Source: Candidatus Beckwithbacteria bacterium CG10_big_fil_rev_8_21_14_0_10_34_10
GTDB lineage: Bacteria > Patescibacteriota > Microgenomatia > UBA1400
Direction of reading: 5' to 3'
DNA length: 64,000 bases
Assembly (NCBI GenBank): GCA_002773945.1
Contig: PEZT01000016.1
Location: 11,655 to 75,654 of the forward strand
Shown: piece by piece, positions 1 through 64,000 of the stretch
Position numbering within the stretch: the stretch's first letter is position 1
Layout of the letters: every line of letters starts with the position of its first letter
Notes under the pieces: generated by a model
Told to the model about the DNA's origin: nothing
The model's input: only the letters and a program-made list of their open reading frames with translations
Databases searched by the model: none
Translations under genes and position numbers: made by a program

Positions 1-1032
1 CAAAGCCGCTATTCTTTCCAGTAGTTTTACTTTAGACATTTTTAAATAGTCAGAAACTATTAAGGCCGCTTCAATATTTTCTTTATTCCACTCACCTGGT
101 AAACCGGTTTTAAACTTGCCTTTTCTTTTACCATAAACTTTATTTTGAACTCGACTGGCTTTAATCAACCGATTCATATACTGACTCTTAGCATTAAAAA
201 CAGCTAAACCATCTTTAGGAAGGGATTTAATTAACTCGAACTTGGCCCATTGAGTCTTATCAATTGAACCAAATAGCTCTAGATGTTGTTCATTTATGCC
301 GGTAATAATCCCAATTTTAGGTTTAACCATCTCACAAATTTCTTTAATCTCTCCTTTTTTATAGGCGCCCATTTCCACCACTAAGATTTCATGGCGGGCC
401 CGAAGGTTATTTAGGATTAAGTTAGCAATCCCCAGCTTAGTATTACAATTCATCGGGGTTTTTAAAACATTGTAAAAACTAGACAGGAGGTGGCTTAAAA
501 TCTCTTTAACCGCTGTTTTACCGTAACTCCCCGTTATCCCAATCACTAAAAGATTATTGGCTCTAGAAATCTTTTTCTTAGCCAGATTGATAATCAGTTG
601 TTTTAGAGGAAGCATAAAAAGATGGGTTATAAAAGAGGCCAAAAAGACAGTTAAAGGAACTAAAAGGTTTAAGAAAAACAAAGTGCTAACTAATAAAAGA
701 GGCACACTAACAAAATAGTCTTTTAAAAGACGGAATAGGGCTCTAAGACTTAAGAAGAAGAAATTGTACTGTAAACCAAAGCTTAAGAGTAAGGTTAGCA
801 TGGCTCTTAAGGTAAAACGGGGTCGGTAAAACATCCGCCACTTTAGAATGTTTACTAGCTCCAAAAGCTGCTTTTTACCGGAAACTGTTCTAAAGTGAGC
901 CTGGAGCCGATCAAAACGATATTCTTTTAACTGAACTAAATAAACAAAAAAGAAATTTGACTTAATAATCTGAAGACTTAAGTAAACCAAAAAAAAGAAG
1001 GCTATGGGAACTAAAATATTTAAATCAACCAT
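1..1032 (-). CDS. murF: Mur ligase family protein, probable MurF (UDP-MurNAc-tripeptide--D-Ala-D-Ala ligase). The N-terminus is in the window and the C-terminus runs past position 1. About 160 aa of 3-4 hydrophobic helices precede the P-loop.
   Basis: Reverse-complement translation that I verified codon by codon: MVDLNILVPIAFFFLVYLSLQIIK...LVIGITGSYGKTAVKEILSHL...NTKLGIANLI...VVEMGAYKKGEIKEI...IGIITGINEQHLELFGSIDKT. P-loop GITGSYGKT and the downstream blocks align to E. coli MurF (AITGSSGKTSVKE / NNDIGVP / VIELGANHQGEI / NNLAAAHLEGFGS). The ATG is at 1030-1032. This ORF is absent from the six-frame track, probably because it touches the window edge. Confidence 0.75.
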   Translation of the reverse strand, partial: MVDLNILVPIAFFFLVYLSLQIIKSNFFFVYLVQLKEYRFDRLQAHFRTVSGKKQLLELVNILKWRMFYRPRFTLRAMLTLLLSFGLQYNFFFLSLRALFRLLKDYFVSVPLLLVSTLFFLNLLVPLTVFLASFITHLFMLPLKQLIINLAKKKISRANNLLVIGITGSYGKTAVKEILSHLLSSFYNVLKTPMNCNTKLGIANLILNNLRARHEILVVEMGAYKKGEIKEICEMVKPKIGIITGINEQHLELFGSIDKTQWAKFELIKSLPKDGLAVFNAKSQYMNRLIKASRVQNKVYGKRKGKFKTGLPGEWNKENIEAALIVSDYLKMSKVKLLERIAAL

Positions 1033-1741
1033 TATTAATAAAATCTAAAATATCTTTAGTAAAACACTGACTTTTTTTAAATGGCAAGCTATGGCCACTA
1101 TTATTATAAACGAGCAATTTAGAATTTGGAATGGCTTTTTTCATCATTAAACCATCTTTTAAAGGTGTCACTTTATCTTTTCTGCCCCAAATAATTAATA
1201 CCGGGGCTTTAATTTTCTGAAGCTTTCCTGTTAAATCTTCTTTTAAAATCTTTTTCATCGTCTTTTTCATTATTTTAGAAGCTAAAAAATAGTCTTTTTC
1301 TCGGGCAACTAAATAAAGGGCTTTTTGGGCTAGCTTAGAGAAAAAACAAAATGGAGGTAGATAAAAAAGAGCTTTGCCACTTTTGGCGATTATTAAAAAT
1401 ATTAACTTTTTAAAAGTAAGCTTTTTCCTGATCCCCGCACTATTAACTAAAATTAGGCCTTTTAAATCTTTGTTTTTTAAAGCCGCATATTTAATTCCTA
1501 AACTACCGCCAAAAGAATGACCGAGTAAATAAAAATCTTTAATCTTTTTTTCCTTAAGGTAATTTTTAAGCCAGGAAATATAATCATCTAAATTATAGGC
1601 TTTAACTATTTCTTCTTTTGAAAAGCCCGGCAAAGAAGGCAAAAAAACCCTTAAACCCTTTTCCTCAAATTTTTTCTTAATAGATTCCCATCTTTGAAGT
1701 TTACTGGCCCAACCGTGAAGAATAACAATGTTTTTACTCAT
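1025..1741 (-). CDS. alpha/beta-fold hydrolase (esterase/lipase-like)
   Basis: GHSFGG nucleophile-elbow motif (LLGHSFGGSLG), N-terminal IVILHGW, 238 aa. Confidence 0.6.
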   Translation of the reverse strand: MSKNIVILHGWASKLQRWESIKKKFEEKGLRVFLPSLPGFSKEEIVKAYNLDDYISWLKNYLKEKKIKDFYLLGHSFGGSLGIKYAALKNKDLKGLILVNSAGIRKKLTFKKLIFLIIAKSGKALFYLPPFCFFSKLAQKALYLVAREKDYFLASKIMKKTMKKILKEDLTGKLQKIKAPVLIIWGRKDKVTPLKDGLMMKKAIPNSKLLVYNNSGHSLPFKKSQCFTKDILDFINNG

Positions 1742-1750
1742 TAATTCTTA

Positions 1751-2737
1751 TCATAGCAAAGAAGTAATTGCTTTGGCTAGTTTATCAGGGCTATGACGAA
1801 GATAACTTCTTTGAAGAACATCTCCCTTAGACTTCATCTTAATAGCCGGTGCTAAAAAATCTTTTCTTATTAGTTTAAAGTTATTATTGTTTTTCAAGTC
1901 ATCTTTAACTGGAAAGCCTTTTTCTTGTTTGTATAAATTTAAAACTTTATCTGGGATTTTACCAGTATTTAAAAGAACCAAATTAAGCTTTCTCCCTAAA
2001 TGTTTTTCTATTTCTTTAATATGATCCTGGGCCGTAAAATTAGGGGTTTGACCATATCTAGTCATTAGATTAACAATATAAATAATCTTGGCTTTTGAAT
2101 TTTGAATCGCTTTTTTGGTTCCTTCTATCACTAGATTAGGAAGAATGCTGGTATAAAGATCACCTGGCCCTAAAATTATTAAATCCGCCTCTTGAATCGC
2201 TTTTTTGGCTTTAAGATAGATTTTGGCCTTGGGTTTAGTACTAAGCTTAATAATTTTCTTTCCTCCTTGATGTTTTGGTTCATCAATTTCATGCTCCCCA
2301 ATAATTGTTTTTCCGTCCTCATAAGTGGCTTTTAATTGGATATTTGAGGTAGTCACTGGAAATATTTTGCCTTCAAGCCTAAAAATTCGAGCCGCTATTT
2401 CAACTGCCCTTGGTTCAGAATTAGTCAAATCAGTTAAAGCGGTTAGAATTAAGTTGCCTAAATTATGACCCTTTAAACCTTTGCCTTTAGAAAAACGGTA
2501 TAAAAGAATTTTTCTAATGTAGTCATCACCATTTTCTGCTTTTAAAGCGGCCAAGCACTGCCTCATGTCTCCCACTGGTAAAAAGCCAAATTCAGTTCTT
2601 AGTCTCCCGGTTGAGCCACCGCTGTCAGTTACACTGACAATGGCAGTTAAGCTAACCGGGTATTTTCTTAATCCTGAAAGGACTACAAAAGAACCAGTTC
2701 CACCGCCAATGACAACTATTTTCTTTTTTTTCTTCAT
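1751..2737 (-). CDS. yvcK: YvcK/CofD-like gluconeogenesis factor (UPF0052)
   Basis: KIVVIGGGTGSFVVLSGLRK...VSVTDSGGSTGRLRTEFG...LGNLILTAL; classic YvcK N-terminal Rossmann fold and DxGGSxGRLR motifs. Confidence 0.8.
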   Translation of the reverse strand: MKKKKKIVVIGGGTGSFVVLSGLRKYPVSLTAIVSVTDSGGSTGRLRTEFGFLPVGDMRQCLAALKAENGDDYIRKILLYRFSKGKGLKGHNLGNLILTALTDLTNSEPRAVEIAARIFRLEGKIFPVTTSNIQLKATYEDGKTIIGEHEIDEPKHQGGKKIIKLSTKPKAKIYLKAKKAIQEADLIILGPGDLYTSILPNLVIEGTKKAIQNSKAKIIYIVNLMTRYGQTPNFTAQDHIKEIEKHLGRKLNLVLLNTGKIPDKVLNLYKQEKGFPVKDDLKNNNNFKLIRKDFLAPAIKMKSKGDVLQRSYLRHSPDKLAKAITSLL

Positions 2738-2786
2738 CTAATGAAATTATTATTCTTTATGTTAGACTTTATCCAACAAAGCTATT

Positions 2787-4556
2787 TTACTTAACCGTCA
2801 CACTTTTAGCCAGATTTCTGGGCTTATCTGGATCAGTCCCTCTACCTAAACCTAAATAATATCCTAGAAGCTGGCCCACAATAATATTAGGAATTAGGGT
2901 TAATTCTTTTAAGTCAGGTGTTTTAAAATGATAATCAAATACCAATGAGTTAAAAGGAGCCACTCCAATAATCTTGGCTCCTCTGGATTTTAACTCCATC
3001 GCACTGGACAAAACTTCCTCTTTAATTTTTTTTTGGCTGTCTAAAAGAGCAATACAGGGAGTTCCTTTTTGAATTAAGCTAATGACTCCGTGTTTTAACT
3101 CTCCCGAGGCAAAAGCTTCTGAATGAAGATAACTGGTTTCTTTAATTTTTAAGGCAAACTCCAGGGCCGCCGGATAATTTAAATGTTTACCAATTAGATA
3201 AATATCATTAGCGTCTAAAAGCATTTTAGCCAGCTTAATAATTTTTTCTTTAATTCCATTTTTAAACCATAATCTTAAAGATTTATCTAAAGATTTAATT
3301 TTTTTTCTTCCTAAGTCACCTTTCCCTTTAACAGAAGAAGAAAGTAAATATAAGGTGGCTAGTTGGCTGGTAAAAGCCTTGGTAGAGACAACCGCAATTT
3401 CCGGACCGGCTCCAACCGGTAAAGTAAAATCTGCTAATCTTTCTAAAGTAGAACCAGGGGCATTAACAATAGCGGCTATTAATGCCTTTTTTTGTTTGGC
3501 TTTTTTAACGGCAATTAAAGTGTCAGCGGTTTCTCCACTTTGGGAAATAGCTATAACGATTGTTTTAGAATTGCAAAACCTAGCAAATGGTAAAAACTCA
3601 TAAGCCCCATACGATTGAGCTTCGATTCCGGCATGGGCAAAAAAATACTCCGCCGCCTTAGCACAATAAGAAGCGGTTCCACAACCTAAAAGGATTACCT
3701 TCTTTCCTTTTTTAATTTTCAAACTTAGTTTTTTAATTACTTCCCTATTCAACTCCGCTGTTTTAGAAATGGTTTTTGGCTGCTCAAATATTTCTTTAAT
3801 TAAAAAGTGGGAATAACCGCCTTTTTGGGCATCTTCAACTTCCCAATTAACTATCTTAACTTTAATTCTTTTCTTCTTTCCTGTTTGAAGATTAAAAAAA
3901 CTGACTCCGTGTCTTTTTAAGACTACTCCTTCTCTATCTTTTAGAAAAACCGCTTTTTTAGTTTTCTTTAAAAAGGGAGTAACATCAGAGGCTAAAAAAT
4001 ATTCATCTTTTCCAATTCCCACCACCAAAGGAGAACCATCCCGACAAGCCAAAATTGTTTCTTTTTTTGAATCTAGAACACAAATAGCATTAGAACCAGA
4101 AAGAGCTTTAAAAGTAGAAAAAACTGCTTTTCTTAAAGACATTGTCTTTAATTTTTCTTCAATAAAATGAGCAATTACTTCTGTATCTGTTTCCGATCTA
4201 AACTGGTGGCCTTTTTTCTTTAATTCAGTTTTAATCTCCTGATAATTCTCCACAATTCCGTTGTGAATAACCGCTAATTTCCGGGAGCAATCTAAGTGAG
4301 GATGAGCATTACTATTAGTTACTCCTCCATGAGTGGCCCAGCGGGTATGGCCAATAGCAATGGAGCTTAAAGGAAGCTTGGTTTTAGCCTGGCCTATTTT
4401 CCCAATATGCTTTTCCACTTTTAATACTTGAGACCGAAGAGGTTTAACTGCCAAACCCCAGGAGTCATAACCCCGATACTCAAGTTTTTTTAATCCTTGA
4501 AAGACAAATTGACTCCCATTTTTAGATTTACCAATATAAGCTACTATTCCACACAT
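2787..4556 (-). CDS. glmS: glutamine--fructose-6-phosphate aminotransferase (isomerizing)
   Basis: N-terminal MCGIVAY (class II amidotransferase Cys1), two SIS domains, C-terminal ...SVTVK; 589 aa. Confidence 0.9.
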   Translation of the reverse strand: MCGIVAYIGKSKNGSQFVFQGLKKLEYRGYDSWGLAVKPLRSQVLKVEKHIGKIGQAKTKLPLSSIAIGHTRWATHGGVTNSNAHPHLDCSRKLAVIHNGIVENYQEIKTELKKKGHQFRSETDTEVIAHFIEEKLKTMSLRKAVFSTFKALSGSNAICVLDSKKETILACRDGSPLVVGIGKDEYFLASDVTPFLKKTKKAVFLKDREGVVLKRHGVSFFNLQTGKKKRIKVKIVNWEVEDAQKGGYSHFLIKEIFEQPKTISKTAELNREVIKKLSLKIKKGKKVILLGCGTASYCAKAAEYFFAHAGIEAQSYGAYEFLPFARFCNSKTIVIAISQSGETADTLIAVKKAKQKKALIAAIVNAPGSTLERLADFTLPVGAGPEIAVVSTKAFTSQLATLYLLSSSVKGKGDLGRKKIKSLDKSLRLWFKNGIKEKIIKLAKMLLDANDIYLIGKHLNYPAALEFALKIKETSYLHSEAFASGELKHGVISLIQKGTPCIALLDSQKKIKEEVLSSAMELKSRGAKIIGVAPFNSLVFDYHFKTPDLKELTLIPNIIVGQLLGYYLGLGRGTDPDKPRNLAKSVTVK

Positions 4557-4599
4557 TTAACTACAAAAAATCCCTAAGCCAAATTAAGGATTATTAATC

Positions 4600-4803
4600 T
4601 TAATATTTAGGTTCACCCATTGTTCCTAGTCCTATTTTAAGCTGTGCTGCTGTTTTTTCCGGCATAGGTAGTTCTCCACCTGAGCTCATTATCCTTTCCC
4701 ACTTAAAAAATTCTTCTAAATCAGCTACTGGCAAAATTAATTCTACTCCTCCATACCATGTTGAAACTAATGGTTGGTTTTCTCCTTTAATAACTTCTGC
4801 CAT
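4600..4803 (-). CDS. small hypothetical protein (67 aa)
   Basis: MAEVIKGENQPLVSTWYGGVELILPVADLEEFFKWERIMSSGGELPMPEK...; GGAG RBS 5 nt upstream of the ATG (GGAGTTTAAATG); sits 43 nt upstream of glmS; no recognisable family. Confidence 0.45.
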   Translation of the reverse strand: MAEVIKGENQPLVSTWYGGVELILPVADLEEFFKWERIMSSGGELPMPEKTAAQLKIGLGTMGEPKY

Positions 4804-4854
4804 TTAAACTCCAATCCAGGCAGATAATATATTTATAAATATTTCTATTTAAAA

Positions 4855-5016
4855 CTAAACGCCCACCGCCTCAAGTTTATCTAGTAACCCCATAGCATCC
4901 CATTGCCAATTAGTTAATTTAGCCACTCTTATTTCCCGTGCTTCATAAGTTTCAGAATAAAGGGGTTGCTCATCTATTACGCGCTGGGCATTTAAAATAG
5001 CGCCAGCACCTGCCAT
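4855..5016 (-). CDS. small hypothetical protein (53 aa), locally GC-elevated
   Basis: Not in the ORF track (below the size cutoff). My translation: MAGAGAILNAQRVIDEQPLYSETYEAREIRVAKLTNWQWDAMGLLDKLEAVGV*. AGGA RBS (AGGATATCGATG). Same strand as the neighbours. GC is about 44% by hand count versus about one third in flanking genes. Confidence 0.3.
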   Translation of the reverse strand: MAGAGAILNAQRVIDEQPLYSETYEAREIRVAKLTNWQWDAMGLLDKLEAVGV

Positions 5017-5106
5017 CGATATCCTATAAAGACGATCAAGGTTTTCTGCTGAAATTTTAACCCACCCCCTTATTGGATTTGTAATTTTTTACAGTGTTTA
5101 TACATC

Positions 5107-6423
5107 CTATTTTACTCTTTTAATATTAGCCCCTAATTGTCTTAGTTTTTCATCTAGTTTCTCATAACCCCTATCAATATGAGATATATTTTCCAAAGTT
5201 GATTTGCCTTTGGCTATCAGGGCGGCCATAACTAGGGTAGCACCAGCCCTAAGATCAGTGACTTTAAGGTTGGCTCCTTTTAAAGGAGTGGGGCCAGTAA
5301 TTTTAGCCGCGTGAAGGTTTTTATCAGTTTCCGGATTATCAAACTCATAGTATTTTTTAAGATTCCTAACTTCTGGATTAAAAAGTTTTATTTTAGCGCC
5401 CATTTTTTCAAGTTCATGACAGTATTGAAAGCGGTTATTATGAACTCTTTCAATAACTTGGCTTATGCCCTTAGCTTGAGTCATTAAGATTGTCCATAAG
5501 GGCTGCCAGTCAGTCATAAAGCCTGGGGCTGGTTGAGTCTCTATATTAGTGGCTTTCAACTGCTTTTCATACCAAAATCTCATTCCAAACTTGTTAGTTT
5601 CAAACTTAGCTCCAATTTCATCCAGCTTTTCTAAAAAAGCTTTAAGGTGGCTTTTTTTAGCATTTTCCAACACTATATCTCCTTTAGTGGCTAAAGCGGC
5701 GACTGCATAAGAAATGGCTTCGTTTCTATCCGGCATCACTTGATGAATTGCCCCTCCCAGTTTTTTAACTCCATTTATTATTATTTCTTCTCCAGGGCCT
5801 CTTTTAATTTCTCCTCCCATTTTATTTAAAAACTCAATTAAATCATCAATTTCCGGCTCTTGACCAGCATTTTCAATTACGGTTCTACCTTTAGCCTTGG
5901 CCGCTACAATAATCATCGCTTCAGTACCAGTATGGGTTTTTTTGTCAAACCTAAAGGTAGTTCCTTTAAGATTTTTTCCGGTTATATGAATATTTTCTCC
6001 CTGATAGGAAACTTTAGCTCCCAAGCTTTTTAAAGCTTCTAAGTGGCGGTTAACCGGCCTTGTTCCTAAAACACATCCCCCTGGCAGGGGAATGATGGCT
6101 TTTCCAGATCGGGCTAAAAGCATGGCCGCAAAAAGAGTCGCCGCTCTAGTTTTTTTGCCTTCTAACTTCGGCAATTGGCTCATTTTTAAACCATTGGCTT
6201 CAATAAAAACAGTTCTTTCACCGCATTTCTTAACCTTAACTCCTATTTTCTTTAAAATTGCTTGGGTGTTTTCCACGTCTGAAATATAGGAGAGGTTGAG
6301 AATCCTTGACTCCCCTTCTCCAAGGGAAGCAGCAATCATTAATTTAAAGCCGGCATTTTTTGCTCCCCCTAATCTAACTGCTCCCATTAAAGGGTTACCA
6401 CCCTCAATCACTAATCTGGCCAT
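5107..6423 (-). CDS. murA: UDP-N-acetylglucosamine 1-carboxyvinyltransferase
   Basis: MARLVIEGGNPLMGAVRLGGAKNA...LPGGCVLGTRPV (catalytic Cys loop)...; 438 aa, EPSP-synthase fold. Confidence 0.9.
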   Translation of the reverse strand: MARLVIEGGNPLMGAVRLGGAKNAGFKLMIAASLGEGESRILNLSYISDVENTQAILKKIGVKVKKCGERTVFIEANGLKMSQLPKLEGKKTRAATLFAAMLLARSGKAIIPLPGGCVLGTRPVNRHLEALKSLGAKVSYQGENIHITGKNLKGTTFRFDKKTHTGTEAMIIVAAKAKGRTVIENAGQEPEIDDLIEFLNKMGGEIKRGPGEEIIINGVKKLGGAIHQVMPDRNEAISYAVAALATKGDIVLENAKKSHLKAFLEKLDEIGAKFETNKFGMRFWYEKQLKATNIETQPAPGFMTDWQPLWTILMTQAKGISQVIERVHNNRFQYCHELEKMGAKIKLFNPEVRNLKKYYEFDNPETDKNLHAAKITGPTPLKGANLKVTDLRAGATLVMAALIAKGKSTLENISHIDRGYEKLDEKLRQLGANIKRVK

Positions 6424-8721
6424 TTAAAATTCTCCTTTTAAGAAAACTTCTTGCTCTAGCCTTAAAGAAAACTTTTCTTTAACTTTTTTTTGAATTAACG
6501 AGACTAATTTTAACACATCTTTGGCTTTGGCATTGGATTTGTTAAGAATAAAGCTGGCATGCTTTTGGCTGACTTGCGCCCCTCCAACTGTCATTCCCTT
6601 AAAACCAGCTTTTTCAATTAAAAATCCAGCTGAATTAGAAGGAGGATTTTTGAAAAAACAACCAGCGCTTTTTTCATTCATCGGATGGTATTTATTTCGA
6701 TATTTAATTGTCTCTTTTACTATTTTCTCAATTTTAAACCTATTTCCTTTTTTAAGTTTGAAAAATAATTTAAGAATAATATCCTTACTTTTTTGAAAGG
6801 TAGAATAATCATAGGAAAACTTTATCTCTTTCCTTTTTAACGTTTTTACTTTTTTCTGTTTTAAATTATAGACTTCTACTTTTTGAATTAGATCTGCCAT
6901 GTATTTATCTTTAAAGTGAGAATTATTAAATACCGCTCCCCCAATAGTTCCGGGCAAACCGGCAAAGTATTCAAACCCAGATAAGCTATTTTCTAAGCCA
7001 TAGCTAACTAGCTGAGAGGTAAAAGCGCCACTCTCCACCCCTAAAAGATCATTATCTTTATCTATTGTCTGGGCCCGGTTAATAATTACTAAGCCCTTTA
7101 TTCCCAGATCACTAATTAAAACATTAGTTCCCCCACCAATAACCTCAAATTTAATCTTTTTTTGAAGGGCCCATTTTATGGCCTTAACTAACTGAGATTT
7201 AGTTTTAACCAGAGTGAAGTATTCGGCCTTACCCCCAATATTAAAGCTGGTAAAAGAGGCTAATGGCTTGTTTTTTTTTATTTTAATGTCTTTTTCTTTA
7301 CTTTTCCTAATATTTCCTAATAAATTTTTATGCCAGTTAAAAATATCACCGGCTCCAAGAGTTATAATTAAATCATTATCCTTAACATTACTTTTAAGAA
7401 ACTCCCCTGCTTCGGGAAAAGATTTTTTGTAAAAAACATTAGGATTATACTTTTTAATCCTCTCTGCTAATATTTCTCCGGAAACATTAGGATCTATTTG
7501 TTCTCGGGCTGAAGCATAAATATCAGTAATGATAACTAGGTCGGCTGAGTTAAAGGCTTTAGCAAAATCTTTTAATAAAGCTTTGGTCCGAGAATAAGTA
7601 TGAGGTTGAAAAATAGCGATTATCCTTTTGTCTTTAAAATTGGCTTTAACAGCTTTTAAAGTTGCCTGAAGCTGACAAGGATGATGAGCATAATCATCAA
7701 AGAACAAAATCCCATTTATTTTTTTAATTAATTCAAACCTTCTTTTAGTGCCTTTAAAGTTTTTTAAACCTTTTATAATTGTCTTTTCATCTATATTAAA
7801 AAACTTAGCCATAATAAAAGCGCCAACTGCATTTTTTAGATTAAATTCTCCGGGAACAGAAAGACTAATTTTAACTGGCTTGCCTTTTTTAGGTTTTATT
7901 AAAAATTCACTTTTCCCCTGCTTTTGCCATAAAAGCTTTATTTGCCAAAAAGCCTCCTTAGTCATCCCAAAGGTTTGAACTGGAACATTTAAGGTCTTTA
8001 TAAGTTTTTTAACCTCTGGACTATCAACCCCGGCGACTAAAAGACCGTTAGGAGGTATTTTTTTAGCAAAGTTTTTAAAAGCTTTTAAAGTCTCAAAAAT
8101 ATCTTTATATACATCAGGATGATCATAGGCAATGTTTGTCATTACCATTGCTTTGGGATTCTGGTAATCAAAACGGGGTCTTTTATCTTGGGGAGAAGAA
8201 AAATACTCATCAGCTTCAGCAATAAAATGCTGACCTTGAAAATCATATTTACCGGAAGCTTCTAGGTTGGAAATTCCCCCGGCACCAACGGCAAAACTAG
8301 GATTGAGTTTAGCGGCTTTAAAAATACTAACTAACATCGCACTTGTAGTTGTCTTCCCTCCTACGCCGCAAACAGATATACCAATCTTAGAATCCATTAG
8401 CAAACCCAAAGCCTGGGCATGAGACATTACCGGAATATTCATTTTTTTTGCAGCCATTACTTCTGGATTTTCTTCTCCCCCATGAGCGGCTGTAAAAACA
8501 AGCAAGTCAACTAACTTAAAATTTGATTCTTTAAAACCTTTGTGCCAAGAAATCCCGGCTTTTTTTAAGGTTTCATCAGTGACAAAATATTCCTCAATAT
8601 CACTCCCGCTTATCTCAATCCCCATATCCTTAAAACACAAAGCCAAAGCTGTCATTCCCACTCCCTTAATCCCTGTCATATGGATTTTTTTAATATTGTT
8701 AAAATCTATTTTGTTATTCAT
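6424..8721 (-). CDS. murC-murB: fused UDP-N-acetylmuramate--L-alanine ligase (MurC, N-terminal about 460 aa) and UDP-N-acetylenolpyruvoylglucosamine reductase (MurB, C-terminal about 300 aa)
   Basis: N-terminus: IHMTGIKGVGMTALA...ISVCGVGGKTTTSAML...LGAGDIFNW (MurC). After a KSKEKDIKIKKNK linker: PLASFTSFNIGGKAEYF...GLPGTIGGAVFNN...SAGCFFKNP...GGAQVSQKHASFILN (type II MurB FAD-binding and substrate domains). A single 765-aa ORF with no internal stop. Confidence 0.85.
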   Translation of the reverse strand: MNNKIDFNNIKKIHMTGIKGVGMTALALCFKDMGIEISGSDIEEYFVTDETLKKAGISWHKGFKESNFKLVDLLVFTAAHGGEENPEVMAAKKMNIPVMSHAQALGLLMDSKIGISVCGVGGKTTTSAMLVSIFKAAKLNPSFAVGAGGISNLEASGKYDFQGQHFIAEADEYFSSPQDKRPRFDYQNPKAMVMTNIAYDHPDVYKDIFETLKAFKNFAKKIPPNGLLVAGVDSPEVKKLIKTLNVPVQTFGMTKEAFWQIKLLWQKQGKSEFLIKPKKGKPVKISLSVPGEFNLKNAVGAFIMAKFFNIDEKTIIKGLKNFKGTKRRFELIKKINGILFFDDYAHHPCQLQATLKAVKANFKDKRIIAIFQPHTYSRTKALLKDFAKAFNSADLVIITDIYASAREQIDPNVSGEILAERIKKYNPNVFYKKSFPEAGEFLKSNVKDNDLIITLGAGDIFNWHKNLLGNIRKSKEKDIKIKKNKPLASFTSFNIGGKAEYFTLVKTKSQLVKAIKWALQKKIKFEVIGGGTNVLISDLGIKGLVIINRAQTIDKDNDLLGVESGAFTSQLVSYGLENSLSGFEYFAGLPGTIGGAVFNNSHFKDKYMADLIQKVEVYNLKQKKVKTLKRKEIKFSYDYSTFQKSKDIILKLFFKLKKGNRFKIEKIVKETIKYRNKYHPMNEKSAGCFFKNPPSNSAGFLIEKAGFKGMTVGGAQVSQKHASFILNKSNAKAKDVLKLVSLIQKKVKEKFSLRLEQEVFLKGEF

Positions 8722-8726
8722 TTAAT

Positions 8727-9470
8727 TTATTCTCTTAAACCAATTAAACTGGCAAACCGGCCTTTTTTCTCCTTATTCTTTAACTCCCGAAAATGGGAAA
8801 AATAGTTTTTAGAACAACAGGTACAAATCTCATTTACCTCTATATTATCCCTTTTTATCCCTAAACTTTGCAACTTGCTGACTAAAAAACTACTTAAGTC
8901 TAAAGAAACCAAACCATTTCTCTCTTTTTTGATAAAATCTTTCCATTCTGGCAATTTACTTTGAACTAATGATCTGTGTCTAAAACAGCAGGCTTTAATT
9001 CCAGGACCTAGAGCCACAATAATATCTTTAAGGTTTGAATTAAACTCAGTCGCCATTAAAAAAAGAGTTTCTAAAAATATTTTCTCAATTGCTCCCCGCC
9101 AGCCAAGATGAACCATGGCAATTACCTTGTTTTTAGGATCATAAAAAAAGACGGGCAGGCAATCAGCGGTTTTTACCATCAAAAAAACATTTCTCTTATT
9201 AGTAACAAGGCCATCAGTTGAAGCAATCGGCTTAATAATTGATTTAACTGTTTTTATTATTTTAACCTGACTGCCATGAACCTGATCCATTTCTATAATC
9301 TGGTTTAAATTAATTTTAAGACTCTTAGCTATTTTCTGCCTGTTTTTTAAAACTTCTTTTTTTAAGCCATATTTATAGGAAACATTACCAAAGCTCCTGG
9401 GGAAAACAGCCGCCGTAAGATGACTAAACTTTTTTAACTTTTTAAACTGAAGAAATTCATTTTTACTCAT
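8727..9470 (-). CDS. pgeF: YfiH/PgeF family (peptidoglycan editing factor / purine nucleoside phosphorylase, DUF152)
   Basis: VKTADCLPVFFYDP...MVHLGWRGAIEKI...ACCFRH; the conserved C / H..GWRG / C..H metal-site pattern of YfiH. Confidence 0.8.
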   Translation of the reverse strand: MSKNEFLQFKKLKKFSHLTAAVFPRSFGNVSYKYGLKKEVLKNRQKIAKSLKINLNQIIEMDQVHGSQVKIIKTVKSIIKPIASTDGLVTNKRNVFLMVKTADCLPVFFYDPKNKVIAMVHLGWRGAIEKIFLETLFLMATEFNSNLKDIIVALGPGIKACCFRHRSLVQSKLPEWKDFIKKERNGLVSLDLSSFLVSKLQSLGIKRDNIEVNEICTCCSKNYFSHFRELKNKEKKGRFASLIGLRE

Positions 9471-9473
9471 TGA

Positions 9474-10220
9474 CTAATAAACTCTAGTCTTCATCAAACT
9501 CTCAGCTTTTTTAAGCTGATCTTTAGTATTAATTCCTTGAAAATATTCCCCCTTAGAAACCTTTAAACTCCCAACTTTCTTATTTTTCTTAATGGCCAAA
9601 CTAACAATATCCGTCAAGTAGTATTCTTTTTTAATCGGGTCTTTTTTTATTAACCTTAAATATTTTTTTATAAACTCGACTTTAAAACAATAACAGCCAG
9701 TGTTAATTTCTTTAATTTTCTTTTGGGTGGCAGTAGTACTTTTTTCCTCAATAATACCTTTTAGCTTCCCTTTTTCATCTCTTATAATTCTTCCCAAGCC
9801 AAAAGGGTTTTTTTTAACAACAGTTAAAATAGACAAGTCTTTTTTATTTAATAAATGATATTTTAAAAGCCTTTTAATCACTCCAGAAGGATAAAAAGCC
9901 GTATCATCAGAATAACAGACAAAAATATTTTTCGTTTTTAGGGGAATTTCTTTTAAGGCGCATTTTAAGGCGTGCGCAGTTCCCAGTCTTCTTCTTTGGT
10001 CAACATAAATTAGCTTTTTTCCAAAATATTTAATGATTGAGTCTTTTTTAAAACCAACTACTAGAAGAATTTTTTCAAGTCCCACATTATTTAAAAGATC
10101 AATTGTATAGCCAATCATGGGCTTGCCTGCCAAAGGATACATGACTTTGTTTATATTCCGGGCATTAATTCTAGAGCCTTTGCCAGCCGCTAAAACAACG
10201 GCCATCATATTCTTAATCAT
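9474..10220 (-). CDS. sugar-1-phosphate nucleotidyltransferase, stand-alone equivalent of the GlmU N-terminal (UDP-GlcNAc pyrophosphorylase) domain
   Basis: AVVLAAGKGSRI...LAGKPM...QRRRLGTAHAL...EINTGCYCF...EYYLTDIV aligns block by block to the E. coli GlmU N-domain (ILAAGKGTRM / QAEQLGTGHAM / EINTGILV / EFYITDII). 248 aa with no LbH repeats. Confidence 0.8.
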   Translation of the reverse strand: MIKNMMAVVLAAGKGSRINARNINKVMYPLAGKPMIGYTIDLLNNVGLEKILLVVGFKKDSIIKYFGKKLIYVDQRRRLGTAHALKCALKEIPLKTKNIFVCYSDDTAFYPSGVIKRLLKYHLLNKKDLSILTVVKKNPFGLGRIIRDEKGKLKGIIEEKSTTATQKKIKEINTGCYCFKVEFIKKYLRLIKKDPIKKEYYLTDIVSLAIKKNKKVGSLKVSKGEYFQGINTKDQLKKAESLMKTRVY

Positions 10221-10756
10221 AGTTTATTTATCTCTCTAAAACTTGTTATTATTAAATCAGGTTTAAATAAAATATTTTCTAAATGGTTTTTTTCATCCTT
10301 TTTTTTATTCCGCCAGACCAAAACAGTTTTTATTGTACCATTTATTGATTTGGCTGTCTTTAGGTTTTCTAACTTATCATCAAAATACCAAATTTCCAAA
10401 TCAGGGGGAATCTTTTGGAAAATATTTTTTAGCTTTTTTGCTTTTGGAGGTGAAAAAATATAGGAGTTTTTAGAACTAAAGAATTTATTAAGCCCAGAAG
10501 CTTTAAGTTTATATCGCTGTCCCCTGATATCTCCTTGAGAAAATAGATAAATCTTATTTCCTTTTTTCAACCAACCATTAAGCTTAGGGTAAACATCTTT
10601 ATACACTAGATCCTGAGGTTCAATTTCTGTCCAATTAATTCTTTTAACTATTTTTAAACAAAAAGGTTCACCCTTTTTATATCCCTTATCTATCCTTTTT
10701 AAAAAATCGGTATTAAATAAAACTCTGTCTAAATCAAAAATTAAAGCTTTTTTCAT
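10217..10756 (-). CDS. HAD-superfamily small phosphatase (capless, GmhB/KdsC-sized)
   Basis: Motif I FDLDRVLF (DxDxV), motif IV YFDDKLENL; 179 aa; ATGA start/stop overlaps with both neighbours. Confidence 0.55.
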   Translation of the reverse strand: MKKALIFDLDRVLFNTDFLKRIDKGYKKGEPFCLKIVKRINWTEIEPQDLVYKDVYPKLNGWLKKGNKIYLFSQGDIRGQRYKLKASGLNKFFSSKNSYIFSPPKAKKLKNIFQKIPPDLEIWYFDDKLENLKTAKSINGTIKTVLVWRNKKKDEKNHLENILFKPDLIITSFREINKL

Positions 10757-11376
10757 AGATTTGGTTTTAAAATTGAATTACTGGAATAAAATCCTGGTTT
10801 TGGATTATATAAGGGATAAACTAAACAACTTTTTCCTAAAACAGTTCCTGGGTTTAAACAACAATTTATTCCCAGTTGGCTATTATCACCAATAATGGCT
10901 CCAAATTTTCTAAAGCCTGTAGAAATAAGTTTTTCCTTGTCCTTAATTTTTATTTCTTTTTTATCAAACCTGAAATTGGCTATTTTACTCCCGCCGCCAA
11001 AATTAACCTTGTTTCCAATCAGGCTATCACTAATATAATTAAAGTGTTTGGCAGAAGACCTGGACATAATAATGGAGTTTTTAATTTCACTCCTGCCTAA
11101 TTTACAATTGTCACCAATAATGACGGGTCCTCTTAAATAAGTAAAGGGTCCAATTTGACAATTAGAACCTATAATAACCTGGCCTTCAATTTGAACTGTT
11201 TTATCAATTATTGACTGAGCACCAACAAGAATTTTCTTTTTACTGGATTTCAGCTTTTGGCTAACATATTTATCCAGCTTTGCTAAGGCTTGCCAGGGAA
11301 AAATAATGTTTTTAAAAATTTCTATTTCTGAAAATTTTTTTAAATCAAAAAAATAGGGGGTCTTAGGAAACTTCAT
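10753..11376 (-). CDS. left-handed beta-helix acetyltransferase, stand-alone equivalent of the GlmU C-terminal (GlcN-1-P N-acetyltransferase) domain
   Basis: Hexapeptide repeats IIGSNCQIGPFTYLRGPVIIGDNCKLG...SAKHFNYISDSLIGNKVNFGGGSKIANF...AIIGDNSQLGINCCLNPGTVLG, comparable to GlmU [30 protein letters not shown]. Confidence 0.7.
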   Translation of the reverse strand: MKFPKTPYFFDLKKFSEIEIFKNIIFPWQALAKLDKYVSQKLKSSKKKILVGAQSIIDKTVQIEGQVIIGSNCQIGPFTYLRGPVIIGDNCKLGRSEIKNSIIMSRSSAKHFNYISDSLIGNKVNFGGGSKIANFRFDKKEIKIKDKEKLISTGFRKFGAIIGDNSQLGINCCLNPGTVLGKSCLVYPLYNPKPGFYSSNSILKPNL

Positions 11377-12587
11377 TTTTTAAGCCTTTCTTTTAAAGCT
11401 TTGGTAACTGCTTTTTTATCAGACCAGGGGATTTCTTTTGTCCCAAAACACATTGATTCTTCATGACCTTTTCCAAAAATACCGACAAGGTCTTTTCTAC
11501 CAGCCATTTTAATAGCTAAATTAATAGCTTTCTGTCTATCTTTTTCAATTATTAATTTATTTTTGTCTTGACAACCCGAGCTTATTTCTTTAATAATTTT
11601 ATCCAAGCTTTCAGTCCGAGGATCTTCAGCTGTTAAGACTACTTTATCAGCCAGATTACAGGCAATTTTTCCCATCATTGGTCTTTTTTCTCGATCCCTT
11701 AAGCCAGCCGAGCCAAAAACTGCTATTAATCGGCCCTTTTTATCAATTCTTAAGGTTTTCAGGACGTTTTCCAAAGCATTAGGTGTATGAGCAAAATCAA
11801 CCATCACTTTAAAGTTTTGACCTAGGTAAATTTCCTCCATCCGACCTTCAACTCCTTTAAAATTACTTACCGCCCTTAAAATATTTTTATTAGGAATCTT
11901 TAGGATTTTTCCAACACTAATAGCCGCCAAACAATTAGCCAGATTAAAATTGCCTTTTAAATTAGTTTTAAATTGGTAGTTCAAAAGGTTATAGTCACCT
12001 TTTTTAAGTCCGTAAGAAATGATTCTCCCTAAAGATTGGCTTTTAAAATCCTCAAAACTTTGATCATCAATATTTAAAACTGAAAAACCGCTTTTTTTAA
12101 ACAGCTTGGCTTTAGCTTTAAGATAATTTTCTTTAGTCTTGTGATAATCCAAATGCTCATGAGAAACATTAGTTAAAACCGATATCTTAAAGTCGATTCC
12201 TAAAAAACGATACTGGTCCAGACCATGAGAAGTCACTTCTAAAACTAAGTATTCATAGCCTTTATTTAAGATGAGTTTAAGAATTTTTTGTAATTTCCAA
12301 GGATCTGGTGAAGTTACATGGAGGCCGGTGGAGAGATTCTGATCACCAATTTTGGCGGAAACTGTGGTTATTAAAGCAGTTTTGTAATTAGCTTTTTTTA
12401 AAATTTCGTAAATTAGCGTGCTTGTGGTTGTTTTGCCGTCAGTCCCAGTCACCCCAATAATCTTTAATTTTTTCCCGGGAAAGCGGTAATACAAAGCCGC
12501 TAAAAATGCCATAGGTAAATGGTAAAAAGTATTAATTACTTTCTGGGAAATTAAATTTTTTAAAAAACTAATTAATTTTTTTATCAT
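11373..12587 (-). CDS. murE: UDP-MurNAc-L-Ala-D-Glu--2,6-diaminopimelate (or L-Lys) ligase with a shortened N-terminal domain
   Basis: IIGVTGTDGKTTTS...LEVTSHGLDQYRF...TNVSHEHLDYHKT, comparable to E. coli MurE GVTGTNGKTTT / EVSSHGLVQHRV / NLSRDHLDYHG. Only about 40 aa precede the P-loop; 404 aa. Confidence 0.8.
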   Translation of the reverse strand: MIKKLISFLKNLISQKVINTFYHLPMAFLAALYYRFPGKKLKIIGVTGTDGKTTTSTLIYEILKKANYKTALITTVSAKIGDQNLSTGLHVTSPDPWKLQKILKLILNKGYEYLVLEVTSHGLDQYRFLGIDFKISVLTNVSHEHLDYHKTKENYLKAKAKLFKKSGFSVLNIDDQSFEDFKSQSLGRIISYGLKKGDYNLLNYQFKTNLKGNFNLANCLAAISVGKILKIPNKNILRAVSNFKGVEGRMEEIYLGQNFKVMVDFAHTPNALENVLKTLRIDKKGRLIAVFGSAGLRDREKRPMMGKIACNLADKVVLTAEDPRTESLDKIIKEISSGCQDKNKLIIEKDRQKAINLAIKMAGRKDLVGIFGKGHEESMCFGTKEIPWSDKKAVTKALKERLKK

Positions 12588-12628
12588 TTTTTATGTTAAT
12601 AAAAAATTAAATTGAATTGTATTTAATT

Positions 12629-12661
12629 TAATATAATATTCTTATTAAGAATATTATATAA
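12629..12661. promoter_or_regulatory. 33-bp near-perfect inverted repeat (16-1-16) in the 82-bp ftsI-murE intergenic spacer
   Basis: TAATATAATATTCTTA-T-TAAGAATATTATATTA, read directly from the sequence; all A/T except two C/G pairs. Confidence 0.4.
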
Positions 12662-12669
12662 CAACTAGG

Positions 12670-14424
12670 CTAACTTGGAGGAATTCCATAATATAGTAAA
12701 AGTTCTTTAGTAATGGAAAAAAATAAAGGGGCGGCTGTTTCTGATCCCCAAGGAGATGAGCTTGGTTCTCTTAATTTAACTAACATTACAAATTTAGGTT
12801 CTTTGGCCGGGGCAAAACCTACAAAAGAAGCAATTGTTTTTTCTGTATCATAGTGTCCAGCGACTGGAATCTGGGCCGTACCCGTTTTACCGGCCACCTG
12901 ATAGCCTTTTATTTTTAACCACTTTGTTTCTCCTTTTTCCACTGCCTGAACCATCATTTCAGTTATTATCTTGGCTGTTTTTGGCTTAATTACTTCTCTT
13001 AATACTTCTGGCTCAATTTTTATTCTCTCACCTGAAGAAATTATTTCCTTGACTACCTGAGGCTTCATTAGTTTGCCGCCATTAGCAATCGCTCCAGTGG
13101 CTCTTAAAAGCTGAGTCCCACTAACCGCTAAACCCTGACCAAAAGAAGCCGTCGCTAAATCAACATTGTTCCAAAAACTCTTATCTTTTAAAAGCGCTTC
13201 TGTTTCTCCCTGAAGATCAATCTCTGTTAAACTACCAAAACCAAAATCAGTTAAATACTGAAAAAAATCATCCAGGCCAAGCTTCCGCGAAACAAAAACC
13301 ATTCCTAAATTATCTGAGTTCTGAATCACCTTGTCCATGGTGGAATCAGGATGATATTTTTCATCCCAGGTTTTAATTTCATATTTATCAATCTTTAAAG
13401 GCTTATCACAAATATCGCACTTGGTATTACTTTTGACTACCTCTTTATCTAGGGCAGCAGCCATCACAAAAATCTTGAAAGTTGAACCTGGCTCATATGA
13501 ATCAGAAATAAGATCATTTATAAACTTATCTTTATCAAAGAGATAATATTTCTTAGGATCAAAACTGGGGTAATTGGCTAAAGCAATCACTCCTCCTGTC
13601 CAGGGATCCATAATCATAACTGAACCTGATTTAGCCCCATATTTTTCCACGGCTTTTTCAAGCTTTTCTTCAACCATAAATTGAATTGACCGATTGAGAT
13701 GAAGGACCAAATTTTGGCCATCTTTTTTTTCCTGACTGAAAAAAGAACCAATTAAAATCGGTTTGTTAGCCGCATCAGTTTCTTGAGTTAAAAGACCTTG
13801 TCTGCCCCTAAGCTCATTATCATAATAGCCTTCCAAGCCAAAATAGCCGGTGTCTTGTCCGGCTTCATTTTTTCCCAAAAAACCTAAAAGATGAGCCGCC
13901 ATAGAAGCTTCAGGATAATAACGGATTTGCTCCTCTTCAAAACCCAAACCTTTAAGCTTCAAATCTTCTATTTTTTCTTTATCTTCCTTAAGGATCTTAT
14001 GTTTAAGAATCACCCAGGATAAATTATCCAACTGAAGTTTTTCTAAAAGATTTTCCTCTTCTTTTTTGATTAAATCCTTTTTCAAGGGCTTTTTTTTACC
14101 CTCTTGACTGGCTTCCTCTTCAAAAAAAGTAAAAGGGGCTAATTTTAAAGCTATCTCTTTTACTGGTTTATTAATTTCTCTTAAAGAAGTAAAAAGCAAA
14201 TAAGCGGTTTTATTACTGGCTAAAGGAAAGTTGTCACTGGCTAGAATTTCCCCTCTTTTAGACTGGATCTCTTTTTCAGAATAATATTGGTTTTTGGCTA
14301 AATTAGCCAGACTTTCTCGGGCTAAAACCTGCCAATAAAAAAGCCGGGAAATAATTGCTATAAAAAGAAGGATAAAAATAATCTTCAGGCTTTGTAAGCG
14401 CCAAAAAAAAGGCGGTTTTTTCAT
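12670..14424 (-). CDS. ftsI: penicillin-binding protein, class B transpeptidase (FtsI/PBP2-like)
   Basis: N-terminal transmembrane segment; STFK (SxxK), SDN (NSDNLG) and KTGTA active-site triad; position directly after ftsL in an mraZ-rsmH-ftsL cluster. Confidence 0.85.
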   Translation of the reverse strand: MKKPPFFWRLQSLKIIFILLFIAIISRLFYWQVLARESLANLAKNQYYSEKEIQSKRGEILASDNFPLASNKTAYLLFTSLREINKPVKEIALKLAPFTFFEEEASQEGKKKPLKKDLIKKEEENLLEKLQLDNLSWVILKHKILKEDKEKIEDLKLKGLGFEEEQIRYYPEASMAAHLLGFLGKNEAGQDTGYFGLEGYYDNELRGRQGLLTQETDAANKPILIGSFFSQEKKDGQNLVLHLNRSIQFMVEEKLEKAVEKYGAKSGSVMIMDPWTGGVIALANYPSFDPKKYYLFDKDKFINDLISDSYEPGSTFKIFVMAAALDKEVVKSNTKCDICDKPLKIDKYEIKTWDEKYHPDSTMDKVIQNSDNLGMVFVSRKLGLDDFFQYLTDFGFGSLTEIDLQGETEALLKDKSFWNNVDLATASFGQGLAVSGTQLLRATGAIANGGKLMKPQVVKEIISSGERIKIEPEVLREVIKPKTAKIITEMMVQAVEKGETKWLKIKGYQVAGKTGTAQIPVAGHYDTEKTIASFVGFAPAKEPKFVMLVKLREPSSSPWGSETAAPLFFSITKELLLYYGIPPS

Positions 14425-14810
14425 TAGGGATTAAGAGCGACTGGAACTTTACTGCTTAGATTTTTAACCATTGGATTTTTATTAAAACCTTTTTCTAAAG
14501 CCATATCTTCTAGTTTAGCCAAGCCGCCTCTTGAAGCGGTCTCACTTTTTACCTGGCTGTTTCTTTCCTCAATTAAGGCTATTTCTTTTTCAATTAGTTT
14601 TAAGTTCCTACCATAAGTCGCCAACCGATTAGAAAGGTAAATTTGGGCCAGAGATAAAATCGCCACTAAAACAAAAGGCAGAAAATATAACAAGTTGCCT
14701 TTGGTTATATTTTTACTGCTACCCTTAGCTTGGCGCTTCTTGAGCGTCGATTTTCTTCCCGCTCCTTTAGAGTGGGAACAACCACCTTTTTGGTTAAAAT
14801 CTGTAAGCAC
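14424..14810 (-). CDS. ftsL: FtsL-like cell-division protein (single TM plus coiled coil). The true start is probably internal, possibly a TTG near 14700.
   Basis: LLYFLPFVLVAILSLAQIYLSN followed by KLIEKEIALIEERNSQVKSE; the listed 5' end overlaps the rsmH 3' end by about 100 nt in another frame; position between rsmH and ftsI. Confidence 0.6.
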   Translation of the reverse strand: MLTDFNQKGGCSHSKGAGRKSTLKKRQAKGSSKNITKGNLLYFLPFVLVAILSLAQIYLSNRLATYGRNLKLIEKEIALIEERNSQVKSETASRGGLAKLEDMALEKGFNKNPMVKNLSSKVPVALNP

Positions 14811-15634
14811 TTTTCAGTTTCTCCTTTTTTAAAATAATTTTTAACTATTTTATCTTCTAAACCGTGAAAGCTTATAACTACTAACCGGCCACCTGATTCT
14901 AATACCCTGGCCGCTTGTTTTAATCCCTTTTTTAAATTGTTTAACTCATCATTAACAGCTATTCTTAGACTTAAAAAAACTTTAGTCGCCGGGTGAATCT
15001 TGCTTCTCCCCCTGTATTTCCGCCAATATACTTTTTTGACAATCTCCGCTAGTTGTCTAGTAGTCCTAATTGGCTCTCTTTTCCTATCCAAAACAACCGC
15101 TTTAGCAATTGGTAAAGAAAGTGGTTCTTCACCCATTTCAGAAAAAAGTTTAATAAGTTCTTTTTCATGTAAGCCATTTATTAAATCTCCTGCTTTAACT
15201 TTTAAACTCGGGTCCATCCGCATATCTAAAGATTCATCAATTTGAAAAGAAAACCCTCTTTCATCCGTCTCTAGCTGATGGGAGGAAACTCCTAAATCAA
15301 ACAGGATCCCGGAAACTTTAGAAATCTTATTTTTTTTAAGGATTTCCTCTAAATTAGCAAAGTTTCCCTGGCAAATAGTATAAGAAGCATTAGGGCAGAC
15401 ATTTTTAAAATGCTTCTTAACATATGCTATTGCCTCTGGGTCTTGGTCTAAGCCAAAAACATGACCTCCTTTCTTAATGATCCTTAAACTGTGACCACCG
15501 CCACCCAAAGTGGCATCTAGATAAAGCTTGCCTGGCTTTACCTTTAAAAATTCTACTGCTTCATTTAAAAGTACTGGCTGATGAAATAGTCTATTTTTGG
15601 TCACCTTCATCAAGCCTCTGACTAATTTTTTCAA
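14705..15634 (-). CDS. rsmH: 16S rRNA (cytosine1402-N4)-methyltransferase
   Basis: HQPVLLNEAVEFL...YLDATLGGGGHS...GILFDLGVSSHQLE...RLVVISFHGLEDKIVK. Confidence 0.9.
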   Translation of the reverse strand: MKKLVRGLMKVTKNRLFHQPVLLNEAVEFLKVKPGKLYLDATLGGGGHSLRIIKKGGHVFGLDQDPEAIAYVKKHFKNVCPNASYTICQGNFANLEEILKKNKISKVSGILFDLGVSSHQLETDERGFSFQIDESLDMRMDPSLKVKAGDLINGLHEKELIKLFSEMGEEPLSLPIAKAVVLDRKREPIRTTRQLAEIVKKVYWRKYRGRSKIHPATKVFLSLRIAVNDELNNLKKGLKQAARVLESGGRLVVISFHGLEDKIVKNYFKKGETEKCLQILTKKVVVPTLKEREENRRSRSAKLRVAVKI

Positions 15635-16028
15635 TATTTCCCTTTAAATATTCCTGATGTTCCTCCCAATCATTTAAATTCCACATTTCCACCCGGTTTC
15701 CCATGCCTACAAAAACAATCTGTTCTCCTAGTGAAGCATAAGAGCGCAAAGGGGGAGGCACAATAAATCTTCCCTGAGAATCAAGTTCAATTTCAAAAGC
15801 ATTGCCTAAAAGATACCGGTCTGTTTCTCGAGCGGCTCCAGAGATAAAAGGTTTATTAACAATCCCACCGGCTACCTTTTCCCAAGAAGAATATTTAACA
15901 ATCATTAAGGATTTTTCAAAACCGGCCGTAATAATGACTTTTTTACCTAGAAGTGAACGAAATTTAGCTGGTAAAGCTGTTCTTCCTTTATCTGAATCTA
16001 ATTTAGCTGAAAAATTACCGATTAACAT
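15591..16028 (-). CDS. mraZ: transcriptional regulator MraZ
   Basis: MLIGNFSAKLDSDKGRTALPAKFR... with a duplicated MraZ/SpoVT-AbrB-like half (second ELDSQGRFIVP); 145 aa. Confidence 0.9.
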   Translation of the reverse strand: MLIGNFSAKLDSDKGRTALPAKFRSLLGKKVIITAGFEKSLMIVKYSSWEKVAGGIVNKPFISGAARETDRYLLGNAFEIELDSQGRFIVPPPLRSYASLGEQIVFVGMGNRVEMWNLNDWEEHQEYLKGNIEKISQRLDEGDQK

Positions 16029-16032
16029 TGCT

Positions 16033-16057
16033 CCCCTTTACACCACTTTATTCCACT
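16033..16057 (-). promoter_or_regulatory. putative MraZ operator: three direct repeats at a 10-bp period immediately upstream of the mraZ start and overlapping its RBS
   Basis: Minus strand reads AGTGGaataaAGTGGtgtaaAGGGGagcaATG; this matches the GTGG-containing triple repeat bound by MraZ in other bacteria. Confidence 0.55.
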
Positions 16058-16064
16058 ATCATCC

Positions 16065-16093
16065 ATTTTTATATATTTTCACGGGCATGTCAA
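16065..16093 (-). promoter_or_regulatory. candidate sigma70-type promoter for the mraZ operon
   Basis: Perfect TTGACA (reverse complement of 16088-16093) followed 13-17 nt later by an A/T-rich block TATATAAAAAT containing several weak -10 candidates (TATAAA / TAAAAT); spacing is ambiguous. Confidence 0.3.
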
Positions 16094-16261
16094 GAGGGAA
16101 ATTAATTTAAATTGAAGTATTATAGAAAGATAGTTTCCCCATGTTAACGCGCTAATATTGCTCATTAAAAAAAAGAAGCGTCGCTATTGACACTCTTTTT
16201 AATAAACAATTAAATAAGATTATACTAAGAAGCTTCTCCTTAGTCAATACTATGGGTTAAT

Positions 16262-16327
16262 AAAAAAGGGTTATCTTAATTAACTAATACAAAGGTAGTT
16301 AGATTGTTAATAAGAGTAGAATAACCC
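16262..16327 (-). terminator. candidate intrinsic terminator after the 267-aa gene, which ends the glyQS-containing transcription unit
   Basis: Minus strand: imperfect hairpin GGGTTATTCTACTCTTATTAAC...GTTAATTAAGATAACCC followed by TTTTTT (plus 16262-16267 AAAAAA). Confidence 0.35.
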
Positions 16328-17079
16328 TCAGTTACTTTTTCTACTTCATATTCTTGCCATTCTGTTCCATCCCAGCCTAAAATCATGGGGTTTTCTAAAT
16401 CTTTATCTGTTTTAAAAGTTAGTTTACTTTTAGTTAGGTTTGTTTTGCTGGCAGTAAAAAATCCAATTGGTCCAGAAACTACTTCTCCTTTTACTTCTTT
16501 AGGTAAGCCCATAGTTGAGGAAACTACTAAAAAGGTGCTTTCAGATAAATCACCTTTTTCTATTTCTAAAGTTACCTTAGCATCTCTGGAACTAAAAATT
16601 CCTTTTTTTTCTAGCATTGTCCCAATAGTAAATTCACCTTTAAGGCTGTAATCTTCACTCCCTTCAAAGTAGAGGGTTAAACTGCCTCCAGTAACATCTT
16701 CATCGTAGCGGCATTTTCCTTTAGAACAAGAGCCTAAAAGGAGCCCTTTTCTAACTGGCGGTTTCTCTTCTAAAAAATCTATTCTTCCAAAAGCGCCTTG
16801 AATCATAGTCCCGGCTTGGTATTCCAGTTCATATTCTACTAGTTCTTCTTTTAACTTTAAGTTTTCAATGTTTAAGAACAATTCCCGACCATCCGTTCGA
16901 GGAATTAGGGTAATATAGGGTCTTTTTGTAAGTTCTAAAAGGTTAACTTCTTGTCTTTTTTTAGTCACCACTTGTTTAGTTTCTTCTGTTTTTTTCTTAT
17001 TTTTAATGGTTTTATAACCAAAAAAGCCAGCTGTTCCCAATAGAATAACACTAAGAATAATAATGATAATCTTTTTCAT
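16276..17079 (-). CDS. hypothetical exported or membrane-anchored protein
   Basis: N-terminal signal/anchor MKKIIIIILSVILLGTAGFFGY, then a K/E-rich linker and an about 200-aa domain with a CxxxxC pair (GSCSKGKC). Confidence 0.5.
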   Translation of the reverse strand: MKKIIIIILSVILLGTAGFFGYKTIKNKKKTEETKQVVTKKRQEVNLLELTKRPYITLIPRTDGRELFLNIENLKLKEELVEYELEYQAGTMIQGAFGRIDFLEEKPPVRKGLLLGSCSKGKCRYDEDVTGGSLTLYFEGSEDYSLKGEFTIGTMLEKKGIFSSRDAKVTLEIEKGDLSESTFLVVSSTMGLPKEVKGEVVSGPIGFFTASKTNLTKSKLTFKTDKDLENPMILGWDGTEWQEYEVEKVTEGYSTLINNLTTFVLVN

Positions 17080-18368
17080 TATTCCTCCAGTTTAGTTTTT
17101 AAATATTTTTTTAAATTGGAAATACTGACTCTTTCTTGTTTGGTGGTATCTCTGTCTCTAACGGTCAGGTCATCTTTTTTTAAGGAGTCAAAATCAATGG
17201 TTAAACAAAAAGGGGTTCCAATTTGGTCTTGAGCATAATAGCGCTTGCCAATGTTTCCCCGATCGTCCCAGTTAACTTCATAATCTTTTCTTAAATCATC
17301 ATAAACTGATCTGGCCTTTTTAACTAATTCTTGCTTGTTAGAAAGAAGCGGGAAAACAGCCGCTTTAAATGGAGCTACTTTTGGATCAAAAGCTAGAATT
17401 TCTCTATCTTTATCTTTTTTATAACTGTCCACCAAAACAGCTAAAGTTAATCTTTCTACCCCCACTGATGGTTCAATAACATAAGGATAAACCTTTTCTC
17501 CCTTATCATTGGTGAGACTTAAATCTTTACCAGAATGTTTAGAATGAGTTTTTAAGTCATAATCAGTCCGATTAGCTACTCCTTCCAATTCCCCCCAGCC
17601 AAAGGGGAACTTAAACTCAATATCAACTGTTCTTTTGGAGTAGTGGGCTAAACTTTCTTTAGGATGGTCAAAAAAGCGAAGATTATTTTTATTTAATTTT
17701 AAAACATTCAAATACCATTTCATTCTTTTTTCTTTCCAGTCTTCAAAATATTTTTCATCCTCTTTAGGATCGACAAAATATTCCATTTCCATTTGCTCCA
17801 TTTCCCTGTCTCTAAAGATAAAGTTACCGGTAGTAATCTCATTTCTAAAGGCTTTACCAATCTGGGCAATCCCAAAAGGAAGCTTGGGCCTCATGGAATC
17901 AACTACACCGGCAAAGTTTGTGAAAATCCCTTGACAGGTTTCTGGTCGAAGGTAGGCCTTAGAAGCTGTTTCTTCAGTTGGTCCAATAAAGGTTTTAAAC
18001 ATTAAGTTAAACTGTTTAACTTCTGTCAGCTTTCCCTGACACTCTGGGCATTTATCCCCTTTTAAATGATCTACCCTAAACCGCTTATGACAGGATTTAC
18101 ATTCCTGCAAAGGATCAGTAAAAGAAACTGTGTGTCCTGAAGCTTCCCAGACTTTGGGATTATGAATGACGGTTGAATCTAAAGGATAAATGTTATCATT
18201 TTTTAAAACCATCTCTTGCCACCAAAGATTTTTTAAATTTCTGGTTAACCTTACTCCTAAAGGACCAAAATCCCAAAAACCCCCAATTCCTCCATAAATC
18301 TCTGAAGAAGGAAAAATAAACCCCCGCTGCTTACATAAAGAAACTAATTTTTCCATTAAATTATCCAT
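17079..18368 (-). CDS. glyQS: glycine--tRNA ligase (alpha2 dimeric type)
   Basis: FIFPSSEIYGGIGGFWDFGPLG...CKSCHKRFRVDHL...FRNEITTGNFIFRDREMEQMEMEYF...GVANRTDYDL; class II motifs. Confidence 0.85.
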   Translation of the reverse strand: MDNLMEKLVSLCKQRGFIFPSSEIYGGIGGFWDFGPLGVRLTRNLKNLWWQEMVLKNDNIYPLDSTVIHNPKVWEASGHTVSFTDPLQECKSCHKRFRVDHLKGDKCPECQGKLTEVKQFNLMFKTFIGPTEETASKAYLRPETCQGIFTNFAGVVDSMRPKLPFGIAQIGKAFRNEITTGNFIFRDREMEQMEMEYFVDPKEDEKYFEDWKEKRMKWYLNVLKLNKNNLRFFDHPKESLAHYSKRTVDIEFKFPFGWGELEGVANRTDYDLKTHSKHSGKDLSLTNDKGEKVYPYVIEPSVGVERLTLAVLVDSYKKDKDREILAFDPKVAPFKAAVFPLLSNKQELVKKARSVYDDLRKDYEVNWDDRGNIGKRYYAQDQIGTPFCLTIDFDSLKKDDLTVRDRDTTKQERVSISNLKKYLKTKLEE

Positions 18369-18387
18369 AAAATAGATTTTAAACCGA

Positions 18388-18936
18388 TTAAGAGATACTT
18401 TTCAAGAAGGAAGATGAATTAAGTTTTTTTTCCATGATATTTTCTAGGTGGTTATTCAAGTCTTTTATGTCTAATGATTGAGGTAAACCAAAGCCAGTGT
18501 TTTTTAAAAGCTCTATTTTAAATTCTTTTTCTAAGGCTTTTAAATTAGAATTTTCTTTATTTAATCTTTCTAAACTTTGCTTTAAAACTTCAAAAACTCT
18601 GGTATTTTTCTGGTTGTCTTGAAGAAAGCGGTCAGTAAGTTCACAAAACTCATAAGCTAAGCTAATTTTTGCTAAATCTTTTTTAAAACTATTAAAGGAG
18701 TTTAAAAGCTGAGTTTCAGTAATAATGTCCAGGTTTTTTCCTCTGGCTGAATAAATATCCACAAGGTTGAATAACTCTAAAGAAGGCGCTTTTCTGGATT
18801 TTACTTTCCTGACTCCTTTGGCAATTAAACTAAGCTTGCCATATTGTTTAGAATAGGCTGTTAAAATCCGATCCGCTTCAGAAAAGTTAATTCTTTTAAG
18901 AATAATGGCTTGAACCTTAAATGTTTTTGGTCTCAC
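18388..18936 (-). CDS. recO: DNA repair protein RecO, short form (OB-fold N-domain, no zinc-finger region)
   Basis: VQAIILKRINFSEADRILTAYSKQYGKLSLIAKGVRKVKSR aligns with the E. coli RecO N-terminus ([39 protein letters not shown]); 182 aa. Confidence 0.65.
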   Translation of the reverse strand: MRPKTFKVQAIILKRINFSEADRILTAYSKQYGKLSLIAKGVRKVKSRKAPSLELFNLVDIYSARGKNLDIITETQLLNSFNSFKKDLAKISLAYEFCELTDRFLQDNQKNTRVFEVLKQSLERLNKENSNLKALEKEFKIELLKNTGFGLPQSLDIKDLNNHLENIMEKKLNSSSFLKSIS

Positions 18937-18939
18937 TTT

Positions 18940-21081
18940 TTAGAAGTTAAATTCAATTTCTTTGTCTTCTCTCAGTTCAAATTCTTCTTCTTGATCCCCA
19001 AATATGACTTGGTACTGATGACCTTCCGTCCCTGGTTGTTTTTGAATCAAAAGCTTGTAGTTATCACCGGAAGTTAGATTAAATGGCAGTTTATACTTTA
19101 AAACTAATTTGGCTCTGCCTCCGCCTCCCCTAACAGTGAAAAAACCATCAAAATATGTTTTTCCTAAATCAGTCTTAGTTTCCATCTCCACTTCTGAACC
19201 TAGGCTTTCAATTAACTTAGACCCTTCGGGTACATAAATTCTTATATAATTTCTTAAAATACTGTTTAAACAAAGGCCTTCTTTTCTCTCTAGGTTACAA
19301 TTATCAGTTGGCTCAGGATTTTCATAAGTTAAAGTTAAAGTCTTTATTATTTCACCCGACTCATTAATCTCAATTTCCTGTTCTACTTTATGATTGGTAA
19401 AAAGATTGGATTTAGCCCCCCCAAAATTTGAATCATTTATATGAAGGTAGTCCCACTCATAAGGCTTAATCCTGCCGGCTGCTCCATAAGATTGGGCCGC
19501 TTCCTCTAAGTAGGAATCCGAAAAATATAGTAAGACATGTTTTTCTTTTAAAAGCCTTAGACCTGTAGAAAACAAATCTGGCCAAAGCTGCTTGGGACTA
19601 CCCATGGCTTTAAACATAATTTGTTGCATCATTGGGCCTAAAATAGTTTGTTTTCGATTACCTGCTTGAGTCGGTAAAGGCTGATCAACAATGTATTCTA
19701 ATTCACAAATAACATTGGCTACTCCATGACACCTTTGATCTTCTTCAGTGGTAAATTTGCCGTATCCTGGCACATCAATTGGTCCTAAAATATCAATTAA
19801 GTCCTTTAAAACATAAGTATCAACCGTAATAATCCCATCCACTTCTTCTTCGCCCGGAACTTTGTCATAGTATTTTATAAAAGTGTCCATCGAGACTTTA
19901 AAGTCAGGGGATAAATTCATGTCCCGAAGGTAAAAATAAGGAACAATCCCCGTATCTAAATCACTACTAAATAGATATTTCTCGATTGACTCTGGGGCTT
20001 CAATCCTGGGTTTATATTTCTTATCTAAGGAATAAATATCATCACTTTTTAAAGACCTGACTTTACCAGAATCAAATTCTAGCACTGAAAAAGCCGTCAT
20101 AAAACCACCAGTCGCTCTTAGCTCACCGTCATTTTGAAAGATAACTAAATACTTTTTCTTATCTGGATAACCTAGTATTTCCGGTAAGACACTTAAGATG
20201 GGTTTAGCTTCAGAAATGCCTTTAGATGTTTCTGCTAAAGTCTTTTTAGCTATAATTATATTTTCTCTAATTTTCTTACCTCTAAATTCTTCTGGATAAC
20301 GTTTAGGGTTAATTTTTGAAAGTTCTTCTTGAGCCGCCTCAAGTTTATCGGCCATGGCATCAATTTCCGAGGTAACTTTCTCTAAAGTTTGAACGATTTT
20401 AACAATTCTGTCTTCAGCTGTCCCTCCCATAAAACTACCTTGACCTGTAAATCCTAAAACATCAGCATAGGGAGTAATCGCGGCTACCATTACTTCACCA
20501 GCCTGAATGCCAGATAATCCGGCTTTTAAAAGACTCTGGCCATCTTCATAATAACTGCTAACAAAGGGAATAATTTTTAAATAAGCCAGGCGGCTATACT
20601 TTTTTTCCGTTTCTTTTAAAGATTCTTCAGTTTGGCTGATTTTTTCCTCTGCTAATACTAAATCCTGATTTTTACCTGCTTGATAGGCTTCTTGGGCTAA
20701 AAGATAAGTCTTCTTAGCTGAAGAAATAAGAGGTTTAGCTAAAATTAAAGTCGGGACAGCTAAAAGAAGAAAAAAACCTAAAATAACTAAAAGGGGAATA
20801 AAAAGGGCCTTTTTTTTAAGCTGAGGGAGTTTAAATCGGGGCAGCTTTAATTTAAATTTCTTTTTAGAAGAAGTGGAAAAGGAGGCCTTTTCAATGTTAG
20901 TTTCAATCTTCTCCTTTTTTAAATCAGAAGGAAAAAGAGTTTCTTTGTTTCCAGAAGTTTTCTCTTTCCCAATATTTTTATCTTCTTTCTTCTCAATTTC
21001 CTTATCTTCAGTTCCTTTTCTAGCTTCTGTTTTTTCTTGGCTTTTATCTTTAATAGTGATTTTTTTAAGTCCAATTACCAT
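18940..21081 (-). CDS. large exported protein with an N-terminal charged tail and a single TM; DUF4012-like by size and topology, though I cannot verify the family here
   Basis: K/E-rich 90-aa N-terminus, then TM LFIPLLVILGFFLLLAVPTLILA and an about 600-aa extracytoplasmic domain (…NDGELRATGGFMTAFSVLEFDSGK…); lies adjacent to the initiating sugar transferase. Confidence 0.45.
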   Translation of the reverse strand: MVIGLKKITIKDKSQEKTEARKGTEDKEIEKKEDKNIGKEKTSGNKETLFPSDLKKEKIETNIEKASFSTSSKKKFKLKLPRFKLPQLKKKALFIPLLVILGFFLLLAVPTLILAKPLISSAKKTYLLAQEAYQAGKNQDLVLAEEKISQTEESLKETEKKYSRLAYLKIIPFVSSYYEDGQSLLKAGLSGIQAGEVMVAAITPYADVLGFTGQGSFMGGTAEDRIVKIVQTLEKVTSEIDAMADKLEAAQEELSKINPKRYPEEFRGKKIRENIIIAKKTLAETSKGISEAKPILSVLPEILGYPDKKKYLVIFQNDGELRATGGFMTAFSVLEFDSGKVRSLKSDDIYSLDKKYKPRIEAPESIEKYLFSSDLDTGIVPYFYLRDMNLSPDFKVSMDTFIKYYDKVPGEEEVDGIITVDTYVLKDLIDILGPIDVPGYGKFTTEEDQRCHGVANVICELEYIVDQPLPTQAGNRKQTILGPMMQQIMFKAMGSPKQLWPDLFSTGLRLLKEKHVLLYFSDSYLEEAAQSYGAAGRIKPYEWDYLHINDSNFGGAKSNLFTNHKVEQEIEINESGEIIKTLTLTYENPEPTDNCNLERKEGLCLNSILRNYIRIYVPEGSKLIESLGSEVEMETKTDLGKTYFDGFFTVRGGGGRAKLVLKYKLPFNLTSGDNYKLLIQKQPGTEGHQYQVIFGDQEEEFELREDKEIEFNF

Positions 21082-21689
21082 TTACTAACCATGGCTTCTG
21101 GAGTTTTTAAAATAATATTTAAATCCCCCCAGAAGGACAGGCCTTTAGAATAATCATAATCCATTTTAGCTCTTTTGACAAAAGGAATTTCATTTCTACC
21201 TGAGGTTTGCCAGACACCAGTTACACCAGGCTTAACCAACATTATACTTCTAATCCATTTTTTAGTCTGAGGATATTTTTTGGTTTGTTCTTTTATTTCC
21301 TGCTTTACATAAGCTCGCGGTCCAACTAAACTCATCTCTCCTCTTAAAACATTAAAAAGCTGAGGAAATTCATCAATGGTTAAGTTTCTTAAAATCCGGC
21401 CTAACTTGGTAATCCGAGGATCATTTTTCAATTTCCAATCTCCATTTTTAAACTCAGCTAAAAGCCTTTTGTTGTGAAGAAGGATTTTGTCAGCATTTGT
21501 AACCATAGTTCTGAATTTGTAGAGCCAGAATTCTTTTCCATTCATTCCTATCCTCCGATGACGGTAAAAAATTGGGGTTCCAGATTCAAAATAAATTAAA
21601 AGGGGAGTAATAATCCAAACCGGTAAAAATAAAACCGCTAAAAAGATAGCAAAAACAATATCAATTACTCTTTTAATATCTTGATACAT
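21075..21689 (-). CDS. small (PglC-type) polyprenyl-phosphate hexose-1-phosphate transferase (bacterial sugar transferase)
   Basis: Re-entrant N-terminal helix, then ...DEFPQLFNVLRGEMSLVGPRA...GVTGVWQTSGRNEI; the hallmark monotopic phosphoglycosyltransferase (PGT) motifs. Confidence 0.85.
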   Translation of the reverse strand: MYQDIKRVIDIVFAIFLAVLFLPVWIITPLLIYFESGTPIFYRHRRIGMNGKEFWLYKFRTMVTNADKILLHNKRLLAEFKNGDWKLKNDPRITKLGRILRNLTIDEFPQLFNVLRGEMSLVGPRAYVKQEIKEQTKKYPQTKKWIRSIMLVKPGVTGVWQTSGRNEIPFVKRAKMDYDYSKGLSFWGDLNIILKTPEAMVSKW

Positions 21690-21692
21690 TAT

Positions 21693-22781
21693 TTATTTTT
21701 CAAAAAGTTTTTTATAAAGCTTTTTAACTAATGGGGCTTTATTCATTGAACAAACAAGTAAACCCTGAGGCGTATCAACCACTATTACCCCAGACAATCC
21801 AATAATTCCGGCTACCTTATCATCTCTTGAAAAAACCAAAGAATCTTTAGTTTCCATTAACTCAGTTTTGCCAAAAGAAACATTTCCTGCTTTATCTTTT
21901 GGTAAACCATGATAAATTAGTTCCCAGGTGCCTAAATCAACCCAACCAATATTAACTGGCAGCTCCAATTGACTCCCGGGTTCTAGTTTTTCAAACAAAC
22001 CAAAGTCAACTGAGTTTTTTTCAATTTTATGATATTCTTCTTTCAATACCCTCTCATAATCCTTTGTTCCCATGGCTTTTGAAATTTTTTCAATATGTTT
22101 AAAACAATCAGGCGCATGTTTTCGATATTTTTCTAAAAGAAGGTTTGGTTTACAAACCATATACCCAGAATGAATTAAGTAAGAACCAGACTTAAAGAAT
22201 TTTTCCGCTGTCTTAAGATCGGGTTTTTCTACTTGTTTAATAAACTCATAAGTTTCAAAACCATCTTCTTCCTTTATTTTTTTTCCAATTTTAATCCAGC
22301 CATTATGAACTGATGGATAAGTAGGCTTCATATCAATATGAACAATAACATCATCTTCTCTAGCCAGTTGAGAAGCTTTTTTTAAAGCTTTTATAAAAGC
22401 CTCTTCTTTTTGAACTAAATGATCGGCTCCCCAAAGGATTACCATCACCGAATCTGGAAAGTGATAATTAATATAAGCCGCTGATAAAGCCACGGCGCCC
22501 AAAGTATCTCTCATTTCAGGCTCTAAGATTACATTTCTAAAAGGAATTTCAGGAGCTTGCTTAGCAATAGTTTTTTTAAACTGACTGCCCGTGGAAATAA
22601 AAATATCCTTGCTTGAAAAACCCTTTAAAACCCTTTTTATGGCTGCCCTAAAAAAAGAAGTCTGACCCAAAACAGGATCAAATTGTTTAGGATGTCCGAC
22701 TTTACTAATTGGCCACATTCTTGTCCCTCGACCACCGCAAAAAAGAACTATTTTGACATTCTGCTCTGATAACTTAGCCAT
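21693..22781 (-). CDS. manC: mannose-1-phosphate guanylyltransferase-like nucleotidyltransferase
   Basis: VLFCGGRGTRMWPISKVGHPKQF, comparable to ManC [22 protein letters not shown]; 362 aa with no obvious C-terminal cupin domain. Confidence 0.7.
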   Translation of the reverse strand: MAKLSEQNVKIVLFCGGRGTRMWPISKVGHPKQFDPVLGQTSFFRAAIKRVLKGFSSKDIFISTGSQFKKTIAKQAPEIPFRNVILEPEMRDTLGAVALSAAYINYHFPDSVMVILWGADHLVQKEEAFIKALKKASQLAREDDVIVHIDMKPTYPSVHNGWIKIGKKIKEEDGFETYEFIKQVEKPDLKTAEKFFKSGSYLIHSGYMVCKPNLLLEKYRKHAPDCFKHIEKISKAMGTKDYERVLKEEYHKIEKNSVDFGLFEKLEPGSQLELPVNIGWVDLGTWELIYHGLPKDKAGNVSFGKTELMETKDSLVFSRDDKVAGIIGLSGVIVVDTPQGLLVCSMNKAPLVKKLYKKLFEK

Positions 22782-23893
22782 TCTCCCTCCACATATTTTT
22801 TAAATTTTTCCTTAAAAATCTTTTCATTATACTTTAAAGCATTATTACGACTTTCTTTAGGATCAAATCTTTTGTTTCCAAATTCTTTAGCTGCTTTAAT
22901 TAAATCAGATTTTTTCTGTTTGGAAAATAGGATGCCTGTCTTTCCCCTAATAACAGTTTCTCCCATTCCCCCTTTTTCAAAGGCAATTATTGGCTTGCCG
23001 CAGGCCTGAGCTTCAATCCCCACCAAACCTAAATCCTCTTCTCCGGCAAACACAAAGGCCAAACATTTTTGATAATAACCTATTAAATCCTTGTCAGTCA
23101 AATCTTTGCTTAAAAATTCAATGTTTGGCTTAGCCATTCTTTTTAATTTGTTTTTTTCTTTCCCGTCGCCAATTATCTTTAAAGGTAAAGCTAGATCATT
23201 AAAAGCTTTAATAATTAAATCTATTCTTTTATAAGAAACTAGACGGGAGACAGTCAAAAAATATGGCTTATTTTTTTTTCCGTTTTTCTCATCATCCTCT
23301 TCTTTTAAGGGTATAAACTTATTAATATTAACCGGTGGATAAATTACATCTGAATCCCTTTGATAATGTTTTTTAATTCTTTTTTGAACGGTTTTGGAAA
23401 TAGCCAGATACAGATCCGGTCTTTGGCTGGCTATTTTATCCCAGGTTTTAAGTTTTCTTAAAACTGGTTTGATTATTAATTTAGCTAAAGGGTTTAACCA
23501 GCCAAACTGAAGATTATTAGAATAATGCTTAAAGCCATTCCATAAATATCGTGTCGGGGTTAAACAATAATTAAGGTGGAAAGTTGAGGGAGAAGTAATT
23601 ATTCCTTTTGCTTCAGCTGAGGAAACACTAATAACCACATCAAAGCCGGAAAAATCAAAGCTCTCAAAAGCAAAGGGCATTAAAAAAGGGTAAAGCTCAT
23701 GATGTTTTTTAGCTAAAGGAATTTTTTGAACAAAAGAAGAAATAACTTTAAAGCATGAAGCCCAAGGGGCGCCCATAGGATCATAAACAGAAGTATATAA
23801 AGGAGCATCAGGCCAGATTTTGTGGAGGGCTAATAAAACTCTTTCTGCCCCTCCAAATTTATTTACTCGATCGTAAACTAAAGCAACTTTCAT
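22748..23893 (-). CDS. glycosyltransferase family 4 (GT-B)
   Basis: EDLGLVGIEAQACGKPIIAFEKGGMGETV, the E-x7-E type GT4 C-terminal motif. Confidence 0.75.
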   Translation of the reverse strand: MKVALVYDRVNKFGGAERVLLALHKIWPDAPLYTSVYDPMGAPWASCFKVISSFVQKIPLAKKHHELYPFLMPFAFESFDFSGFDVVISVSSAEAKGIITSPSTFHLNYCLTPTRYLWNGFKHYSNNLQFGWLNPLAKLIIKPVLRKLKTWDKIASQRPDLYLAISKTVQKRIKKHYQRDSDVIYPPVNINKFIPLKEEDDEKNGKKNKPYFLTVSRLVSYKRIDLIIKAFNDLALPLKIIGDGKEKNKLKRMAKPNIEFLSKDLTDKDLIGYYQKCLAFVFAGEEDLGLVGIEAQACGKPIIAFEKGGMGETVIRGKTGILFSKQKKSDLIKAAKEFGNKRFDPKESRNNALKYNEKIFKEKFKKYVEGEWLSYQSRMSK

Positions 23894-24290
23894 TTATATA
23901 TTTTTCAATTATTTCTTTATGATTAAAGGCTAATTTTTTTATGCTTTTCAACTTATCTAAAGTAAACCATTTATATTCTATAGAATATGGCGGATTAACC
24001 TCAATCTCTTTCTCACTTACCCTACCAACAAAAACAACTACTTCCTTAGTTTTCTGATCACCTTTTATAGGTAAGGAAAAAAGGTGTTTTCCTTTAAAAG
24101 ATTCTGTTTGTAAATCACAATTAACTTCTTCTATTACTCCCTTTTGTGGTTTAATTCCTTTTTTTGACTCGCCGATGCCACTAATTAAGGCCCAATAATT
24201 AACAAAAGGCTTTCTCCCTCTTTTAATAAGAAGAACTTTGCCCCTATCATTAATTATGATGGCACAAACAATCTTGTGTTTCTTTGTCAC
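23859..24290 (-). CDS. Nudix-like hydrolase, plausibly a GDP-mannose mannosyl hydrolase (Gmm/WcaH-like) given the adjacent ManC
   Basis: IVCAIIINDRGKVLLIKRGRKPFVNYWALISGIGESKKG...IEEV; a degenerate Nudix box; 143 aa. Confidence 0.45.
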   Translation of the reverse strand: MTKKHKIVCAIIINDRGKVLLIKRGRKPFVNYWALISGIGESKKGIKPQKGVIEEVNCDLQTESFKGKHLFSLPIKGDQKTKEVVVFVGRVSEKEIEVNPPYSIEYKWFTLDKLKSIKKLAFNHKEIIEKYINESCFSLRSSK

Positions 24291-24304
24291 TTCTTATGAT
24301 AACC

Positions 24305-25426
24305 TTAGAAATAAGCTTCCAAGGTTTTCCGGGCACACTTTTGCCAAGAATATTTTTTTACTTGATTCTTTCCTTTATTAACTAAAAATTGTTTTTCTTT
24401 TGAGGACAGCTTTAAAAAAGATATTATTTTATTCTTTATATCATCAACATTTTGAGGATCAAAATAAATGGCTCCATTTCCATAAACTTCCTTAAAAACC
24501 GGAATAGAACTGACTAATATTGGACACTGACTAGCCATGGCTTCTAAACCGGGTAAACCAAACCCCTCCATTAAAGAAGGATTTATAAAAGCCTCTGCTT
24601 GACTATATAAAACCTTTAAATCTTTATCAGTCACAAATCCAACCATCCTAACAAAATCTTGAGCCTTGAATTGACTGATTAATTTTTCAATCCGCTTTAA
24701 AAACACATCTCTAGAGCTCACAATGACTAAATTAAGCTTTTTATGGTTATTAACTGCTTTTATGGCTAAAATTAATCTCCTTACATTTTTATGAGGGTAA
24801 ACATTCCCGGTGTACAGAAAGTAAGGCTTTTTTATCTCATACTTTTCAATAACTTTTGGATCACTAGCCTTGCCCTCTTTTAAAAACCCTTGATCAACTC
24901 CCTCATAAATAACTTTAATTTTATTCTCATTAACCTGGTAAAATTTTAGGATTTCTTTTTTAACTGCCTTGGATGGAACAATAATCTTTCTGGATTTTAA
25001 AACACTATTCCTAAATATTTGCTTATAAGCTAAATACTTTAAAAAATATGTTAATGGAGATTTGGTGGTTGTTTCTAAACCCCTAGAGTAATGTTTAATT
25101 AAATCATGAATTGTGACTACAAATGGATATTTATCAAAATAAGGAACATTAAAGTGGGGAAAGTGAACTAAATCAGGCTTAATTTTACTTAATAGCTTGG
25201 GGATTTCAATTTGTTCTTTTAAAGAATAATGCTTAGCTGAAGAAAATACTAGTTTAATATTTTTAAACTCATTTAAAATGTTTTTATTGGTATTTTCTTG
25301 GGAAAAAATTAAATAAAATTCGCTTTTTTTATCTTGTTTTAAAATACTTTCAACAAGATTTTGAGTGTACCGGCCAAGGCCAGTATGCTTTACTCCCCAA
25401 AACCGGCAATCAATAACAATTTTCAT
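24305..25426 (-). CDS. glycosyltransferase family 4
   Basis: FINPSLMEGFGLPGLEAMASQCPILVSSIPVFKEV. Confidence 0.75.
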   Translation of the reverse strand: MKIVIDCRFWGVKHTGLGRYTQNLVESILKQDKKSEFYLIFSQENTNKNILNEFKNIKLVFSSAKHYSLKEQIEIPKLLSKIKPDLVHFPHFNVPYFDKYPFVVTIHDLIKHYSRGLETTTKSPLTYFLKYLAYKQIFRNSVLKSRKIIVPSKAVKKEILKFYQVNENKIKVIYEGVDQGFLKEGKASDPKVIEKYEIKKPYFLYTGNVYPHKNVRRLILAIKAVNNHKKLNLVIVSSRDVFLKRIEKLISQFKAQDFVRMVGFVTDKDLKVLYSQAEAFINPSLMEGFGLPGLEAMASQCPILVSSIPVFKEVYGNGAIYFDPQNVDDIKNKIISFLKLSSKEKQFLVNKGKNQVKKYSWQKCARKTLEAYF

Positions 25427-25429
25427 TTA

Positions 25430-26317
25430 TTAATCCTTAAATCGACTAATTAAATATATCCCCAGCAACACCAATGACCGAATTAACTTAGGATACTTAT
25501 TTTTATAATGTTTATCATAAAATAATTTCATAGTTTCAAAAAAATACTGATTGCTTTTTTGCTTAGTTACAAGGTCTTTTTGAGTAATTTCTGTACCCTT
25601 GTCTTTTCTTCGTCCAGATGATTTTTTAAAATGAATAATTTTAGTATTCGGATTATATCCTATTTTATACCCTGATTCTTTGATTCTATATGCTAAATCA
25701 ATGTCTTCAGCATACATAAAAAATTGTTCATCCAAAAGGCCAACTTTATCTAAAACTTCCTTTTTAATCATAAAGAAAGCACCGGAAATAGCATCAACTG
25801 AATGAACTTTGTCCAAGTTTTTCCAAGTTTGATGATATTGCCCAAATATTTTTGATTTAGGAAAAATCTTTTCCAGGCCGCTAAAATATGTTAGAGCCGC
25901 CCATGGCGTAGGAAAACCTCGATGACAGGCTGGATCAAGTTGCCCATTAATAAGTTCTATTTTGCATGTCCCTGCAACATACTTATTATATTTCATAAAA
26001 TGAAGCATATTTTTTAAAGTATTTTTTTTAAGAAGAGTGTCAGAGTTTAATAGAAGAATATATTTACCCCTAGAAATCCTTATTCCTTGATTATTAGCTT
26101 TGCTAAAACCTAAATTTTCTTTATTAAAAATATATTTAATATTGCAAAATGATTTTTTGAACATTGTTTGGCTACCGTCTTTTGAACCATTATCAATCAC
26201 TGTTAACTCCACTTTAAATTTCCCTAGGTCTGACTCTAAAAAAGATTTTATTAGGTTGCTTACTAAATCCTTGGTATTGTAGTTAACAATTATTATTGAT
26301 AAGTCGATGGCTTTCAT
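25430..26317 (-). CDS. glycosyltransferase family 2 (GT-A)
   Basis: LSIIIVNYNTKDL...VIDNGSKDGS...NLGFSKANNQGI...LLNSDT. Confidence 0.75.
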   Translation of the reverse strand: MKAIDLSIIIVNYNTKDLVSNLIKSFLESDLGKFKVELTVIDNGSKDGSQTMFKKSFCNIKYIFNKENLGFSKANNQGIRISRGKYILLLNSDTLLKKNTLKNMLHFMKYNKYVAGTCKIELINGQLDPACHRGFPTPWAALTYFSGLEKIFPKSKIFGQYHQTWKNLDKVHSVDAISGAFFMIKKEVLDKVGLLDEQFFMYAEDIDLAYRIKESGYKIGYNPNTKIIHFKKSSGRRKDKGTEITQKDLVTKQKSNQYFFETMKLFYDKHYKNKYPKLIRSLVLLGIYLISRFKD

Positions 26318-26347
26318 TTTTTTTCTATTTTTGTTTGATTAATTAAA

Positions 26348-27568
26348 TTAAGCTTTTTTTCCAAGCCTTTGATAAACTTTGTCTAGGTTTGCTGAAATTA
26401 AATCCCAGCTGTATTTATCTTCAATCATTTTGTAGGCTGAGCTGACAAGCCTTTGTCCAAGTTCAGGTGTTTTTAAAAGCCTAACCGTTAATTCTGCCAG
26501 GTTCTTGGCTCCGTTACCAACTAATACCTCACTTTCAGTTTTTGCCTCTATTCCTTCTATTCCTAAAGGAGTGGTAACCACTGGTAATTTGGTCGCCATT
26601 GCTTCTAAAACCTTGTACTTGGTTCCCCTGCCATTTCTAATTGGGGCCAATAAAACTGAGGCTTCGCCAAAAGCAACCCTTATATCTTTAACATGGCTAT
26701 CAACCAAAACGTCTTTTTTACCTCCTAAACTTAATATTTCCGGGGTAGGGTTTTTACCCACAATCCAAAGCTTTGCCTGAGGAATCTTCTTTTTAATTAA
26801 GGGCCAAATTTCAAAAGTTAAAAACTTAGCTGCGTCTTTGTTGGGTAACCATTTAAAGTTACCGACAAATAAAACTGTGGGAACCTTTGGTTTTTTCATC
26901 TTCGCCTGATTAAAAAATTCTATATCGACTCCATTAGCCACCACATCAATATTTTTTTTGGGAGCCACTTTCGCCATAATTTTTTTGTCTTCTCCTGACA
27001 TGGCCGCTAAACTGCTTGCTTGACGCCAAAAAAATTCTTCCCAGAATTTTAACTTTAAAACATCAAAATATAAAAATGGTTTTAAAAATTTAAATTTAAA
27101 ATTGTCAACATACTTTTTATATACCAAATATTCTATTGTCTGTTCAACTAAAAGAATGGGAATTTTAGTTAAGGGAATATTAGGAGTCATATAAAAAGGC
27201 TCAGCGTGAATTAAATCATAATTACCAGTTCTTAATTCTTGGCTAATCGCTTTTCTGGCTTTTAAAGATAAATAGGTAGAAATCATCACAAAAGGAAAGG
27301 GAGAAAAACCTGCAATTAAAACATTTTTGAAAGACCAAGCGGGCCGACGTTTAAAAACTTTTACTTTATAACAAAACTTTTCCAACTCCTTAATATGAAT
27401 TTTCTCTCCATCTTTCCTAATAAAAGAAAACAGGGTAATTTCATATTTATCCTTAAGTTTTTTTAAAAGATTATATGTTCTTATCTGGCCTCCTGACAAA
27501 AGAGGGTAAGGAAGATAAGGGGTAAGCATTAATATTTTCATTGTATGTATTTTTTTTAGTATGACCAA
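26348..27568 (-). CDS. glycosyltransferase family 4
   Basis: LLAPIRNGRGTKYKVLEAMATKLPVVTTPLGIEGI. Confidence 0.7.
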   Translation of the reverse strand: MVILKKIHTMKILMLTPYLPYPLLSGGQIRTYNLLKKLKDKYEITLFSFIRKDGEKIHIKELEKFCYKVKVFKRRPAWSFKNVLIAGFSPFPFVMISTYLSLKARKAISQELRTGNYDLIHAEPFYMTPNIPLTKIPILLVEQTIEYLVYKKYVDNFKFKFLKPFLYFDVLKLKFWEEFFWRQASSLAAMSGEDKKIMAKVAPKKNIDVVANGVDIEFFNQAKMKKPKVPTVLFVGNFKWLPNKDAAKFLTFEIWPLIKKKIPQAKLWIVGKNPTPEILSLGGKKDVLVDSHVKDIRVAFGEASVLLAPIRNGRGTKYKVLEAMATKLPVVTTPLGIEGIEAKTESEVLVGNGAKNLAELTVRLLKTPELGQRLVSSAYKMIEDKYSWDLISANLDKVYQRLGKKA

Positions 27569-27595
27569 ACCCTAATATAGTTTTTAGACCAAGTT

Positions 27596-29035
27596 CTATT
27601 TAATCTTAGCAAAATCACATTCTTGAAGATCAATAATAATAAATTTTTCCGTTTCTTTTAAAACAGAACATGCGTTCTTTAAAGTATTAGTCTGATCATT
27701 AAAATCAACACTCACATAATAGGTTGCTCCCCTTAAAATATATTCTTGTAGTTCATCCTTATTTCTTAAAACAGGCCAGCCATTCCTATTGGTCTGATAC
27801 AAAAACGCCGGATCCCAATCATAAGGAGCGATTATTTTGGACTCCTGAGGTGTTAATTGATCAACTGCTTGACCAGCTTCAACAATCTCCCAGCGGTTAA
27901 TATTGAAAAAACCCCTGACTTCATACCAACCGAAAGCCAGCATTATTAAAACCAAGCTAATAGCTATTCCCCTATTAAAAAGGGTAGAAAAACCATCTTT
28001 GGCTTTCTGCCATAAAACATCAAAACCTTTAGCCATAAAAATACAGGCAACTGGAACAATCGGCATCTGGTAATAATCATGAGTTACATTGCCCATGGCA
28101 AAATAACTAATGTAAGCCGCAGCTGACAATAACCAGGTTAAATAAAAAAGACCTTCTTTGTTGTCTCTTTTACTAACTAGCCCTTGGAAAAACAAAACAA
28201 AGCCGCCGGTGGCTAAAATTAAACGATTAAGGCGGTCAAATATTATCCAGCGGAAGAAAGCACCTTTAAAACGAATGTTAGTCGAATTTATCAACCACTT
28301 AGAACCAAACATGCCTTCTGGATGTAAGTTAATATGATAACGCCATAATCCCAAAGGAATTAAACCTATTAAAGCAAGCAAATAAACATCTAATTTTTTG
28401 AATGATTTTATCCCCCACTTTTTAAAAACAAGATAAGCTATTGGAATACCAAGAAATATTGCGTAAGGCTTGGTTAGCATCGCTAAGGCTAAACTAAATC
28501 CCGAGACTAGGGCTAAACTCCTCTTTTCTTTATTAAGCCAAAGAGTAATAAGATATAAAGAAAGAACAGAAAAAAAGATAAAAGTCGGATCAGGCATTAT
28601 TACCCGGCCGTAATAAATGTTGTAGGGTAAAACTGCATAAAAAAGGGCTGATAAAAAGGCAATTAATTTTGAAGAATACTGCTTTGCCAGTAAATACAAA
28701 AAAACCACTGTCAAAGAAGAAACAAAAACACTGACTAAACGGGCTAACTTCTCCTGAACTCCAAAAGATTGGTAAAATAAAGCCACGACCGCATTGTACA
28801 AAGGAAATTCATTTAAAAAATAACGATTGGGATTATCTAAATCCTCTATTTGGGACCGAGGATAAAAAATATTAAAATCTTCCGTGGCAAAATTACGCGC
28901 TACTGCCGCTGTATCTGCCTGTCTCCAAGAATGCCAATCAGCTACCGGATTATCAATCTTGTAAGTTCTTAAAAAAAAGGCAGTTATAAAAATAGAAATT
29001 AAAAAAATTATTTCCTTTATTTCCGATTTTTTCAT
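27596..29035 (-). CDS. polytopic GT-C-fold glycosyltransferase (PMT/ArnT-like, family 39/83-type)
   Basis: About 11 predicted TM helices; first loop ...NPVADWHSWRQADTAAVARNF...; 479 aa. Confidence 0.55.
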   Translation of the reverse strand: MKKSEIKEIIFLISIFITAFFLRTYKIDNPVADWHSWRQADTAAVARNFATEDFNIFYPRSQIEDLDNPNRYFLNEFPLYNAVVALFYQSFGVQEKLARLVSVFVSSLTVVFLYLLAKQYSSKLIAFLSALFYAVLPYNIYYGRVIMPDPTFIFFSVLSLYLITLWLNKEKRSLALVSGFSLALAMLTKPYAIFLGIPIAYLVFKKWGIKSFKKLDVYLLALIGLIPLGLWRYHINLHPEGMFGSKWLINSTNIRFKGAFFRWIIFDRLNRLILATGGFVLFFQGLVSKRDNKEGLFYLTWLLSAAAYISYFAMGNVTHDYYQMPIVPVACIFMAKGFDVLWQKAKDGFSTLFNRGIAISLVLIMLAFGWYEVRGFFNINRWEIVEAGQAVDQLTPQESKIIAPYDWDPAFLYQTNRNGWPVLRNKDELQEYILRGATYYVSVDFNDQTNTLKNACSVLKETEKFIIIDLQECDFAKIK

Positions 29036-30663
29036 TTCTTGTTCTTAATACCTTTTTTTTGACTAAATAATCTTTGCTCTGATTCAGGTACCATAGCTAA
29101 TAATACCCCTGCTAAAGCCCAAAAAATAAAAGCCACCTTTGAAGCTTCGAATACATCAATATAAATAGCATTAATCAAAAGTCCAATTGTGAAAGCAATA
29201 AAACCAACAATAAAAGCCAAAATCAATGGCTCAACTTTTTGTTTTAACATTTTAATTGAAGTCATAATTGTTAATCCTATTATTCCAAAAAAAGTAATAA
29301 ATCCTAATAAACCAGTTTCTCCCAAAGCCCTTAAATAACCATTATCTGTTGATTCAGCTTCAGTAAATTGGCCAACTGAGGTTTTGCTAAGAGTCGAATA
29401 GCCAGATCCAAGTAAAGGATTTCTTTTAAATCCCTGAATTGCCCAGGGCCATAAAGCATCAAGCCTTATAGCGGCTGACAAACCATATTTGTAGGCATTA
29501 TCAGAAAAATCTCTTTTAACTGGCCTTAGAATTGCTGCCATGGTTGCTCCTAGCTCACCTGAAAGAGTGGCTGAAGCAGTGGCATCAAGCTCATAATCAG
29601 GAATATCTTCATAGACGCCCGGAGGTAAACCACTAGGCTTTTCAGTTACTGGACGTTCATCAGTTTTATCCAAAATTAAAGACAAATTCTCATCTAAAGC
29701 CAAATAATCTCCCTTTTGAGGCGGGGGTTTAAATGGGCTAACTAATCTTTCCAACTGCCATTTATTTTTTAAATCAGCTAATTTTAAAAGGTGGGCAAAT
29801 CGATCTGATAAATCACCAAAAAAAATCATAATTAAAAAACTGAAAATAAAAACTCCTGAAAAGCGGGGCAAGCTCCAGCGCCAGCCTTTTTTAAAAGCAA
29901 AAATTATGAAAAGAATTGTCATCCCACCTATATAGGCTAAAAATGATGTTCTAGAGGCAGAAAGAATCATTAACCAGTAGCCCAGAATGAAGGAACTAAA
30001 AAATAGGGCTTTAAGGCTCTTTTTTTTAGTAATAAAACCTAAAGATAAAGACAAAATCAAACTAATAACCAAGAAAGCAGCTAAATCATAATGCCCGCCG
30101 AAAGTAGAGGGGACTCGAGCATGCTCAGTTAAATACAGCTTGATCCCTTTAGAAAACTCCCGGTTCATAGTTGAATAAACAGGCCAGTAATAATATTTTT
30201 GGCCATAACCATAAATAGATACTAAAACCGTTACTACTGAGGTCAAAATTAAAAGAAGCTTGACTGACTTAAAGTTTTTAATCCCATTATAAAAGATATA
30301 AAAAATACTAAAATACTCTATTCTTCTCATCCAATGAAGCAGGGCTTTTACAATATGGATCTGATCGTAAGGAATAGTTTTTGTAATATAAATGGCTGAA
30401 ACAACCGAAAGAAAACCAATACATATATAAGCCACCATTGGCCAAAATATTATCGATTTAAAACTAGCTTTTTTTCTTATTGCCTGAATTAAAAAAACTA
30501 AGAAAGCTACTAAAACAAAAAAATCTTCTATTCTAACCCTCACAATATAACCGGGAATTGCTTCTAAAAGAGGAATTTTGGGATATAAAGGAATAAAAAC
30601 AAGTAAAAAAAAGCTGAAAACAGTCAGAATATTGCTGTCAAACCACTTTAAAAGCTTTTTCAT
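29032..30663 (-). CDS. Wzy_C-family membrane protein (O-antigen ligase / polymerase / O-oligosaccharyltransferase-type)
   Basis: About 10 TM helices, LSASRTSFLAYIGG loop motif, large periplasmic loop, and ...DNGYLRALGETGLLGF (WaaL/PglL-type HN..L....G..G region). Confidence 0.6.
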   Translation of the reverse strand: MKKLLKWFDSNILTVFSFFLLVFIPLYPKIPLLEAIPGYIVRVRIEDFFVLVAFLVFLIQAIRKKASFKSIIFWPMVAYICIGFLSVVSAIYITKTIPYDQIHIVKALLHWMRRIEYFSIFYIFYNGIKNFKSVKLLLILTSVVTVLVSIYGYGQKYYYWPVYSTMNREFSKGIKLYLTEHARVPSTFGGHYDLAAFLVISLILSLSLGFITKKKSLKALFFSSFILGYWLMILSASRTSFLAYIGGMTILFIIFAFKKGWRWSLPRFSGVFIFSFLIMIFFGDLSDRFAHLLKLADLKNKWQLERLVSPFKPPPQKGDYLALDENLSLILDKTDERPVTEKPSGLPPGVYEDIPDYELDATASATLSGELGATMAAILRPVKRDFSDNAYKYGLSAAIRLDALWPWAIQGFKRNPLLGSGYSTLSKTSVGQFTEAESTDNGYLRALGETGLLGFITFFGIIGLTIMTSIKMLKQKVEPLILAFIVGFIAFTIGLLINAIYIDVFEASKVAFIFWALAGVLLAMVPESEQRLFSQKKGIKNKK

Positions 30664-31549
30664 AAACCTTTCTCCTATTTTGATCTTTCTCTAGTATACC
30701 AAATAATACAATTCTTGTAAGAGCCCCTATTTTAAGCAAAACCTTTAAAATTGGCAACTCCCATAGGGGTCTAAGCTTTTGATAAAACTTTATCAAGCCC
30801 TGATATTCACCTAAAACAGCCCTTTCAAATCCCTGGGGATCATTGCCGCCTTTATAATGAATTACTTTGGCTTGAGGATAAAACCAAATCTTAAAACCAA
30901 TCTTTTTAGCCCTGAAACACAAATCCACTTCCTCACTATACATAAAAAAGCTTTCATCAAAACCTTTAATTTCACTTAAAACATTTTTTTTAAACATAAT
31001 AAAAGCACCTGTCACCCAATCTAAAGATCTAGTTTTTTTATAAAATCCCCTTCTGTTTTCTTGATAAGATTTTAATAGGGTATTTATAATTGGCAAATCA
31101 TCAATAAAAAACATTTGGTAAAAAACCCGTCTTAATTTGGGAAAGTAGCCACCTGAAGACTGAATGGTACCATCAGCATTTTTAAGCTGGCAGCCTAAAA
31201 TATCAACCCCGGCCCTGCTTTTCATAAAATCAAGGGATTTTTCAATCGCTTTATCTAAAATAAGGGTATCGGAATTTAAAAATAAAATATATTCGCCTTG
31301 GGCAATTTTAATTCCCTCATTATTGGCCTTGGCATAACCTTGGTTTTCTTTATTCTCAACTGTTTTTACCTGAGGAAACTTTTCCTTGATTTTTTTTACG
31401 GTTTTATCCAAAGAAGCATTATCAACTACAATAACTTCAAACCTTGTTTTTTTTGTTTCTTTAAAAATAGATTCTAAACAAGCAAGGGTCAGCTTTTCAG
31501 TATTGAAACTGGGAATAATAATAGAAAGTTCTATTTTTGATTGAGTCAC
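30638..31549 (-). CDS. glycosyltransferase family 2
   Basis: LSIIIPSFNTEKL...VVDNASLDKT...NQGYAKANNEGI...FLNSDT. Confidence 0.75.
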   Translation of the reverse strand: MTQSKIELSIIIPSFNTEKLTLACLESIFKETKKTRFEVIVVDNASLDKTVKKIKEKFPQVKTVENKENQGYAKANNEGIKIAQGEYILFLNSDTLILDKAIEKSLDFMKSRAGVDILGCQLKNADGTIQSSGGYFPKLRRVFYQMFFIDDLPIINTLLKSYQENRRGFYKKTRSLDWVTGAFIMFKKNVLSEIKGFDESFFMYSEEVDLCFRAKKIGFKIWFYPQAKVIHYKGGNDPQGFERAVLGEYQGLIKFYQKLRPLWELPILKVLLKIGALTRIVLFGILEKDQNRRKVYEKAFKVV

Positions 31550-31553
31550 TTTT

Positions 31554-32147
31554 TTATTGAAAAAGCCTAGCCCTGCCCAAGCGATATTTTAATTTACTGA
31601 CGCCTCTTTTTTTAATTTCTCTGGCTGGAACACCACCAACAACTGTCATTTCTGGAATATCTTTGGTTACTACTGCCCCAGAACCAACCACTGCTCCTCT
31701 ACCAATTTTAACTCCTGGCAAAATAATTACCCTAGCACCTATAAAACAATAATCGCCAATCTCAACCGGCTTTTCTACTGGTTTAAAATCATCAGAATGA
31801 ACATCATGCTGACTGTTGTAAATTAAAACCTGAGAAGCAATGGCCACATGATCACCAATCTTTAAAGAATCTCTGCCATCTAAAAAGCAATGATCGCCAA
31901 TAATCGTATCTTTACCAATAGAAATATTCTTGGGTTGAAAAAATCTAGCCCCCATATGAATAGTTGAACCCTTGCCAATTTTAATGCCGCTTAAGCGGTA
32001 ACAAAAATTGCGAAAACAGTGAAAGGGAACATAACCAACTAAACCTAAAAGCATGACTTTAAAATCAAGGTAATAGCTATAAAAACGGTTAAAAACCTTT
32101 TTAGATATCTCTTCTGATGATAATATATTTCCCATTTTATCTTTCAT
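31554..32147 (-). CDS. hexapeptide-repeat sugar O-/N-acetyltransferase (LbH)
   Basis: IGDHCFLDGRDSLKIGDHVAIASQVLIYN...IGDYCFIGARVIILPGVKIGRGAVVGSGAVV. Confidence 0.75.
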   Translation of the reverse strand: MKDKMGNILSSEEISKKVFNRFYSYYLDFKVMLLGLVGYVPFHCFRNFCYRLSGIKIGKGSTIHMGARFFQPKNISIGKDTIIGDHCFLDGRDSLKIGDHVAIASQVLIYNSQHDVHSDDFKPVEKPVEIGDYCFIGARVIILPGVKIGRGAVVGSGAVVTKDIPEMTVVGGVPAREIKKRGVSKLKYRLGRARLFQ

Positions 32148-32152
32148 AATTT

Positions 32153-32380
32153 TTACAGATAATTCCTTCTTACTAAAACTCCATTCTCAAACCATAAAAT
32201 TCTTAGCGGCTGGCTTTCAACTGGTGTTCTTTCTAACTCACCACCAGGGCTATTTCTTTCTTCTGAATAACGAGGTTTTCCTTGTAATTCTCTTAAGTCT
32301 CTTAAATTTTCTACAATTAATCTTACATTATCCATCCCTGGGCTTAAACCGACTTGGTTAACTTGAGGTTCTACTGGCAT
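32153..32380 (-). CDS. small hypothetical protein (75 aa, Arg/Glu-rich)
   Basis: Fills the 210-nt gap between the acetyltransferase and the upstream GT4; GGAG RBS (AAAGGAGCTTAAATATG); overlaps the GT4 stop by 22 nt; no family recognised. Confidence 0.3.
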   Translation of the reverse strand: MPVEPQVNQVGLSPGMDNVRLIVENLRDLRELQGKPRYSEERNSPGGELERTPVESQPLRILWFENGVLVRRNYL

Positions 32381-33506
32381 ATTTAAGCTCCTTTAATACT
32401 TTCTGGGCTGATTTTTCCCAGGAAAACTTTTTAATTTGTTCAAAGCCTAATTTTATTAGCTTTTCTCTTTCGTTTAAATTTAATTCTACCATTTTTTCTA
32501 AGGCTTGATAAATACAATCAACTGATTCAGGGTTATTAATATATAAAGCCGCCTCTCCCCCAACTTCCGGCAGGGAAGAGGTATTGGATATTATCACCGG
32601 ACAGCCTAATTGCATTGCTTCTAAAACAGGAATCCCAAAACCTTCATATAATGAAGGTAAAACTAAACTCTGGCTGTTTTTCAAAAGGACATTTTTCTCT
32701 CCTTTAGAAATATAGTCTGTAAAAACAATCTTATCTTTTAAATTTAACTCCCCTACTTTCTTAAAAATATCATCATAAAGCCAACCCTTTTTACCCGCTA
32801 CAACCAGTTGATAATTAGAATATTTTAAACTTAGCTTTTTAAAAGCTTCAATTAGTTTTAAAAGATTTTTTCTAGGTTGAAGGGTACCTAAGTAAAAAAA
32901 GTATTTACCCTGAAGTTTATATTTACTCTTTAAAGATTTAAAGCTTTCTTGTTTTTCTTCTTTAAGTTTTGTTGTTCCCGGATAAACAACCGTAATTTTT
33001 CCGGATGGATAATTATATAAATTTACTATTTCTTTTTTACTAAACTCAGAAATGGCAATAATATGAGCCGCTTTTTTAACTGAGTCTTTAGTCCATTTTA
33101 TTAGTTTATAAAGGTCTTTTTTTCTAAATTGGTCAGGAAAACGCAGGAAAGCCAAGTCCATAATTGCCATTACTAAAGGAGCTGGACAAATTAAAGGACT
33201 GTAATGACCAGGGGTAAAAAAAACATCAATATTTTTCTTATTAAGAACTAACTCTAAAGGCAAACGCCATCTAGTCCATAGTATTTTAGGTTTTAAAACT
33301 CGATACTGCCACCAATCAGTCTTTGCGGGTAAATCAGAAAGCGGTTGATCTTTTAAATAAACTATACATTTAAAATCAGGCTTATTTCCTTTTAATCTTA
33401 AATCCTTTATTTCCTTAAAAAGGTGGATTAAAAGTTTAAAAGCATACTCATTACTGCCTACCCTATTTTCAATATTAGCTTCATTGCCATCAATAGCAAT
33501 CATCAT
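32358..33506 (-). CDS. glycosyltransferase family 4
   Basis: [43 protein letters not shown]. Confidence 0.75.
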   Translation of the reverse strand: [382 protein letters not shown]

Positions 33507-34630
33507 TATATACTCCTGTATATTTTAAGAGTTTGTTCGGCTGTTTTTTCCCAGGAAAATTTATTTATTTGCTTAAATCCGCTTTTAATTAATTCTTCTT
33601 TTTTTGTTTTGTCTTCTAATATTCTTTTTATTCCTCTTTTTATATCTTCCGCTTTATGGGGATTAACTAAAATTCCTGCTTCTCCAGTTACTTCAGGCAA
33701 TGAGGAAGTATTGGCAGCCACTACTGGACAACCAACACTCATCGCTTCTAGAAGAGATAAACCAAAACCCTCATAAAAAGAAGGAAAAACCGCTCCTAAA
33801 GATTTTTGATATAAGGCTTTAAGCTGGCCAGCAGAAAGGTAATCTAAAACAATTATTTTGTCTTTTTTATTTGACTGTTTAATAATTGAGCTTTGTTTTT
33901 CTTTAGCCCAAAGCGGCTGGCCAAATAAAACTAAAAATAAATCATTATCTTCAATTTTTTCAAAGGCCTTAACTAAATTCTTAAGATTTTTTCTCGGGTT
34001 TTTAATGGCATCAGAAACAATAAATTTTTTAAGATTAAGTTTTTTTACAAAGTCTAAATCAGCTTTGGCCTTTAAAAAGTTGTTATTAAGACCTTCATAA
34101 ATAACTCTTATTCTTTTTTCCTTAATCCCTAGTCTTTTAATCAAATCTTTTTTAGTATTCTTGGAAACAGCAATTATAATATTACTTTCTTTCTTAACTA
34201 ACTTAAGCTTTCTTTTAAAAACTTTAACAATTTTTGGGTGATGAAGCTTGGAGTAAATCAAAGGGGCTAAATCGTGAACAGTTGTTATTTTAAAAGCCTT
34301 GCTTTTAGGTTCTGTCCAGTCGCTTGAGTGAAAAACATCAGCTTTTTCAGTAAAAACCTCAATTGGTAATCTTAAACGGTTAAAAAGAATTTCCCCCAAA
34401 CTTACAGGAAGAGAATAAAACTTTTTTTCTAAATTACTTCTATTTATATTTTCATTATTTAAAAGCTTTCTATAAAAATCCTCAAAGATATTTTTATTTC
34501 TAAGCGATAAGCCAAAAAGACAATAGGTTGAAGATTTATCAATTTTTAAAAGATTTAAAACTAGATTCCTGGTATATACCCCCACTCCACCAGGATAAGC
34601 AATTTGAGAAATATCAATTACTACTCTCAT
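33506..34630 (-). CDS. glycosyltransferase family 4
   Basis: [43 protein letters not shown]. Confidence 0.75.
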   Translation of the reverse strand: [374 protein letters not shown]

Positions 34631-34638
34631 TTATCTAA

Positions 34639-36054
34639 TTATACCTTGAAAGCCAGCATTTTTTCCCATTTTTCTAAAGTTACCCCATTAAAATGCCTTT
34701 CAAAAACCCTAATAAAACCATTATTCTTTAAAAAAAGTCGGGTTTCATCCTGGGGATCAAAAATGGGCTGAGCATAGGGAATTAACCAAACTGAATCAAA
34801 ATTAACCACTGCTTCTTTTTGAAAAATATAGACCTTGGAGCTTTCTCCCTTATCATAGTATTCAAAAGGAGCAGTTACATTTTGAAAAATTAAAACCGGT
34901 TCTTTTAATATATTTTCTTGATGAAGCTGAGTTACTGCCTGCTTCCAATCTTCCCTATGATTTATGGGATTAAAAAGATATTTAAAACAGAAAAACAAGT
35001 TAATAAACAAAGCCATCCCTAAAAATACCCTGGGCTGCCTTGTTCTGGTAATTCCCCGGGCTAATAAAAGGTATAAAGCTGGCAAACAGAATAAAAATCT
35101 AAAATAAGATAAAATTGGCAGCTTGATACTAACAATTATTCCCAAAACAATAGGAACAATTAACCAAAAGAAAAACAAGCTTAGTCCTTTTTCATATGCT
35201 TTTAAAATTAAATAGCCAAAAAACAAAAATGAAATAAAGGCAATGAAGCCATATAAAACCTTATTATCAAAAGAAACCCTACCCATGATAAATTTAACCG
35301 GTAATAAACCAATATTTTTAAAACTTAAATTGCCAAGAGTCTGACTCCACACAGAACTTTCCCCAGCTACTTTATTACCAATCTTAAGTTGTTTTAATAA
35401 AATAGGCAGCCAAGGCAAATATAAAATCAGTAAAATAAAATTAACCAAAAAGAAATTAACCAAGTCTTTCTTTTTTAACTTTAGGGTTAAAAAATAAAAC
35501 CATTGCGCTGGTAAAAGAAAAAAACTTAAATAGTGAGAATAGATCATAAACAAAGTTGTCAAAATATATAAAAAAGCATTGCTAAAACTTCTTTTTTTTA
35601 CTAGTTTTGCGAAATAATAAATTGAAAGAATAACTAACAAACTGGTTAGCACATATGTTCTGGCTTCTTGAGAATAATACAAGTAAAGGGGTGATGTTCC
35701 TAACAACAAAAGGCTAAAAACAGCACCTTTTTTATCATGATAATAAAGCTTAAATAGTTTATAAGCATAAAAACAGCTCAAAATTGAAAAAATAATACTA
35801 GGCAGTCTTAAGAAAAACTCTGTGGCCGGAAAAATCTTTAACCAAAAATGTAATATCAAATAGTATAAGGGCGGATAAAAATCTTTAGGTAAAAAATTAA
35901 ATAAAAGCTCTTTTAAGGGATATTTGGTGGCGACTTCAAAAGAAAATGCTTCATCTAGCCATAAAGACTGACTAATACTAACAAAGCGAAGCAATAAAAC
36001 AAAAAGAAAAATTAGAAAAATACTAATTTTCTTGTTTTTAAATAGTCTAAGCAT
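34639..36054 (-). CDS. polytopic GT-C-fold glycosyltransferase (PMT/ArnT-like)
   Basis: SQSLWLDEAFSF (first-loop DE motif), YYSQEARTYV, more than 10 TM helices, 471 aa. Confidence 0.55.
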   Translation of the reverse strand: MLRLFKNKKISIFLIFLFVLLLRFVSISQSLWLDEAFSFEVATKYPLKELLFNFLPKDFYPPLYYLILHFWLKIFPATEFFLRLPSIIFSILSCFYAYKLFKLYYHDKKGAVFSLLLLGTSPLYLYYSQEARTYVLTSLLVILSIYYFAKLVKKRSFSNAFLYILTTLFMIYSHYLSFFLLPAQWFYFLTLKLKKKDLVNFFLVNFILLILYLPWLPILLKQLKIGNKVAGESSVWSQTLGNLSFKNIGLLPVKFIMGRVSFDNKVLYGFIAFISFLFFGYLILKAYEKGLSLFFFWLIVPIVLGIIVSIKLPILSYFRFLFCLPALYLLLARGITRTRQPRVFLGMALFINLFFCFKYLFNPINHREDWKQAVTQLHQENILKEPVLIFQNVTAPFEYYDKGESSKVYIFQKEAVVNFDSVWLIPYAQPIFDPQDETRLFLKNNGFIRVFERHFNGVTLEKWEKMLAFKV

Positions 36055-36880
36055 GTTTTTTCTTTTCTAATAAACCCAATGATAACCCAAAATCGTAAAC
36101 TAACTTAAAAACTAAAAATCCAGGCTCTTTTTTAATTAAAGCAGTTTTTAAACCACTAATTAAAGAAAAAATGGGATTAGCTCTTAATAAGGCAATTCCC
36201 TTTCCCAATCCTCCCAACTTATATTTTCTTTTAGCTACCCATTTAGATTGATTGAAAATCTCCTTTAAGCTAGAAGGGTTGAAATGGTAATATTTAGCCT
36301 TAGTTGCCTGGGGTTTATATTTTAATTTTTCTGACAATGTCCAAGTATCAGTATAGCCAATATCTTCAAAGCCACCAACTTTATCAAACTCCTTTTTTAA
36401 TATTGCTCGGAAGTCTTTAGCCTGATTAATATTCTGAGGATTAATTCTTCTTTTATCAGGTAAGTTCCAGTTATAATTCCATGCCCGGGCCCAGCAATTA
36501 TTCCAATTAGCTACATATTCTTCAGTTGAAAAAGTACCTTTAGCTTTCCCTTTTTCGATTGGAGAAATTAATTGTTTTAAAAAATCTTTGTCAAAAAACA
36601 TATCTCCATCAAGAAAAACCAAGATATCACCTTTTGATTTAGTAACCGCTAGATTCCTAGCTTTAGCCGGCCCTTGATGATCTTTTTTTAAGATTTTCAA
36701 TTTTAGGCTATTATTGTCTTTTGTTTTAAATTCGGCTAATACCTCCCGGGTTTTATCAGTTGAACCATCATCAATAACAATCACTTCAAAATTTTTAAAA
36801 GATTGCTCTTTTAAGCTGCTTAAACATTTTTCAATGTGTTTTTCTTCGTTATAAATAGTGATGATTACACTTATTTTCAT
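36047..36880 (-). CDS. glycosyltransferase family 2
   Basis: KISVIITIYNEEKHIEKCL...VIVIDDGSTDKT...LDGDMFF. Confidence 0.75.
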   Translation of the reverse strand: MKISVIITIYNEEKHIEKCLSSLKEQSFKNFEVIVIDDGSTDKTREVLAEFKTKDNNSLKLKILKKDHQGPAKARNLAVTKSKGDILVFLDGDMFFDKDFLKQLISPIEKGKAKGTFSTEEYVANWNNCWARAWNYNWNLPDKRRINPQNINQAKDFRAILKKEFDKVGGFEDIGYTDTWTLSEKLKYKPQATKAKYYHFNPSSLKEIFNQSKWVAKRKYKLGGLGKGIALLRANPIFSLISGLKTALIKKEPGFLVFKLVYDFGLSLGLLEKKKHA

Positions 36881-36890
36881 TTAGATATTA

Positions 36891-36906
36891 AAAATATTAA
36901 TATTTT
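36891..36906. repeat. 16-bp perfect palindrome in the 38-bp spacer upstream of the GT2 gene at 36880
   Basis: AAAATATTAATATTTT read directly; all A/T. Confidence 0.3.
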
Positions 36907-36918
36907 ATTCCATCTAGA

Positions 36919-37905
36919 CTATTTTACTAAGTTATTAAAAAGGGTTTGATAATCTTGGGCTACTTTTTCCCATGAAAACTTTTCCGCCTGTTTTCTAGGA
37001 ATGTTACCCCAATCCCTTTCTAATCCTCGACTTAGTTTTTGGGCATACTGGTCAATATTCTTGGGATTTACCAAATAACCTGCCTGACCAATAATTTCTC
37101 GACGCAAACTGTCATTGGGAGCAACGACGGCTAAATTCTCCGCCATGGCTTCTAAATAACAAACCCCAAAGGCCTCTCGACTATTGGAGGGCAGAGTAAA
37201 AAGATCAGCCGTTTTATAAACTTGCGGCATAACTTGATGGTCAAATCTACTAACTAAAAACCTTTTATTGCCCAAAAGACTTCTTCCTAAAGACAAATTT
37301 TTTTCTGACTGACTACCGGCAATTAGTAAACTTCCCTTTGGTAATTTAGCAACCGCTTTAATTGCTAAATCAATTCTTTTGAAATCTTCCGAACCAGCCA
37401 CAGTTAATATTATTGGTTTTTCTAGATTAATAGACAGAGGTTTTACCCGAGGATTAAACTTCTTAATATCTACTCCATGGGGAATTCTAGCCAATTTTAC
37501 ATGAGGAGCCATTTTCTGAGCCCACTTTCTTCCTTTAATGCTTAAAGCTACAAATGTATTAGGCCAAAGCCAAAGATTAAAAAGATCATCTCTGCCAATT
37601 CCAGCATGGCCACCGATAACTATTTTGCTTTTTGAAAACAGAGCTAATAAGCGACAAAAAAAGGCCTGCCACCGACCATTTAAAGGATAAATAATATCTG
37701 GTTTAGTCCTATTAATTTTGGGTAAAACTTTTAAAGTAAAAAGCAAAGTTGACAAGTTTGAATATTTACTTATTTTCTTCTCTTTATTCCCTTTAAAAAT
37801 TGTGACTTTGTTATTCTTTTTCAATCTTGAAGACAACTCCTTAACAAAGGTTTCCACCCCTCGATCAATTAGACCACTGTAAAAACTTAAAAAAGCAATT
37901 TTCAT
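36919..37905 (-). CDS. GT-B glycosyltransferase (GT4-like)
   Basis: LPSNSREAFGVCYLEAMAENLAVVAPNDSLRREIIGQAGYLVNP. Confidence 0.65.
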   Translation of the reverse strand: MKIAFLSFYSGLIDRGVETFVKELSSRLKKNNKVTIFKGNKEKKISKYSNLSTLLFTLKVLPKINRTKPDIIYPLNGRWQAFFCRLLALFSKSKIVIGGHAGIGRDDLFNLWLWPNTFVALSIKGRKWAQKMAPHVKLARIPHGVDIKKFNPRVKPLSINLEKPIILTVAGSEDFKRIDLAIKAVAKLPKGSLLIAGSQSEKNLSLGRSLLGNKRFLVSRFDHQVMPQVYKTADLFTLPSNSREAFGVCYLEAMAENLAVVAPNDSLRREIIGQAGYLVNPKNIDQYAQKLSRGLERDWGNIPRKQAEKFSWEKVAQDYQTLFNNLVK

Positions 37906-37958
37906 CTAAAAATCTATCTTTTATTAGTTAATAAACTAAGCTACAATTAGAAAAACTA

Positions 37959-39206
37959 ATGAAAAAAGAATCAATTATTTTATTAATTCTCTCCATTTCC
38001 TTTCTTTTAATAAGATTATATCAACTTCCCTATACAGTCAATTATTCTATGGACCAAGGAACGACTCTTTTAAAAACATATAGTCTTTGGCAGGAAAAAA
38101 AATTTACCCTTATTGGGCCGGAAACATCAATAAAATCAACTGATAAACACAGTTTTTTTTATGCTCCCTGGATATATTATTTCCTTCTCCCTTTTATGCT
38201 TGTAAGTAATTGGGAGCCCTTAGCTGGTTCTTTTCTTTTTATTCTTCTAAATTTATGGGCTTTGTTTTTTTTATTTAAAGGAGTAAAGGAAAAATTTAAT
38301 CTAAAAACTGCTTTAATAGTTAGCATAATATTCACTTTCAGTCCTAAAATGGTTTACTTTTCCCAGTTTTTTTGGAACCCCAATTTTCTTGTTTTTTGTT
38401 CAAGTCTGCTTTTTTATTTTTGGGTTAAACTTAATAAAAAAGAGGATAATTTCTTAAACATATTTTTATCAGGACTGGTGATTGGTTTTGGTCTGGGAAA
38501 TCACTACCTTTTTATTTTAGTGGCTTTGCCTTTTACCCTCTGGATGATCAGCCAAAAGAACTCTTGGAAAAGTGTTTTTATCTTAGTTGAGGGTATTTTG
38601 CTCGGCCTATTACCTTTAGTTGTTTTTGAAATAAAACACAATTTTTATAATTTAAAAACAATTTTCTCAATTATTAGCAAGGGGACAGAAGAAGCCATCA
38701 GTCTACCTTTGCCATTTCACTATTATTTAAGCCTTGTTCCCCTAATCTACCTTTTAATAGCTTTAGCAATAGAAAAAATAGATAAGAAAATTCCCAAACT
38801 AGGACTTGGGATAACCATATGTTTTATTATCTATTCTTTAACCCAACTTATCCCAAAAGCTCAGGCCGGTTACACTATGCCTCCAGGCTGGAACTATAAG
38901 GGAGTTAAAAAAGCCAGCCAGATAATCTTAAAGGAAAACAAAAAAGAATATAATATTGTCAATCTTTTATCTGGTGACACCAGGTCTTATGGATTAAGAT
39001 TTATTTTGACTAAGGAAAAAAATCCACCCCTAAAGGTAAACGAATACCCTGTTTCTGATTATCTTTTTATCCTCTCTTATAAAAAACCAGAAACTGTAAT
39101 CACTGATCCTGTCTGGGAAATTAGTTCTTTTTGTCCTTGCCTAGTCTCTAAAAAATGGGAAATCCAAAACAAAATTAATCTCTACTTATTAAGGAAAACT
39201 AATTAG
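37959..39206 (+). CDS. polytopic membrane protein, GT-C-like putative glycosyltransferase
   Basis: About 11 TM helices; first loop YSMDQGTTLLKTYSLWQEKKF; 415 aa. Confidence 0.4.
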   Translation: MKKESIILLILSISFLLIRLYQLPYTVNYSMDQGTTLLKTYSLWQEKKFTLIGPETSIKSTDKHSFFYAPWIYYFLLPFMLVSNWEPLAGSFLFILLNLWALFFLFKGVKEKFNLKTALIVSIIFTFSPKMVYFSQFFWNPNFLVFCSSLLFYFWVKLNKKEDNFLNIFLSGLVIGFGLGNHYLFILVALPFTLWMISQKNSWKSVFILVEGILLGLLPLVVFEIKHNFYNLKTIFSIISKGTEEAISLPLPFHYYLSLVPLIYLLIALAIEKIDKKIPKLGLGITICFIIYSLTQLIPKAQAGYTMPPGWNYKGVKKASQIILKENKKEYNIVNLLSGDTRSYGLRFILTKEKNPPLKVNEYPVSDYLFILSYKKPETVITDPVWEISSFCPCLVSKKWEIQNKINLYLLRKTN

Positions 39207-40051
39207 TTTTCTTTCCAACCAGTTACTTTTCTTTTTAATTTTTTTAAAGGAGTCTGACCAACAGCTATAAGATAGTGAAAAAAGGGCATTTTATAGAATG
39301 GACTGGGAACAGATTTTGGCCTAGATTTATAAAAAACTTCTGGAACAGCAATCCAATCAGGTCTTTTGATCCCAATTTCATATTTTCTTTTTCTTTTTCT
39401 CATCATTACTTCTCTATCTTTTTTTAAGACTGCCGAGCGGGGTAAATAAGACATATGCCAGTAATAAACATCAGTTAAATATTTATTCCTATCCCTATTT
39501 TTCACCAAAGTCTTCTTGTTTTGCTCATAAAAACCTTCTTTTCCATAAGGACCAGCCGCATAAAGACCTTTAATGTTACCCCGAAACAAACGGTTAGAAA
39601 AAAAACCCTTTACTCCAATTGGCCCGTGAGGAGTCTTCCCAATAAAAGTTTCTGGATGAAGATAACGAATATCTCCCACAAAGTTTATCGGACGAACACA
39701 TAAACTATAAATATTATCAGGAACGTTTTTAATTTTTTGAAGTAATTTTTTTAGACTTGTTTCTGGCCAGATTTCATCACCATCTAAAATCCAAATCCAA
39801 TCTGCTTTAGTTTGTTTTAGCATTTGATTTCTCACTTTTCCATAATCTTCTTGAGAAACCTTGCCCACCTGTTTAAACTCAATCTTCCTACTCTTAATCA
39901 GCTTAATTATTTCCACTGTCTTATCAGTTGAACCCGTATCCCAAACTAATATTTTGTCTACTAAAGGCAAAACAGAATTCAAAGCATACCAAATCCAACG
40001 CTCTTCATTCTTAACCAAACAATTAACCCAAATTAATGGCTTTTTTCTCAT
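39203..40051 (-). CDS. GT-A-fold glycosyltransferase (family 2-like)
   Basis: LVWDTGSTDKT...WILDGDEIW (DxD region); 282 aa. Confidence 0.55.
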   Translation of the reverse strand: MRKKPLIWVNCLVKNEERWIWYALNSVLPLVDKILVWDTGSTDKTVEIIKLIKSRKIEFKQVGKVSQEDYGKVRNQMLKQTKADWIWILDGDEIWPETSLKKLLQKIKNVPDNIYSLCVRPINFVGDIRYLHPETFIGKTPHGPIGVKGFFSNRLFRGNIKGLYAAGPYGKEGFYEQNKKTLVKNRDRNKYLTDVYYWHMSYLPRSAVLKKDREVMMRKRKRKYEIGIKRPDWIAVPEVFYKSRPKSVPSPFYKMPFFHYLIAVGQTPLKKLKRKVTGWKEN

Positions 40052-41315
40052 GTTTCTTAAGCTGAATAAATAAATAAAGATAGTTAAAGATAAAAATTAA
40101 AATATTAGCGACTAATAAAGCTAAGGCTGCTCCCTGAGCTTGAAACTTTACTAACCATCTCTGATTAAGAACAAATAAAGTTAATACCTGAACAAAAGAA
40201 TCTAGGGCAAAAATAAAAGATTTATTCAAAGGATAAAAAACCGAGTTTAAAGGGGTAATTGCTAACCTGAAAAAACCAGCCACCACTAAAATTTTTAAAA
40301 TTGGGACTGAAGCAGAATACTGGCTTCCCAGTAATAAAGGTAAGAAACTGGTTAAAGGAAACAGAATTAAGCAAATAATTAAAAACAAGATCTGGATAAC
40401 AAAAACCTTTTTTATAAAAGCTTTTATATGGCTAAATTCCAAAAACTCTGAAGCCCGACTGACTAAAACTGTCCCCAGGGCACCGGCAAAAAGATAAAAA
40501 GGCAATAAAAACTTTTCCGCGGCTGAATAAATTCCAGTCTGGTAAGTCGAAAGTTTAGCTGAAACCATAAAAACATTAAGGTTTTCTCCTAGAGCTGCCA
40601 AAATTACAGAAACAGCCATCCAAGAAGCAAATTTCTTTAGGGTCTTAAATTCCTGAGAATGGAACTTAATTCTTAATCTTAATTTTGTTCTAGGAAAAAA
40701 GATTAAAGCAGAAATAAAAGGTCCTAAAAGATAAATAATAATATATTCTTTAAAAGAAGAGAAAAAAACAAACAAGAAAACAACCACTAGTAATTTAATT
40801 AAATTAGAAACAATATATATTGACGTACTCTCTAAAAAACGCTTATTAGCTTCAAAGAAAACTCTCACCAAATCATAAAAAACAAAAAAGGCAAAAAATA
40901 AAATTACCAATCTATTTGCTCCAGAAGTTAACGGCGCTTTAAAAAGATTAATTGATAGCCAATCAACTAAAAGCAAACCTAAAAGCGCGGTTAAAACAGT
41001 AATTATTAGCTTAACCGTAAAAACTGTTTCAAATATCCTAATAATTTTTTTGTCCTCTTTTTTTGCCCTGGCTTGAGAAATATCCTTTACCATGGCAAAA
41101 TTCAGGCCAAAATCAGCTAGTTTGGAAAGAAGAGTAAAAAAGGAAAAAGAAATTGAAAAAACTCCAAAACCAGCTGGTCCTAAAAACCGAGATAATAGAA
41201 TAATTAATACCATTCCCATAAAGCCGGCAATGGAATTACCCGCAAAAACAGTATAGGTATTCTTCGCCGTTCTGGTTTTACCTAAGTTAAATAAACTATT
41301 AATAATCTTTTTCAT
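40023..41315 (-). CDS. wzx: Wzx-type oligosaccharide flippase (MOP superfamily polysaccharide biosynthesis protein)
   Basis: N-terminal LGKTRTAKNTYTVFAGNSIAGFMGMVLIILLSRFLGPAGFGVFSISFSFFTLLSKLADFGLN; about 12 TM helices, 430 aa. Confidence 0.7.
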   Translation of the reverse strand: MKKIINSLFNLGKTRTAKNTYTVFAGNSIAGFMGMVLIILLSRFLGPAGFGVFSISFSFFTLLSKLADFGLNFAMVKDISQARAKKEDKKIIRIFETVFTVKLIITVLTALLGLLLVDWLSINLFKAPLTSGANRLVILFFAFFVFYDLVRVFFEANKRFLESTSIYIVSNLIKLLVVVFLFVFFSSFKEYIIIYLLGPFISALIFFPRTKLRLRIKFHSQEFKTLKKFASWMAVSVILAALGENLNVFMVSAKLSTYQTGIYSAAEKFLLPFYLFAGALGTVLVSRASEFLEFSHIKAFIKKVFVIQILFLIICLILFPLTSFLPLLLGSQYSASVPILKILVVAGFFRLAITPLNSVFYPLNKSFIFALDSFVQVLTLFVLNQRWLVKFQAQGAALALLVANILIFIFNYLYLFIQLKKHEKKAINLG

Positions 41316-42889
41316 TATTTCTTTTCAAAACTTTTAATTCTTAAAAAATTAAACAAGAATATTAAAAAAGCAGTTATAAAAGCAACAAAACTTATAAGTA
41401 AGCCGGCTGATTTGAAAACTATCGGTTTATATTGAGATGCCTGGCTTAAAAAGACACTAATAGGCCAAAGCTGATAATAAGAGGAAACGGCTGTCTTAAG
41501 ACCAATTAGGCTGAAAATAAACCACCAAAACATTAAAATCTTCACTCCCAAAAGCTTAAATTTCTTGGGTATCAAAGCTAATAACCCCAAAAGGATAAAA
41601 AACATATGAGAAACTATAGTAGGAAAAAAATATCTTCCTTGAATACCAAAAGAAAAACCATGACTCTGTCTAAAAAAGTAATCCCAGAAAATAATAGCAA
41701 AATAGTAAATAGCGGCCGCTACTAATAAGAAAAATATTTTAAGATTTTTTGGGCTTTTCAACTTTCTTGACTTGATCTGTTTTAAAAAGAAAATCAGAAG
41801 ACCTAAGCTACTTATAATTAAAAGCCTTGCCTGAACTTGGTTAACCCAGCGGGGTAAGGTCACTCCCAACCAATTGAAAACACCCCAATACCAGGGAATT
41901 GTTTCCGCCACCGTGTGCTGCAAGTGCCATAAAAGGTACTGCCAAAGGTTTTCGGCCAATTTTGAACTCTCACCAGGGTTATACTCCGGAATATCAATTT
42001 TTCCCTGAGTGGCAATTAAATAAATAATTACCCCTGAAGCAATTATTCCAATGCTTATCTTTCTTGCTTTTTTATTTCTTTTAAAAAGGGAAAGCAAAAA
42101 AGAAAGAAAGATAATGGGCAAAGCAATAATAATCTGTTTCTTTGTTTTTAAACCAATAAAAAGGGACAAAATAAGAAGAAAAAAATAAAATAGGTTCTCT
42201 TTTTTTATTAATAATTTTGGTTTAATAAACATCAACTTCAAACAAGCATAAATAATCAGAGTAAAAACTAAATTAAATAAGTTATCACTGCTAACTCCGG
42301 CCGAGACAAAAGAAAACATTGGCTGAAAAGCAACCAAAAAAGTTAAGGCTAATCTAAAATACTCTTTTTTGAAAATTTCTTTAGAAATTAAATAGACAAT
42401 AAAAACAGTTAGGGTAGACAAAATAACGGACAAAAAACGAGAGCTGAAAACCCTAACAAACAAATCATCTTGATAAAAGAACTTATAAATTAAAGAGTCA
42501 AGAAAATAATAGGCCGGATCATACCTAGCCGCTTCTTTCTTGACCATTGTTTGCCGATTCTCTTGGTTATTCAAATTAGTTATTTCTTTTTCGTGTAAGC
42601 CCGTTTCTTCTTTAAGATAAGGAATTTTAAACTCAGGATGGTAAGTAAATTTATTAATTCCCCTTTGGTCACGCTTTGTTCCTAAAAGTTCTGAAGAAAT
42701 ATCAATTTCTTGATTAACATCATTTTTAACTTGAGTCCCCTTAAGGGAAAAGCCTTTTTCCGCCTGAAAGGCCACATTGGCAAAATGCTGTTCTTCGTCA
42801 GGAAAATGCCAGATAGGAATTACTCCGAGCCAAAATAGCTGTTTTAAAAAATGGGCTAATAATAATAGAACAATTAATATTTTCTTCAT
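41315..42889 (-). CDS. polytopic membrane protein, DUF2142-like GT-C-type putative glycosyltransferase
   Basis: GVIPIWHFPDEEQHFANVAF motif in the first loop; 524 aa with many TM helices. Confidence 0.4.
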   Translation of the reverse strand: MKKILIVLLLLAHFLKQLFWLGVIPIWHFPDEEQHFANVAFQAEKGFSLKGTQVKNDVNQEIDISSELLGTKRDQRGINKFTYHPEFKIPYLKEETGLHEKEITNLNNQENRQTMVKKEAARYDPAYYFLDSLIYKFFYQDDLFVRVFSSRFLSVILSTLTVFIVYLISKEIFKKEYFRLALTFLVAFQPMFSFVSAGVSSDNLFNLVFTLIIYACLKLMFIKPKLLIKKENLFYFFLLILSLFIGLKTKKQIIIALPIIFLSFLLSLFKRNKKARKISIGIIASGVIIYLIATQGKIDIPEYNPGESSKLAENLWQYLLWHLQHTVAETIPWYWGVFNWLGVTLPRWVNQVQARLLIISSLGLLIFFLKQIKSRKLKSPKNLKIFFLLVAAAIYYFAIIFWDYFFRQSHGFSFGIQGRYFFPTIVSHMFFILLGLLALIPKKFKLLGVKILMFWWFIFSLIGLKTAVSSYYQLWPISVFLSQASQYKPIVFKSAGLLISFVAFITAFLIFLFNFLRIKSFEKK

Positions 42890-42970
42890 TATCTATTTAG
42901 TTAATTTTATCGCTTCCATAGAGATTTTACCAATTTAGAAGATCAGCCTCAATTAGGTTATAATTAAAAT

Positions 42971-44278
42971 ATGAAACAAAAAAACTTTTTCTGGTATATT
43001 CTTATCTTTGTTAGTTTAGGGGTAATTTCTTTCTGGACTTTGGCTTTCTTTTTAACAGAAAATAAACCCATTCACGTTCCTCTTTTTGTGGAAATTGATT
43101 TTAAAAACTATTGGTATTTATTTCCTTTAGCTCTATTAAACTATTATTTACTTTTAAAGTCAGGCTTGAATAAAAAGGTAAAGCTGGTTCTCTTTTACTG
43201 CCTTTCTTTTTCGCTTATTGTTGTCTTAAATTCTTTTAAACAAAGCTTAAATCTGACAACTCCGTTAATTGATCAAAATAACTACTACCAAGATGCTCTA
43301 GAGATTACTAATCTTAGACGTTTTATTGCCAGTTTTGACCGAAGGACTTTTTTTCATCACCTCCATACCCGAACTCACCCACCCGGACCGGTCCTCTTTC
43401 ATTATTTTTTAAACCAGCTTTTTCCAAGACTAACCATTATTAATGCCTTGGCAATAATCTTAATCTCAAGTTTAAATATTTTTGTTGTCTATAAAATAAG
43501 CTCTTTTTTTAAAAATATCAATAAAAACTTCAATCTTATTCTTTTGCTTTCCTCTCCCGGCTTTTTACTCTATTCAGCCACTTGCATGGATGCTGTTTTT
43601 GCCTTTTTAATCTCAATTTCTATATACTTTTTACTAATATTAACTAGAAACTACTCTTTAAAAAATATTATTTTAGCTAGTCTTTGGATATTTTTAGCTA
43701 CTTTTTTTACTTATGCCAGCATTATTATTCCTCTTTTCAGCCTATTTTTTATTATTCTTAATAAGTTTAAAAATAAAAAATATATTCTTAGTCAAATATT
43801 TATAATTTTTCTAGTCCTATTCATTTACTTTATTTTGAATATAACAACCGGTTTTAAACCAATGGCTACCTTTTTCTCGGCTAAAAATTTCAACACTATG
43901 CTCATGCCTGATATTTTTATGACCTTTAAGCGTTATATTTATTCTATCAGTGCTAACTTGGTAGAATATATTATCTTTTTAGGCTTACCCATTTTGAGCC
44001 TTTTAATTTTAACTATTATTAACCTAGTAAAAGACAAAAAAGAAAAGGGAAGATTTAATTATTATCTGGCTTTTCTTATTCCCATGATTTTTCTTAATTT
44101 AGGAGGAATATATAAAACAGGTCAAGTTTCCGGAGAGACAGGCAGAATCTGGCTTTTTTTAACCCCTTTGATTATTGCGGGTTTAAAAATAAATAATAAA
44201 AAAGATTTAGTTATTGGTTCCTTTTTATCTTTCGGCCAAGCAATTATAATACAAATAGCCTTTAATACTTATTGGTAA
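42971..44278 (+). CDS. polytopic membrane protein, GT-C-like putative glycosyltransferase
   Basis: HTRTHPPGPVLFHYF (HPP loop motif reminiscent of PMT/ArnT-family HPPL); 435 aa. Confidence 0.4.
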   Translation: MKQKNFFWYILIFVSLGVISFWTLAFFLTENKPIHVPLFVEIDFKNYWYLFPLALLNYYLLLKSGLNKKVKLVLFYCLSFSLIVVLNSFKQSLNLTTPLIDQNNYYQDALEITNLRRFIASFDRRTFFHHLHTRTHPPGPVLFHYFLNQLFPRLTIINALAIILISSLNIFVVYKISSFFKNINKNFNLILLLSSPGFLLYSATCMDAVFAFLISISIYFLLILTRNYSLKNIILASLWIFLATFFTYASIIIPLFSLFFIILNKFKNKKYILSQIFIIFLVLFIYFILNITTGFKPMATFFSAKNFNTMLMPDIFMTFKRYIYSISANLVEYIIFLGLPILSLLILTIINLVKDKKEKGRFNYYLAFLIPMIFLNLGGIYKTGQVSGETGRIWLFLTPLIIAGLKINNKKDLVIGSFLSFGQAIIIQIAFNTYW

Positions 44279-44298
44279 ATAGAAAAATCTAAAACCAG

Positions 44299-45429
44299 AT
44301 GAAAAGTTTAAAAATTTTAAATATACTTTTACTTTTAGCAATTTCTCTCTCCTTTATTACCTTTTTAATTAAAAACATTAGTTTTTATCAACCCGAGTTT
44401 AATTTGGGAAAATTGGAACTACTTTATTCCCAATCTCAATTCGCTCAAAATCCGGATGATAGAAAACAAATAATTGAAGATGAAGATTTATATGCCTATA
44501 GCGGCTGGAAATATTTAACCACCGGCAAGCTTGATCAAATTAATATTGAACATCCGCCTCTAGGAAAATATATGATTGGTTTTTCTATTCTTCTGTTTAA
44601 AAACCAAAATATTGGTCAAATTTTCTGGGGTATTATATTTTTAGTTCTTTTTTATAAGCTGGCTTTAAAAACAACCAAAAACATTCCTCTGTCCCTGGCA
44701 TTAATTCTTATTTTTCTCCAAGAAAAAATCTTTCAAGAGCAATTAACCCATTCTTTGTTAGACCTATCCCTGGCTGTTTTCTTATTAGCCTTTTTTCTTA
44801 ACTTAGTTAGTCAGAATAAGGAAAGTAAAATAAACCTTATTACTCAGGGTTTACTTTTAGGAATAATTAGCAGTCTTAAATACCCGACTATTGGTTTTAT
44901 TGCCTGGTTAACAATGATTCTATATTTTTTTGTAAAAAAAGAAAAAAATATCCTTAAAAAAATATTAATTCCTGGTTTGGTTGCTTTTTTTGTCTTCCTT
45001 TTTTCTTATTTTCCATTTTTTTTAAAAAACCCTCAGCCAATTTCTTTTTTTAATCTTCAGCTTGAAGCCCTAAAAATCCATCTTTCTCATGTCCCTGAAT
45101 ATCCTAAAGGTCAAGTTTTTAAGGTATTATCCTTTAACCGCTGGCTAACCTGGTGGGGCAGTGAAAAGTACATTAAGACCGTTTTCTGGAATTTTTTATG
45201 GCCAGTTTTAAGCCTAAATTTTCTCTTCAGTCTTATTTTTTTTAAGAAGTTATTTAAGAAAAACTTATTAGTAAATTTTTGGTCTTTAAATTATCTTCTT
45301 TTTTTAAGTTTAAGGTTGTTTTTCCCCCGTTATCTCTTTTTACTTTTACCCTTTTTGTACCTAAACTTATGCTATAATGGGCTTTATCTTTATAAAGCAA
45401 TTCAGGCAGGAGGAGAAAGAAAAAGATGA
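44299..45429 (+). CDS. polytopic GT-C-fold glycosyltransferase (PMT/ArnT-like)
   Basis: IEDEDLYAYSGWKYLTTGKLDQINIEHPPLGKYMIGFS, the DE ... HPPLGK first-loop signature; 376 aa. Confidence 0.55.
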   Translation: MKSLKILNILLLLAISLSFITFLIKNISFYQPEFNLGKLELLYSQSQFAQNPDDRKQIIEDEDLYAYSGWKYLTTGKLDQINIEHPPLGKYMIGFSILLFKNQNIGQIFWGIIFLVLFYKLALKTTKNIPLSLALILIFLQEKIFQEQLTHSLLDLSLAVFLLAFFLNLVSQNKESKINLITQGLLLGIISSLKYPTIGFIAWLTMILYFFVKKEKNILKKILIPGLVAFFVFLFSYFPFFLKNPQPISFFNLQLEALKIHLSHVPEYPKGQVFKVLSFNRWLTWWGSEKYIKTVFWNFLWPVLSLNFLFSLIFFKKLFKKNLLVNFWSLNYLLFLSLRLFFPRYLFLLLPFLYLNLCYNGLYLYKAIQAGGERKR

Positions 45430-46388
45430 AAAAAGTCCTTATTACTGGCGGAGCGGGTTTTATTGGCTCTCACCTTAGTGAAGAATTTTTAAATCTTGGT
45501 TATCAAGTAACTTGTTTGGACAATTTTATTACCGGCCAAAAGAAAAACATCAGTCGCCTAGCTGCCAGCCCAAACTTTAAGTTAATTAAAAGTGATGTTT
45601 CCAAAAAATCAACTTATGAATTACTTGACCAACCCTATTCTTTAATCCTCCATTTTGCCTCTCCAGCCGGAGCCAACCCCAAATCCCCCCTGTCCTACTA
45701 CAAACTTCCTATTAAAACTTATTTGGTTAATTCCATCGGCACTCACTATCTTTTAAAACTAGCTAAGAAAAATAAGGCTGAGTTTATCTTTGCCTCTACT
45801 TCAGAAGTTTATGGTAATCCCCTAGAACATCCCCAAAAAGAAACCTATTTTGGCAATACTAATCCTGTTGGTCCAAGAGCCTGCTATGACGAATCAAAAA
45901 GATTTGGAGAAATGGTGACCAATACTTATGGGAAAAAACATCAATTGAATACTAAAATCGTTAGAATTTTTAACACCTATGGACCAAGAATGAACCCTAA
46001 AGATGGCCGAGCAATCCCTCTTTTTATCACCCAAGCTCTAAAAAACAAACCAATCAATATTTATGGCACTGGCAAGCAGACCCGCAGTTTCTGCTATATT
46101 GCTGATTTAGTCAAGGGAATTGTTGAAGTCATTAATCTGGGAAAACCAGGAGAAATATATAACTTGGGCAATCCCGAAGAAATTACCATTAATCAAATGG
46201 TAGAAAAAATTATAAACCTAACAAATTCAGAATCTAAAGTAATTTATCAAAAAGAACTCGAAGATGATCCCCAAAAACGCTGCCCTGATATTAGTAAAGC
46301 TAAAAAGGGACTTAATTGGGAACCAAAAGTTTCTTTAGAAAAGGGACTTTTAAAAACAATTGAATATTTTAGGAGGGAAAATGAGTAA
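45426..46388 (+). CDS. UDP-glucuronate decarboxylase (UDP-xylose synthase)-like extended SDR
   Basis: ITGGAGFIGSHL...ASTSEVYG...ACYDESKRFGEMVTNTYGKK...IFNTYGPRM, comparable to the UXS CYDEGKR block. Confidence 0.7.
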   Translation: MKKVLITGGAGFIGSHLSEEFLNLGYQVTCLDNFITGQKKNISRLAASPNFKLIKSDVSKKSTYELLDQPYSLILHFASPAGANPKSPLSYYKLPIKTYLVNSIGTHYLLKLAKKNKAEFIFASTSEVYGNPLEHPQKETYFGNTNPVGPRACYDESKRFGEMVTNTYGKKHQLNTKIVRIFNTYGPRMNPKDGRAIPLFITQALKNKPINIYGTGKQTRSFCYIADLVKGIVEVINLGKPGEIYNLGNPEEITINQMVEKIINLTNSESKVIYQKELEDDPQKRCPDISKAKKGLNWEPKVSLEKGLLKTIEYFRRENE

Positions 46389-47316
46389 ATGTATTGTCAC
46401 TGGTGGAGCGGGTTTTATTGGCTCTCACCTTGCCAGAAGATTAGTTAATGATGGCCACCAAGTAATTATTATTGATAATCTTTGTGAAGGAAAATTAGAA
46501 AATATTGCTGATATTAAGGATAAAATAGAATTTTATAAAAAAGATATTTTAAATCTTCCTTTTTTGCAAAAAATCTTTAAAAATGTTGATTATGTCTTTC
46601 ATGAGGCCGCTTTAAGAAGTGTTGAAAAATCAGTTCATAAACCCTTGGAAACAAATAAAGTAAATATTGAGGGCACTTTAAATGTTTTAGTAGCGGCAAG
46701 AGATAATAAAGTAAAAAGGGTGATTTTTGCCTCTTCTTCTTCTGTTTGCGGAAACCAAAAAACCAAAGTTCTAACTGAATCTCTTTGCCCTAATCCTATT
46801 TCACCCTATGCTTTAAGCAAACTTACAGGTGAATTTTATTTAAAACAGTTTTATAACCTTTATGGTCTAGAAACAATTTCTTTAAGATATTTTAATGTTT
46901 TTGGACCATACCAAGACCCAGCCAATGAATATGCTAATGTTATTCCCATTTTTATTGTTAAAGTGTTAAAAAACAAAAGACCAATAATTCATTGGGATGG
47001 TGAACAATCAAGAGACTTTAATTATATTGATAATGTTGTTAAAGCCAATATCTTGAGCATGAAGGCTGAAAAAACCAAAGGTGAAGTAGTTAATGTTTGT
47101 AATGGCGAACAGTTTAGCGTTAATCAAATGCTTGAACTGATAAATAAGGTTTTAAATAAAAACATTAAAGCTGAAAAGGGACCCAAAAGAGCCGGTGATG
47201 TCAGATCAACCCTAGGTGACCCAAGGTTGGCAGAAAAAGTTATTGGTTTTAGAGCTATCACCAATTTCGAAGAAGGTTTAAGAAAAACCATTAGCTGGTT
47301 TAAAAACCAGCATTAA
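46381..47316 (+). CDS. NAD-dependent nucleotide-sugar epimerase/dehydratase (WbpP/UDP-sugar 4-epimerase-like)
   Basis: VTGGAGFIGSHLARRL...SPYALSKLTGEFY (YxxxK)...NVFGPYQDP. The start is probably the ATG at 46381 with a GGAGG RBS (the track's earlier ATG overlaps the upstream gene). Confidence 0.7.
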   Translation: MSKCIVTGGAGFIGSHLARRLVNDGHQVIIIDNLCEGKLENIADIKDKIEFYKKDILNLPFLQKIFKNVDYVFHEAALRSVEKSVHKPLETNKVNIEGTLNVLVAARDNKVKRVIFASSSSVCGNQKTKVLTESLCPNPISPYALSKLTGEFYLKQFYNLYGLETISLRYFNVFGPYQDPANEYANVIPIFIVKVLKNKRPIIHWDGEQSRDFNYIDNVVKANILSMKAEKTKGEVVNVCNGEQFSVNQMLELINKVLNKNIKAEKGPKRAGDVRSTLGDPRLAEKVIGFRAITNFEEGLRKTISWFKNQH

Positions 47317-47326
47317 AAACCCGCTA

Positions 47327-49012
47327 ATGTTTAAGTTAAAAAAGAAAAGGTTATTCTTCTTAGCCTTAATTATTTTTCTTTTAATTAATCTCGGAGCTAT
47401 TTTTTTTTCTTGGCAAGGAAGAAATGTTCCCCTAGAACCAGATGATAGCGGAATCTATCTTACTTTTATTCAAGCAAATAAGAAATATAGCAGTATTTTT
47501 TCCCGCCAAGTCAAAGTCTTTGACCATCCAGTTATGTGGGATGAATATGGTGGAGCTGACAAAACTACTTTTTTCAGCTGGGGATTTTTCTGGGGAAAAA
47601 TAGCTAAGCTTACATCAATTGAGGCAGAAACTGCTTTTAAGTTAAGTTTTTATTTTGGAATTATTTTCTTTTTACTAACTCTTCTTTATTTTTTTAAAGA
47701 AAAAGGCTGGCAATTAAAAGTTATCCTAGTCTTAACTTTTTCTTTTTTTACTGGTGATGGTATTTATCATGGTTTTTGCTGGCCAGTAGCTTCTTTTTAC
47801 GCCACCACTCTTTATTTATTAATTGTAAAAATCATCTTTCAGGGAGAAAAAAACTGGTTTAGAAAAATGATTTTCATATCCCCTATTTTTTTCTTAACTC
47901 ACTCTTTGGCCACAGTCTATTTAGCTGGACTAGTAATTTATCTCCCTCTTTCTTTATATTTTTTAAAAAGTAAAGATTCTAAAACTAGAACAAGAGTTTT
48001 AAGTTTGCTAATTGCAGGCCTAACCTTTTACCTTTTCTGGTTTAAATTTTTAATCTTTAAAAACGTTGATTTAGTTAAAAACACTAATATTATTTTATCC
48101 ATCATCTCTCGCCTTCAAAGTCACGAATATTTACTTTATAAAAAATCAGCCTTACTAATTTTTGATAAATACTTTCTTACAATTCTAACCAGGCCCTTAT
48201 TTCTAACTCTTTTTATTTTAGGACTAATTGAGACTTACAAAAAAGAGAAAAAACTATTGCTTTTATATATCTCCTTCTTTTTGCTAATTATGGCTGGTCT
48301 TTTTTTCCCGGGTGGAGAAAGAATTATGCTGATTGCCTGGGTTTTAACTTTTATTATTTTTAGCTTTGGTTTAAATTATTTAATTAGTCTAGCAGCTAAA
48401 ATATTAAAGAAACAGCTCTCTTTTAAAAAACAAAAAAAGCTAATCATGCTTTTGCTAACTAATTTTTTTCTAGAAGCATCCTTTCTCGCCTTTATATTAA
48501 AACCAAACTCTTCTAAAAACATAATTTTGGAAAAATTCTTTATTTATTCTAAGATAATTATCTTAGCCATCACCCTCACTACCTTACTCTTCAATAAAAA
48601 GGCTATTCTTTCAAAACTTATCCTCCGCTGGCTATTTATAAGTTTAGCTAGTTTTTTTATCTATCTTTTTCTAGAAAAAGCAGCCATGGTTGTTTTTTTA
48701 AAAAATAGGAATAATTATCAATTTGACAAAAAAATATTTTTGTCAGAAATTGAGACTCAAAAAACGGGAACCATTATTTACAATGATAAGATTAGTTTCG
48801 CTTTGTTTTCTGGTTTAGGTTTAATTGAAAAAGAGGCTATTAAAAAAGACTATTTAACAACAAGTTATTTAAACAGGGCTAGTTATTTTATTGCTTCCCG
48901 TGCTAAATTTGATCACTGCCAGAAACAATATTGCTGGCTTGAAATGAATAATGTCAAAAGAAAAATGGAGTTAAAAGCCAAAGATAATAATTTTTTACTT
49001 TACAAATTCTAA
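47327..49012 (+). CDS. large polytopic membrane protein of unknown function (possible GT-C or polymerase)
   Basis: 561 aa, more than 12 hydrophobic segments, no recognisable motif. Confidence 0.35.
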   Translation: MFKLKKKRLFFLALIIFLLINLGAIFFSWQGRNVPLEPDDSGIYLTFIQANKKYSSIFSRQVKVFDHPVMWDEYGGADKTTFFSWGFFWGKIAKLTSIEAETAFKLSFYFGIIFFLLTLLYFFKEKGWQLKVILVLTFSFFTGDGIYHGFCWPVASFYATTLYLLIVKIIFQGEKNWFRKMIFISPIFFLTHSLATVYLAGLVIYLPLSLYFLKSKDSKTRTRVLSLLIAGLTFYLFWFKFLIFKNVDLVKNTNIILSIISRLQSHEYLLYKKSALLIFDKYFLTILTRPLFLTLFILGLIETYKKEKKLLLLYISFFLLIMAGLFFPGGERIMLIAWVLTFIIFSFGLNYLISLAAKILKKQLSFKKQKKLIMLLLTNFFLEASFLAFILKPNSSKNIILEKFFIYSKIIILAITLTTLLFNKKAILSKLILRWLFISLASFFIYLFLEKAAMVVFLKNRNNYQFDKKIFLSEIETQKTGTIIYNDKISFALFSGLGLIEKEAIKKDYLTTSYLNRASYFIASRAKFDHCQKQYCWLEMNNVKRKMELKAKDNNFLLYKF

Positions 49013-49052
49013 TTTAAGCATTACTAACTTATGCTATTATGTTAATAAAATT

Positions 49053-50162
49053 ATGCCAAAAATAAAAACACTTAAAAAAAATAAACACTTTAGGACTGTC
49101 TTTTTTTACAAAAAAAAGAATCCCTTTGCTTTTGAAAAAAATGGACCTTCTGAATTTTTATACGGCCTCAACTACTTGCAAAAAAAGATTCCTGTTTTAT
49201 CACTCTTTAGTAATGAATATCAACTAAAATATTTGCCTTTAAAATTAATAGAAAAGTTTTTAGCTAAAAAAGCTTTAACTGGAATTCATTTTCAAGCTTT
49301 TCTAAATAATAAAAATAAAATTTCAGAAAATGATCTTATTTTTGCTGTTAATGATGGCTTAAGCTTTGGTTTATTATTCTATAAATTAATAAATAAATTA
49401 GACAACCGAATTATTGTCTTAATTCAAGGCATTCATGATCGTTATAAATATTTCAAAAACTCTAAAATCTTGATTAATTTTTACCAAAAGCTTTTAGAAA
49501 AAGCTGATCTTATTCTTACTCTCTCAGAATATGAAAAAAAAATATTAACGAGATTTTTAAAAATAAATCCTCAGAAAATAAAAGTTTTTTATTTCGGAGT
49601 AGATTTAAAATACTGGGATAAAAATAAGGTTAGAGAAAAGAAACTAAAAAAAGAGTTTGTTCTAACCTTGGGCAATGATATGCACCGAGATTATTCTCTT
49701 CTCATAAATCATTACCACTTAAATATACCCTTAAAGTTTATTACTAAAACGTTGACTCCAGATCAATTAAAAAATCTTAAGGGGAAAAATTTTCAATATC
49801 ACTTAAGTGTTTCTAATCAAGAATTGCGCCAGTTATATTATCGAGCAAAATTCATTATTGTTCCCTTAAAAAATACTCTGGCTACTTCTGGTTTAAGTGT
49901 TACTCTCCAAGCAATGGCCATGGAAAAACCAGTCTTATTAGCTGAAGCTCCAGCCTTAAAAGAATTATTTAAGAATTATCATCATGTTCTCTATTATAAG
50001 ATGAATGATTCAAAATCATTTAAGCAAAAGCTGAAAGAATTAAATCAAAATAAACATTTAAGAAATAAGCTCTCAAAAAACGGCAGAGAGTTAATCGAAA
50101 AACAGTTTAATACCAATTATATGGGAAAAAATCTCCGGCAAATAATTAAATCTTTTTATTAA
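49053..50162 (+). CDS. GT-B glycosyltransferase (GT4-like, divergent)
   Basis: C-terminal ...ATSGLSVTLQAMAMEKPVLLAEAPALKELF. Confidence 0.5.
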   Translation: MPKIKTLKKNKHFRTVFFYKKKNPFAFEKNGPSEFLYGLNYLQKKIPVLSLFSNEYQLKYLPLKLIEKFLAKKALTGIHFQAFLNNKNKISENDLIFAVNDGLSFGLLFYKLINKLDNRIIVLIQGIHDRYKYFKNSKILINFYQKLLEKADLILTLSEYEKKILTRFLKINPQKIKVFYFGVDLKYWDKNKVREKKLKKEFVLTLGNDMHRDYSLLINHYHLNIPLKFITKTLTPDQLKNLKGKNFQYHLSVSNQELRQLYYRAKFIIVPLKNTLATSGLSVTLQAMAMEKPVLLAEAPALKELFKNYHHVLYYKMNDSKSFKQKLKELNQNKHLRNKLSKNGRELIEKQFNTNYMGKNLRQIIKSFY

Positions 50163-51285
50163 GCCTTTTATAAATCTGAAGTGTTTGGGCGGCTGTTTTT
50201 TCCCAAGAATAATCTTTACTTTTTTTAAAACCTTTTTTAATAATAGCCATTGTTTCTTTTTCTTCTAAAGATTTGTCCAAGGCTTTAACGATGCTTTTAA
50301 CATCCTTGGGGTTAAAATAAATGGCTCCGTTTTGAATTACTTCTTTAAAGACCGGAATTTTAGAACATAAAACTAAAGTGCTACAGGAAGCGGCTTCAAT
50401 TAAAGGCAAACCAAAACCTTCAATCAAGGAAGGAGAAACAAGGGCATGACAGCAGTTGTAAAACATGACTAAATCTTTATCTTTAACATAACCAAAATTT
50501 AAAACCTTGTTTTTAAGACCAATTCTTTTTATAAATTCTTTTTCCTTCTGGCTAAATTTATTTCCTCCAAGAGTAACTAGTTTAAAATCATCTTTTTTTG
50601 ACCATAAACTAAAGGCCTTTACTAAAGATATAAAGTTTTTATAATGTCCTCTGGGGCCTAAATAAAGCAGAAAAGGTGAATCAAGTTTATATTTTTCAAG
50701 AAATCTATTTTTAACTTCTTTGTTAGTTATTTTCTTAAAAATTTTGTCTTTTCCCGGATAAACTACAAAAATATTTTCCCTATCAATTTTATAAAGTTCT
50801 AAAAGGTCTCTTTTAGTGCTTTTGGAAATGCAAATGACCGCATCAGCTGACTTAATTATCTGCTTTTTTCTTTTTCTAAAAAGATCATTTTTTCTGCCCA
50901 AAAAATATTGGGGAAATAATTCGTGAATCATATCATAGACTGTCACTACCTGCTTAATATCTTTATCAGGATGTTTAGTGTAATAAGTAGAATGAAAAAT
51001 ATCTCCCTTTTCCTTAAGCCAATATTTGTTTAAAATTACTTGATTAACTGGTTTAATTATGGTTTCCGATATTATATTAGGTAAAAGAAAGGGAATTTTT
51101 TTTATTTTAGAAGTTTTAATTTTTTGACTGAGATTGAATTTCTCTTTAATACTAGGGTGCAAAAAAAGCTTAACCCCTACTCTTTTGTCAATCTTATTTA
51201 ATAAAGGAAGGTAACCGTTAAAGTAACGGCCGACTCCACCCCCTTTTTTAAGACTATACATAATCCCATCAATTAAAATTTTCAT
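50146..51285 (-). CDS. glycosyltransferase family 4
   Basis: VSPSLIEGFGLPLIEAASCSTLVLCSKIPVFKEVIQNGAIYFNP. Confidence 0.75.
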   Translation of the reverse strand: MKILIDGIMYSLKKGGGVGRYFNGYLPLLNKIDKRVGVKLFLHPSIKEKFNLSQKIKTSKIKKIPFLLPNIISETIIKPVNQVILNKYWLKEKGDIFHSTYYTKHPDKDIKQVVTVYDMIHELFPQYFLGRKNDLFRKRKKQIIKSADAVICISKSTKRDLLELYKIDRENIFVVYPGKDKIFKKITNKEVKNRFLEKYKLDSPFLLYLGPRGHYKNFISLVKAFSLWSKKDDFKLVTLGGNKFSQKEKEFIKRIGLKNKVLNFGYVKDKDLVMFYNCCHALVSPSLIEGFGLPLIEAASCSTLVLCSKIPVFKEVIQNGAIYFNPKDVKSIVKALDKSLEEKETMAIIKKGFKKSKDYSWEKTAAQTLQIYKRLNKKI

Positions 51286-51812
51286 TAAAATCCTTGTTTC
51301 AATTCTTCTTCATCTTCCCATAAAATCTTAAGTTCATCTGTCATTGGTTTTAATTCTTTAGCCATTTGTTTTAGCTTTAGTCTTAGTTTTTCTTTGTTTT
51401 CATCAGGCATGGCTTCTAATCTATCAGAAAGGCTAGTTACTACTTCTGTAACTTTATTAGGCAGCTGACCCAAGCTTCTAATAATTAAAGGCAAGGTGCT
51501 AAGAAAAACAAGTAAAAAAGCAAAAAGAATAATTAAAAATTTAACAAAAAACAAGGTTAATTCATTAAACAGTTTTTTTCTGACGGTTAAACCAACAGGT
51601 TTTCTCACTGTATCTTCAGCCTTTAGTTTAATAATATTTTTAAAATACTTTTCTTTTTCTCTTTCTAAATCTTTATATGCTCCGTCCAAACTTTTATTCT
51701 CCACCATTAAAGACAATTCTGGCATAAAAAGATAATATTTGTCTTTTGTTTTTTTAAGGATTAAGTTGTAGTCTAAATTCATAAAATAATTGAGATTTTT
51801 CTTTTTGTTCAT
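51285..51812 (-). CDS. hypothetical single-pass membrane protein with a HicB/UPF0150-like N-terminal pattern
   Basis: N-terminus YNLILKKTKDKYYLFMPELSLMVENKSLDGAYKDL, then TM LTLFFVKFLIILFAFLLVFLSTLPLII, then a coiled-coil K/E-rich tail. Confidence 0.35.
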   Translation of the reverse strand: MNKKKNLNYFMNLDYNLILKKTKDKYYLFMPELSLMVENKSLDGAYKDLEREKEKYFKNIIKLKAEDTVRKPVGLTVRKKLFNELTLFFVKFLIILFAFLLVFLSTLPLIIRSLGQLPNKVTEVVTSLSDRLEAMPDENKEKLRLKLKQMAKELKPMTDELKILWEDEEELKQGF

Positions 51813-51822
51813 AGTTTCTCCT

Positions 51823-53709
51823 TTAATTAACTAAAGTTAAAATTGCTACTTTAGAATTATCCAGCTTGTTATATTTTAAATCAAAATTGCTTTTTTTGAT
51901 AATTTCTTCAGCTTGTTCGCTTTTAACCACAATCACAATTTCCCCATAACGATCCACTAATTCTTTTACATTACCTGAAATAATATCACTTATATCTTTA
52001 TCATACTGTTTTAAATGCTCTTCTCTTTCTCCAGGGGCCCCAACCGTCGCTCCACTAAGAGGCGCTGATGAATAAAGAGCCAAAGCATAACCGATTTTTT
52101 CCCACTCTAAGCCACTCCGCAGCTTGGGCGCAATTATTAAGGCTTTCTTGTCTTGAGTTACTCTCTTAATTAACATCTGATCTTTCTTACTAAACAACTG
52201 AGTAATTTCATTACCATAAACGACTTTTTCAGGCGCTTTAAGATAACCTTTAATTTCCCCAATATGAGCTATTGATAAAAAAACCATGAGTAAAATAACT
52301 AAAAACTCCCTCTTTTTTTTGGTTTTCAAAAGGTAAATCTGAAGAAATTTATTAAGATAAACAACTAATCCTAAAGTAATAAAAAGCATTAAGGGAATAG
52401 CGAATCTACCGATTGATCGAACAAAAATAAACTGCCGCCAAAACATCGCTATCAATAAAGTAGGCGTAGGAAGATCATTAAATCTTATTCCCCCCAAATG
52501 AATTATATTCCCCCAGCTTAAAACATAGAGTAAAAAGGCGGCACTGGCAAATATAAAAGGTAAGCTGAAAAAATGATCAAGAAAAAATATTTTTGCAGTC
52601 CATTTCATTCTCAATTTCATTAAAAAAGAACGGGGATTTTTATAAAAGTTAAAAACACCAATTAAAACATAAAATAAAAGTAAGCTTATTGTAACTGTCC
52701 CTAAATAAGCAAAGCCTTCATATTGGCCAGCTTGTAAATGACGCGAAGTTAAAGGAAAACCAGCTTTTGCAAGATAAGCTGTTGGACCCATCCCTATCTC
52801 TTTAAGCAGGTCTGGACTTTCCTCAGGAGGAATAAATAAAGTTAGGACATCGGCAACATGAAAGCCACTCCCAAATCCACCGCCATATCCCCAATTTGTT
52901 CGAAATCTAGTTGTAAAAAGGCTTGTTTCTGGAGGCACTTTTAGATTATCCTGGTTACCAAGAATAGAAAAGACAACACTAGAAAGAAACAACCCTAAAA
53001 CAAAAGCAAATAATCCCCTAATTAGTCTTTTTTGATTAACTTTCTTTTTGTTAATAGTAAATTCCAAAATATTAAAGCCCAATAAAACCAGGAAAATAAA
53101 AGAAATTCCAAAAGAAAGATAATAGGCTATTAAAGAAGATAGGGGAAAAACCAGGGCCAAAATTACCGCCAGCCTCCAACTTGGTTTTTTGTAAAAACAA
53201 ATATACAAATAACTAAAAATTAAATATAAAGGAAAGTAATAAACTTGCATCGAGATACCATAATAAAAAGAGCTTCTGAAAAGTAGAGCCGGTGATAAAC
53301 TGACTAAAACTGCACCCAGTAATTTTATTGGCCACCATCTTACTTTAAACTTATCCAGTAAAAGACAAGTAAAATAAGCCGTTAAAAAAACAGCCATTAT
53401 TTCTACTAAAGGAAAATAATAGAATTTCCCCAGTAAAGGGAAGATTTTAGATAAAAATTTCAAAATTAGACTAAAAAGAGGAAAAGCCCTTGTAATATTA
53501 GCTGTTTGAAAAGGAAATGATAAACTTTTAATACTACCCAAAGGAAAACTAAAGTTCTCCTTAGCAAAAATTAAATATCTTCCCCAGATGCTCATCACGT
53601 CTGAGTTTGTAATAACGGGCATCTTACCGGAAAATGGCAAGCAATTCTGCCATCTTAAAGAAAAAACAGCCGTGACTAACAGGGCTAGAATAATATTCTG
53701 CTTTTTCAT
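51823..53709 (-). CDS. large polytopic membrane protein with a C-terminal soluble domain (unknown function; YfhO/GT-C-like architecture)
   Basis: 628 aa, more than 12 TM segments, glycine-rich loop NWGYGGGFGSGFHVAD. Confidence 0.35.
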   Translation of the reverse strand: MKKQNIILALLVTAVFSLRWQNCLPFSGKMPVITNSDVMSIWGRYLIFAKENFSFPLGSIKSLSFPFQTANITRAFPLFSLILKFLSKIFPLLGKFYYFPLVEIMAVFLTAYFTCLLLDKFKVRWWPIKLLGAVLVSLSPALLFRSSFYYGISMQVYYFPLYLIFSYLYICFYKKPSWRLAVILALVFPLSSLIAYYLSFGISFIFLVLLGFNILEFTINKKKVNQKRLIRGLFAFVLGLFLSSVVFSILGNQDNLKVPPETSLFTTRFRTNWGYGGGFGSGFHVADVLTLFIPPEESPDLLKEIGMGPTAYLAKAGFPLTSRHLQAGQYEGFAYLGTVTISLLLFYVLIGVFNFYKNPRSFLMKLRMKWTAKIFFLDHFFSLPFIFASAAFLLYVLSWGNIIHLGGIRFNDLPTPTLLIAMFWRQFIFVRSIGRFAIPLMLFITLGLVVYLNKFLQIYLLKTKKKREFLVILLMVFLSIAHIGEIKGYLKAPEKVVYGNEITQLFSKKDQMLIKRVTQDKKALIIAPKLRSGLEWEKIGYALALYSSAPLSGATVGAPGEREEHLKQYDKDISDIISGNVKELVDRYGEIVIVVKSEQAEEIIKKSNFDLKYNKLDNSKVAILTLVN

Positions 53710-54557
53710 TATATTTTTTTTGCTATAACGTAAATAATATCATGAAGATTTAAATAAAAATTGCCTTTTATAAGTTTTGAATTTTTAATATAATTGTACC
53801 AATGTTTTTTATTGCTTCTTATGGATAAAATAATATAAATCATGTGATGAAGACTGCGATAGTAACCACATGAACGACAGTAAATTACCCTGAAGCCATT
53901 TTTATTCAATAGCTTGGTGATTGTTTTTTTAGAAAAATAGTGGAGATGAGTCGGCGGATGAATCAAACGCCACTTCTTCCCCCTTATTCTGGCCACTAAA
54001 CTACCAATATCGCCAGTAGTTATAGCCAATAAGGCCCCCTTATTCATACTTTTCCTTACTTTTCTAAGATATAAGTCCGGCCTTTTTAAGTGCTCTATTG
54101 TATCCCAAAAACAAACAACATCAAATCTCTTTTTACTAAAATTTCGGGGAACGAAATTGCTTCTGATTGCCTTGAAGCCTAGTTTTTGTTTAACATATTT
54201 TACTGCCGGTGACGAAATATCAATCCCCAATATTTCATTAAAATTATCTTTAACTAAATCAAGAAAAAGACCATAAGCACAGCCGATTTTCAAAAGCCGT
54301 TGGTGTTTTTTAAAATCAAGGAATTTTCTTAAAGCTTGCCAGCGTAATTTAAAATTTTTCTGCCAAACTTTTTTGTCTGCTAGATAATTACGAAATTCAT
54401 CACCATAAAAATAGTTTTTCCCATAAAGCTTATTTAGCTTCTTTATACATAAGTTATCAGAATAAAAAATATGGCTACAGTTAGAACATTTTAAAAGCCC
54501 AATATTACGATAAAGAAATTTGCTTTTTTTATTACCACAAACAATACATTTTTTCAT
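53709..54557 (-). CDS. class I SAM-dependent methyltransferase with an N-terminal zinc ribbon
   Basis: CIVCGN...CSNCSH then LLKIGCAYGLFLD...ILGIDIS...VVCFWDTIEHL. Confidence 0.7.
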   Translation of the reverse strand: MKKCIVCGNKKSKFLYRNIGLLKCSNCSHIFYSDNLCIKKLNKLYGKNYFYGDEFRNYLADKKVWQKNFKLRWQALRKFLDFKKHQRLLKIGCAYGLFLDLVKDNFNEILGIDISSPAVKYVKQKLGFKAIRSNFVPRNFSKKRFDVVCFWDTIEHLKRPDLYLRKVRKSMNKGALLAITTGDIGSLVARIRGKKWRLIHPPTHLHYFSKKTITKLLNKNGFRVIYCRSCGYYRSLHHMIYIILSIRSNKKHWYNYIKNSKLIKGNFYLNLHDIIYVIAKKI

Positions 54558-54562
54558 CTACG

Positions 54563-55390
54563 TTACTGTTTTATTATTAAACATTGAGAATCCCAAAGCT
54601 CAATAATAGGCTCTTTTCTTTTCTTAAAAAATTCATCAAAGGCTTTTTTAACTCCCGGCGCATTAATACTATTATAATCATGAGATAAAATAACCCCGCC
54701 TACATTCATTCTTCTATAAAAAAAGTTAAGACAGTCTTTAGTACTTTTGTACAAATCTACATCTAGATGAACAAAAGAAAATTTACGCTTACTAATAGGA
54801 CCAGCAGTCTTAGGAAACATACCTTTATAAAAATATAAATTAGAATATTCTTTAAGATTTGCTTTTACTTCTTTTAAGGAGGTATTTTTCATTTCCCCTT
54901 TTACCAACAAGTCATCTTGGCTACTATCGGGTTTTGGCAACCCAGCAAAAGTATCGAACAGGTGGAAGTTCTTTTTCCCTTTTGCCTCAGATATTATTTT
55001 AGCCGAACCGCCACGATAAACACCTACCTCGGCTAAATCACCCGGTAAATTTTCGGCTTTCTTAGCATAGATATATAGATTTCCCATTTCCCTAAAACTT
55101 AAAAGAGGTTTTATAAATCCAGGGTTATCTTGTGTTATTAAAATTAGGTCTAACAGTTTTTTGTTTTGACAAATAACACTATTGGCTAGTTCTAGTGCTT
55201 TTAAAACTAAAGTTGGATATTTTTTCCACATAAACTTTGGAAAAACCGTATAAAAAAACAAGATAAAAGCTTTATATAACAAGGGGAAGCCTCGCCAATC
55301 ACGTTTAAGCTTAGACTCAAATAAATTAAGCAAGACTTTTAAAAAACCTTGCTTTTGAATATTTTCTCTTACTTTTTCAAAATTAGGCAT
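54563..55390 (-). CDS. TylF/MycF-family (macrocin-type) SAM-dependent O-methyltransferase
   Basis: GDLAEVGVYRGGSA...FDTFAGLP...FVHLDVDLYKSTKDCL...GGVILSHDY. Confidence 0.7.
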   Translation of the reverse strand: MPNFEKVRENIQKQGFLKVLLNLFESKLKRDWRGFPLLYKAFILFFYTVFPKFMWKKYPTLVLKALELANSVICQNKKLLDLILITQDNPGFIKPLLSFREMGNLYIYAKKAENLPGDLAEVGVYRGGSAKIISEAKGKKNFHLFDTFAGLPKPDSSQDDLLVKGEMKNTSLKEVKANLKEYSNLYFYKGMFPKTAGPISKRKFSFVHLDVDLYKSTKDCLNFFYRRMNVGGVILSHDYNSINAPGVKKAFDEFFKKRKEPIIELWDSQCLIIKQ

Positions 55391-55391
55391 A

Positions 55392-56300
55392 CTACAATTT
55401 ATTAATAATTAAGTTCTTTTCTAGTTTTTTAGGTTCTTTAAAATAACTTAACAATCCATGAAAACCCGCTATTGAGTGATTATCAAATCGATTATACACC
55501 AATTTCCAGACACGAGAAACGAAAATAATTAAAAATACTTTTACCCAAAAATTTAAAAAATTATTATATTTTCGACAAAAATAAAGCCTATTTCTAACCA
55601 TAAAGAAGCTGTTTTTTTCATTAATTTTATTAGTTGTTGTAGAAACCTTATGCCAAACATATGCATTTGTTAAGGCCCTTATTTTATATCCTGCCTTGGC
55701 AAAACGAACGCAAAGATCAATGTCCTCCCAATAAAGAAAATAATAAGGATCAAAGGCTCCTAATTTTTTAATTACATCAGTTCGGATTAGCATGGCTGCT
55801 CCAGCCACATAATCAGTATTTAATAATTTTTTTTTGCTATTGGGGGAGGGTTTATTCTGATTCCAAATATTTATCTTGGCCATAGGCCAAGTAAGATTAG
55901 CCCTTAAAAACCAAATTTTTTTTGGTTTATTGTAATAAAAAATTTGAGGACCAAGAATAGCTACCTTCTTATCTTCTTCAGCCACTTTAACTAACCTGGT
56001 TAATACTTGAGAATGGACAACAGTATCATTATTTAGAATAAAAACGTAGTCTACCTTGGCTTCCAAAGCCTGTTTTATTCCCATGTTATTTCCACCAGCA
56101 AAACCAAGGTTTTTTTTGTTTCTGATTACTTTAATTCTAGGAAATTTCTTTCTTATAATATTTGTAGGATCTTTTAAAGAACCATTATCAACCACTATCA
56201 CTTTATGATCATGATAATTTATTTTTTTTAAAGATTCTAAACACTCTAAAGTATCTTTTGTCTGATTCCAGTTTAAAACAATAATAAAAACTTTTGGCAT
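55392..56300 (-). CDS. glycosyltransferase family 2
   Basis: KVFIIVLNWNQTKDTLECL...VIVVDNGS...NLGFAGGNNMGI...LNNDT. Confidence 0.75.
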   Translation of the reverse strand: MPKVFIIVLNWNQTKDTLECLESLKKINYHDHKVIVVDNGSLKDPTNIIRKKFPRIKVIRNKKNLGFAGGNNMGIKQALEAKVDYVFILNNDTVVHSQVLTRLVKVAEEDKKVAILGPQIFYYNKPKKIWFLRANLTWPMAKINIWNQNKPSPNSKKKLLNTDYVAGAAMLIRTDVIKKLGAFDPYYFLYWEDIDLCVRFAKAGYKIRALTNAYVWHKVSTTTNKINEKNSFFMVRNRLYFCRKYNNFLNFWVKVFLIIFVSRVWKLVYNRFDNHSIAGFHGLLSYFKEPKKLEKNLIINKL

Positions 56301-56307
56301 AGAAAAA

Positions 56308-57864
56308 TCAAGAAGGCATTTTATTTAAATGATGAAAATCTTGTTTTTTAATATTCTTAATGTATTCATTAAATTCCGCTTGTATCAAATTTGCCTTTTC
56401 TTTGTAAACTTTTAAAACTCTTTGGTAATAAGTTTTCTCTAATTTTTGTCCTTTCTGGCTTTCTTCCATTGTTATTGCTGGTCCGCTAGAAAAAGGCATC
56501 ATGCAATATTTTTTTAAATAAAGGTAACAGCATTTTGCTCTTAATTGCTGTTTGGTAGAAAGTTTTTTAAGTAATAAATTCTTCAACATCCCAAAATACT
56601 CTTTTTTAGATTTGGGTTCAATAGTAAAACCTAGGTGGTCGTAGAATGTATTACCGGCAATAATGGATGGGATACCTTTCAGGGCAGGCATTTCTACTCC
56701 CGCTGTACCAGTACAAGTTACTATCATATCAGCTACATTTAAAACAGTTGAAGCTTTAATCTTGCTACTCTGAGAAATAAACCTCATGTGAGAAGGTAAA
56801 TTTTTCATTTTTTTATTTAAGTTTAGATCTTTAGTTGGATAATACTTGTTTCCTGGATGCTCTTTAAAAATCCAATTTTTAGATTTATCATTTAGGGCAA
56901 ATTTGTAGGTTTGAATAAACCAATCATAATAATCCTTAAAAAGCATTTCTTTATAATGTGAATGGGGATAATCATTAAAAGCGTGCAGCATCACAAATAT
57001 ATTTTTTTTACTAATATCAAGTTTCATTTTTTTTATAAACGATTCTCTAGTAACCTCACTAAAAACAACATTATCATAACCAGCGGAAAGGGCTCCATAA
57101 TATGAATTGTCGACCTGATTAATAAACTTTTCAAAGTCCTTCTCCACTGATTTACTGTGTTTTTTTGCTAATAAATCCACTATTTTTTTAGAAGGCTTTA
57201 AGGCATAATTATACATTTGTTTTAAGCTATTAAAAACGCTCATGGCAATAATTTCATGACCCCCTCCTTTCCAATAAACCGGAATCTTTTTTTGCATTGC
57301 TACTCGAGAAAGAGGGCCAGATTTTAAACCAATATGATGAGAAACTAATATTGCCTTGACAGGATAATTATTGAAAACAAATCGAGCTTTTTTATCATTT
57401 ATTAAGACTCTGTAAAATATAGTTATTATCCTAAAATCTAAACAGTGCAAAGTAGCAAGGGAAAAAACTGATAAATAACAATCATAAACAAAATCTCCGT
57501 ATGGAATTTTATTAAATTTAAAAGAAAGAAGGTCTTTCTTTATTAAAACATAATAAAAATAGTAAAAAGTAGAAAGTAAAACAAAGTAAAACTTCTCTAA
57601 AAAATTTATTTTAGGAAAACTAATAAATAAGGAATTTGGTGAATAGCTTCGCATTAGCTCTTCATTAGTATAGTTAAATTTTATCCAGGCTATGCGCCAA
57701 TTCTTTGCCTGAGCAACTATCTTTGCGGCCACTGCATTAGAATGATTAATAACAGGGTGGCTTTGTGTTTCTACTAAAAGAAATTTTTTTGACTCAACTT
57801 CTTTAAATTTTAGCCAAAATTTTTTATTGATTTTTATAAATTTATTTTTTCTATTTTTTTTCAT
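56308..57864 (-). CDS. capsule-polysaccharide-biosynthesis-domain protein (KpsC/KpsS/LpsZ-like, possible beta-Kdo-type transferase)
   Basis: 518 aa; ...NWIFKEHPGNKY (conserved HP motif region)...VTCTGTAGVE...; my recollection of the family, not searched. Confidence 0.4.
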   Translation of the reverse strand: MKKNRKNKFIKINKKFWLKFKEVESKKFLLVETQSHPVINHSNAVAAKIVAQAKNWRIAWIKFNYTNEELMRSYSPNSLFISFPKINFLEKFYFVLLSTFYYFYYVLIKKDLLSFKFNKIPYGDFVYDCYLSVFSLATLHCLDFRIITIFYRVLINDKKARFVFNNYPVKAILVSHHIGLKSGPLSRVAMQKKIPVYWKGGGHEIIAMSVFNSLKQMYNYALKPSKKIVDLLAKKHSKSVEKDFEKFINQVDNSYYGALSAGYDNVVFSEVTRESFIKKMKLDISKKNIFVMLHAFNDYPHSHYKEMLFKDYYDWFIQTYKFALNDKSKNWIFKEHPGNKYYPTKDLNLNKKMKNLPSHMRFISQSSKIKASTVLNVADMIVTCTGTAGVEMPALKGIPSIIAGNTFYDHLGFTIEPKSKKEYFGMLKNLLLKKLSTKQQLRAKCCYLYLKKYCMMPFSSGPAITMEESQKGQKLEKTYYQRVLKVYKEKANLIQAEFNEYIKNIKKQDFHHLNKMPS

Positions 57865-57873
57865 AATAAATCA

Positions 57874-58812
57874 TCATTTTCTCGATACTTTAACAATTTG
57901 ATAAAAAGGGACTATTTTCCCTCCATAACTTAATTTATAACCGCCACGTTTAGGACTATTAATACCTAGCATATCCAATTCCTTAAGTCCTAAAGTTTTG
58001 TTTAGATAAACGCAGGCATCATAAAAATTTTTTGTTCCCACTCCCAATTTTTTCAAGCTTGGGTCTGTCCCGGCAAAAAGATGATATGCCCTAAATCGAT
58101 CATAAACAAAAAAACTGGCCATGGCTGGTTTCTTATTAGCTTCTGTGACTAAAAGTTTTCCTGCTTTAGCTCGGAGTAAATTTTTACAAATATTCATAAA
58201 AATTCTTGTTTGTTCTTTTGTTCTTTTAACTCCTTGCCTTTTTAAAGTTGCTTCATTAAAAGAACTTAACAACGCTATATCATTAGACTCTTTAGTCAAA
58301 AAGCGAATATCATTATTTTTATTTAAATCTCGGGTTCTTAACCTAGCATAACCTGAAGTATTCCCGGCTTTTGAAATATCCAAAAGACTGGTATAACGAA
58401 TAGAAATTTTATAATAACCTTTTTCTCTTTGATGATAATTAATCCAGTCAAAGGGACGCATATCAACAATATCCCAATGATTATTAAATTCAACTTTTTG
58501 ATAATGAGAAAATAAATATTTTCCAAAACACTCCAAAGCATTAAAAACAATTAGATTGCGGCGATAATTTCTCAAATTAGATAAATCTTTAAAGATAATA
58601 CCCCTGTAGGCCTGATAAGGCATTAATTTAATTCTTTTTGAAGATTCAGTAAAGGCAAACCCGGCAATAGTTTCTTCTCCCTGGAAACATCTTAAATATT
58701 TTACAGGCTGATTATAACTTTTGAGATAAAAGCTTTTACAAAAAACTGTTCCTTGAGGTGATACATTAACAAAAGTGTCCCAGCTATCTTTATCCCATTT
58801 ATTTATTTTCAT
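57874..58812 (-). CDS. GNAT-fold acyltransferase of the FemAB / Acetyltransf_6 type
   Basis: 312 aa; ...FFVYDRFRAYHLFAGTDPSLKKLGVGTKNFYDAC...; placed next to sugar aminotransferases. Confidence 0.35.
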   Translation of the reverse strand: MKINKWDKDSWDTFVNVSPQGTVFCKSFYLKSYNQPVKYLRCFQGEETIAGFAFTESSKRIKLMPYQAYRGIIFKDLSNLRNYRRNLIVFNALECFGKYLFSHYQKVEFNNHWDIVDMRPFDWINYHQREKGYYKISIRYTSLLDISKAGNTSGYARLRTRDLNKNNDIRFLTKESNDIALLSSFNEATLKRQGVKRTKEQTRIFMNICKNLLRAKAGKLLVTEANKKPAMASFFVYDRFRAYHLFAGTDPSLKKLGVGTKNFYDACVYLNKTLGLKELDMLGINSPKRGGYKLSYGGKIVPFYQIVKVSRK

Positions 58813-59804
58813 TATTTATCTCCATTTATTTCTTTCAACAATTCTTTTCGAGAATTTATTCTTTTTATCTCTTTCTGGGGAAAAGAAAATACTTGTTTAT
58901 TAGTAGGAATATAAGATATCACTTTTTTCCCCACAATAAAAGCAATAAACAATGCCATACTACTAGAACCAATTACAATATCTGCCCATATACAATCCTG
59001 AACAAGTAAATTCCTGGCTGGATTGGAAATAGATACAAGCTTTCTAATCCTTTTATATCTTTCACTCTTCAACATTTCAGAGTATTTATTTATTTTTTCA
59101 GCTGGATGCAGTCTAATTTTAAGTTCTAATAGAATTCCCATCGATCGTGATTTAATAATTTTTAATAAATCTTTAATCACTTCATATTCCGTATAACCAA
59201 AATAGTGAGAATTTCTATACTTTTTTAACGCAGATTGGAAGATTGGCTCGGATATATATAAAATTCTCATCTTTTTATTTTGATGTTGTTTTTTGTTATT
59301 CTGCTCCACTTTTTTAGCTTGTTCGAGGCTCTCTTCAAAATAAGGATTTTTTATCTGAAGTATAATTTTTTTAGGAAATCCATTTTTTAAAGCAATTCTA
59401 TAGGCCCATCTGTCACCCACAAATATATAATCTGGTAAGTTCATTTTCCAATCTCCTGGATAGCCAAATCTTTCTCTATAATTAATCCAATGGTCAAGAA
59501 AACAAGCTGTTTTAATATTATTTTTCTTTGCTGATTTTATAAAATCAATTTCTAAACTAGATCCACCACCTGACCCAGTTAAAACTAAATCAGGTTGAAA
59601 TAATTTTAAAATTTTTTCAATCCTGTGATTTTTTAAATGTAGTGCCTCTGCATATATACTTATTTTTTTCTCTAAAAATATCTTTTTCGCCGGACCTGCT
59701 AAATATAGCAACCATTTAAAATCTCCTTTATTTTTTTTTACCAAAGAAGCAAGAATATTAGCGCCACCAGCATCATGAGAGACAACTAAAATCTTCTTTT
59801 TCAC
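58812..59804 (-). CDS. hypothetical protein (possible Rossmann-like sugar-modifying enzyme)
   Basis: KILVVSHDAGGANILASL...LVLTGSGGGSSLEIDF; 330 aa; no confident family assignment. Confidence 0.3.
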   Translation of the reverse strand: MKKKILVVSHDAGGANILASLVKKNKGDFKWLLYLAGPAKKIFLEKKISIYAEALHLKNHRIEKILKLFQPDLVLTGSGGGSSLEIDFIKSAKKNNIKTACFLDHWINYRERFGYPGDWKMNLPDYIFVGDRWAYRIALKNGFPKKIILQIKNPYFEESLEQAKKVEQNNKKQHQNKKMRILYISEPIFQSALKKYRNSHYFGYTEYEVIKDLLKIIKSRSMGILLELKIRLHPAEKINKYSEMLKSERYKRIRKLVSISNPARNLLVQDCIWADIVIGSSSMALFIAFIVGKKVISYIPTNKQVFSFPQKEIKRINSRKELLKEINGDK

Positions 59805-61105
59805 TTTATTGTTTTCCGTAGCTTATATACTTTTTCAAAAGCTTTTATTACATCGTCAAGATCTTTCTTTTCCATTGAGGCATGGATTAAATCAAGTTGA
59901 AATAGCTGTTTATTGTTCAAGTCTTCCGCTACTGGACAAATCCCTTTTTTATAATTTGGTTTTCCCTTATACCATGGACATTTAAAAGGACAGCCTTTTT
60001 TACCATATGCAATCATTTTTTGATAAATTGGTTGCAAATAAAGAGGCTTACCGCCACGAGCAGCAATCAATATCCCCTCTCTTTCCCGGCCTTTGGTAGG
60101 AGCCAATTCTGCCTTAACAGCATTAATAAATTTATTACGTGAAATACCAACTATATTCTCATCATATTTAAAACATTGAATATAGTAAACATTGGAACAT
60201 CCTCTTCTTAAAGCCGGTGGTATAATTCCAGGTAGTGATTTTAATTTTTCGGCAATATAATTTGCGTTAGACGTTCGTTTCTTTAATAAATTTTTTAATT
60301 TTAGCAATTGGCATCTGGCTATTGCTGCCTCAATTTCTGTCATTCTAAAATTAAAACCAATCATATTAACTAGATTATTAACTCCCATTTTTCCTACCAC
60401 TGCTTCAGCGTGATTACGGATTAATCTTATTCTTTCAGCCAATTTATCATTGCTTGTCACTACCATGCCGCCTTCACCTGTATGAATATGTTTATGATAA
60501 TTCAAGGAAAATACACCAATATCTCCTAAGGTACCCGCATATTCCTCTCTATAAGTAGCCCCAATCGCCTGGGCACAATCTTCTATAATATAAAGGTTGT
60601 GTTTTTTGGCTAAGGCATTTATTTTCTCTCTATCATAAGGCTGCCCATAAATATCAACAACAAGGATTGCCTTAGTATATTTTGTAATTCTTTTTTCTAC
60701 TGATTTTGGATCAAGACAGAAATAATCTTCTTCAATATCAGCAAAAACAGGGATGGCATTAAAAACTAAAATGCTGGTTGCTGAAGCAGACATCGTACAG
60801 GGAGAAACTATAACTTCGTCGCCTGGCCCAATTCCACAAGCCCCTACAGCACAATAAAGCCCTGAAGTGCAGGAATTAACCGAAATTGCATGTTTAACTT
60901 TAAAATATCTTGCCCATTCTTTTTCTACTGCCTTAATTTGCGGCCCACCATAAAAACCAGGATCCCAAGAACCTAAGAATTTTGACAAGATTCCTGATTT
61001 TAAAACTTTTTCTACTGCCTTTATCTCTTTGCTATTAATCACCTTATAGGCCGGGAAAGGCTTGTTCCTTATCTTTGACCCACCGTTAATTGCCAACTTC
61101 TCCAT
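59801..61105 (-). CDS. DegT/DnrJ/EryC1/StrS-family PLP-dependent sugar aminotransferase (long, StsC-like subtype)
   Basis: INGGSKIRNKPFP...GSWDPGFYGGPQIKAVEKEWARYF...AISVNSCTSGL...VFSLNYHKHIHTGEGGMVVT (PLP lysine region); 434 aa. Confidence 0.8.
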   Translation of the reverse strand: MEKLAINGGSKIRNKPFPAYKVINSKEIKAVEKVLKSGILSKFLGSWDPGFYGGPQIKAVEKEWARYFKVKHAISVNSCTSGLYCAVGACGIGPGDEVIVSPCTMSASATSILVFNAIPVFADIEEDYFCLDPKSVEKRITKYTKAILVVDIYGQPYDREKINALAKKHNLYIIEDCAQAIGATYREEYAGTLGDIGVFSLNYHKHIHTGEGGMVVTSNDKLAERIRLIRNHAEAVVGKMGVNNLVNMIGFNFRMTEIEAAIARCQLLKLKNLLKKRTSNANYIAEKLKSLPGIIPPALRRGCSNVYYIQCFKYDENIVGISRNKFINAVKAELAPTKGREREGILIAARGGKPLYLQPIYQKMIAYGKKGCPFKCPWYKGKPNYKKGICPVAEDLNNKQLFQLDLIHASMEKKDLDDVIKAFEKVYKLRKTIK

Positions 61106-61111
61106 ATTTAA

Positions 61112-61858
61112 TTATCCTTCCTCAGTTTTTTTATGCCTAACTTTCTGGTTAATCTTGAGAAATTTTGGATTTTTTAAAAGAAATTCTACTACCTTTTTAG
61201 CTGAAAAAAAAGGATCTTTAGGAAGTAGATTCTTAAAAAGAATATTAATTAATTTATAATCATTTATTTCATCTAAAGTAACCCTCAAGTTAGGCCAATA
61301 CATTTTACCTTTAGCTTTAATGTTTTTTATTTTAAATTCTTCAGGATGTCTATAAATATAATAAGTGCTATGCACCCTTTCAATAGGATCATTAGCAAGC
61401 TTATCAATCTTTTCTAAAACCTCTAAGGAAAGCACTTGTACATCAAAGCCATCCGGATAAGACCTTTCAAGCGCATTAGAAATATAATTATATTTACCTT
61501 CTAAAAATACTTCTATCGCCTCGTCAATATGTCTAAAATCGATTAAGGGGCAATCTCCTGTCAGGACGACCACTATTTTAGCCCTAGAAGCCTTAGCCGC
61601 TTCTAAAATTCTTCTCAAAACATCATTTTCACTGCCTCGATAAAATTTAATTTTATAACTTTTACAAAAATCAACTATTTTATTGTCTTTCTTGTTAATA
61701 GTAGTGGCAACTATAATCTCATTAATATATTTGCTTTTCTTAATTCTATCAATCATTCTTTTTAAGGCAGGCTCACCGGCTAAAGACATAAGAACCTTGC
61801 CAGGCAACCGACTAGAACCCATTCTTGCTTCAATAGTACAAACTATTTTTTTATTCAT
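61112..61858 (-). CDS. acylneuraminate cytidylyltransferase-family protein (SpsF/PseF-like CMP-sugar synthetase)
   Basis: KIVCTIEARMGSSRLPGKVL...VVLTGDCPLID...YPDGFDVQV. Confidence 0.75.
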   Translation of the reverse strand: MNKKIVCTIEARMGSSRLPGKVLMSLAGEPALKRMIDRIKKSKYINEIIVATTINKKDNKIVDFCKSYKIKFYRGSENDVLRRILEAAKASRAKIVVVLTGDCPLIDFRHIDEAIEVFLEGKYNYISNALERSYPDGFDVQVLSLEVLEKIDKLANDPIERVHSTYYIYRHPEEFKIKNIKAKGKMYWPNLRVTLDEINDYKLINILFKNLLPKDPFFSAKKVVEFLLKNPKFLKINQKVRHKKTEEG

Positions 61859-62835
61859 TTAGCTTCTTTTATCAACTTCATACATATTTCTTGAGTTTTT
61901 AAAGCATTTTCTCCACAAGATAATAATTTTTCTTTTTTTTCAACATGACCAATAATATTATCTATTAATTTTAATAGTCCTTCATTAATATTAGTTTGTT
62001 TTATTACTCGCTCGCCTAAATCCTTATAGTCAGAAAAAATAGGATCTTGACGAACAGCTTGCAGACTGTATTGCAACCCAAACTGATAGATATTAATTCT
62101 TATCTTGCTAAATAATAAATCCATTTCCCCAATACTATACTCTTTTGCATTTCCCGCAATAAGATGAACTTTTATATTGTTTTTAAACTTTAGAAAAATA
62201 TCTAAAGTAGGATCAGTTTTTTTATAATCAATAGTTTTTGCAAGAATTTTATATGATATAACCTCCCCAAAAAAATATCTTAACAAATCGATTACATGTG
62301 ATCCATTATTTAAAATTCCCTTAGTGTAAATTACTGATGTGTTGATAAAACTACCATACCTCCCATTATCAATATTATATTTTATTTTTTGAATGGTGCT
62401 ATCAAACCTTCGGTTAAAATTTACTGTTAAAGAAATCTTGTTTTTTTTATATTCCATCAGTACTTTTTTAGCCAGTCGGCTATCATTACTTAGTGGCTTC
62501 TCGCAAATGACTGCTTTTGGTTTATAATCCAAAACTACTTTTAATACTTTGACATGTGTTTCTGTAGGCGTACAAATATAAACAAGGTCAGGTTTTATTT
62601 GAGAAAACATCTCTTTTAATCCAATAAAAGGAACTGTTTTCCACTTACGAGCAAATGTCACTGCTTTTTTATAAAAAAGATCATAAACTCCAACAAGATC
62701 AGTTTTTTTATGAATACTAATAGCATGAGCGTGAGTTAAAACATTCTTATCTTGAAGCGAATCATACCCACCAGCTATATTACCGCAACCTATAATTACT
62801 GCTTTATATTTATGATTATTTTCCGTAACTTTCAT
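61855..62835 (-). CDS. Gfo/Idh/MocA-family NAD(P)-dependent oxidoreductase
   Basis: KAVIIGCGNIAGGY...VYICTPTETHVKVL...AVICEKPLS. Confidence 0.75.
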   Translation of the reverse strand: MKVTENNHKYKAVIIGCGNIAGGYDSLQDKNVLTHAHAISIHKKTDLVGVYDLFYKKAVTFARKWKTVPFIGLKEMFSQIKPDLVYICTPTETHVKVLKVVLDYKPKAVICEKPLSNDSRLAKKVLMEYKKNKISLTVNFNRRFDSTIQKIKYNIDNGRYGSFINTSVIYTKGILNNGSHVIDLLRYFFGEVISYKILAKTIDYKKTDPTLDIFLKFKNNIKVHLIAGNAKEYSIGEMDLLFSKIRINIYQFGLQYSLQAVRQDPIFSDYKDLGERVIKQTNINEGLLKLIDNIIGHVEKKEKLLSCGENALKTQEICMKLIKEAK

Positions 62836-62837
62836 TT

Positions 62838-64000
62838 TTATGCTAATCTTTTAAACCCAGCGTGGCAAACAGAACCTTTTAAATGCTTTTCTGGATTACC
62901 TTCTTTTACAGCTTTAGCTATAAAAGCAAATACTTCATCTAACGCTTCTAAGTATTTTTTAACGTGCTTTTTTTTATGGGCATAGGAAGCATAAAAACTT
63001 GTGCTAGCCAGGAACCCTTTTTCTAGCATTAATTGAGTAAAAATAGTTTTTAGAACCAGTTGTTTTTTGTGTTTGAAAGAAAAATGTCCAATGGCATTAG
63101 TGCCAGAAACATTTATTTTAAGTCCATGTTTTTGAGCTGTTGATTGCCAGCCCTTTTTTATTTGCCCACCAATATTCTGCAAATAACTATAAACATGATA
63201 GCACTTTGATTTTCTGATGGTGGCTAGGCTGGCTACTAATCCAATTCTTTCAGTCCAAGAAGTGCTACTAATAAAAGTATCTTGGGCAATTTGCATTATT
63301 TTTCTCTTGCCAATAATTACCCCCATAGAATAACCATTACTTATGGCTTTGGCAAAAACAGCTATATCAGGCTCCATCTCTAGCTGAAGATGGGCTCCTC
63401 CCTCATTAAGCCTAAAACCCATACTCACTTCATCAATAATCAAAACAATACCAAGCTTTTTAGTTATTTCAACAATGGTGTCAATAAATTCTCTTTCAGG
63501 TTGATTATGTCTTAACGGCTCCATAATCACTGCCCCAATTTTATCTCTGTGTTTTTTGATTAGCCACAAAAATTGCTTAGTTTTATTAAATTTAAAAGGA
63601 TAAGATGTTCTTTTTAAGACTCGAGGAACGCCTAGTGGATTAAGTCCAGGCAGTAAATGACCATCTAAAGCTTTTTTATCAGCCAGATTAGATGATAAAT
63701 ACCAATCATGCCAACCATGATAACCACAAAACAAAATCACATCTTTTTTTGTCCTGGCTCGGGCAATTCTAATTGCTACGGCCACTGCTTCTCCCCCTGT
63801 CCGAGTATAGCGAACCATTTGCGCCCAAGGGTGAATCTTAATCAACAATTTTGCTAATTCCACTTCTTCAGGTGCATTTAAAATACTTATATTTCCTTTA
63901 TCAACTGCATTTTTTACTGCCCGATCAACATCTGAATCGGCATATCCTAAAATACAAGCCCCTACAGACATCTGACCCATATCAATATATTTTTTATCAT
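62838..64000 (-). CDS. class III (GSA-aminomutase-like) PLP aminotransferase; the N-terminus lies beyond the window end
   Basis: ...ILGYADSDVDRAV...FCGYHGWHDWYL...IIDEVSMGFRL...; the frame stays open upstream of the listed Met (…DKKYIDMGQM…) to position 64000. Confidence 0.7.
   Translation of the reverse strand, partial: DKKYIDMGQMSVGACILGYADSDVDRAVKNAVDKGNISILNAPEEVELAKLLIKIHPWAQMVRYTRTGGEAVAVAIRIARARTKKDVILFCGYHGWHDWYLSSNLADKKALDGHLLPGLNPLGVPRVLKRTSYPFKFNKTKQFLWLIKKHRDKIGAVIMEPLRHNQPEREFIDTIVEITKKLGIVLIIDEVSMGFRLNEGGAHLQLEMEPDIAVFAKAISNGYSMGVIIGKRKIMQIAQDTFISSTSWTERIGLVASLATIRKSKCYHVYSYLQNIGGQIKKGWQSTAQKHGLKINVSGTNAIGHFSFKHKKQLVLKTIFTQLMLEKGFLASTSFYASYAHKKKHVKKYLEALDEVFAFIAKAVKEGNPEKHLKGSVCHAGFKRLA

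What the first reader, a model, noticed from the sequence alone, without database searches (positions are those of the whole stretch)
21075..64000. A glycan-assembly super-locus of more than 43 kb with an unusual density of GT-C membrane glycosyltransferases
The locus starts at the PglC-type initiating transferase and runs past the window end. Every gene in it is glycan-related. It contains about 8 GT4, about 5 GT2, a Wzx flippase and a Wzy_C/O-antigen-ligase-family protein. It also contains about 8 polytopic proteins with GT-C hallmarks in the first extracytoplasmic loop (SLWLDEAFSF at 34639; EDEDL...HPPLGKY at 44299; HPPGPVLF at 42971; PDEEQHF at 41315; YSMDQG at 37959; WRQADTA at 27596). 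Sugar-nucleotide enzymes (ManC plus Nudix, UXS, a 4-epimerase, LbH acetyltransferase, two methyltransferases) are also present. PMT/ArnT-like GT-Cs and Wzy_C/PglL-like proteins are the enzymes that transfer sugars onto proteins or lipids outside the membrane. Eight paralogues in one locus suggests an elaborate, possibly protein-linked (S-layer or pilin-type O-glycosylation) or lipoglycan surface structure assembled stepwise on the outer face of the membrane. Strand switches at 37906-37958, 39203, 42890-42970 and 50146-50162 suggest modular accretion.
Basis: partly seen in the sequence, partly recalled or inferred. Interest (0 to 1): 0.65.

Follow-up and report, generated by a model that had tools for sequence, protein, structure and literature searches.

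The report
Giant surface-glycan locus, eight GT-C enzymes
A tiny-genome CPR bacterium (Candidatus Beckwithbacteria) carries a gene region of more than 53 kb for building cell-surface sugars, including eight membrane glycosyltransferases that work outside the cell membrane; clusters of these enzymes turn out to be typical of its whole lineage, not special to this locus.

Summary
Window 21075-64000 holds 39 ORFs. They include one PglC-type initiating transferase, 8 GT4, 5 GT2, one Wzx and one Wzy_C protein. They also include ManC, Nudix, a UXS orthologue, a 4-epimerase, an LbH acyltransferase and two methyltransferases.

All eight proposed polytopic proteins are GT-C. Four are shown by Pfam, two by profile-profile comparison, and two by AlphaFold models whose PDB fold matches are only GT-C enzymes.

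The organism is a public CPR MAG, Candidatus Beckwithbacteria CG10. The locus runs at least 10 kb past the window into a pseudaminic/legionaminic-type nonulosonic-acid module.

GT-C density is not peculiar to this locus: 42 full-length 21-kb loci from related Microgenomates-group genomes hold a median of 6.5 GT-C genes, and up to 11. Composition gives no clear sign of foreign origin. The 22.7-47.3 kb core is collinear with two other CPR genomes.

The best reading is a lineage-typical, undecaprenyl-phosphate-based Wzx/Wzy_C glycan pathway with extensive elaboration by GT-C enzymes outside the membrane. The donor-making enzymes and the final acceptor (protein, peptidoglycan or lipid) are unresolved. 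I rate it a new variant of a known kind, of moderate interest.

The parts
18940..21081 (-). DUF4012 protein, 713 aa, one N-terminal TM helix and a large extracytoplasmic part. Possible last gene of the locus.
   Evidence: Pfam DUF4012 E 2.5e-24. One TM at residues 97-115. Its start overlaps the end of the PglC gene by 7 nt. Membership is inferred from that overlap only.
21075..21689 (-). PglC-type small monotopic polyprenyl-phosphate phosphoglycosyl transferase (the initiating enzyme).
   Evidence: Bac_transf E 1.7e-61. NCBIfam EPS_sugtrans/WbaP C-terminal domain, E 6e-73. 204 aa with one N-terminal hydrophobic helix.
21693..24290 (-). ManC-type mannose-1-P guanylyltransferase (21693-22781), GT4 (22748-23893) and Nudix hydrolase (23859-24290).
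   Evidence: Pfam NTP_transferase plus ManC beta-helix, Glycos_transf_1, NUDIX.
24305..27568 (-). GT4 (24305-25426), GT2 (25430-26317), GT4 (26348-27568).
   Evidence: Pfam. Collinear homologues in L005 at 39-50% identity.
27596..29035 (-). GT-C number 1, PMT_2 family, 479 aa, WRQAD motif in the first outer loop.
   Evidence: PMT_2 E 7e-20, PMT E 7e-14. Its homologue is fused to the Wzy_C homologue in L005.
29032..30663 (-). Wzy_C-family polytopic protein (polymerase, ligase or O-oligosaccharyltransferase; subtype undetermined). Overlaps GT-C 1 by 4 nt.
   Evidence: Wzy_C E 3.9e-9, above the gathering score. About 11 TM segments. No PDB sequence match. L005 7467-10556 is a Wzy_C plus PMT_2 fusion.
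30638..34630 (-). GT2 (30638-31549), LbH acyltransferase (31554-32147), GT4 (32358-33506), GT4 (33506-34630).
   Evidence: Pfam. Collinear in L005.
34639..36054 (-). GT-C number 2, PMT_2 family, 471 aa, LWLDEAF motif.
   Evidence: PMT_2 E 5e-15. NCBIfam mannosyltransferase MT1671-like, E 1e-11.
36047..37905 (-). Soluble GT2 (36047-36880; its end overlaps the start of GT-C 2 by 8 nt) and GT4 (36919-37905).
   Evidence: Pfam. Weak similarity to PgfS, ArnC and DPMS among many generic GT2 hits. No TM helices.
37959..39206 (+). GT-C number 3, PMT_2/GT87-like, 415 aa. A single-gene indel relative to UBA1400.
   Evidence: PMT_2 E 1.3e-10. NCBIfam LA_3751/LA_3752 family, E 4e-9. Absent between the flanking homologues in L002.
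39203..41315 (-). GT2 (39203-40051) and Wzx-type MOP flippase (40023-41315).
   Evidence: Glycos_transf_2 E 1e-16. Polysacc_synt E 1.4e-22, 12 TM.
41315..42889 (-). GT-C number 4, DUF2142/PMT-like, 524 aa, PDEEQHF motif.
   Evidence: DUF2142 E 1e-22, PMT E 1.9e-6. hhalign 99% against PMT_2 profiles.
42971..44278 (+). GT-C number 5 (A), 435 aa, rare family with invariant D108 and LHTRTHPPGPV.
   Evidence: No Pfam hit. hhalign 93-95% against PMT_2-type profiles. jackhmmer E 5.6e-17. Four-sequence alignment. No structure model was made.
44299..45429 (+). GT-C number 6 (B), short PMT-like protein, 376 aa, invariant D61 and HPPLGK.
   Evidence: Homologues hit PMT_2/PMT and are named GT39. Profile hits yeast Pmt2, E 2.3e-4. 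hhalign 97-98%. Invariant residues.
45426..47316 (+). UDP-glucuronate decarboxylase (UXS, 45426-46388) and WbgU/WbpP-type 4-epimerase (46360-47316).
   Evidence: PDB sequence matches: UXS1 E 7e-94; epimerases E 1e-75 to 1e-57.
47327..49012 (+). GT-C number 7 (C), 561 aa, a family with no Pfam model. PPEPDD motif at the start of the first outer-loop helix; small C-terminal outer domain.
   Evidence: 132 distant homologues, and none of 65 scanned hits a membrane Pfam family. D40 invariant and D39 nearly so. AF2 pLDDT 91.4. Foldseek top 30 are all GT-C: STT3, ALG12, ALG9, PglB, AftA, Emb.
49053..51285 (.). Two convergent GT4 genes: 49053-50162 (+) and 50146-51285 (-).
   Evidence: Pfam.
51285..51812 (-). 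175-aa single-TM protein of unknown function, a conserved partner of GT-C D.
   Evidence: No significant family. 42% identical to the protein in the same position in Beckwithbacteria RBG_13_42_9.
51823..53709 (-). GT-C number 8 (D), 628 aa, DUF6311 family, with a C-terminal alpha/beta outer domain and an invariant GYGGGxGxGxxVAD loop motif.
   Evidence: Homologues carry PF19830/DUF6311. AF2 pLDDT 86.7, pTM 0.89. Foldseek top 33 are all GT-C: STT3, DPY19, PglB, AglB, AftA, AftD, Pmt4. Invariant residues.
53709..56300 (-). Two methyltransferases (53709-54557 Methyltransf_23; 54563-55390 TylF-type O-methyltransferase) and a GT2 (55392-56300).
   Evidence: Pfam. The GT2 resembles rhamnosyl/GlfT-type enzymes.
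56308..59804 (-). Unknown 518-aa protein (56308-57864), FemAB-like Acetyltransf_6 (57874-58812), and a 330-aa protein weakly like the BFO_1060 family of glycosyltransferases (58812-59804).
   Evidence: Pfam and NCBIfam. No PDB match for the 518-aa protein.
59801..64000 (-). Start of the amino-sugar / CMP-sugar module: DegT aminotransferase, CTP_transf_3 cytidylyltransferase, GFO/IDH/MocA oxidoreductase, and Aminotran_3 (cut by the window end; the real product is 436 aa).
   Evidence: Pfam. The same contig in other assemblies continues with CTP_transf_3, AKR, WbqC, GNAT, PIG-L, Hexapep, NeuB, ATP-grasp, a PseG-like protein, DegT and a PseB-like protein (L082).

Best explanation
This is the main cell-surface glycan biosynthesis region of a CPR bacterium (Candidatus Beckwithbacteria). 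It is at least 53 kb long and sits next to the cell-wall (dcw/Mur) genes.

Proposed mechanism:
1. A PglC-type transferase puts the first sugar phosphate on undecaprenyl phosphate at the inner face of the membrane.
2. Up to 13 soluble GT4 and GT2 enzymes extend the chain. The nucleotide sugars are made in the locus: GDP-mannose, UDP-xylose and 4-epimerised products, amino, acetylated and O-methylated sugars, and a CMP-activated pseudaminic/legionaminic-type nonulosonic acid.
3. The single Wzx flips the lipid-linked glycan to the outer face.
4. The Wzy_C protein polymerises it or transfers it to its final acceptor.
5. Eight divergent GT-C enzymes add further sugars outside the membrane from polyprenyl-phosphate-sugar donors.

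What is shown: the family or fold of each enzyme, the gene order, the conservation in relatives and the fusions. What is inferred from how these families work elsewhere: the order of steps, the donors, one product versus several, and the final acceptor.

The multiplicity of GT-C genes is a trait of the Microgenomates group as a whole.
For: - Family assignments for 36 of 39 ORFs.
- GT-C status of all eight membrane proteins, with a conserved first-loop acidic residue.
- Organism identified from 100%-identical database entries.
- The locus continues into a NeuB-containing nonulosonic-acid module.
- Collinearity with UBA1400 (L002; 34639-47316, 39-75% aa identity) and L005 (22748-36880, 28-57%).
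- A comparable region of at least 53 kb in Beckwithbacteria RBG_13_42_9.
- Functional coupling is suggested by a Wzy_C-GT-C fusion in L005, by GT2-GT-C fusions in L032, L057 and L066, and by overlapping gene pairs in the window (29032/27596, 36047/34639).
- GT-C arrays are the norm in 80 related loci. Pfam spot checks gave 15 of 20 ORFs hitting only GT-C clan families.
Against: - No GtrB/DPMS/ArnC-type GT2 with C-terminal TM helices and no GtrA-type flippase in the window, so the donor supply for eight GT-C enzymes is unexplained.
- No chain-length regulator, LCP ligase or candidate acceptor protein in the window.
- One initiating transferase and one Wzx for 13 + 8 transferases is more than a typical repeat unit needs, so more than one glycan may be made.
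- The L005 fusion is a single case and could be a frameshift in a MAG.
- A was not modelled structurally.
- D is linked to the other GT-Cs by fold, and only weakly by sequence (hhalign 49% or less).
Confidence: 0.6

Rival explanations
1. A glycan island: several independent pathways that are only co-located. Candidate blocks are a Wzx/Wzy_C unit (21-41 kb), a pentose/GT-C unit (41-54 kb) and a nonulosonic-acid unit (54 to beyond 74 kb). Each would feed a different surface molecule.
For: - 21 transferases for one PGT and one Wzx.
- Strand switches delimit a + strand block A-B-UXS-epimerase-C-GT4.
- C, D and the distal module are not found within 10 kb of B homologues in other genomes.
- The content of the sister genome's region differs: dTDP-sugar enzymes, many methyltransferases, a radical SAM enzyme.
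Against: - The 22.7-47.3 kb stretch, which spans the proposed first boundary, is collinear in two other genomes.
- Genes are tightly packed with many overlaps, and only one intergenic gap in the locus exceeds 100 nt.
- No second initiating enzyme or flippase is present in the window or in the next 10 kb.
Confidence: 0.3
2. A general protein O-glycosylation system. The Wzy_C protein would be a PglL-type O-oligosaccharyltransferase that moves the finished lipid-linked glycan onto pilins or S-layer proteins, and the PMT-like GT-Cs would glycosylate Ser/Thr directly or extend protein-bound glycans.
For: - PglC + GTs + Wzx + Wzy_C is the architecture of Neisseria-type pgl loci (my own knowledge).
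- A Pse/Leg-type module is typical of glycans on surface proteins such as the Tannerella S-layer (my own knowledge). Weak BFO_1060-family hit, E 2e-7.
- PMT/PMT_2 family hits.
Against: - No S/T-rich, pilin or S-layer gene in the 64-kb window.
- No MIR domain in any PMT-like protein.
- The Wzy_C subtype cannot be told from sequence, and there is no PDB sequence match.
- PMT_2 is a broad family that includes lipid- and glycan-directed enzymes such as ArnT (my own knowledge).
Confidence: 0.2
3. A lipoglycan or wall polysaccharide built mainly outside the membrane, in the manner of mycobacterial lipomannan/lipoarabinomannan and arabinogalactan. Each GT-C would add a defined mannose or pentose linkage from a polyprenyl-phosphate sugar.
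For: - ManC plus Nudix and UXS plus epimerase supply mannose and pentose.
- Fold matches include AftA, AftD, EmbA-C, ALG9/12 and PIG-M.
- GT87 and MT1671-like weak hits.
- Arrays of many GT-Cs in relatives.
Against: - No recognisable polyprenyl-phosphate-mannose or -pentose synthase in the window.
- The presence of Wzx and Wzy_C points to block assembly on undecaprenyl diphosphate.
- No lipid anchor pathway is evident.
Confidence: 0.2

Closest known systems
Wzx/Wzy-dependent O-antigen, capsule and pgl-type loci (PglC/WbaP initiating transferase, cytoplasmic GTs, Wzx, Wzy/WaaL/PglL)
   Same: PglC-type PGT, 13 GT-A/GT-B enzymes, one MOP flippase, one Wzy_C protein and in-locus nucleotide-sugar genes.
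   Different: Eight GT-C enzymes are interspersed. No chain-length regulator or export genes. At least 53 kb is far larger than usual. The host is a CPR bacterium with peptidoglycan genes; that it has no outer membrane is my assumption.
Mycobacterial/corynebacterial LM/LAM and arabinogalactan GT-C enzymes (PimE, MptA-C, EmbA-C, AftA-D)
   Same: Many divergent GT-C enzymes in one organism, presumed to work in sequence outside the membrane. Fold matches to AftA, AftD and Emb.
   Different: Here they are clustered with a Wzx/Wzy_C pathway. There is no sequence-level orthology. No Ppm1/DprE-type donor genes were seen in the window.
Three-component extracytoplasmic glycosylation (GtrA/GtrB/GtrC; CsbB/GtcA/YfhO; ArnC/ArnT; S. 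mutans PgfS/PgfM1/PgfM2)
   Same: GT2 genes lie next to GT-C genes (36047/34639). GT2-GT-C fusions and GtrB-like GT2s with C-terminal TM helices occur in related loci. YfhO and PTPS_related family members occur in related arrays.
   Different: The window has no GtrB-type membrane-anchored GT2 and no GtrA-type flippase. There are eight GT-Cs instead of one or two.
Protein O-mannosyltransferases (GT39: eukaryotic PMT/POMT, actinobacterial Pmt)
   Same: PMT/PMT_2 Pfam hits. DE-type first-loop motif and HPPLGK motif in B. Profile hit to yeast Pmt2.
   Different: No MIR domain. The proteins are much shorter (376-524 aa). There are eight copies rather than one. The acceptor is unknown.
Oligosaccharyltransferases STT3/PglB/AglB
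   Same: They are the best fold matches for C and D, including a C-terminal outer domain.
   Different: No WWDYG-type motif in any of the nine polytopic proteins. TM-scores are only 0.4-0.55. The match is at the level of fold class, not family.

Membership tests
GT-C glycosyltransferase superfamily | Polytopic membrane protein (about 8-13 TM helices) with the GT-C fold | tested here: met
   Six to twelve hydrophobic segments by a crude hydropathy scan. AF2 models of C and D match only GT-C structures at the top of the PDB ranking. The other six are linked by Pfam or profile comparison. A and the four Pfam-positive proteins were not modelled.
GT-C glycosyltransferase superfamily | Conserved acidic residue(s) in the first extracytoplasmic loop | tested here: met
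   - C: D40 invariant and D39 nearly so, across 65 sequences.
- B: D61 invariant.
- A: D108 invariant, but in only 4 sequences.
- D: E51 nearly invariant.
- Motifs WRQAD, LDEAF, MDQG and PDEEQ in the other four.
A catalytic role is inferred, not tested.
GT-C glycosyltransferase superfamily | Uses a polyprenyl-phosphate-linked sugar donor | not testable with these tools
   No donor-synthesis gene of the GtrB/DPMS/ArnC type was recognised in the window.
GT39 protein O-mannosyltransferase (PMT) | PMT/PMT_2 transmembrane domain | tested here: met
   27596, 34639 and 37959 score above the PMT_2 gathering score. 41315 scores above the PMT gathering score (28.1 against 22.7 bits). B is linked through homologues and a Pmt2 profile hit.
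GT39 protein O-mannosyltransferase (PMT) | Luminal/extracytoplasmic MIR domain and protein Ser/Thr acceptor | tested here: not met
   No MIR domain hit in any protein. Acceptor specificity cannot be tested. They should not be filed as true PMTs.
STT3/PglB/AglB oligosaccharyltransferase | WWDYG-type motif in the C-terminal outer domain | tested here: not met
   A regex search found no WW[DE] or W[WYF]D[YFW]G in any of the nine polytopic proteins.
Wzx/Wzy-dependent glycan pathway | Initiating polyprenyl-phosphate phosphoglycosyl transferase plus MOP-family flippase | tested here: met
   Bac_transf E 1.7e-61. Polysacc_synt E 1.4e-22.
Wzx/Wzy-dependent glycan pathway | Wzy polymerase and chain-length regulator (Wzz/PCP) | tested here: inconclusive
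   A Wzy_C-domain protein is present, but polymerase, ligase and O-OTase cannot be told apart. No Wzz/PCP family hit in the window.
Gtr-type three-component glycosylation | GtrB-like GT2 with C-terminal TM helices and GtrA-like small flippase next to the GT-C | tested here: not met
   The window GT2s have no or one weak C-terminal hydrophobic segment. No small ORF (70-200 aa) with 3 or more TM segments was found. GtrB-like GT2s and GT2-GT-C fusions do occur in related loci.
Pseudaminic/legionaminic acid (nonulosonic acid) biosynthesis cluster | NeuB-family synthase, CMP-sugar synthetase, PseB/PseC-type dehydratase and aminotransferase, N-acetyltransferase | tested here: met
   All are found by precomputed Pfam on the continuation of the same contig (L082). 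In the window itself only DegT, CTP_transf_3, GFO/IDH/MocA and Aminotran_3 are seen. Which nonulosonic acid is made was not determined.

The most novel reading that the evidence does not exclude
Microgenomates-group CPR bacteria, with genomes that I recall as about 1 Mb, may build their surface coat mainly outside the membrane. They would use arrays of up to 11 divergent GT-C enzymes, including at least one family with no Pfam model (C) and DUF6311 (D). Some of these enzymes would be physically coupled to a Wzy_C polymerase/ligase (fusion in L005) and to GT2 donor synthases (fusions in L032, L057, L066). That would be a LAM-like or combinatorial glycan-diversification machinery that has not been described for this radiation, and it could be central to attachment to host cells.
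Probability: 0.25. Interest if true: 0.7.

Novelty: new variant of a known kind. Interest (0 to 1): 0.45.

Why it matters
CPR/Patescibacteria are a large, mostly uncultured part of bacterial diversity, and they live attached to other cells. What their surface is made of is largely unknown.

This locus, together with the GT-C arrays found in 80 related loci, shows that these reduced genomes invest heavily in sugar chemistry outside the membrane.

The work gives concrete handles:
- Two uncharacterised membrane-protein families (a Pfam-less family with a PPEPDD motif, and DUF6311) can now be annotated as GT-C fold enzymes.
- Gene fusions point to partners (Wzy_C with GT-C; GT2 with GT-C).
- A nonulosonic-acid module predicts a detectable sugar.

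None of the eight full-text searches I ran found a paper describing GT-C arrays in this radiation. That library lacks most subscription journals.

Tried and rejected
- Single-sequence Pfam (E up to 10) and NCBIfam scans of A, B, C and D gave nothing usable.
- hhalign of A as a single sequence against the B profile failed (4.5%). It succeeded only after homologues were collected.
- D stays weak by sequence against every PMT-type profile (49% or less) and rests on the fold match.
- The idea that C or D is an oligosaccharyltransferase was rejected because there is no WWDYG motif.
- A GtrB/DPMS-type role for the locus GT2s was not supported. PDB and NCBIfam hits are generic, with chondroitin synthase, GalT1 and rhamnosyl/GlfT types ahead of DPMS, ArnC and GtrB.
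- PDB sequence searches of the Wzy_C protein and the 518-aa unknown found nothing.
- Promoter and terminator scans were no better than shuffles (77 against 73.3; 17 against 14.4), so operon boundaries could not be set.
- Rfam found nothing in the window, and there are no tRNAs.
- Composition does not separate the modules.
- The exact-match look-up of the last ORF failed because that ORF is cut by the window end.
- A metagenome scan for A found only three relatives.
- Eight literature searches found no description of GT-C arrays in CPR. Two Patescibacteria papers were checked and do not discuss surface glycans.

Full report
**What is there.** Window 21075-64000 holds 39 ORFs. Most are on the minus strand and tightly packed, with many overlaps.

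Pfam, NCBIfam and PDB sequence searches assign 36 of them to glycan-related families:
- A 204-aa PglC-type phosphoglycosyl transferase.
- Eight GT4 and five GT2 enzymes.
- One Wzx-type flippase and one Wzy_C-domain protein.
- ManC and a Nudix hydrolase.
- A full-length orthologue of UDP-glucuronate decarboxylase (E 7e-94 to human UXS1).
- A WbgU/WbpP-type 4-epimerase, an LbH acyltransferase and two methyltransferases.
- At the far end, DegT, a CMP-sugar synthetase-type cytidylyltransferase, a GFO/IDH/MocA oxidoreductase and a class-III aminotransferase.

The 17 ORFs upstream are dcw/Mur cell-wall genes, GlyRS and RecO, so the lower boundary is real. The one qualification is the DUF4012 gene at 18940-21081. 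It overlaps the PglC gene by 7 nt and may belong to the locus.

**Are the eight membrane proteins GT-C?** Yes.
- Four hit GT-C clan Pfam families directly: 27596, 34639 and 37959 hit PMT_2, and 41315 hits DUF2142 plus PMT.
- B (44299) has no Pfam hit itself. Its close homologues hit PMT_2/PMT and are named GT39. Its profile finds yeast Pmt2 in the PDB, and hhalign gives 97-98% against PMT_2 profiles.
- A (42971) belongs to a rare family; I found four sequences. It reaches 93-95% hhalign probability against PMT_2-type profiles and E 5.6e-17 in an iterated search.
- C (47327) and D (51823) were modelled with AlphaFold2 from alignments (pLDDT 91.4 and 86.7). In Foldseek searches of the PDB, the top 30 and top 33 matches respectively are all GT-C enzymes: STT3, PglB, AglB, ALG9/12, DPY19, AftA, AftD, Emb, Pmt4 and PIG-M. 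Unrelated transporters appear only at E above 0.4.

C belongs to a family of at least 132 representatives. None of the 65 scanned hits any membrane Pfam family. D belongs to DUF6311.

The iterated PMT_2 profiles do not pick up the Wzx or Wzy_C proteins, so the signal is not generic hydrophobicity.

Each family keeps an acidic residue in the first outer loop. None has the WWDYG motif of oligosaccharyltransferases. None has a MIR domain.

**Whose genome, and how far does the locus go?** Two proteins are 100% identical to entries of Candidatus Beckwithbacteria bacterium CG10_big_fil_rev_8_21 (locus tags COT75_02910 and COT75_02945, on a 169-kb contig). This is a public CPR/Patescibacteria MAG.

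The same sequence in other assemblies shows that the locus continues at least 10 kb beyond the window. The continuation holds a second cytidylyltransferase, an aldo-keto reductase, WbqC, GNAT, PIG-L, Hexapep, NeuB, an ATP-grasp enzyme, a PseG-like protein, DegT and a PseB-like dehydratase. That is a pseudaminic/legionaminic-type nonulosonic-acid module. The region is therefore at least 53 kb. The last window ORF is cut by the window end.

**Is the GT-C density unusual?** It is unusual compared with most bacteria, as far as I know. It is not unusual within this lineage.

A scan of one genome per species with the B-family alignment returned 80 loci, essentially all from Microgenomates-group CPR genomes. 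An iterated search over their ORFs gave these figures for the 42 loci of full 21-kb length:
- A median of 6.5 GT-C-like ORFs per locus (250 aa or more, E at most 1e-10).
- A median of 49% of the DNA covered by them.
- A maximum of 11 per locus.

Over all 80 loci the density is 3.1 per 10 kb, or 2.5 without the anchor gene, against 1.9 per 10 kb in the window locus.

Pfam spot checks of 20 such ORFs gave 15 hits. All were to GT-C clan families (PMT_2, PMT, PTPS_related, YfhO, GT87) and none to any other membrane family.

What is less common is the combination with a PGT, Wzx and Wzy_C. These neighbours were found in only a few close relatives.

**Mosaic or conserved?**
- L005 is collinear with window 22748-36880 (12 ORFs, 28-57% identity).
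- L002 (UBA1400) is collinear with 34639-47316 (39-75% identity). This includes the divergent junction at 42890-42970 and the + strand block A-B-UXS-epimerase.
- So those strand switches are old features.
- Only 37959, which is absent from L002, and an extra B-like gene in L005 behave as single-gene indels.
- Mean GC of locus genes (0.313) and housekeeping genes (0.337) differ by less than one standard deviation.
- The sister genome RBG_13_42_9 has a comparable region of at least 53 kb with different sugar-modifying genes. It has the same trio of D, a small single-TM protein (42% identical) and a GT4.
- The eight GT-Cs are not recent duplicates, because BLASTP detects almost no similarity among them.

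**How it probably works.** The shown parts are enzyme families, gene order, conservation and fusions. The sequence of events is inferred from how these families act elsewhere (see the best explanation for the full step list):
- Initiation on undecaprenyl phosphate by PglC.
- Cytoplasmic extension by GT4/GT2 enzymes using locus-encoded nucleotide sugars.
- Flipping by Wzx.
- Polymerisation or transfer by the Wzy_C protein.
- Further glycosylation outside the membrane by the GT-C enzymes, from polyprenyl-phosphate sugars.

Three observations support coupling:
- The Wzy_C gene and GT-C 27596 overlap by 4 nt, and their homologues are one 1029-aa protein in L005.
- GT2 36047 overlaps GT-C 34639.
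- GT2-GT-C fusion proteins occur in L032, L057 and L066.

**What remains open.**
- The window has no membrane-anchored GtrB/DPMS/ArnC-type GT2 and no GtrA-like flippase, so the donor supply is unexplained.
- It has no LCP ligase, chain-length regulator or Ser/Thr-rich protein.
- The Wzy_C subtype cannot be determined.
- Whether the product is protein-linked, wall-linked or a lipoglycan therefore cannot be decided.
- With 21 transferases for one initiating enzyme, more than one glycan is possible.

**Verdict.** The parts are known kinds of enzymes in a known logic. The arrangement is not one I could find described: a Wzx/Wzy_C pathway interleaved with eight GT-Cs and joined to a nonulosonic-acid module, in a CPR genome, within a lineage that keeps large GT-C arrays. 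I rate it a new variant of a known kind, of moderate interest.

Noticed in passing
L005 7467-10556 (homologues of window 29032-30663 and 27596-29035): A single 1029-aa ORF fuses a Wzy_C protein (residues 1-508, E 3e-151) to a PMT_2 GT-C (residues 544-1009, E 8e-109). The same two genes overlap by 4 nt in the window. This is either a true fusion or a frameshift in the MAG.
   Followed up: partly
L032 5782-7935; L057 6724-9006; L066 6625-8907: Proteins of 717-760 aa with an N-terminal GT2 domain and a C-terminal GT-C domain of 8-10 TM helices. This suggests that a donor synthase and a GT-C transferase work together in this lineage.
   Followed up: partly
L006, L010, L041, L077 and other loci: Tandem arrays of up to 11 divergent GT-C genes within 19-21 kb in Microgenomates-group genomes. 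About half of the DNA of these loci is GT-C coding sequence.
   Followed up: partly
Record titles of L005-L008, L010, L012, L014 and others: Many TPA MAG records titled 'uncultured Gammaproteobacteria' or 'Pseudomonadales' carry CPR-like GT-C arrays, and L005 is collinear with this Beckwithbacteria window. The record taxonomy is probably wrong.
   Followed up: no
window 51285-51812 with 51823-53709 and 50146-51285: A 175-aa single-TM protein with no family sits between the DUF6311 GT-C and a GT4. The same trio occurs in Beckwithbacteria RBG_13_42_9 (L088), where the small protein is 42% identical.
   Followed up: partly
window 6424-8721 (-): A 765-aa protein joins a complete MurC-type Mur ligase to MurB (FAD_binding_4 plus MurB_C) in one reading frame.
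   Followed up: no
window 4557-5106: A 550-nt gap lies between murA and glmS, upstream of glmS. It holds only two small ORFs (67 and 53 aa) and has no Rfam match, so no recognisable glmS ribozyme.
   Followed up: partly
window 18940-21081 (-): A DUF4012 protein (713 aa, one TM helix, large outer domain) overlaps the PglC gene by 7 nt. It is a possible uncharacterised component of glycan export, attachment or length control.
   Followed up: no
window 62838-64000 (-): The last ORF is cut by the window end. On other assemblies of the same contig the Aminotran_3 product is 436 aa, not 380 aa.
   Followed up: yes
window 47327-49012 (+) and alignment A2: The C family (132 representatives at 50% clustering) has no Pfam model. 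It shares PPEPDD and GxGxYHGFxWxxP motifs and could be defined as a new GT-C family.
   Followed up: partly

Follow-up and report, generated by a model that had tools for sequence, protein, structure and literature searches.

A conserved, putative tailoring cassette beside pseudaminic acid genes in a Candidatus Beckwithbacteria operon

The last genes of a 64-kb window (the whole stretch of DNA analyzed, 64,000 nucleotides) from a Candidatus Beckwithbacteria (CPR) genome encode a set of enzymes expected for a CMP-activated amino sugar, and tblastn searches for NeuB, PseI, PseB, and PseG find no homolog in the whole window. The sequence-only reading had pointed out that no synthase or dehydratase appears up to position 64000 and offered two explanations: either the pathway continues past the window, or the genes make an undescribed CMP-aminosugar without a synthase. 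Which of these applies, and what would the enzymes do?

Operon layout and its continuation past the window

These genes form the distal stretch of an operon with more than 20 members. All cluster ORFs lie on the minus strand, some of them overlapping, with intergenic spacing of -4 to +10 bp (-1 to +10 bp among the distal genes at 50146..53709), which is consistent with a single operon, as had been proposed. In the direction of transcription, the window contains the following genes:

62838..64000, minus strand: class-III (GSA-aminomutase-like) aminotransferase, part of module A (Pfam Aminotran_3, 2.8e-31)
61855..62835, minus strand: Gfo/Idh/MocA oxidoreductase, termed MocA (PF01408, 1.9e-16)
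61112..61858, minus strand: SpsF-type cytidylyltransferase, termed CT2 (CTP_transf_3, PF02348, 104 bits)
59801..61105, minus strand: DegT/DnrJ/EryC1-type aminotransferase of 434 aa, termed DegT2 (PF01041, 5.8e-87)
58812..59804, minus strand: 330-aa protein of an unnamed family, GT-B by fold prediction (no Pfam match)
57874..58812, minus strand: FemAB-like/Acetyltransf_6 acyltransferase (PF13480, 1.5e-8)
56308..57864, minus strand: 518-aa GT-B protein, a distant KpsC/KpsS relative by family profile and fold (no Pfam match)
55392..56300, minus strand: GT2 glycosyltransferase, next operon gene after a gap of 7 bp (PF00535, 6.3e-25)
54563..55390, minus strand: TylF-type O-methyltransferase (PF05711, 4.9e-24)
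53709..54557, minus strand: class-I SAM methyltransferase (PF13489, 3.6e-24)
50146..53709, minus strand: distal ORFs for a 628-aa protein, a 175-aa protein, and a GT4 glycosyltransferase (PF00534, 5.1e-30)

The ORFs and Pfam matches agree with the families previously assigned to the class-III aminotransferase, MocA, the cytidylyltransferase, DegT, and the FemAB-like acyltransferase. The cytidylyltransferase had been placed downstream of the acyltransferase and transferase genes, a direction that is reversed: those genes lie downstream of it. The 628-aa and 175-aa distal proteins have no Pfam match; judged by eye from its sequence, the former looks like a multi-pass membrane protein.

The class-III aminotransferase frame is open to position 64000, the gene being cut by the window end. 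A metagenome contig (L001) with 100% identity to window positions 64000..57078 (6923 bp) contains the complete gene (436 aa, L001 8688-9998) and adds 8.8 kb. Extending the window in this way, a check that had been suggested, recovers a PseB-like dehydratase, PseC, PseG, a NeuB-family synthase, and a PseH-like GNAT acetyltransferase, 3.4-8.8 kb past position 64000, as well as a second SpsF-type cytidylyltransferase (CT1) with an AKR directly upstream (L001 7040-8680). PseC (493 bits, cut-off 423.5) and PseG (159.3, cut-off 153.55) are assigned at the equivalog level; the synthase and the GNAT fall short of the cut-offs for PseI and PseH, respectively, which counts against the reading that we prefer. 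The missing synthase is an artifact of the window edge, and of the two earlier explanations only the first stands. Because the core Pse genes sit in the same operon just past the window, the sugar is best read as a modified nonulosonic acid (NulO) rather than a synthase-independent CMP-sugar, and in our best reading the operon makes, modifies, and transfers a NulO of the pseudaminic acid type.

Together with the AKR and CT1, the class-III aminotransferase belongs to module A, which is separate from the module B described below; of the operon's two SpsF-type cytidylyltransferases, each goes with an oxidoreductase and an aminotransferase of its own. The class-III enzyme scores 201 bits against NCBIfam PRK06209, under the cut-off of 486, and fusions of its homologs with CT1 occur in Leptospira (675 aa) and Rhizobium Root708 (a 687-codon open frame, 681 aa from the first start codon). 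Module A might exchange an amino and a hydroxyl group on a CMP-linked sugar.

Module B across genomes and metagenomes

We compared 160 loci from other genomes and metagenomes, using the 330-aa protein as seed for 80 genome loci and, reciprocally, MocA as seed for another 80. MocA, the 434-aa DegT2, a variable N-acyltransferase, and the 330-aa GT-B protein form a conserved, widespread cassette, module B, beside pseudaminic acid genes, carrying either canonical PseF or an SpsF-type enzyme as in the window. In the first set of 80, MocA is present in 72, DegT2 in 74, NeuB in 62, PseB in 53, and PseC in 48 (TylF-like genes lie near the cassette in 10). The MocA-seeded scan places DegT2 less than 3.5 kb away in 45 of 52 cases and the 330-aa protein less than 6 kb away in 32 of 34. 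Of 46 full genome loci, 37 have NeuB/PseI, as do 23 of 27 metagenome loci (MocA-seeded), and in many loci the cassette lies between PseI and PseA-like/HisH/HisF genes. In Methylophilaceae, Sulfurospirillum, and Azospira oryzae it directly follows pseudaminic acid genes, with PseF and PseH above NCBIfam cut-offs, as are PseG (tested in Azospira) and PseI in Methylophilaceae, and with PseB and PseC assigned by BLAST only. The set recurs as an accessory to complete pseudaminic acid pathways.

CT2 carries the motifs ARMGSSRLPGK and YPDGFD, has 6OEW as its best PDB match (3.3e-43), and has homologs named SpsF in their sources. Classification by HMM, also proposed earlier, places it in the SpsF type: it is neither a PseF equivalog (33.6, cut-off 205.7) nor a KdsB equivalog (likewise under cut-off), and it is not MobA-like. 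The start of its gene and the stop of MocA share 4 bp, a translational coupling, and CT2-like genes adjoin the MocA or 330-aa gene in 34 of 36 cases. Across loci, CT2 and canonical PseF are nearly mutually exclusive: genome loci have an SpsF-type enzyme only (22), PseF only (17, one with a CT1-aminotransferase fusion), or both (3), and metagenome loci show the same pattern (10, 14, and 1, respectively). CT2 is therefore probably the CMP-nonulosonate synthetase of the cluster.

MocA has an EKP motif at 112 and GSHVID at 178; among its closest relatives in the PDB is 3EZY, which served as the template in solving ElaA (PMC13656337). DegT2, with its active-site region SLNYHK at residues 200-205, falls under the cut-off of every NCBIfam equivalog; sugar and inosose aminotransferases and KdnA (5K8B, 1.6e-46) are its nearest PDB relatives, PseC and WbpE being farther off. 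The type of acyltransferase varies while the neighboring cassette genes stay fixed. An ortholog of the FemAB-like enzyme (L054 10891-11847) also matches FemAB PF02388 (32.8 bits, cut-off 24), and in other lineages a GNAT of 184 aa or a formyltransferase occupies a comparable place next to DegT2 or the 330-aa gene.

The 330-aa protein, earlier called an unassigned Rossmann-like protein, gives a confident AF2 model (pLDDT 92.8) with a GT-B fold, lending that description remote support. Foldseek aligns the model with GT-B enzymes such as WecB and NeuC (TM about 0.66). Its motifs are HDAGGA, DHWxNYRERF, and HPAE, and its family comprises 3491 representative clusters at E<=0.001. The protein has a weak match to the BFO_1060 model for NulO transferases, in the C-terminal part of that model, and we propose that it binds or uses the CMP-sugar as an obligate partner of MocA and DegT2. 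For the 518-aa protein, the earlier KpsC/S-like label with an HP motif has remote support from family and fold, although the protein itself has no Pfam match: H336-P337 is invariant in the family, PF05159 is matched by 11 of 43 relatives (best 7.3e-7), and the AF2 model (pLDDT 92.4) retrieves the KpsC N-domain 6MGC (TMt 0.49), TagF, and the polysialyltransferase 5WCN. A 583-aa neighbor in Leptospira is a homolog (hhalign 96%). The 518-aa protein is a probable CMP-sugar-dependent transferase. Neither family profile, 330-aa or 518-aa, matches a PDB sequence.

Predicted chemistry and alternatives

In the preferred reading, CT2 would make the CMP-NulO, a role filled by canonical PseF in other lineages, and MocA would oxidize a free side-chain hydroxyl of (CMP-)pseudaminic acid, likely the one at C8, to give a ketone. 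This position is favored over C4 by analogy and chemical reasoning, because MocA-family ElaA has been proposed to oxidize C8 of CMP-legionaminic acid (PMC13656337) and a 4-keto group would favor loss of CMP. DegT2 would then transaminate the ketone, and the FemAB-like enzyme, as an N-acyl, possibly aminoacyl, transferase, would acylate the newly formed amine to give a 5,7,8-triamino-type NulO. An 8-amino NulO is known from the Tenacibaculum maritimum O-antigen (PMC3210612). Finally, the 330-aa and 518-aa GT-B proteins would take the CMP-sugar as donor for a putative acceptor, a role supported in this reading by their transferase-like features (cf. PMC5420450). The 330-aa protein is, however, conserved across lineages with very different acceptors, including flagellin islands with their own Maf transferase, so a pathway enzyme fits it better than a terminal transferase. 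We give the sequence as a whole, from oxidation of CMP-Pse through transamination and N-acylation to transfer by the GT-B proteins, a probability of roughly 0.6. If it is true, the cassette probably equips a pseudaminic-acid-type sugar with a further acylated amino group. The sequences establish the gene families, their linkage across genomes, and the core Pse genes past the window, from which the substrate, the position modified, the acyl group, and the acceptor are inferred.

Module B could instead follow a Wbp/Wlb-like route, in which MocA oxidizes C3 of UDP-GlcNAc(A), DegT transaminates the product, N-acylation follows, and the 330-aa protein serves as a 2-epimerase, yielding a separate 2,3-diamino sugar of the same glycan. 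The logic of MocA oxidase, DegT aminotransferase, N-acyltransferase, and GT-B fold protein is indeed that of WbpB/WbpE/WbpD/WbpI, which make UDP-2,3-diacetamido-2,3-dideoxy-mannuronic acid; the second-best NCBIfam match of MocA is an archaeal UDP-GlcNAc 3-dehydrogenase (1.9e-17), and for the 330-aa model Foldseek ranks UDP-GlcNAc and UDP-2,3-diNAc-GlcA 2-epimerases highest, a WbpI-type enzyme among them. But Pfam Epimerase_2 is matched by 0 of 42 members of the 330-aa family even at E<=1, whereas polysialyltransferase PF07388 is matched by 4 of 42, in addition to the NulO-transferase model. The cassette is also linked to a NulO synthase and to CMP-forming enzymes, one of them encoded within it and coupled to MocA, and its NeuB/PseI counts and frequent position next to PseI, the closer relation of DegT2 to KdnA and inosose aminotransferases than to WbpE, and an acyltransferase of GNAT, Fem, or formyl type rather than a left-handed beta-helix all make this route unlikely.

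Slightly less probable still is an epimerization, in which MocA would oxidize C8 and the AKR would reduce it from the opposite face, as in the Ela and Epa systems, to give 8-epi-pseudaminic acid, with the aminotransferases acting elsewhere, for example in precursor or acyl-group synthesis. Both oxidoreductases are present in the operon, MocA is of the ElaA family type (PMC13656337), and the pairing of the AKR with an adjacent SpsF-type cytidylyltransferase resembles the EpaA fusion (PMC12053666, PMC7371886). MocA accompanies DegT2, however, and not the AKR (AKR in 11 of 80 loci, DegT2 in 74 of 80); none of the 80 MocA-seeded loci combines MocA with an SDR or AKR in the absence of DegT2, and the variable N-acyltransferase usually lies beside DegT2. 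A synthase-independent route to an undescribed CMP-activated amino sugar or acid, suggested by the lack of NeuB, KdsA, or a dehydratase within the window and by a cytidylyltransferase that matches no characterized equivalog, is very improbable, being refuted by the synthase, dehydratase, PseC, and PseG genes on L001 and by the same association in about 160 other loci.

Comparison with known systems

The operon shares with the canonical CMP-pseudaminic acid pathway of Campylobacter/Helicobacter (PseB, PseC, PseH, PseG, PseI, PseF) a PseB-like enzyme, PseC and PseG equivalogs, a NeuB-family synthase, and a GNAT, and related loci bear the full canonical set. It differs in the sub-threshold scores of its synthase and GNAT, in having two SpsF-type enzymes in place of a PseF-type cytidylyltransferase, and in about ten additional tailoring genes. 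In fold, and in bearing an HP motif in their C-terminal domain, both GT-B proteins resemble the T. forsythia Tanf_01245 family (BFO_1060), the polysialyltransferases (PF07388), and KpsC/KpsS (PF05159); the profile matches are weak (330-aa family to BFO_1060 and PF07388, 518-aa family to PF05159), and neither window protein attains any threshold of these NulO, Kdo, and sialic acid transferase families.

Module A has counterparts elsewhere. AKR, "pseF," and class-III aminotransferase genes occur in group I flagellin glycosylation islands of Aeromonas (PMC7874193) and in the Legionella pneumophila Sg6/12 LPS locus (PMC3694923), with the same gene set and order (PseB, PseC, AKR, cytidylyltransferase, class-III aminotransferase, PseG, synthase) and, by their descriptions, without module B. 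The A. hydrophila AH-1 glycan has a mass of 403 Da and an unsettled structure (PMC4691044); we do not assume that AH-1 belongs to group I. The AKR-CT1 pair, amid Pse genes, is a split version of the pairing in EpaA/EpaB, a CTP_transf_3-AKR fusion and an SDR that convert Pse to 8-epi-Pse (PMC12053666), and in a bifunctional SpsF-like/AKR gene of Vibrio (PMC7371886). Module A has as its third member a class-III aminotransferase, in many cases in a fusion with CT1, whereas EpaB is an SDR dehydrogenase.

A close parallel to module B is ElaABC of Acinetobacter baumannii KL49, proposed to epimerize CMP-Leg5Ac7Ac at C8 (PMC13656337). In both systems, a cytidylyltransferase and a Gfo/Idh/MocA oxidoreductase would act after the NulO synthase from a discrete cassette beside core NulO genes, the likeness of MocA to ElaA being one of shared family type, by the description of ElaA rather than by sequence alignment. 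ElaB is a PseF-like cytidylyltransferase and ElaC an SDR reductase, whereas MocA is partnered here by DegT, an N-acyltransferase, and a GT-B protein. Amination of a Pse-type sugar is predicted here, epimerization of a Leg-type sugar there.

Genes at the window end and their continuation

Every ORF between 64000 and 50146 lies on the minus strand, with transcription proceeding inward from the end of the window. The genes listed below are spaced at intergenic distances of -4 to +10 bp, and the last of them is followed by a GT2 glycosyltransferase and two methyltransferases, assigned by family scans.

Minus-strand genes at the end of the window
62838 to beyond 64000, minus strand: class-III aminotransferase (family scan)
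61855-62835, minus strand: Gfo/Idh/MocA oxidoreductase, here MocA (family scan)
61112-61858, minus strand: CTP_transf_3 cytidylyltransferase, here CT2, with the motifs quoted in the sequence-only reading (family scan)
59801-61105, minus strand: DegT-type aminotransferase, here DegT2 (family scan)
58812-59804, minus strand: 330-aa protein (GT-B fold model)
57874-58812, minus strand: Acetyltransf_6 protein, FemAB-like (PF13480, 35.4 bits against a cut-off of 22)
56308-57864, minus strand: 518-aa protein (GT-B fold model)

The 330-aa and 518-aa proteins matched no Pfam model, and tblastn detected no NeuB, PseI, PseB or PseG homologue anywhere in the 64-kb window. ORFs, family scans and the lack of a synthase thus bear out the gene content proposed in the sequence-only reading for the window, but the direction of transcription given there was wrong. 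Because the frame of the class-III aminotransferase is open to base 64000 and its alignment to GSA-aminomutase models starts only at about residue 55-65, this gene is cut by the window. A promoter and terminator scan of 49000-64000 was uninformative in this AT-rich DNA, with counts near the shuffle expectation and sites falling inside genes.

Five public contigs encode a protein identical to this MocA. The metagenome contig L001 (JGI sample 3300004210) reproduces the window from 64000 to 57078 at 100% identity over 6923 bp and runs 8835 bp further upstream, where it carries the genes listed below; the database names of the operon proteins are hypothetical proteins.

Genes of L001 in order, ending with the class-III aminotransferase
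Incomplete at the contig start: PseB-like Polysacc_synt_2 protein, 336-aa product (Polysacc_synt_2/Epimerase Pfam matches)
303-1448: PseC (TIGR03588 equivalog passed, 493 bits against a cut-off of 423.5)
1460-2464: PseG UDP-sugar hydrolase (TIGR03590 passed, 159.3 bits against 153.55)
2474-3553: ATP-grasp protein
3565-4566: NeuB-family synthase (Pfam NeuB; PseI TIGR03586 245 bits, cut-off 340; NeuB_NnaB 299 bits, cut-off 399.65)
Between the synthase and PIG-L: hexapeptide acetyltransferase
5092-5775: PIG-L deacetylase
5807-6316: PseH-like GNAT (TIGR03585 the best match, 52.9 bits against 93.1)
6313-7038: WbqC
Between WbqC and CT1: aldo-keto reductase (AKR)
After the AKR: CT1, a second SpsF-type cytidylyltransferase (257 aa, 43% identical to CT2)
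After CT1: complete class-III aminotransferase (436 aa)

Since synthase and dehydratase genes are encoded on L001, their apparent absence is an artefact of the window edge, and the puzzle as posed has an ordinary explanation: a pseudaminic-acid-type cluster divided by that edge. Two options had been offered from the sequence, a pathway continuing past the window or a synthase-less route to a different CMP-activated aminosugar. The NeuB-family synthase, PseB-like dehydratase, PseC and PseG of L001 agree with the first and, by supplying a pseudaminic-type pathway in adjacent genes, overturn the second; the apparent synthase-less CMP-sugar module is a window-edge effect only.

Genes for ATP-grasp, PIG-L and WbqC proteins are interspersed among the core pseudaminic acid (Pse) genes of L001, with PIG-L also found in 8 of 80 loci, and this set suggests that an N-acetyl group of the sugar is taken off and replaced. 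In a second assembly of the same operon, 99.99% identical (L002 2406-3270, Logan SRR6473347), the AKR is called as two overlapping ORFs of 192 and 107 aa, reflecting either a frameshift or an assembly error.

Elsewhere in the window, the surface-glycan locus proves far longer than the interval studied here. At 27596-42889 it features four PMT_2/DUF2142 GT-C-type membrane glycosyltransferases (27596-29035, 34639-36054, 37959-39206 and 41315-42889), a Wzy_C ligase/polymerase-like protein (29032-30663) and a Wzx-type flippase (40023-41315). Two further proteins inside the glycan locus (51823-53709, minus strand, 628 aa; 47327-49012, plus strand, 561 aa) match no Pfam model and look multi-pass in a reading of the sequence by eye; either may be a polymerase, ligase or GT-C-like enzyme. 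At 6424-8721 on the minus strand, one 765-aa ORF carries the three domains of a Mur ligase together with the FAD-binding and MurB_C domains of MurB, and resembles a fusion of a MurC-type ligase with MurB.

A cassette linked to nonulosonic acid synthesis

Flagellar assembly, the identity of capsules and O-antigens, and recognition by phages and by the immune system are all influenced by nonulosonic acids (NulOs); to our knowledge, few of the enzymes that tailor them have been identified. In neighbourhoods of CT2 homologues from Leptospira yasudae and a proteobacterial MAG, two modules surround one NeuB: module A, consisting of AKR, CT1 and class-III aminotransferase, and module B, which there comprises CT2, MocA, a protein of ~330 aa, a DegT of 434-437 aa, an N-acyltransferase of variable family and a protein of 518-583 aa. 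The window's class-III aminotransferase belongs with AKR and CT1.

A genome scan seeded on the 330-aa family found 240 genomes and retained 80 loci, whose neighbours were labelled by BLAST. MocA was present in 72 of these, DegT2 in 74, NeuB in 62, PseB in 53, PseC in 48, CT2 in 43 and PseG in 35, with class-III aminotransferase (17), AKR (11), FemAB-like protein (7) and 518-aa protein (3) following. The reciprocal scan, run on metagenomes and seeded with close MocA-family sequences, yielded 438 relatives and 80 retained loci, in which DegT2 lay within 3.5 kb in 45/52 cases, the 330-aa gene within 6 kb in 32/34, and NeuB/PseI was present in 23/27. By the co-occurrence counts of both scans, MocA, DegT2 and the 330-aa protein form a nearly obligate triad that accompanies genes for NulO synthases.

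Genes for pseudaminic acid immediately precede this triad in Methylophilaceae (L054), Sulfurospirillum (L075) and Azospira oryzae (L016). PseF and PseH exceed NCBIfam cut-offs in all three, and so do the PseG of Azospira and the PseI of Methylophilaceae; the calls for PseB and PseC there come from BLAST similarity only. L054 also keeps the window order of MocA, DegT2, 330-aa, FemAB-like and 518-aa-like genes. Downstream of the cassette, many loci carry a PseA-like/HisH/HisF set, which from its composition we read as an acetamidino-forming system, and in Campylobacterales also the Maf flagellin glycosyltransferase. Carriers of the cassette include Patescibacteria, Campylobacterales, several other Proteobacteria lineages, Chlorobia, Spirochaetes and Bacillota; a tblastn search of plasmids with the 330-aa protein gave no match. 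The analysis delimits a tightly linked, phylogenetically broad cassette beside complete pseudaminic acid pathways, and we found no characterisation of a cassette of this type in the searchable literature.

The SpsF-like assignment of CT2 made from the sequence holds under HMM and PDB comparison. CT2 matches PF02348 at 104 bits (threshold 22.6) with an N-terminal ARxGSxRLPxK loop, its homologues carry the name SpsF at JGI, and its best PDB match is 6OEW at 3.3e-43, compared with 7e-8 for KdsB. Against the PseF model TIGR03584 (cut-off 205.7), CT2 reaches only 33.6 bits and CT1 25.6 bits, both below threshold. By these similarities CT2 is classed as SpsF-type, closer to SpsF-annotated proteins than to KdsB, PseF or MobA.

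Of 46 genome loci flanked by 7 kb or more on both sides, 22 have an SpsF-type enzyme alone, 17 PseF alone (one with a CT1-aminotransferase fusion) and 3 both; the corresponding numbers for 27 metagenome loci are 10, 14 and 1. Of 36 CT2-like genes, 34 adjoin MocA or the 330-aa gene, and of 18 CT1-like genes, 14 are fused to the class-III aminotransferase (11) or adjoin it (3). From these counts and the adjacency of CT2 to MocA or the 330-aa gene, we conclude that CT2 probably replaces PseF as its functional counterpart, with CMP-nonulosonate synthetase activity predicted from the near-mutual exclusivity of the two, and that module B supplements the CMP-pseudaminic acid pathway.

Proposed chemistry and the GT-B proteins

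The interval does contain a tailoring cassette, and its linkage is strong; its chemistry we infer. MocA, DegT and N-acyltransferase form an established three-step route from hydroxyl to N-acylamino group, as in WbpB/E/D and WlbA/C/B. Amination at C3 of a UDP-hexose precursor can be dismissed on chemical reasoning: C3 bears the sole free secondary hydroxyl of the UDP-hexose Pse precursors and ends up as C6 of the NulO, the carbon that supplies the oxygen for closure of the pyranose ring. This makes the finished NulO, with its free hydroxyls at C4 and C8, the more likely substrate of module B. A 4-keto group would, by chemical reasoning, favour elimination of CMP, and the MocA-family enzyme ElaA has been proposed to oxidise C8 of CMP-Leg5Ac7Ac (PMC13656337). 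Together, the argument against C4 and the ElaA precedent favour a sequence that would run from CMP-Pse through 8-keto and 8-amino intermediates to the 8-N-acyl product.

We give a probability of roughly 0.35 to the reading that the triad and its N-acyltransferase would constitute a pathway to 8-amino-8-deoxy (5,7,8-triamino) NulO, acting on CMP-Pse. The cassette is present in hundreds of species, which range from Campylobacterales with flagellin islands to CPR bacteria. The nearest solved relatives of DegT2 include KdnA, the Kdo8N transaminase, with PseC and WbpE farther away; this closeness is consistent with C8 amination but does not discriminate. A sugar of the predicted kind, 5-acetamido-7-(3-hydroxybutyramido)-8-amino-3,5,7,8,9-pentadeoxy-nonulosonic acid, is a natural NulO of Flexibacter (Tenacibaculum) maritimus (PMC3210612). 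Our literature searches returned neither assigned genes for 8-amino-8-deoxy NulO nor a described triamino-NulO pathway; a paper on the T. maritimum O-antigen gene cluster mentions an oxidoreductase/aminotransferase/acetyltransferase locus in detail too thin to tie to the cassette. The C8-amination reading is directly testable, as it predicts an extra acylated amino group on the sugar, with a residue of ~357 Da in the acetyl form, and several carriers are cultured.

The acylating enzyme varies. A 184-aa Acetyltransf_3 GNAT lies beside DegT2 or the 330-aa gene in 29 of the 46 loci, with a formyltransferase or FemAB-like protein elsewhere; such variation between lineages is expected for an enzyme decorating a newly made amine. 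The window FemAB-like protein matches PF13480 only and gave nothing meaningful against PDB sequences, and its L054 orthologue reaches FemAB PF02388 (32.8 bits against 24). The Fem-like acyltransferase of this genome is possibly a user of aminoacyl-tRNA. Taken with module B and the second oxidoreductase/aminotransferase/cytidylyltransferase module, the product here could be an aminoacylated tri- or even tetra-amino NulO.

Both remaining proteins of module B are modelled with a GT-B fold (pLDDT 92.8 for the 330-aa and 92.4 for the 518-aa protein), and neither these proteins nor the family profiles A1 and A2 found meaningful matches among PDB sequences. For the 330-aa model, Foldseek ranks UDP-GlcNAc 2-epimerases and NeuC first at a TM of about 0.66, a likeness to WbpI-type 2-epimerases at the level of fold only, since none of 42 family members matches Epimerase_2 at E<=1. 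The family comprises 3491 representative clusters (50% identity) at E<=0.001; 4 of 42 relatives match polysialyltransferase PF07388, and the window protein has an HPAE motif and lacks a clear D/E-D/E-G motif. It reaches 30.4 bits (cut-off 200) against the C-terminal part only of the BFO_1060 model; in the Tannerella NulO transferases, which have been validated genetically, this part is the region that binds CMP and bears the HP motif (PMC5420450).

Foldseek matches of the 518-aa model include KpsC (6MGC, TMt 0.49), TagF and a CDP-bound polysialyltransferase, and the Leptospira 583-aa neighbour is a homologue. The KpsC/S-like, HP-motif label attached to this protein earlier finds remote support: HP at residues 336-337 is invariant in the family and 11 of 43 relatives match PF05159 (best 7.3e-7), but the window protein itself does not. 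Both proteins are best described as putative GT-B enzymes with CMP- or CDP-linked donors. The 330-aa protein is, however, conserved as well as MocA and DegT2 over lineages with very different acceptors, which leaves room for a pathway enzyme (hydrolase, eliminase or epimerase) instead of a terminal transferase. One 906-aa protein (P0367) is a fusion that joins the 330-aa domain with some 600 additional residues; this partner region matches nothing in Pfam and is not significantly similar to either the 518-aa family or a 587-aa neighbour family, and its C-terminus resembles a GT-B C-terminal half, a similarity that is not significant.

The second module and comparison with known systems

Module A, which the analysis sets apart as a second recurrent unit, combines AKR, an SpsF-type cytidylyltransferase and a class-III aminotransferase, often fused; it can be seen, unexplained, in loci of Aeromonas and Legionella. 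In Leptospira, CT1 and the aminotransferase form a single 675-aa protein; fusions of 675-687 aa occur at L004 3409-5436 (Leptospira yasudae) and L068 4459-6519 (Rhizobium sp. Root708). At L021, in a gammaproteobacterial MAG, CT1 and the class-III aminotransferase are immediately preceded by a second MocA-like gene (6025-6984), with no AKR homologue found at this locus. Module A therefore looks like an oxidoreductase, cytidylyltransferase and aminotransferase set parallel to module B, suggesting that it requires some oxidoreductase rather than AKR specifically. Its role may, with low confidence, be an amino/hydroxyl exchange on a CMP-linked sugar.

PseB, PseC, AKR, cytidylyltransferase, class-III aminotransferase, PseG and synthase genes occur in the same order in 39 Aeromonas strains, with no assigned function (PMC7874193), and the same set and order is found in the L. 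pneumophila Sg6/12 LPS locus (PMC3694923). An SpsF-like cytidylyltransferase-AKR fusion is present in a Vibrio cluster (PMC7371886) and also as EpaA; when an EpaA-like fusion was sought in phages with CT1 (tblastn), the sole match was an unannotated marine virus at 27% identity. The 403-Da glycan on flagellin of Aeromonas hydrophila AH-1 gives fragment ions one mass unit off a Pse5Ac7Ac-type sugar (PMC4691044), a shift that an OH/NH2 exchange would yield.

Module B differs from the Wbp/Wlb 2,3-diacetamido pathway in that the WbpI-type Epimerase_2 partner is not matched by the 330-aa family (0/42, E<=1). With the ElaABC C8-epimerase cassette (MocA oxidase, SDR and PseF-like enzyme) it has MocA in common, whereas the cytidylyltransferase here is SpsF-type; a crude motif screen for SDR-like ORFs flagged no SDR partner in the 80 MocA-seeded loci, and ElaA, ElaB and ElaC were unrecognisable among PDB matches. 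Compared with the canonical Pse cluster, the PseC and PseG equivalogs are both present, and SpsF-type enzymes stand in place of the absent PseF.
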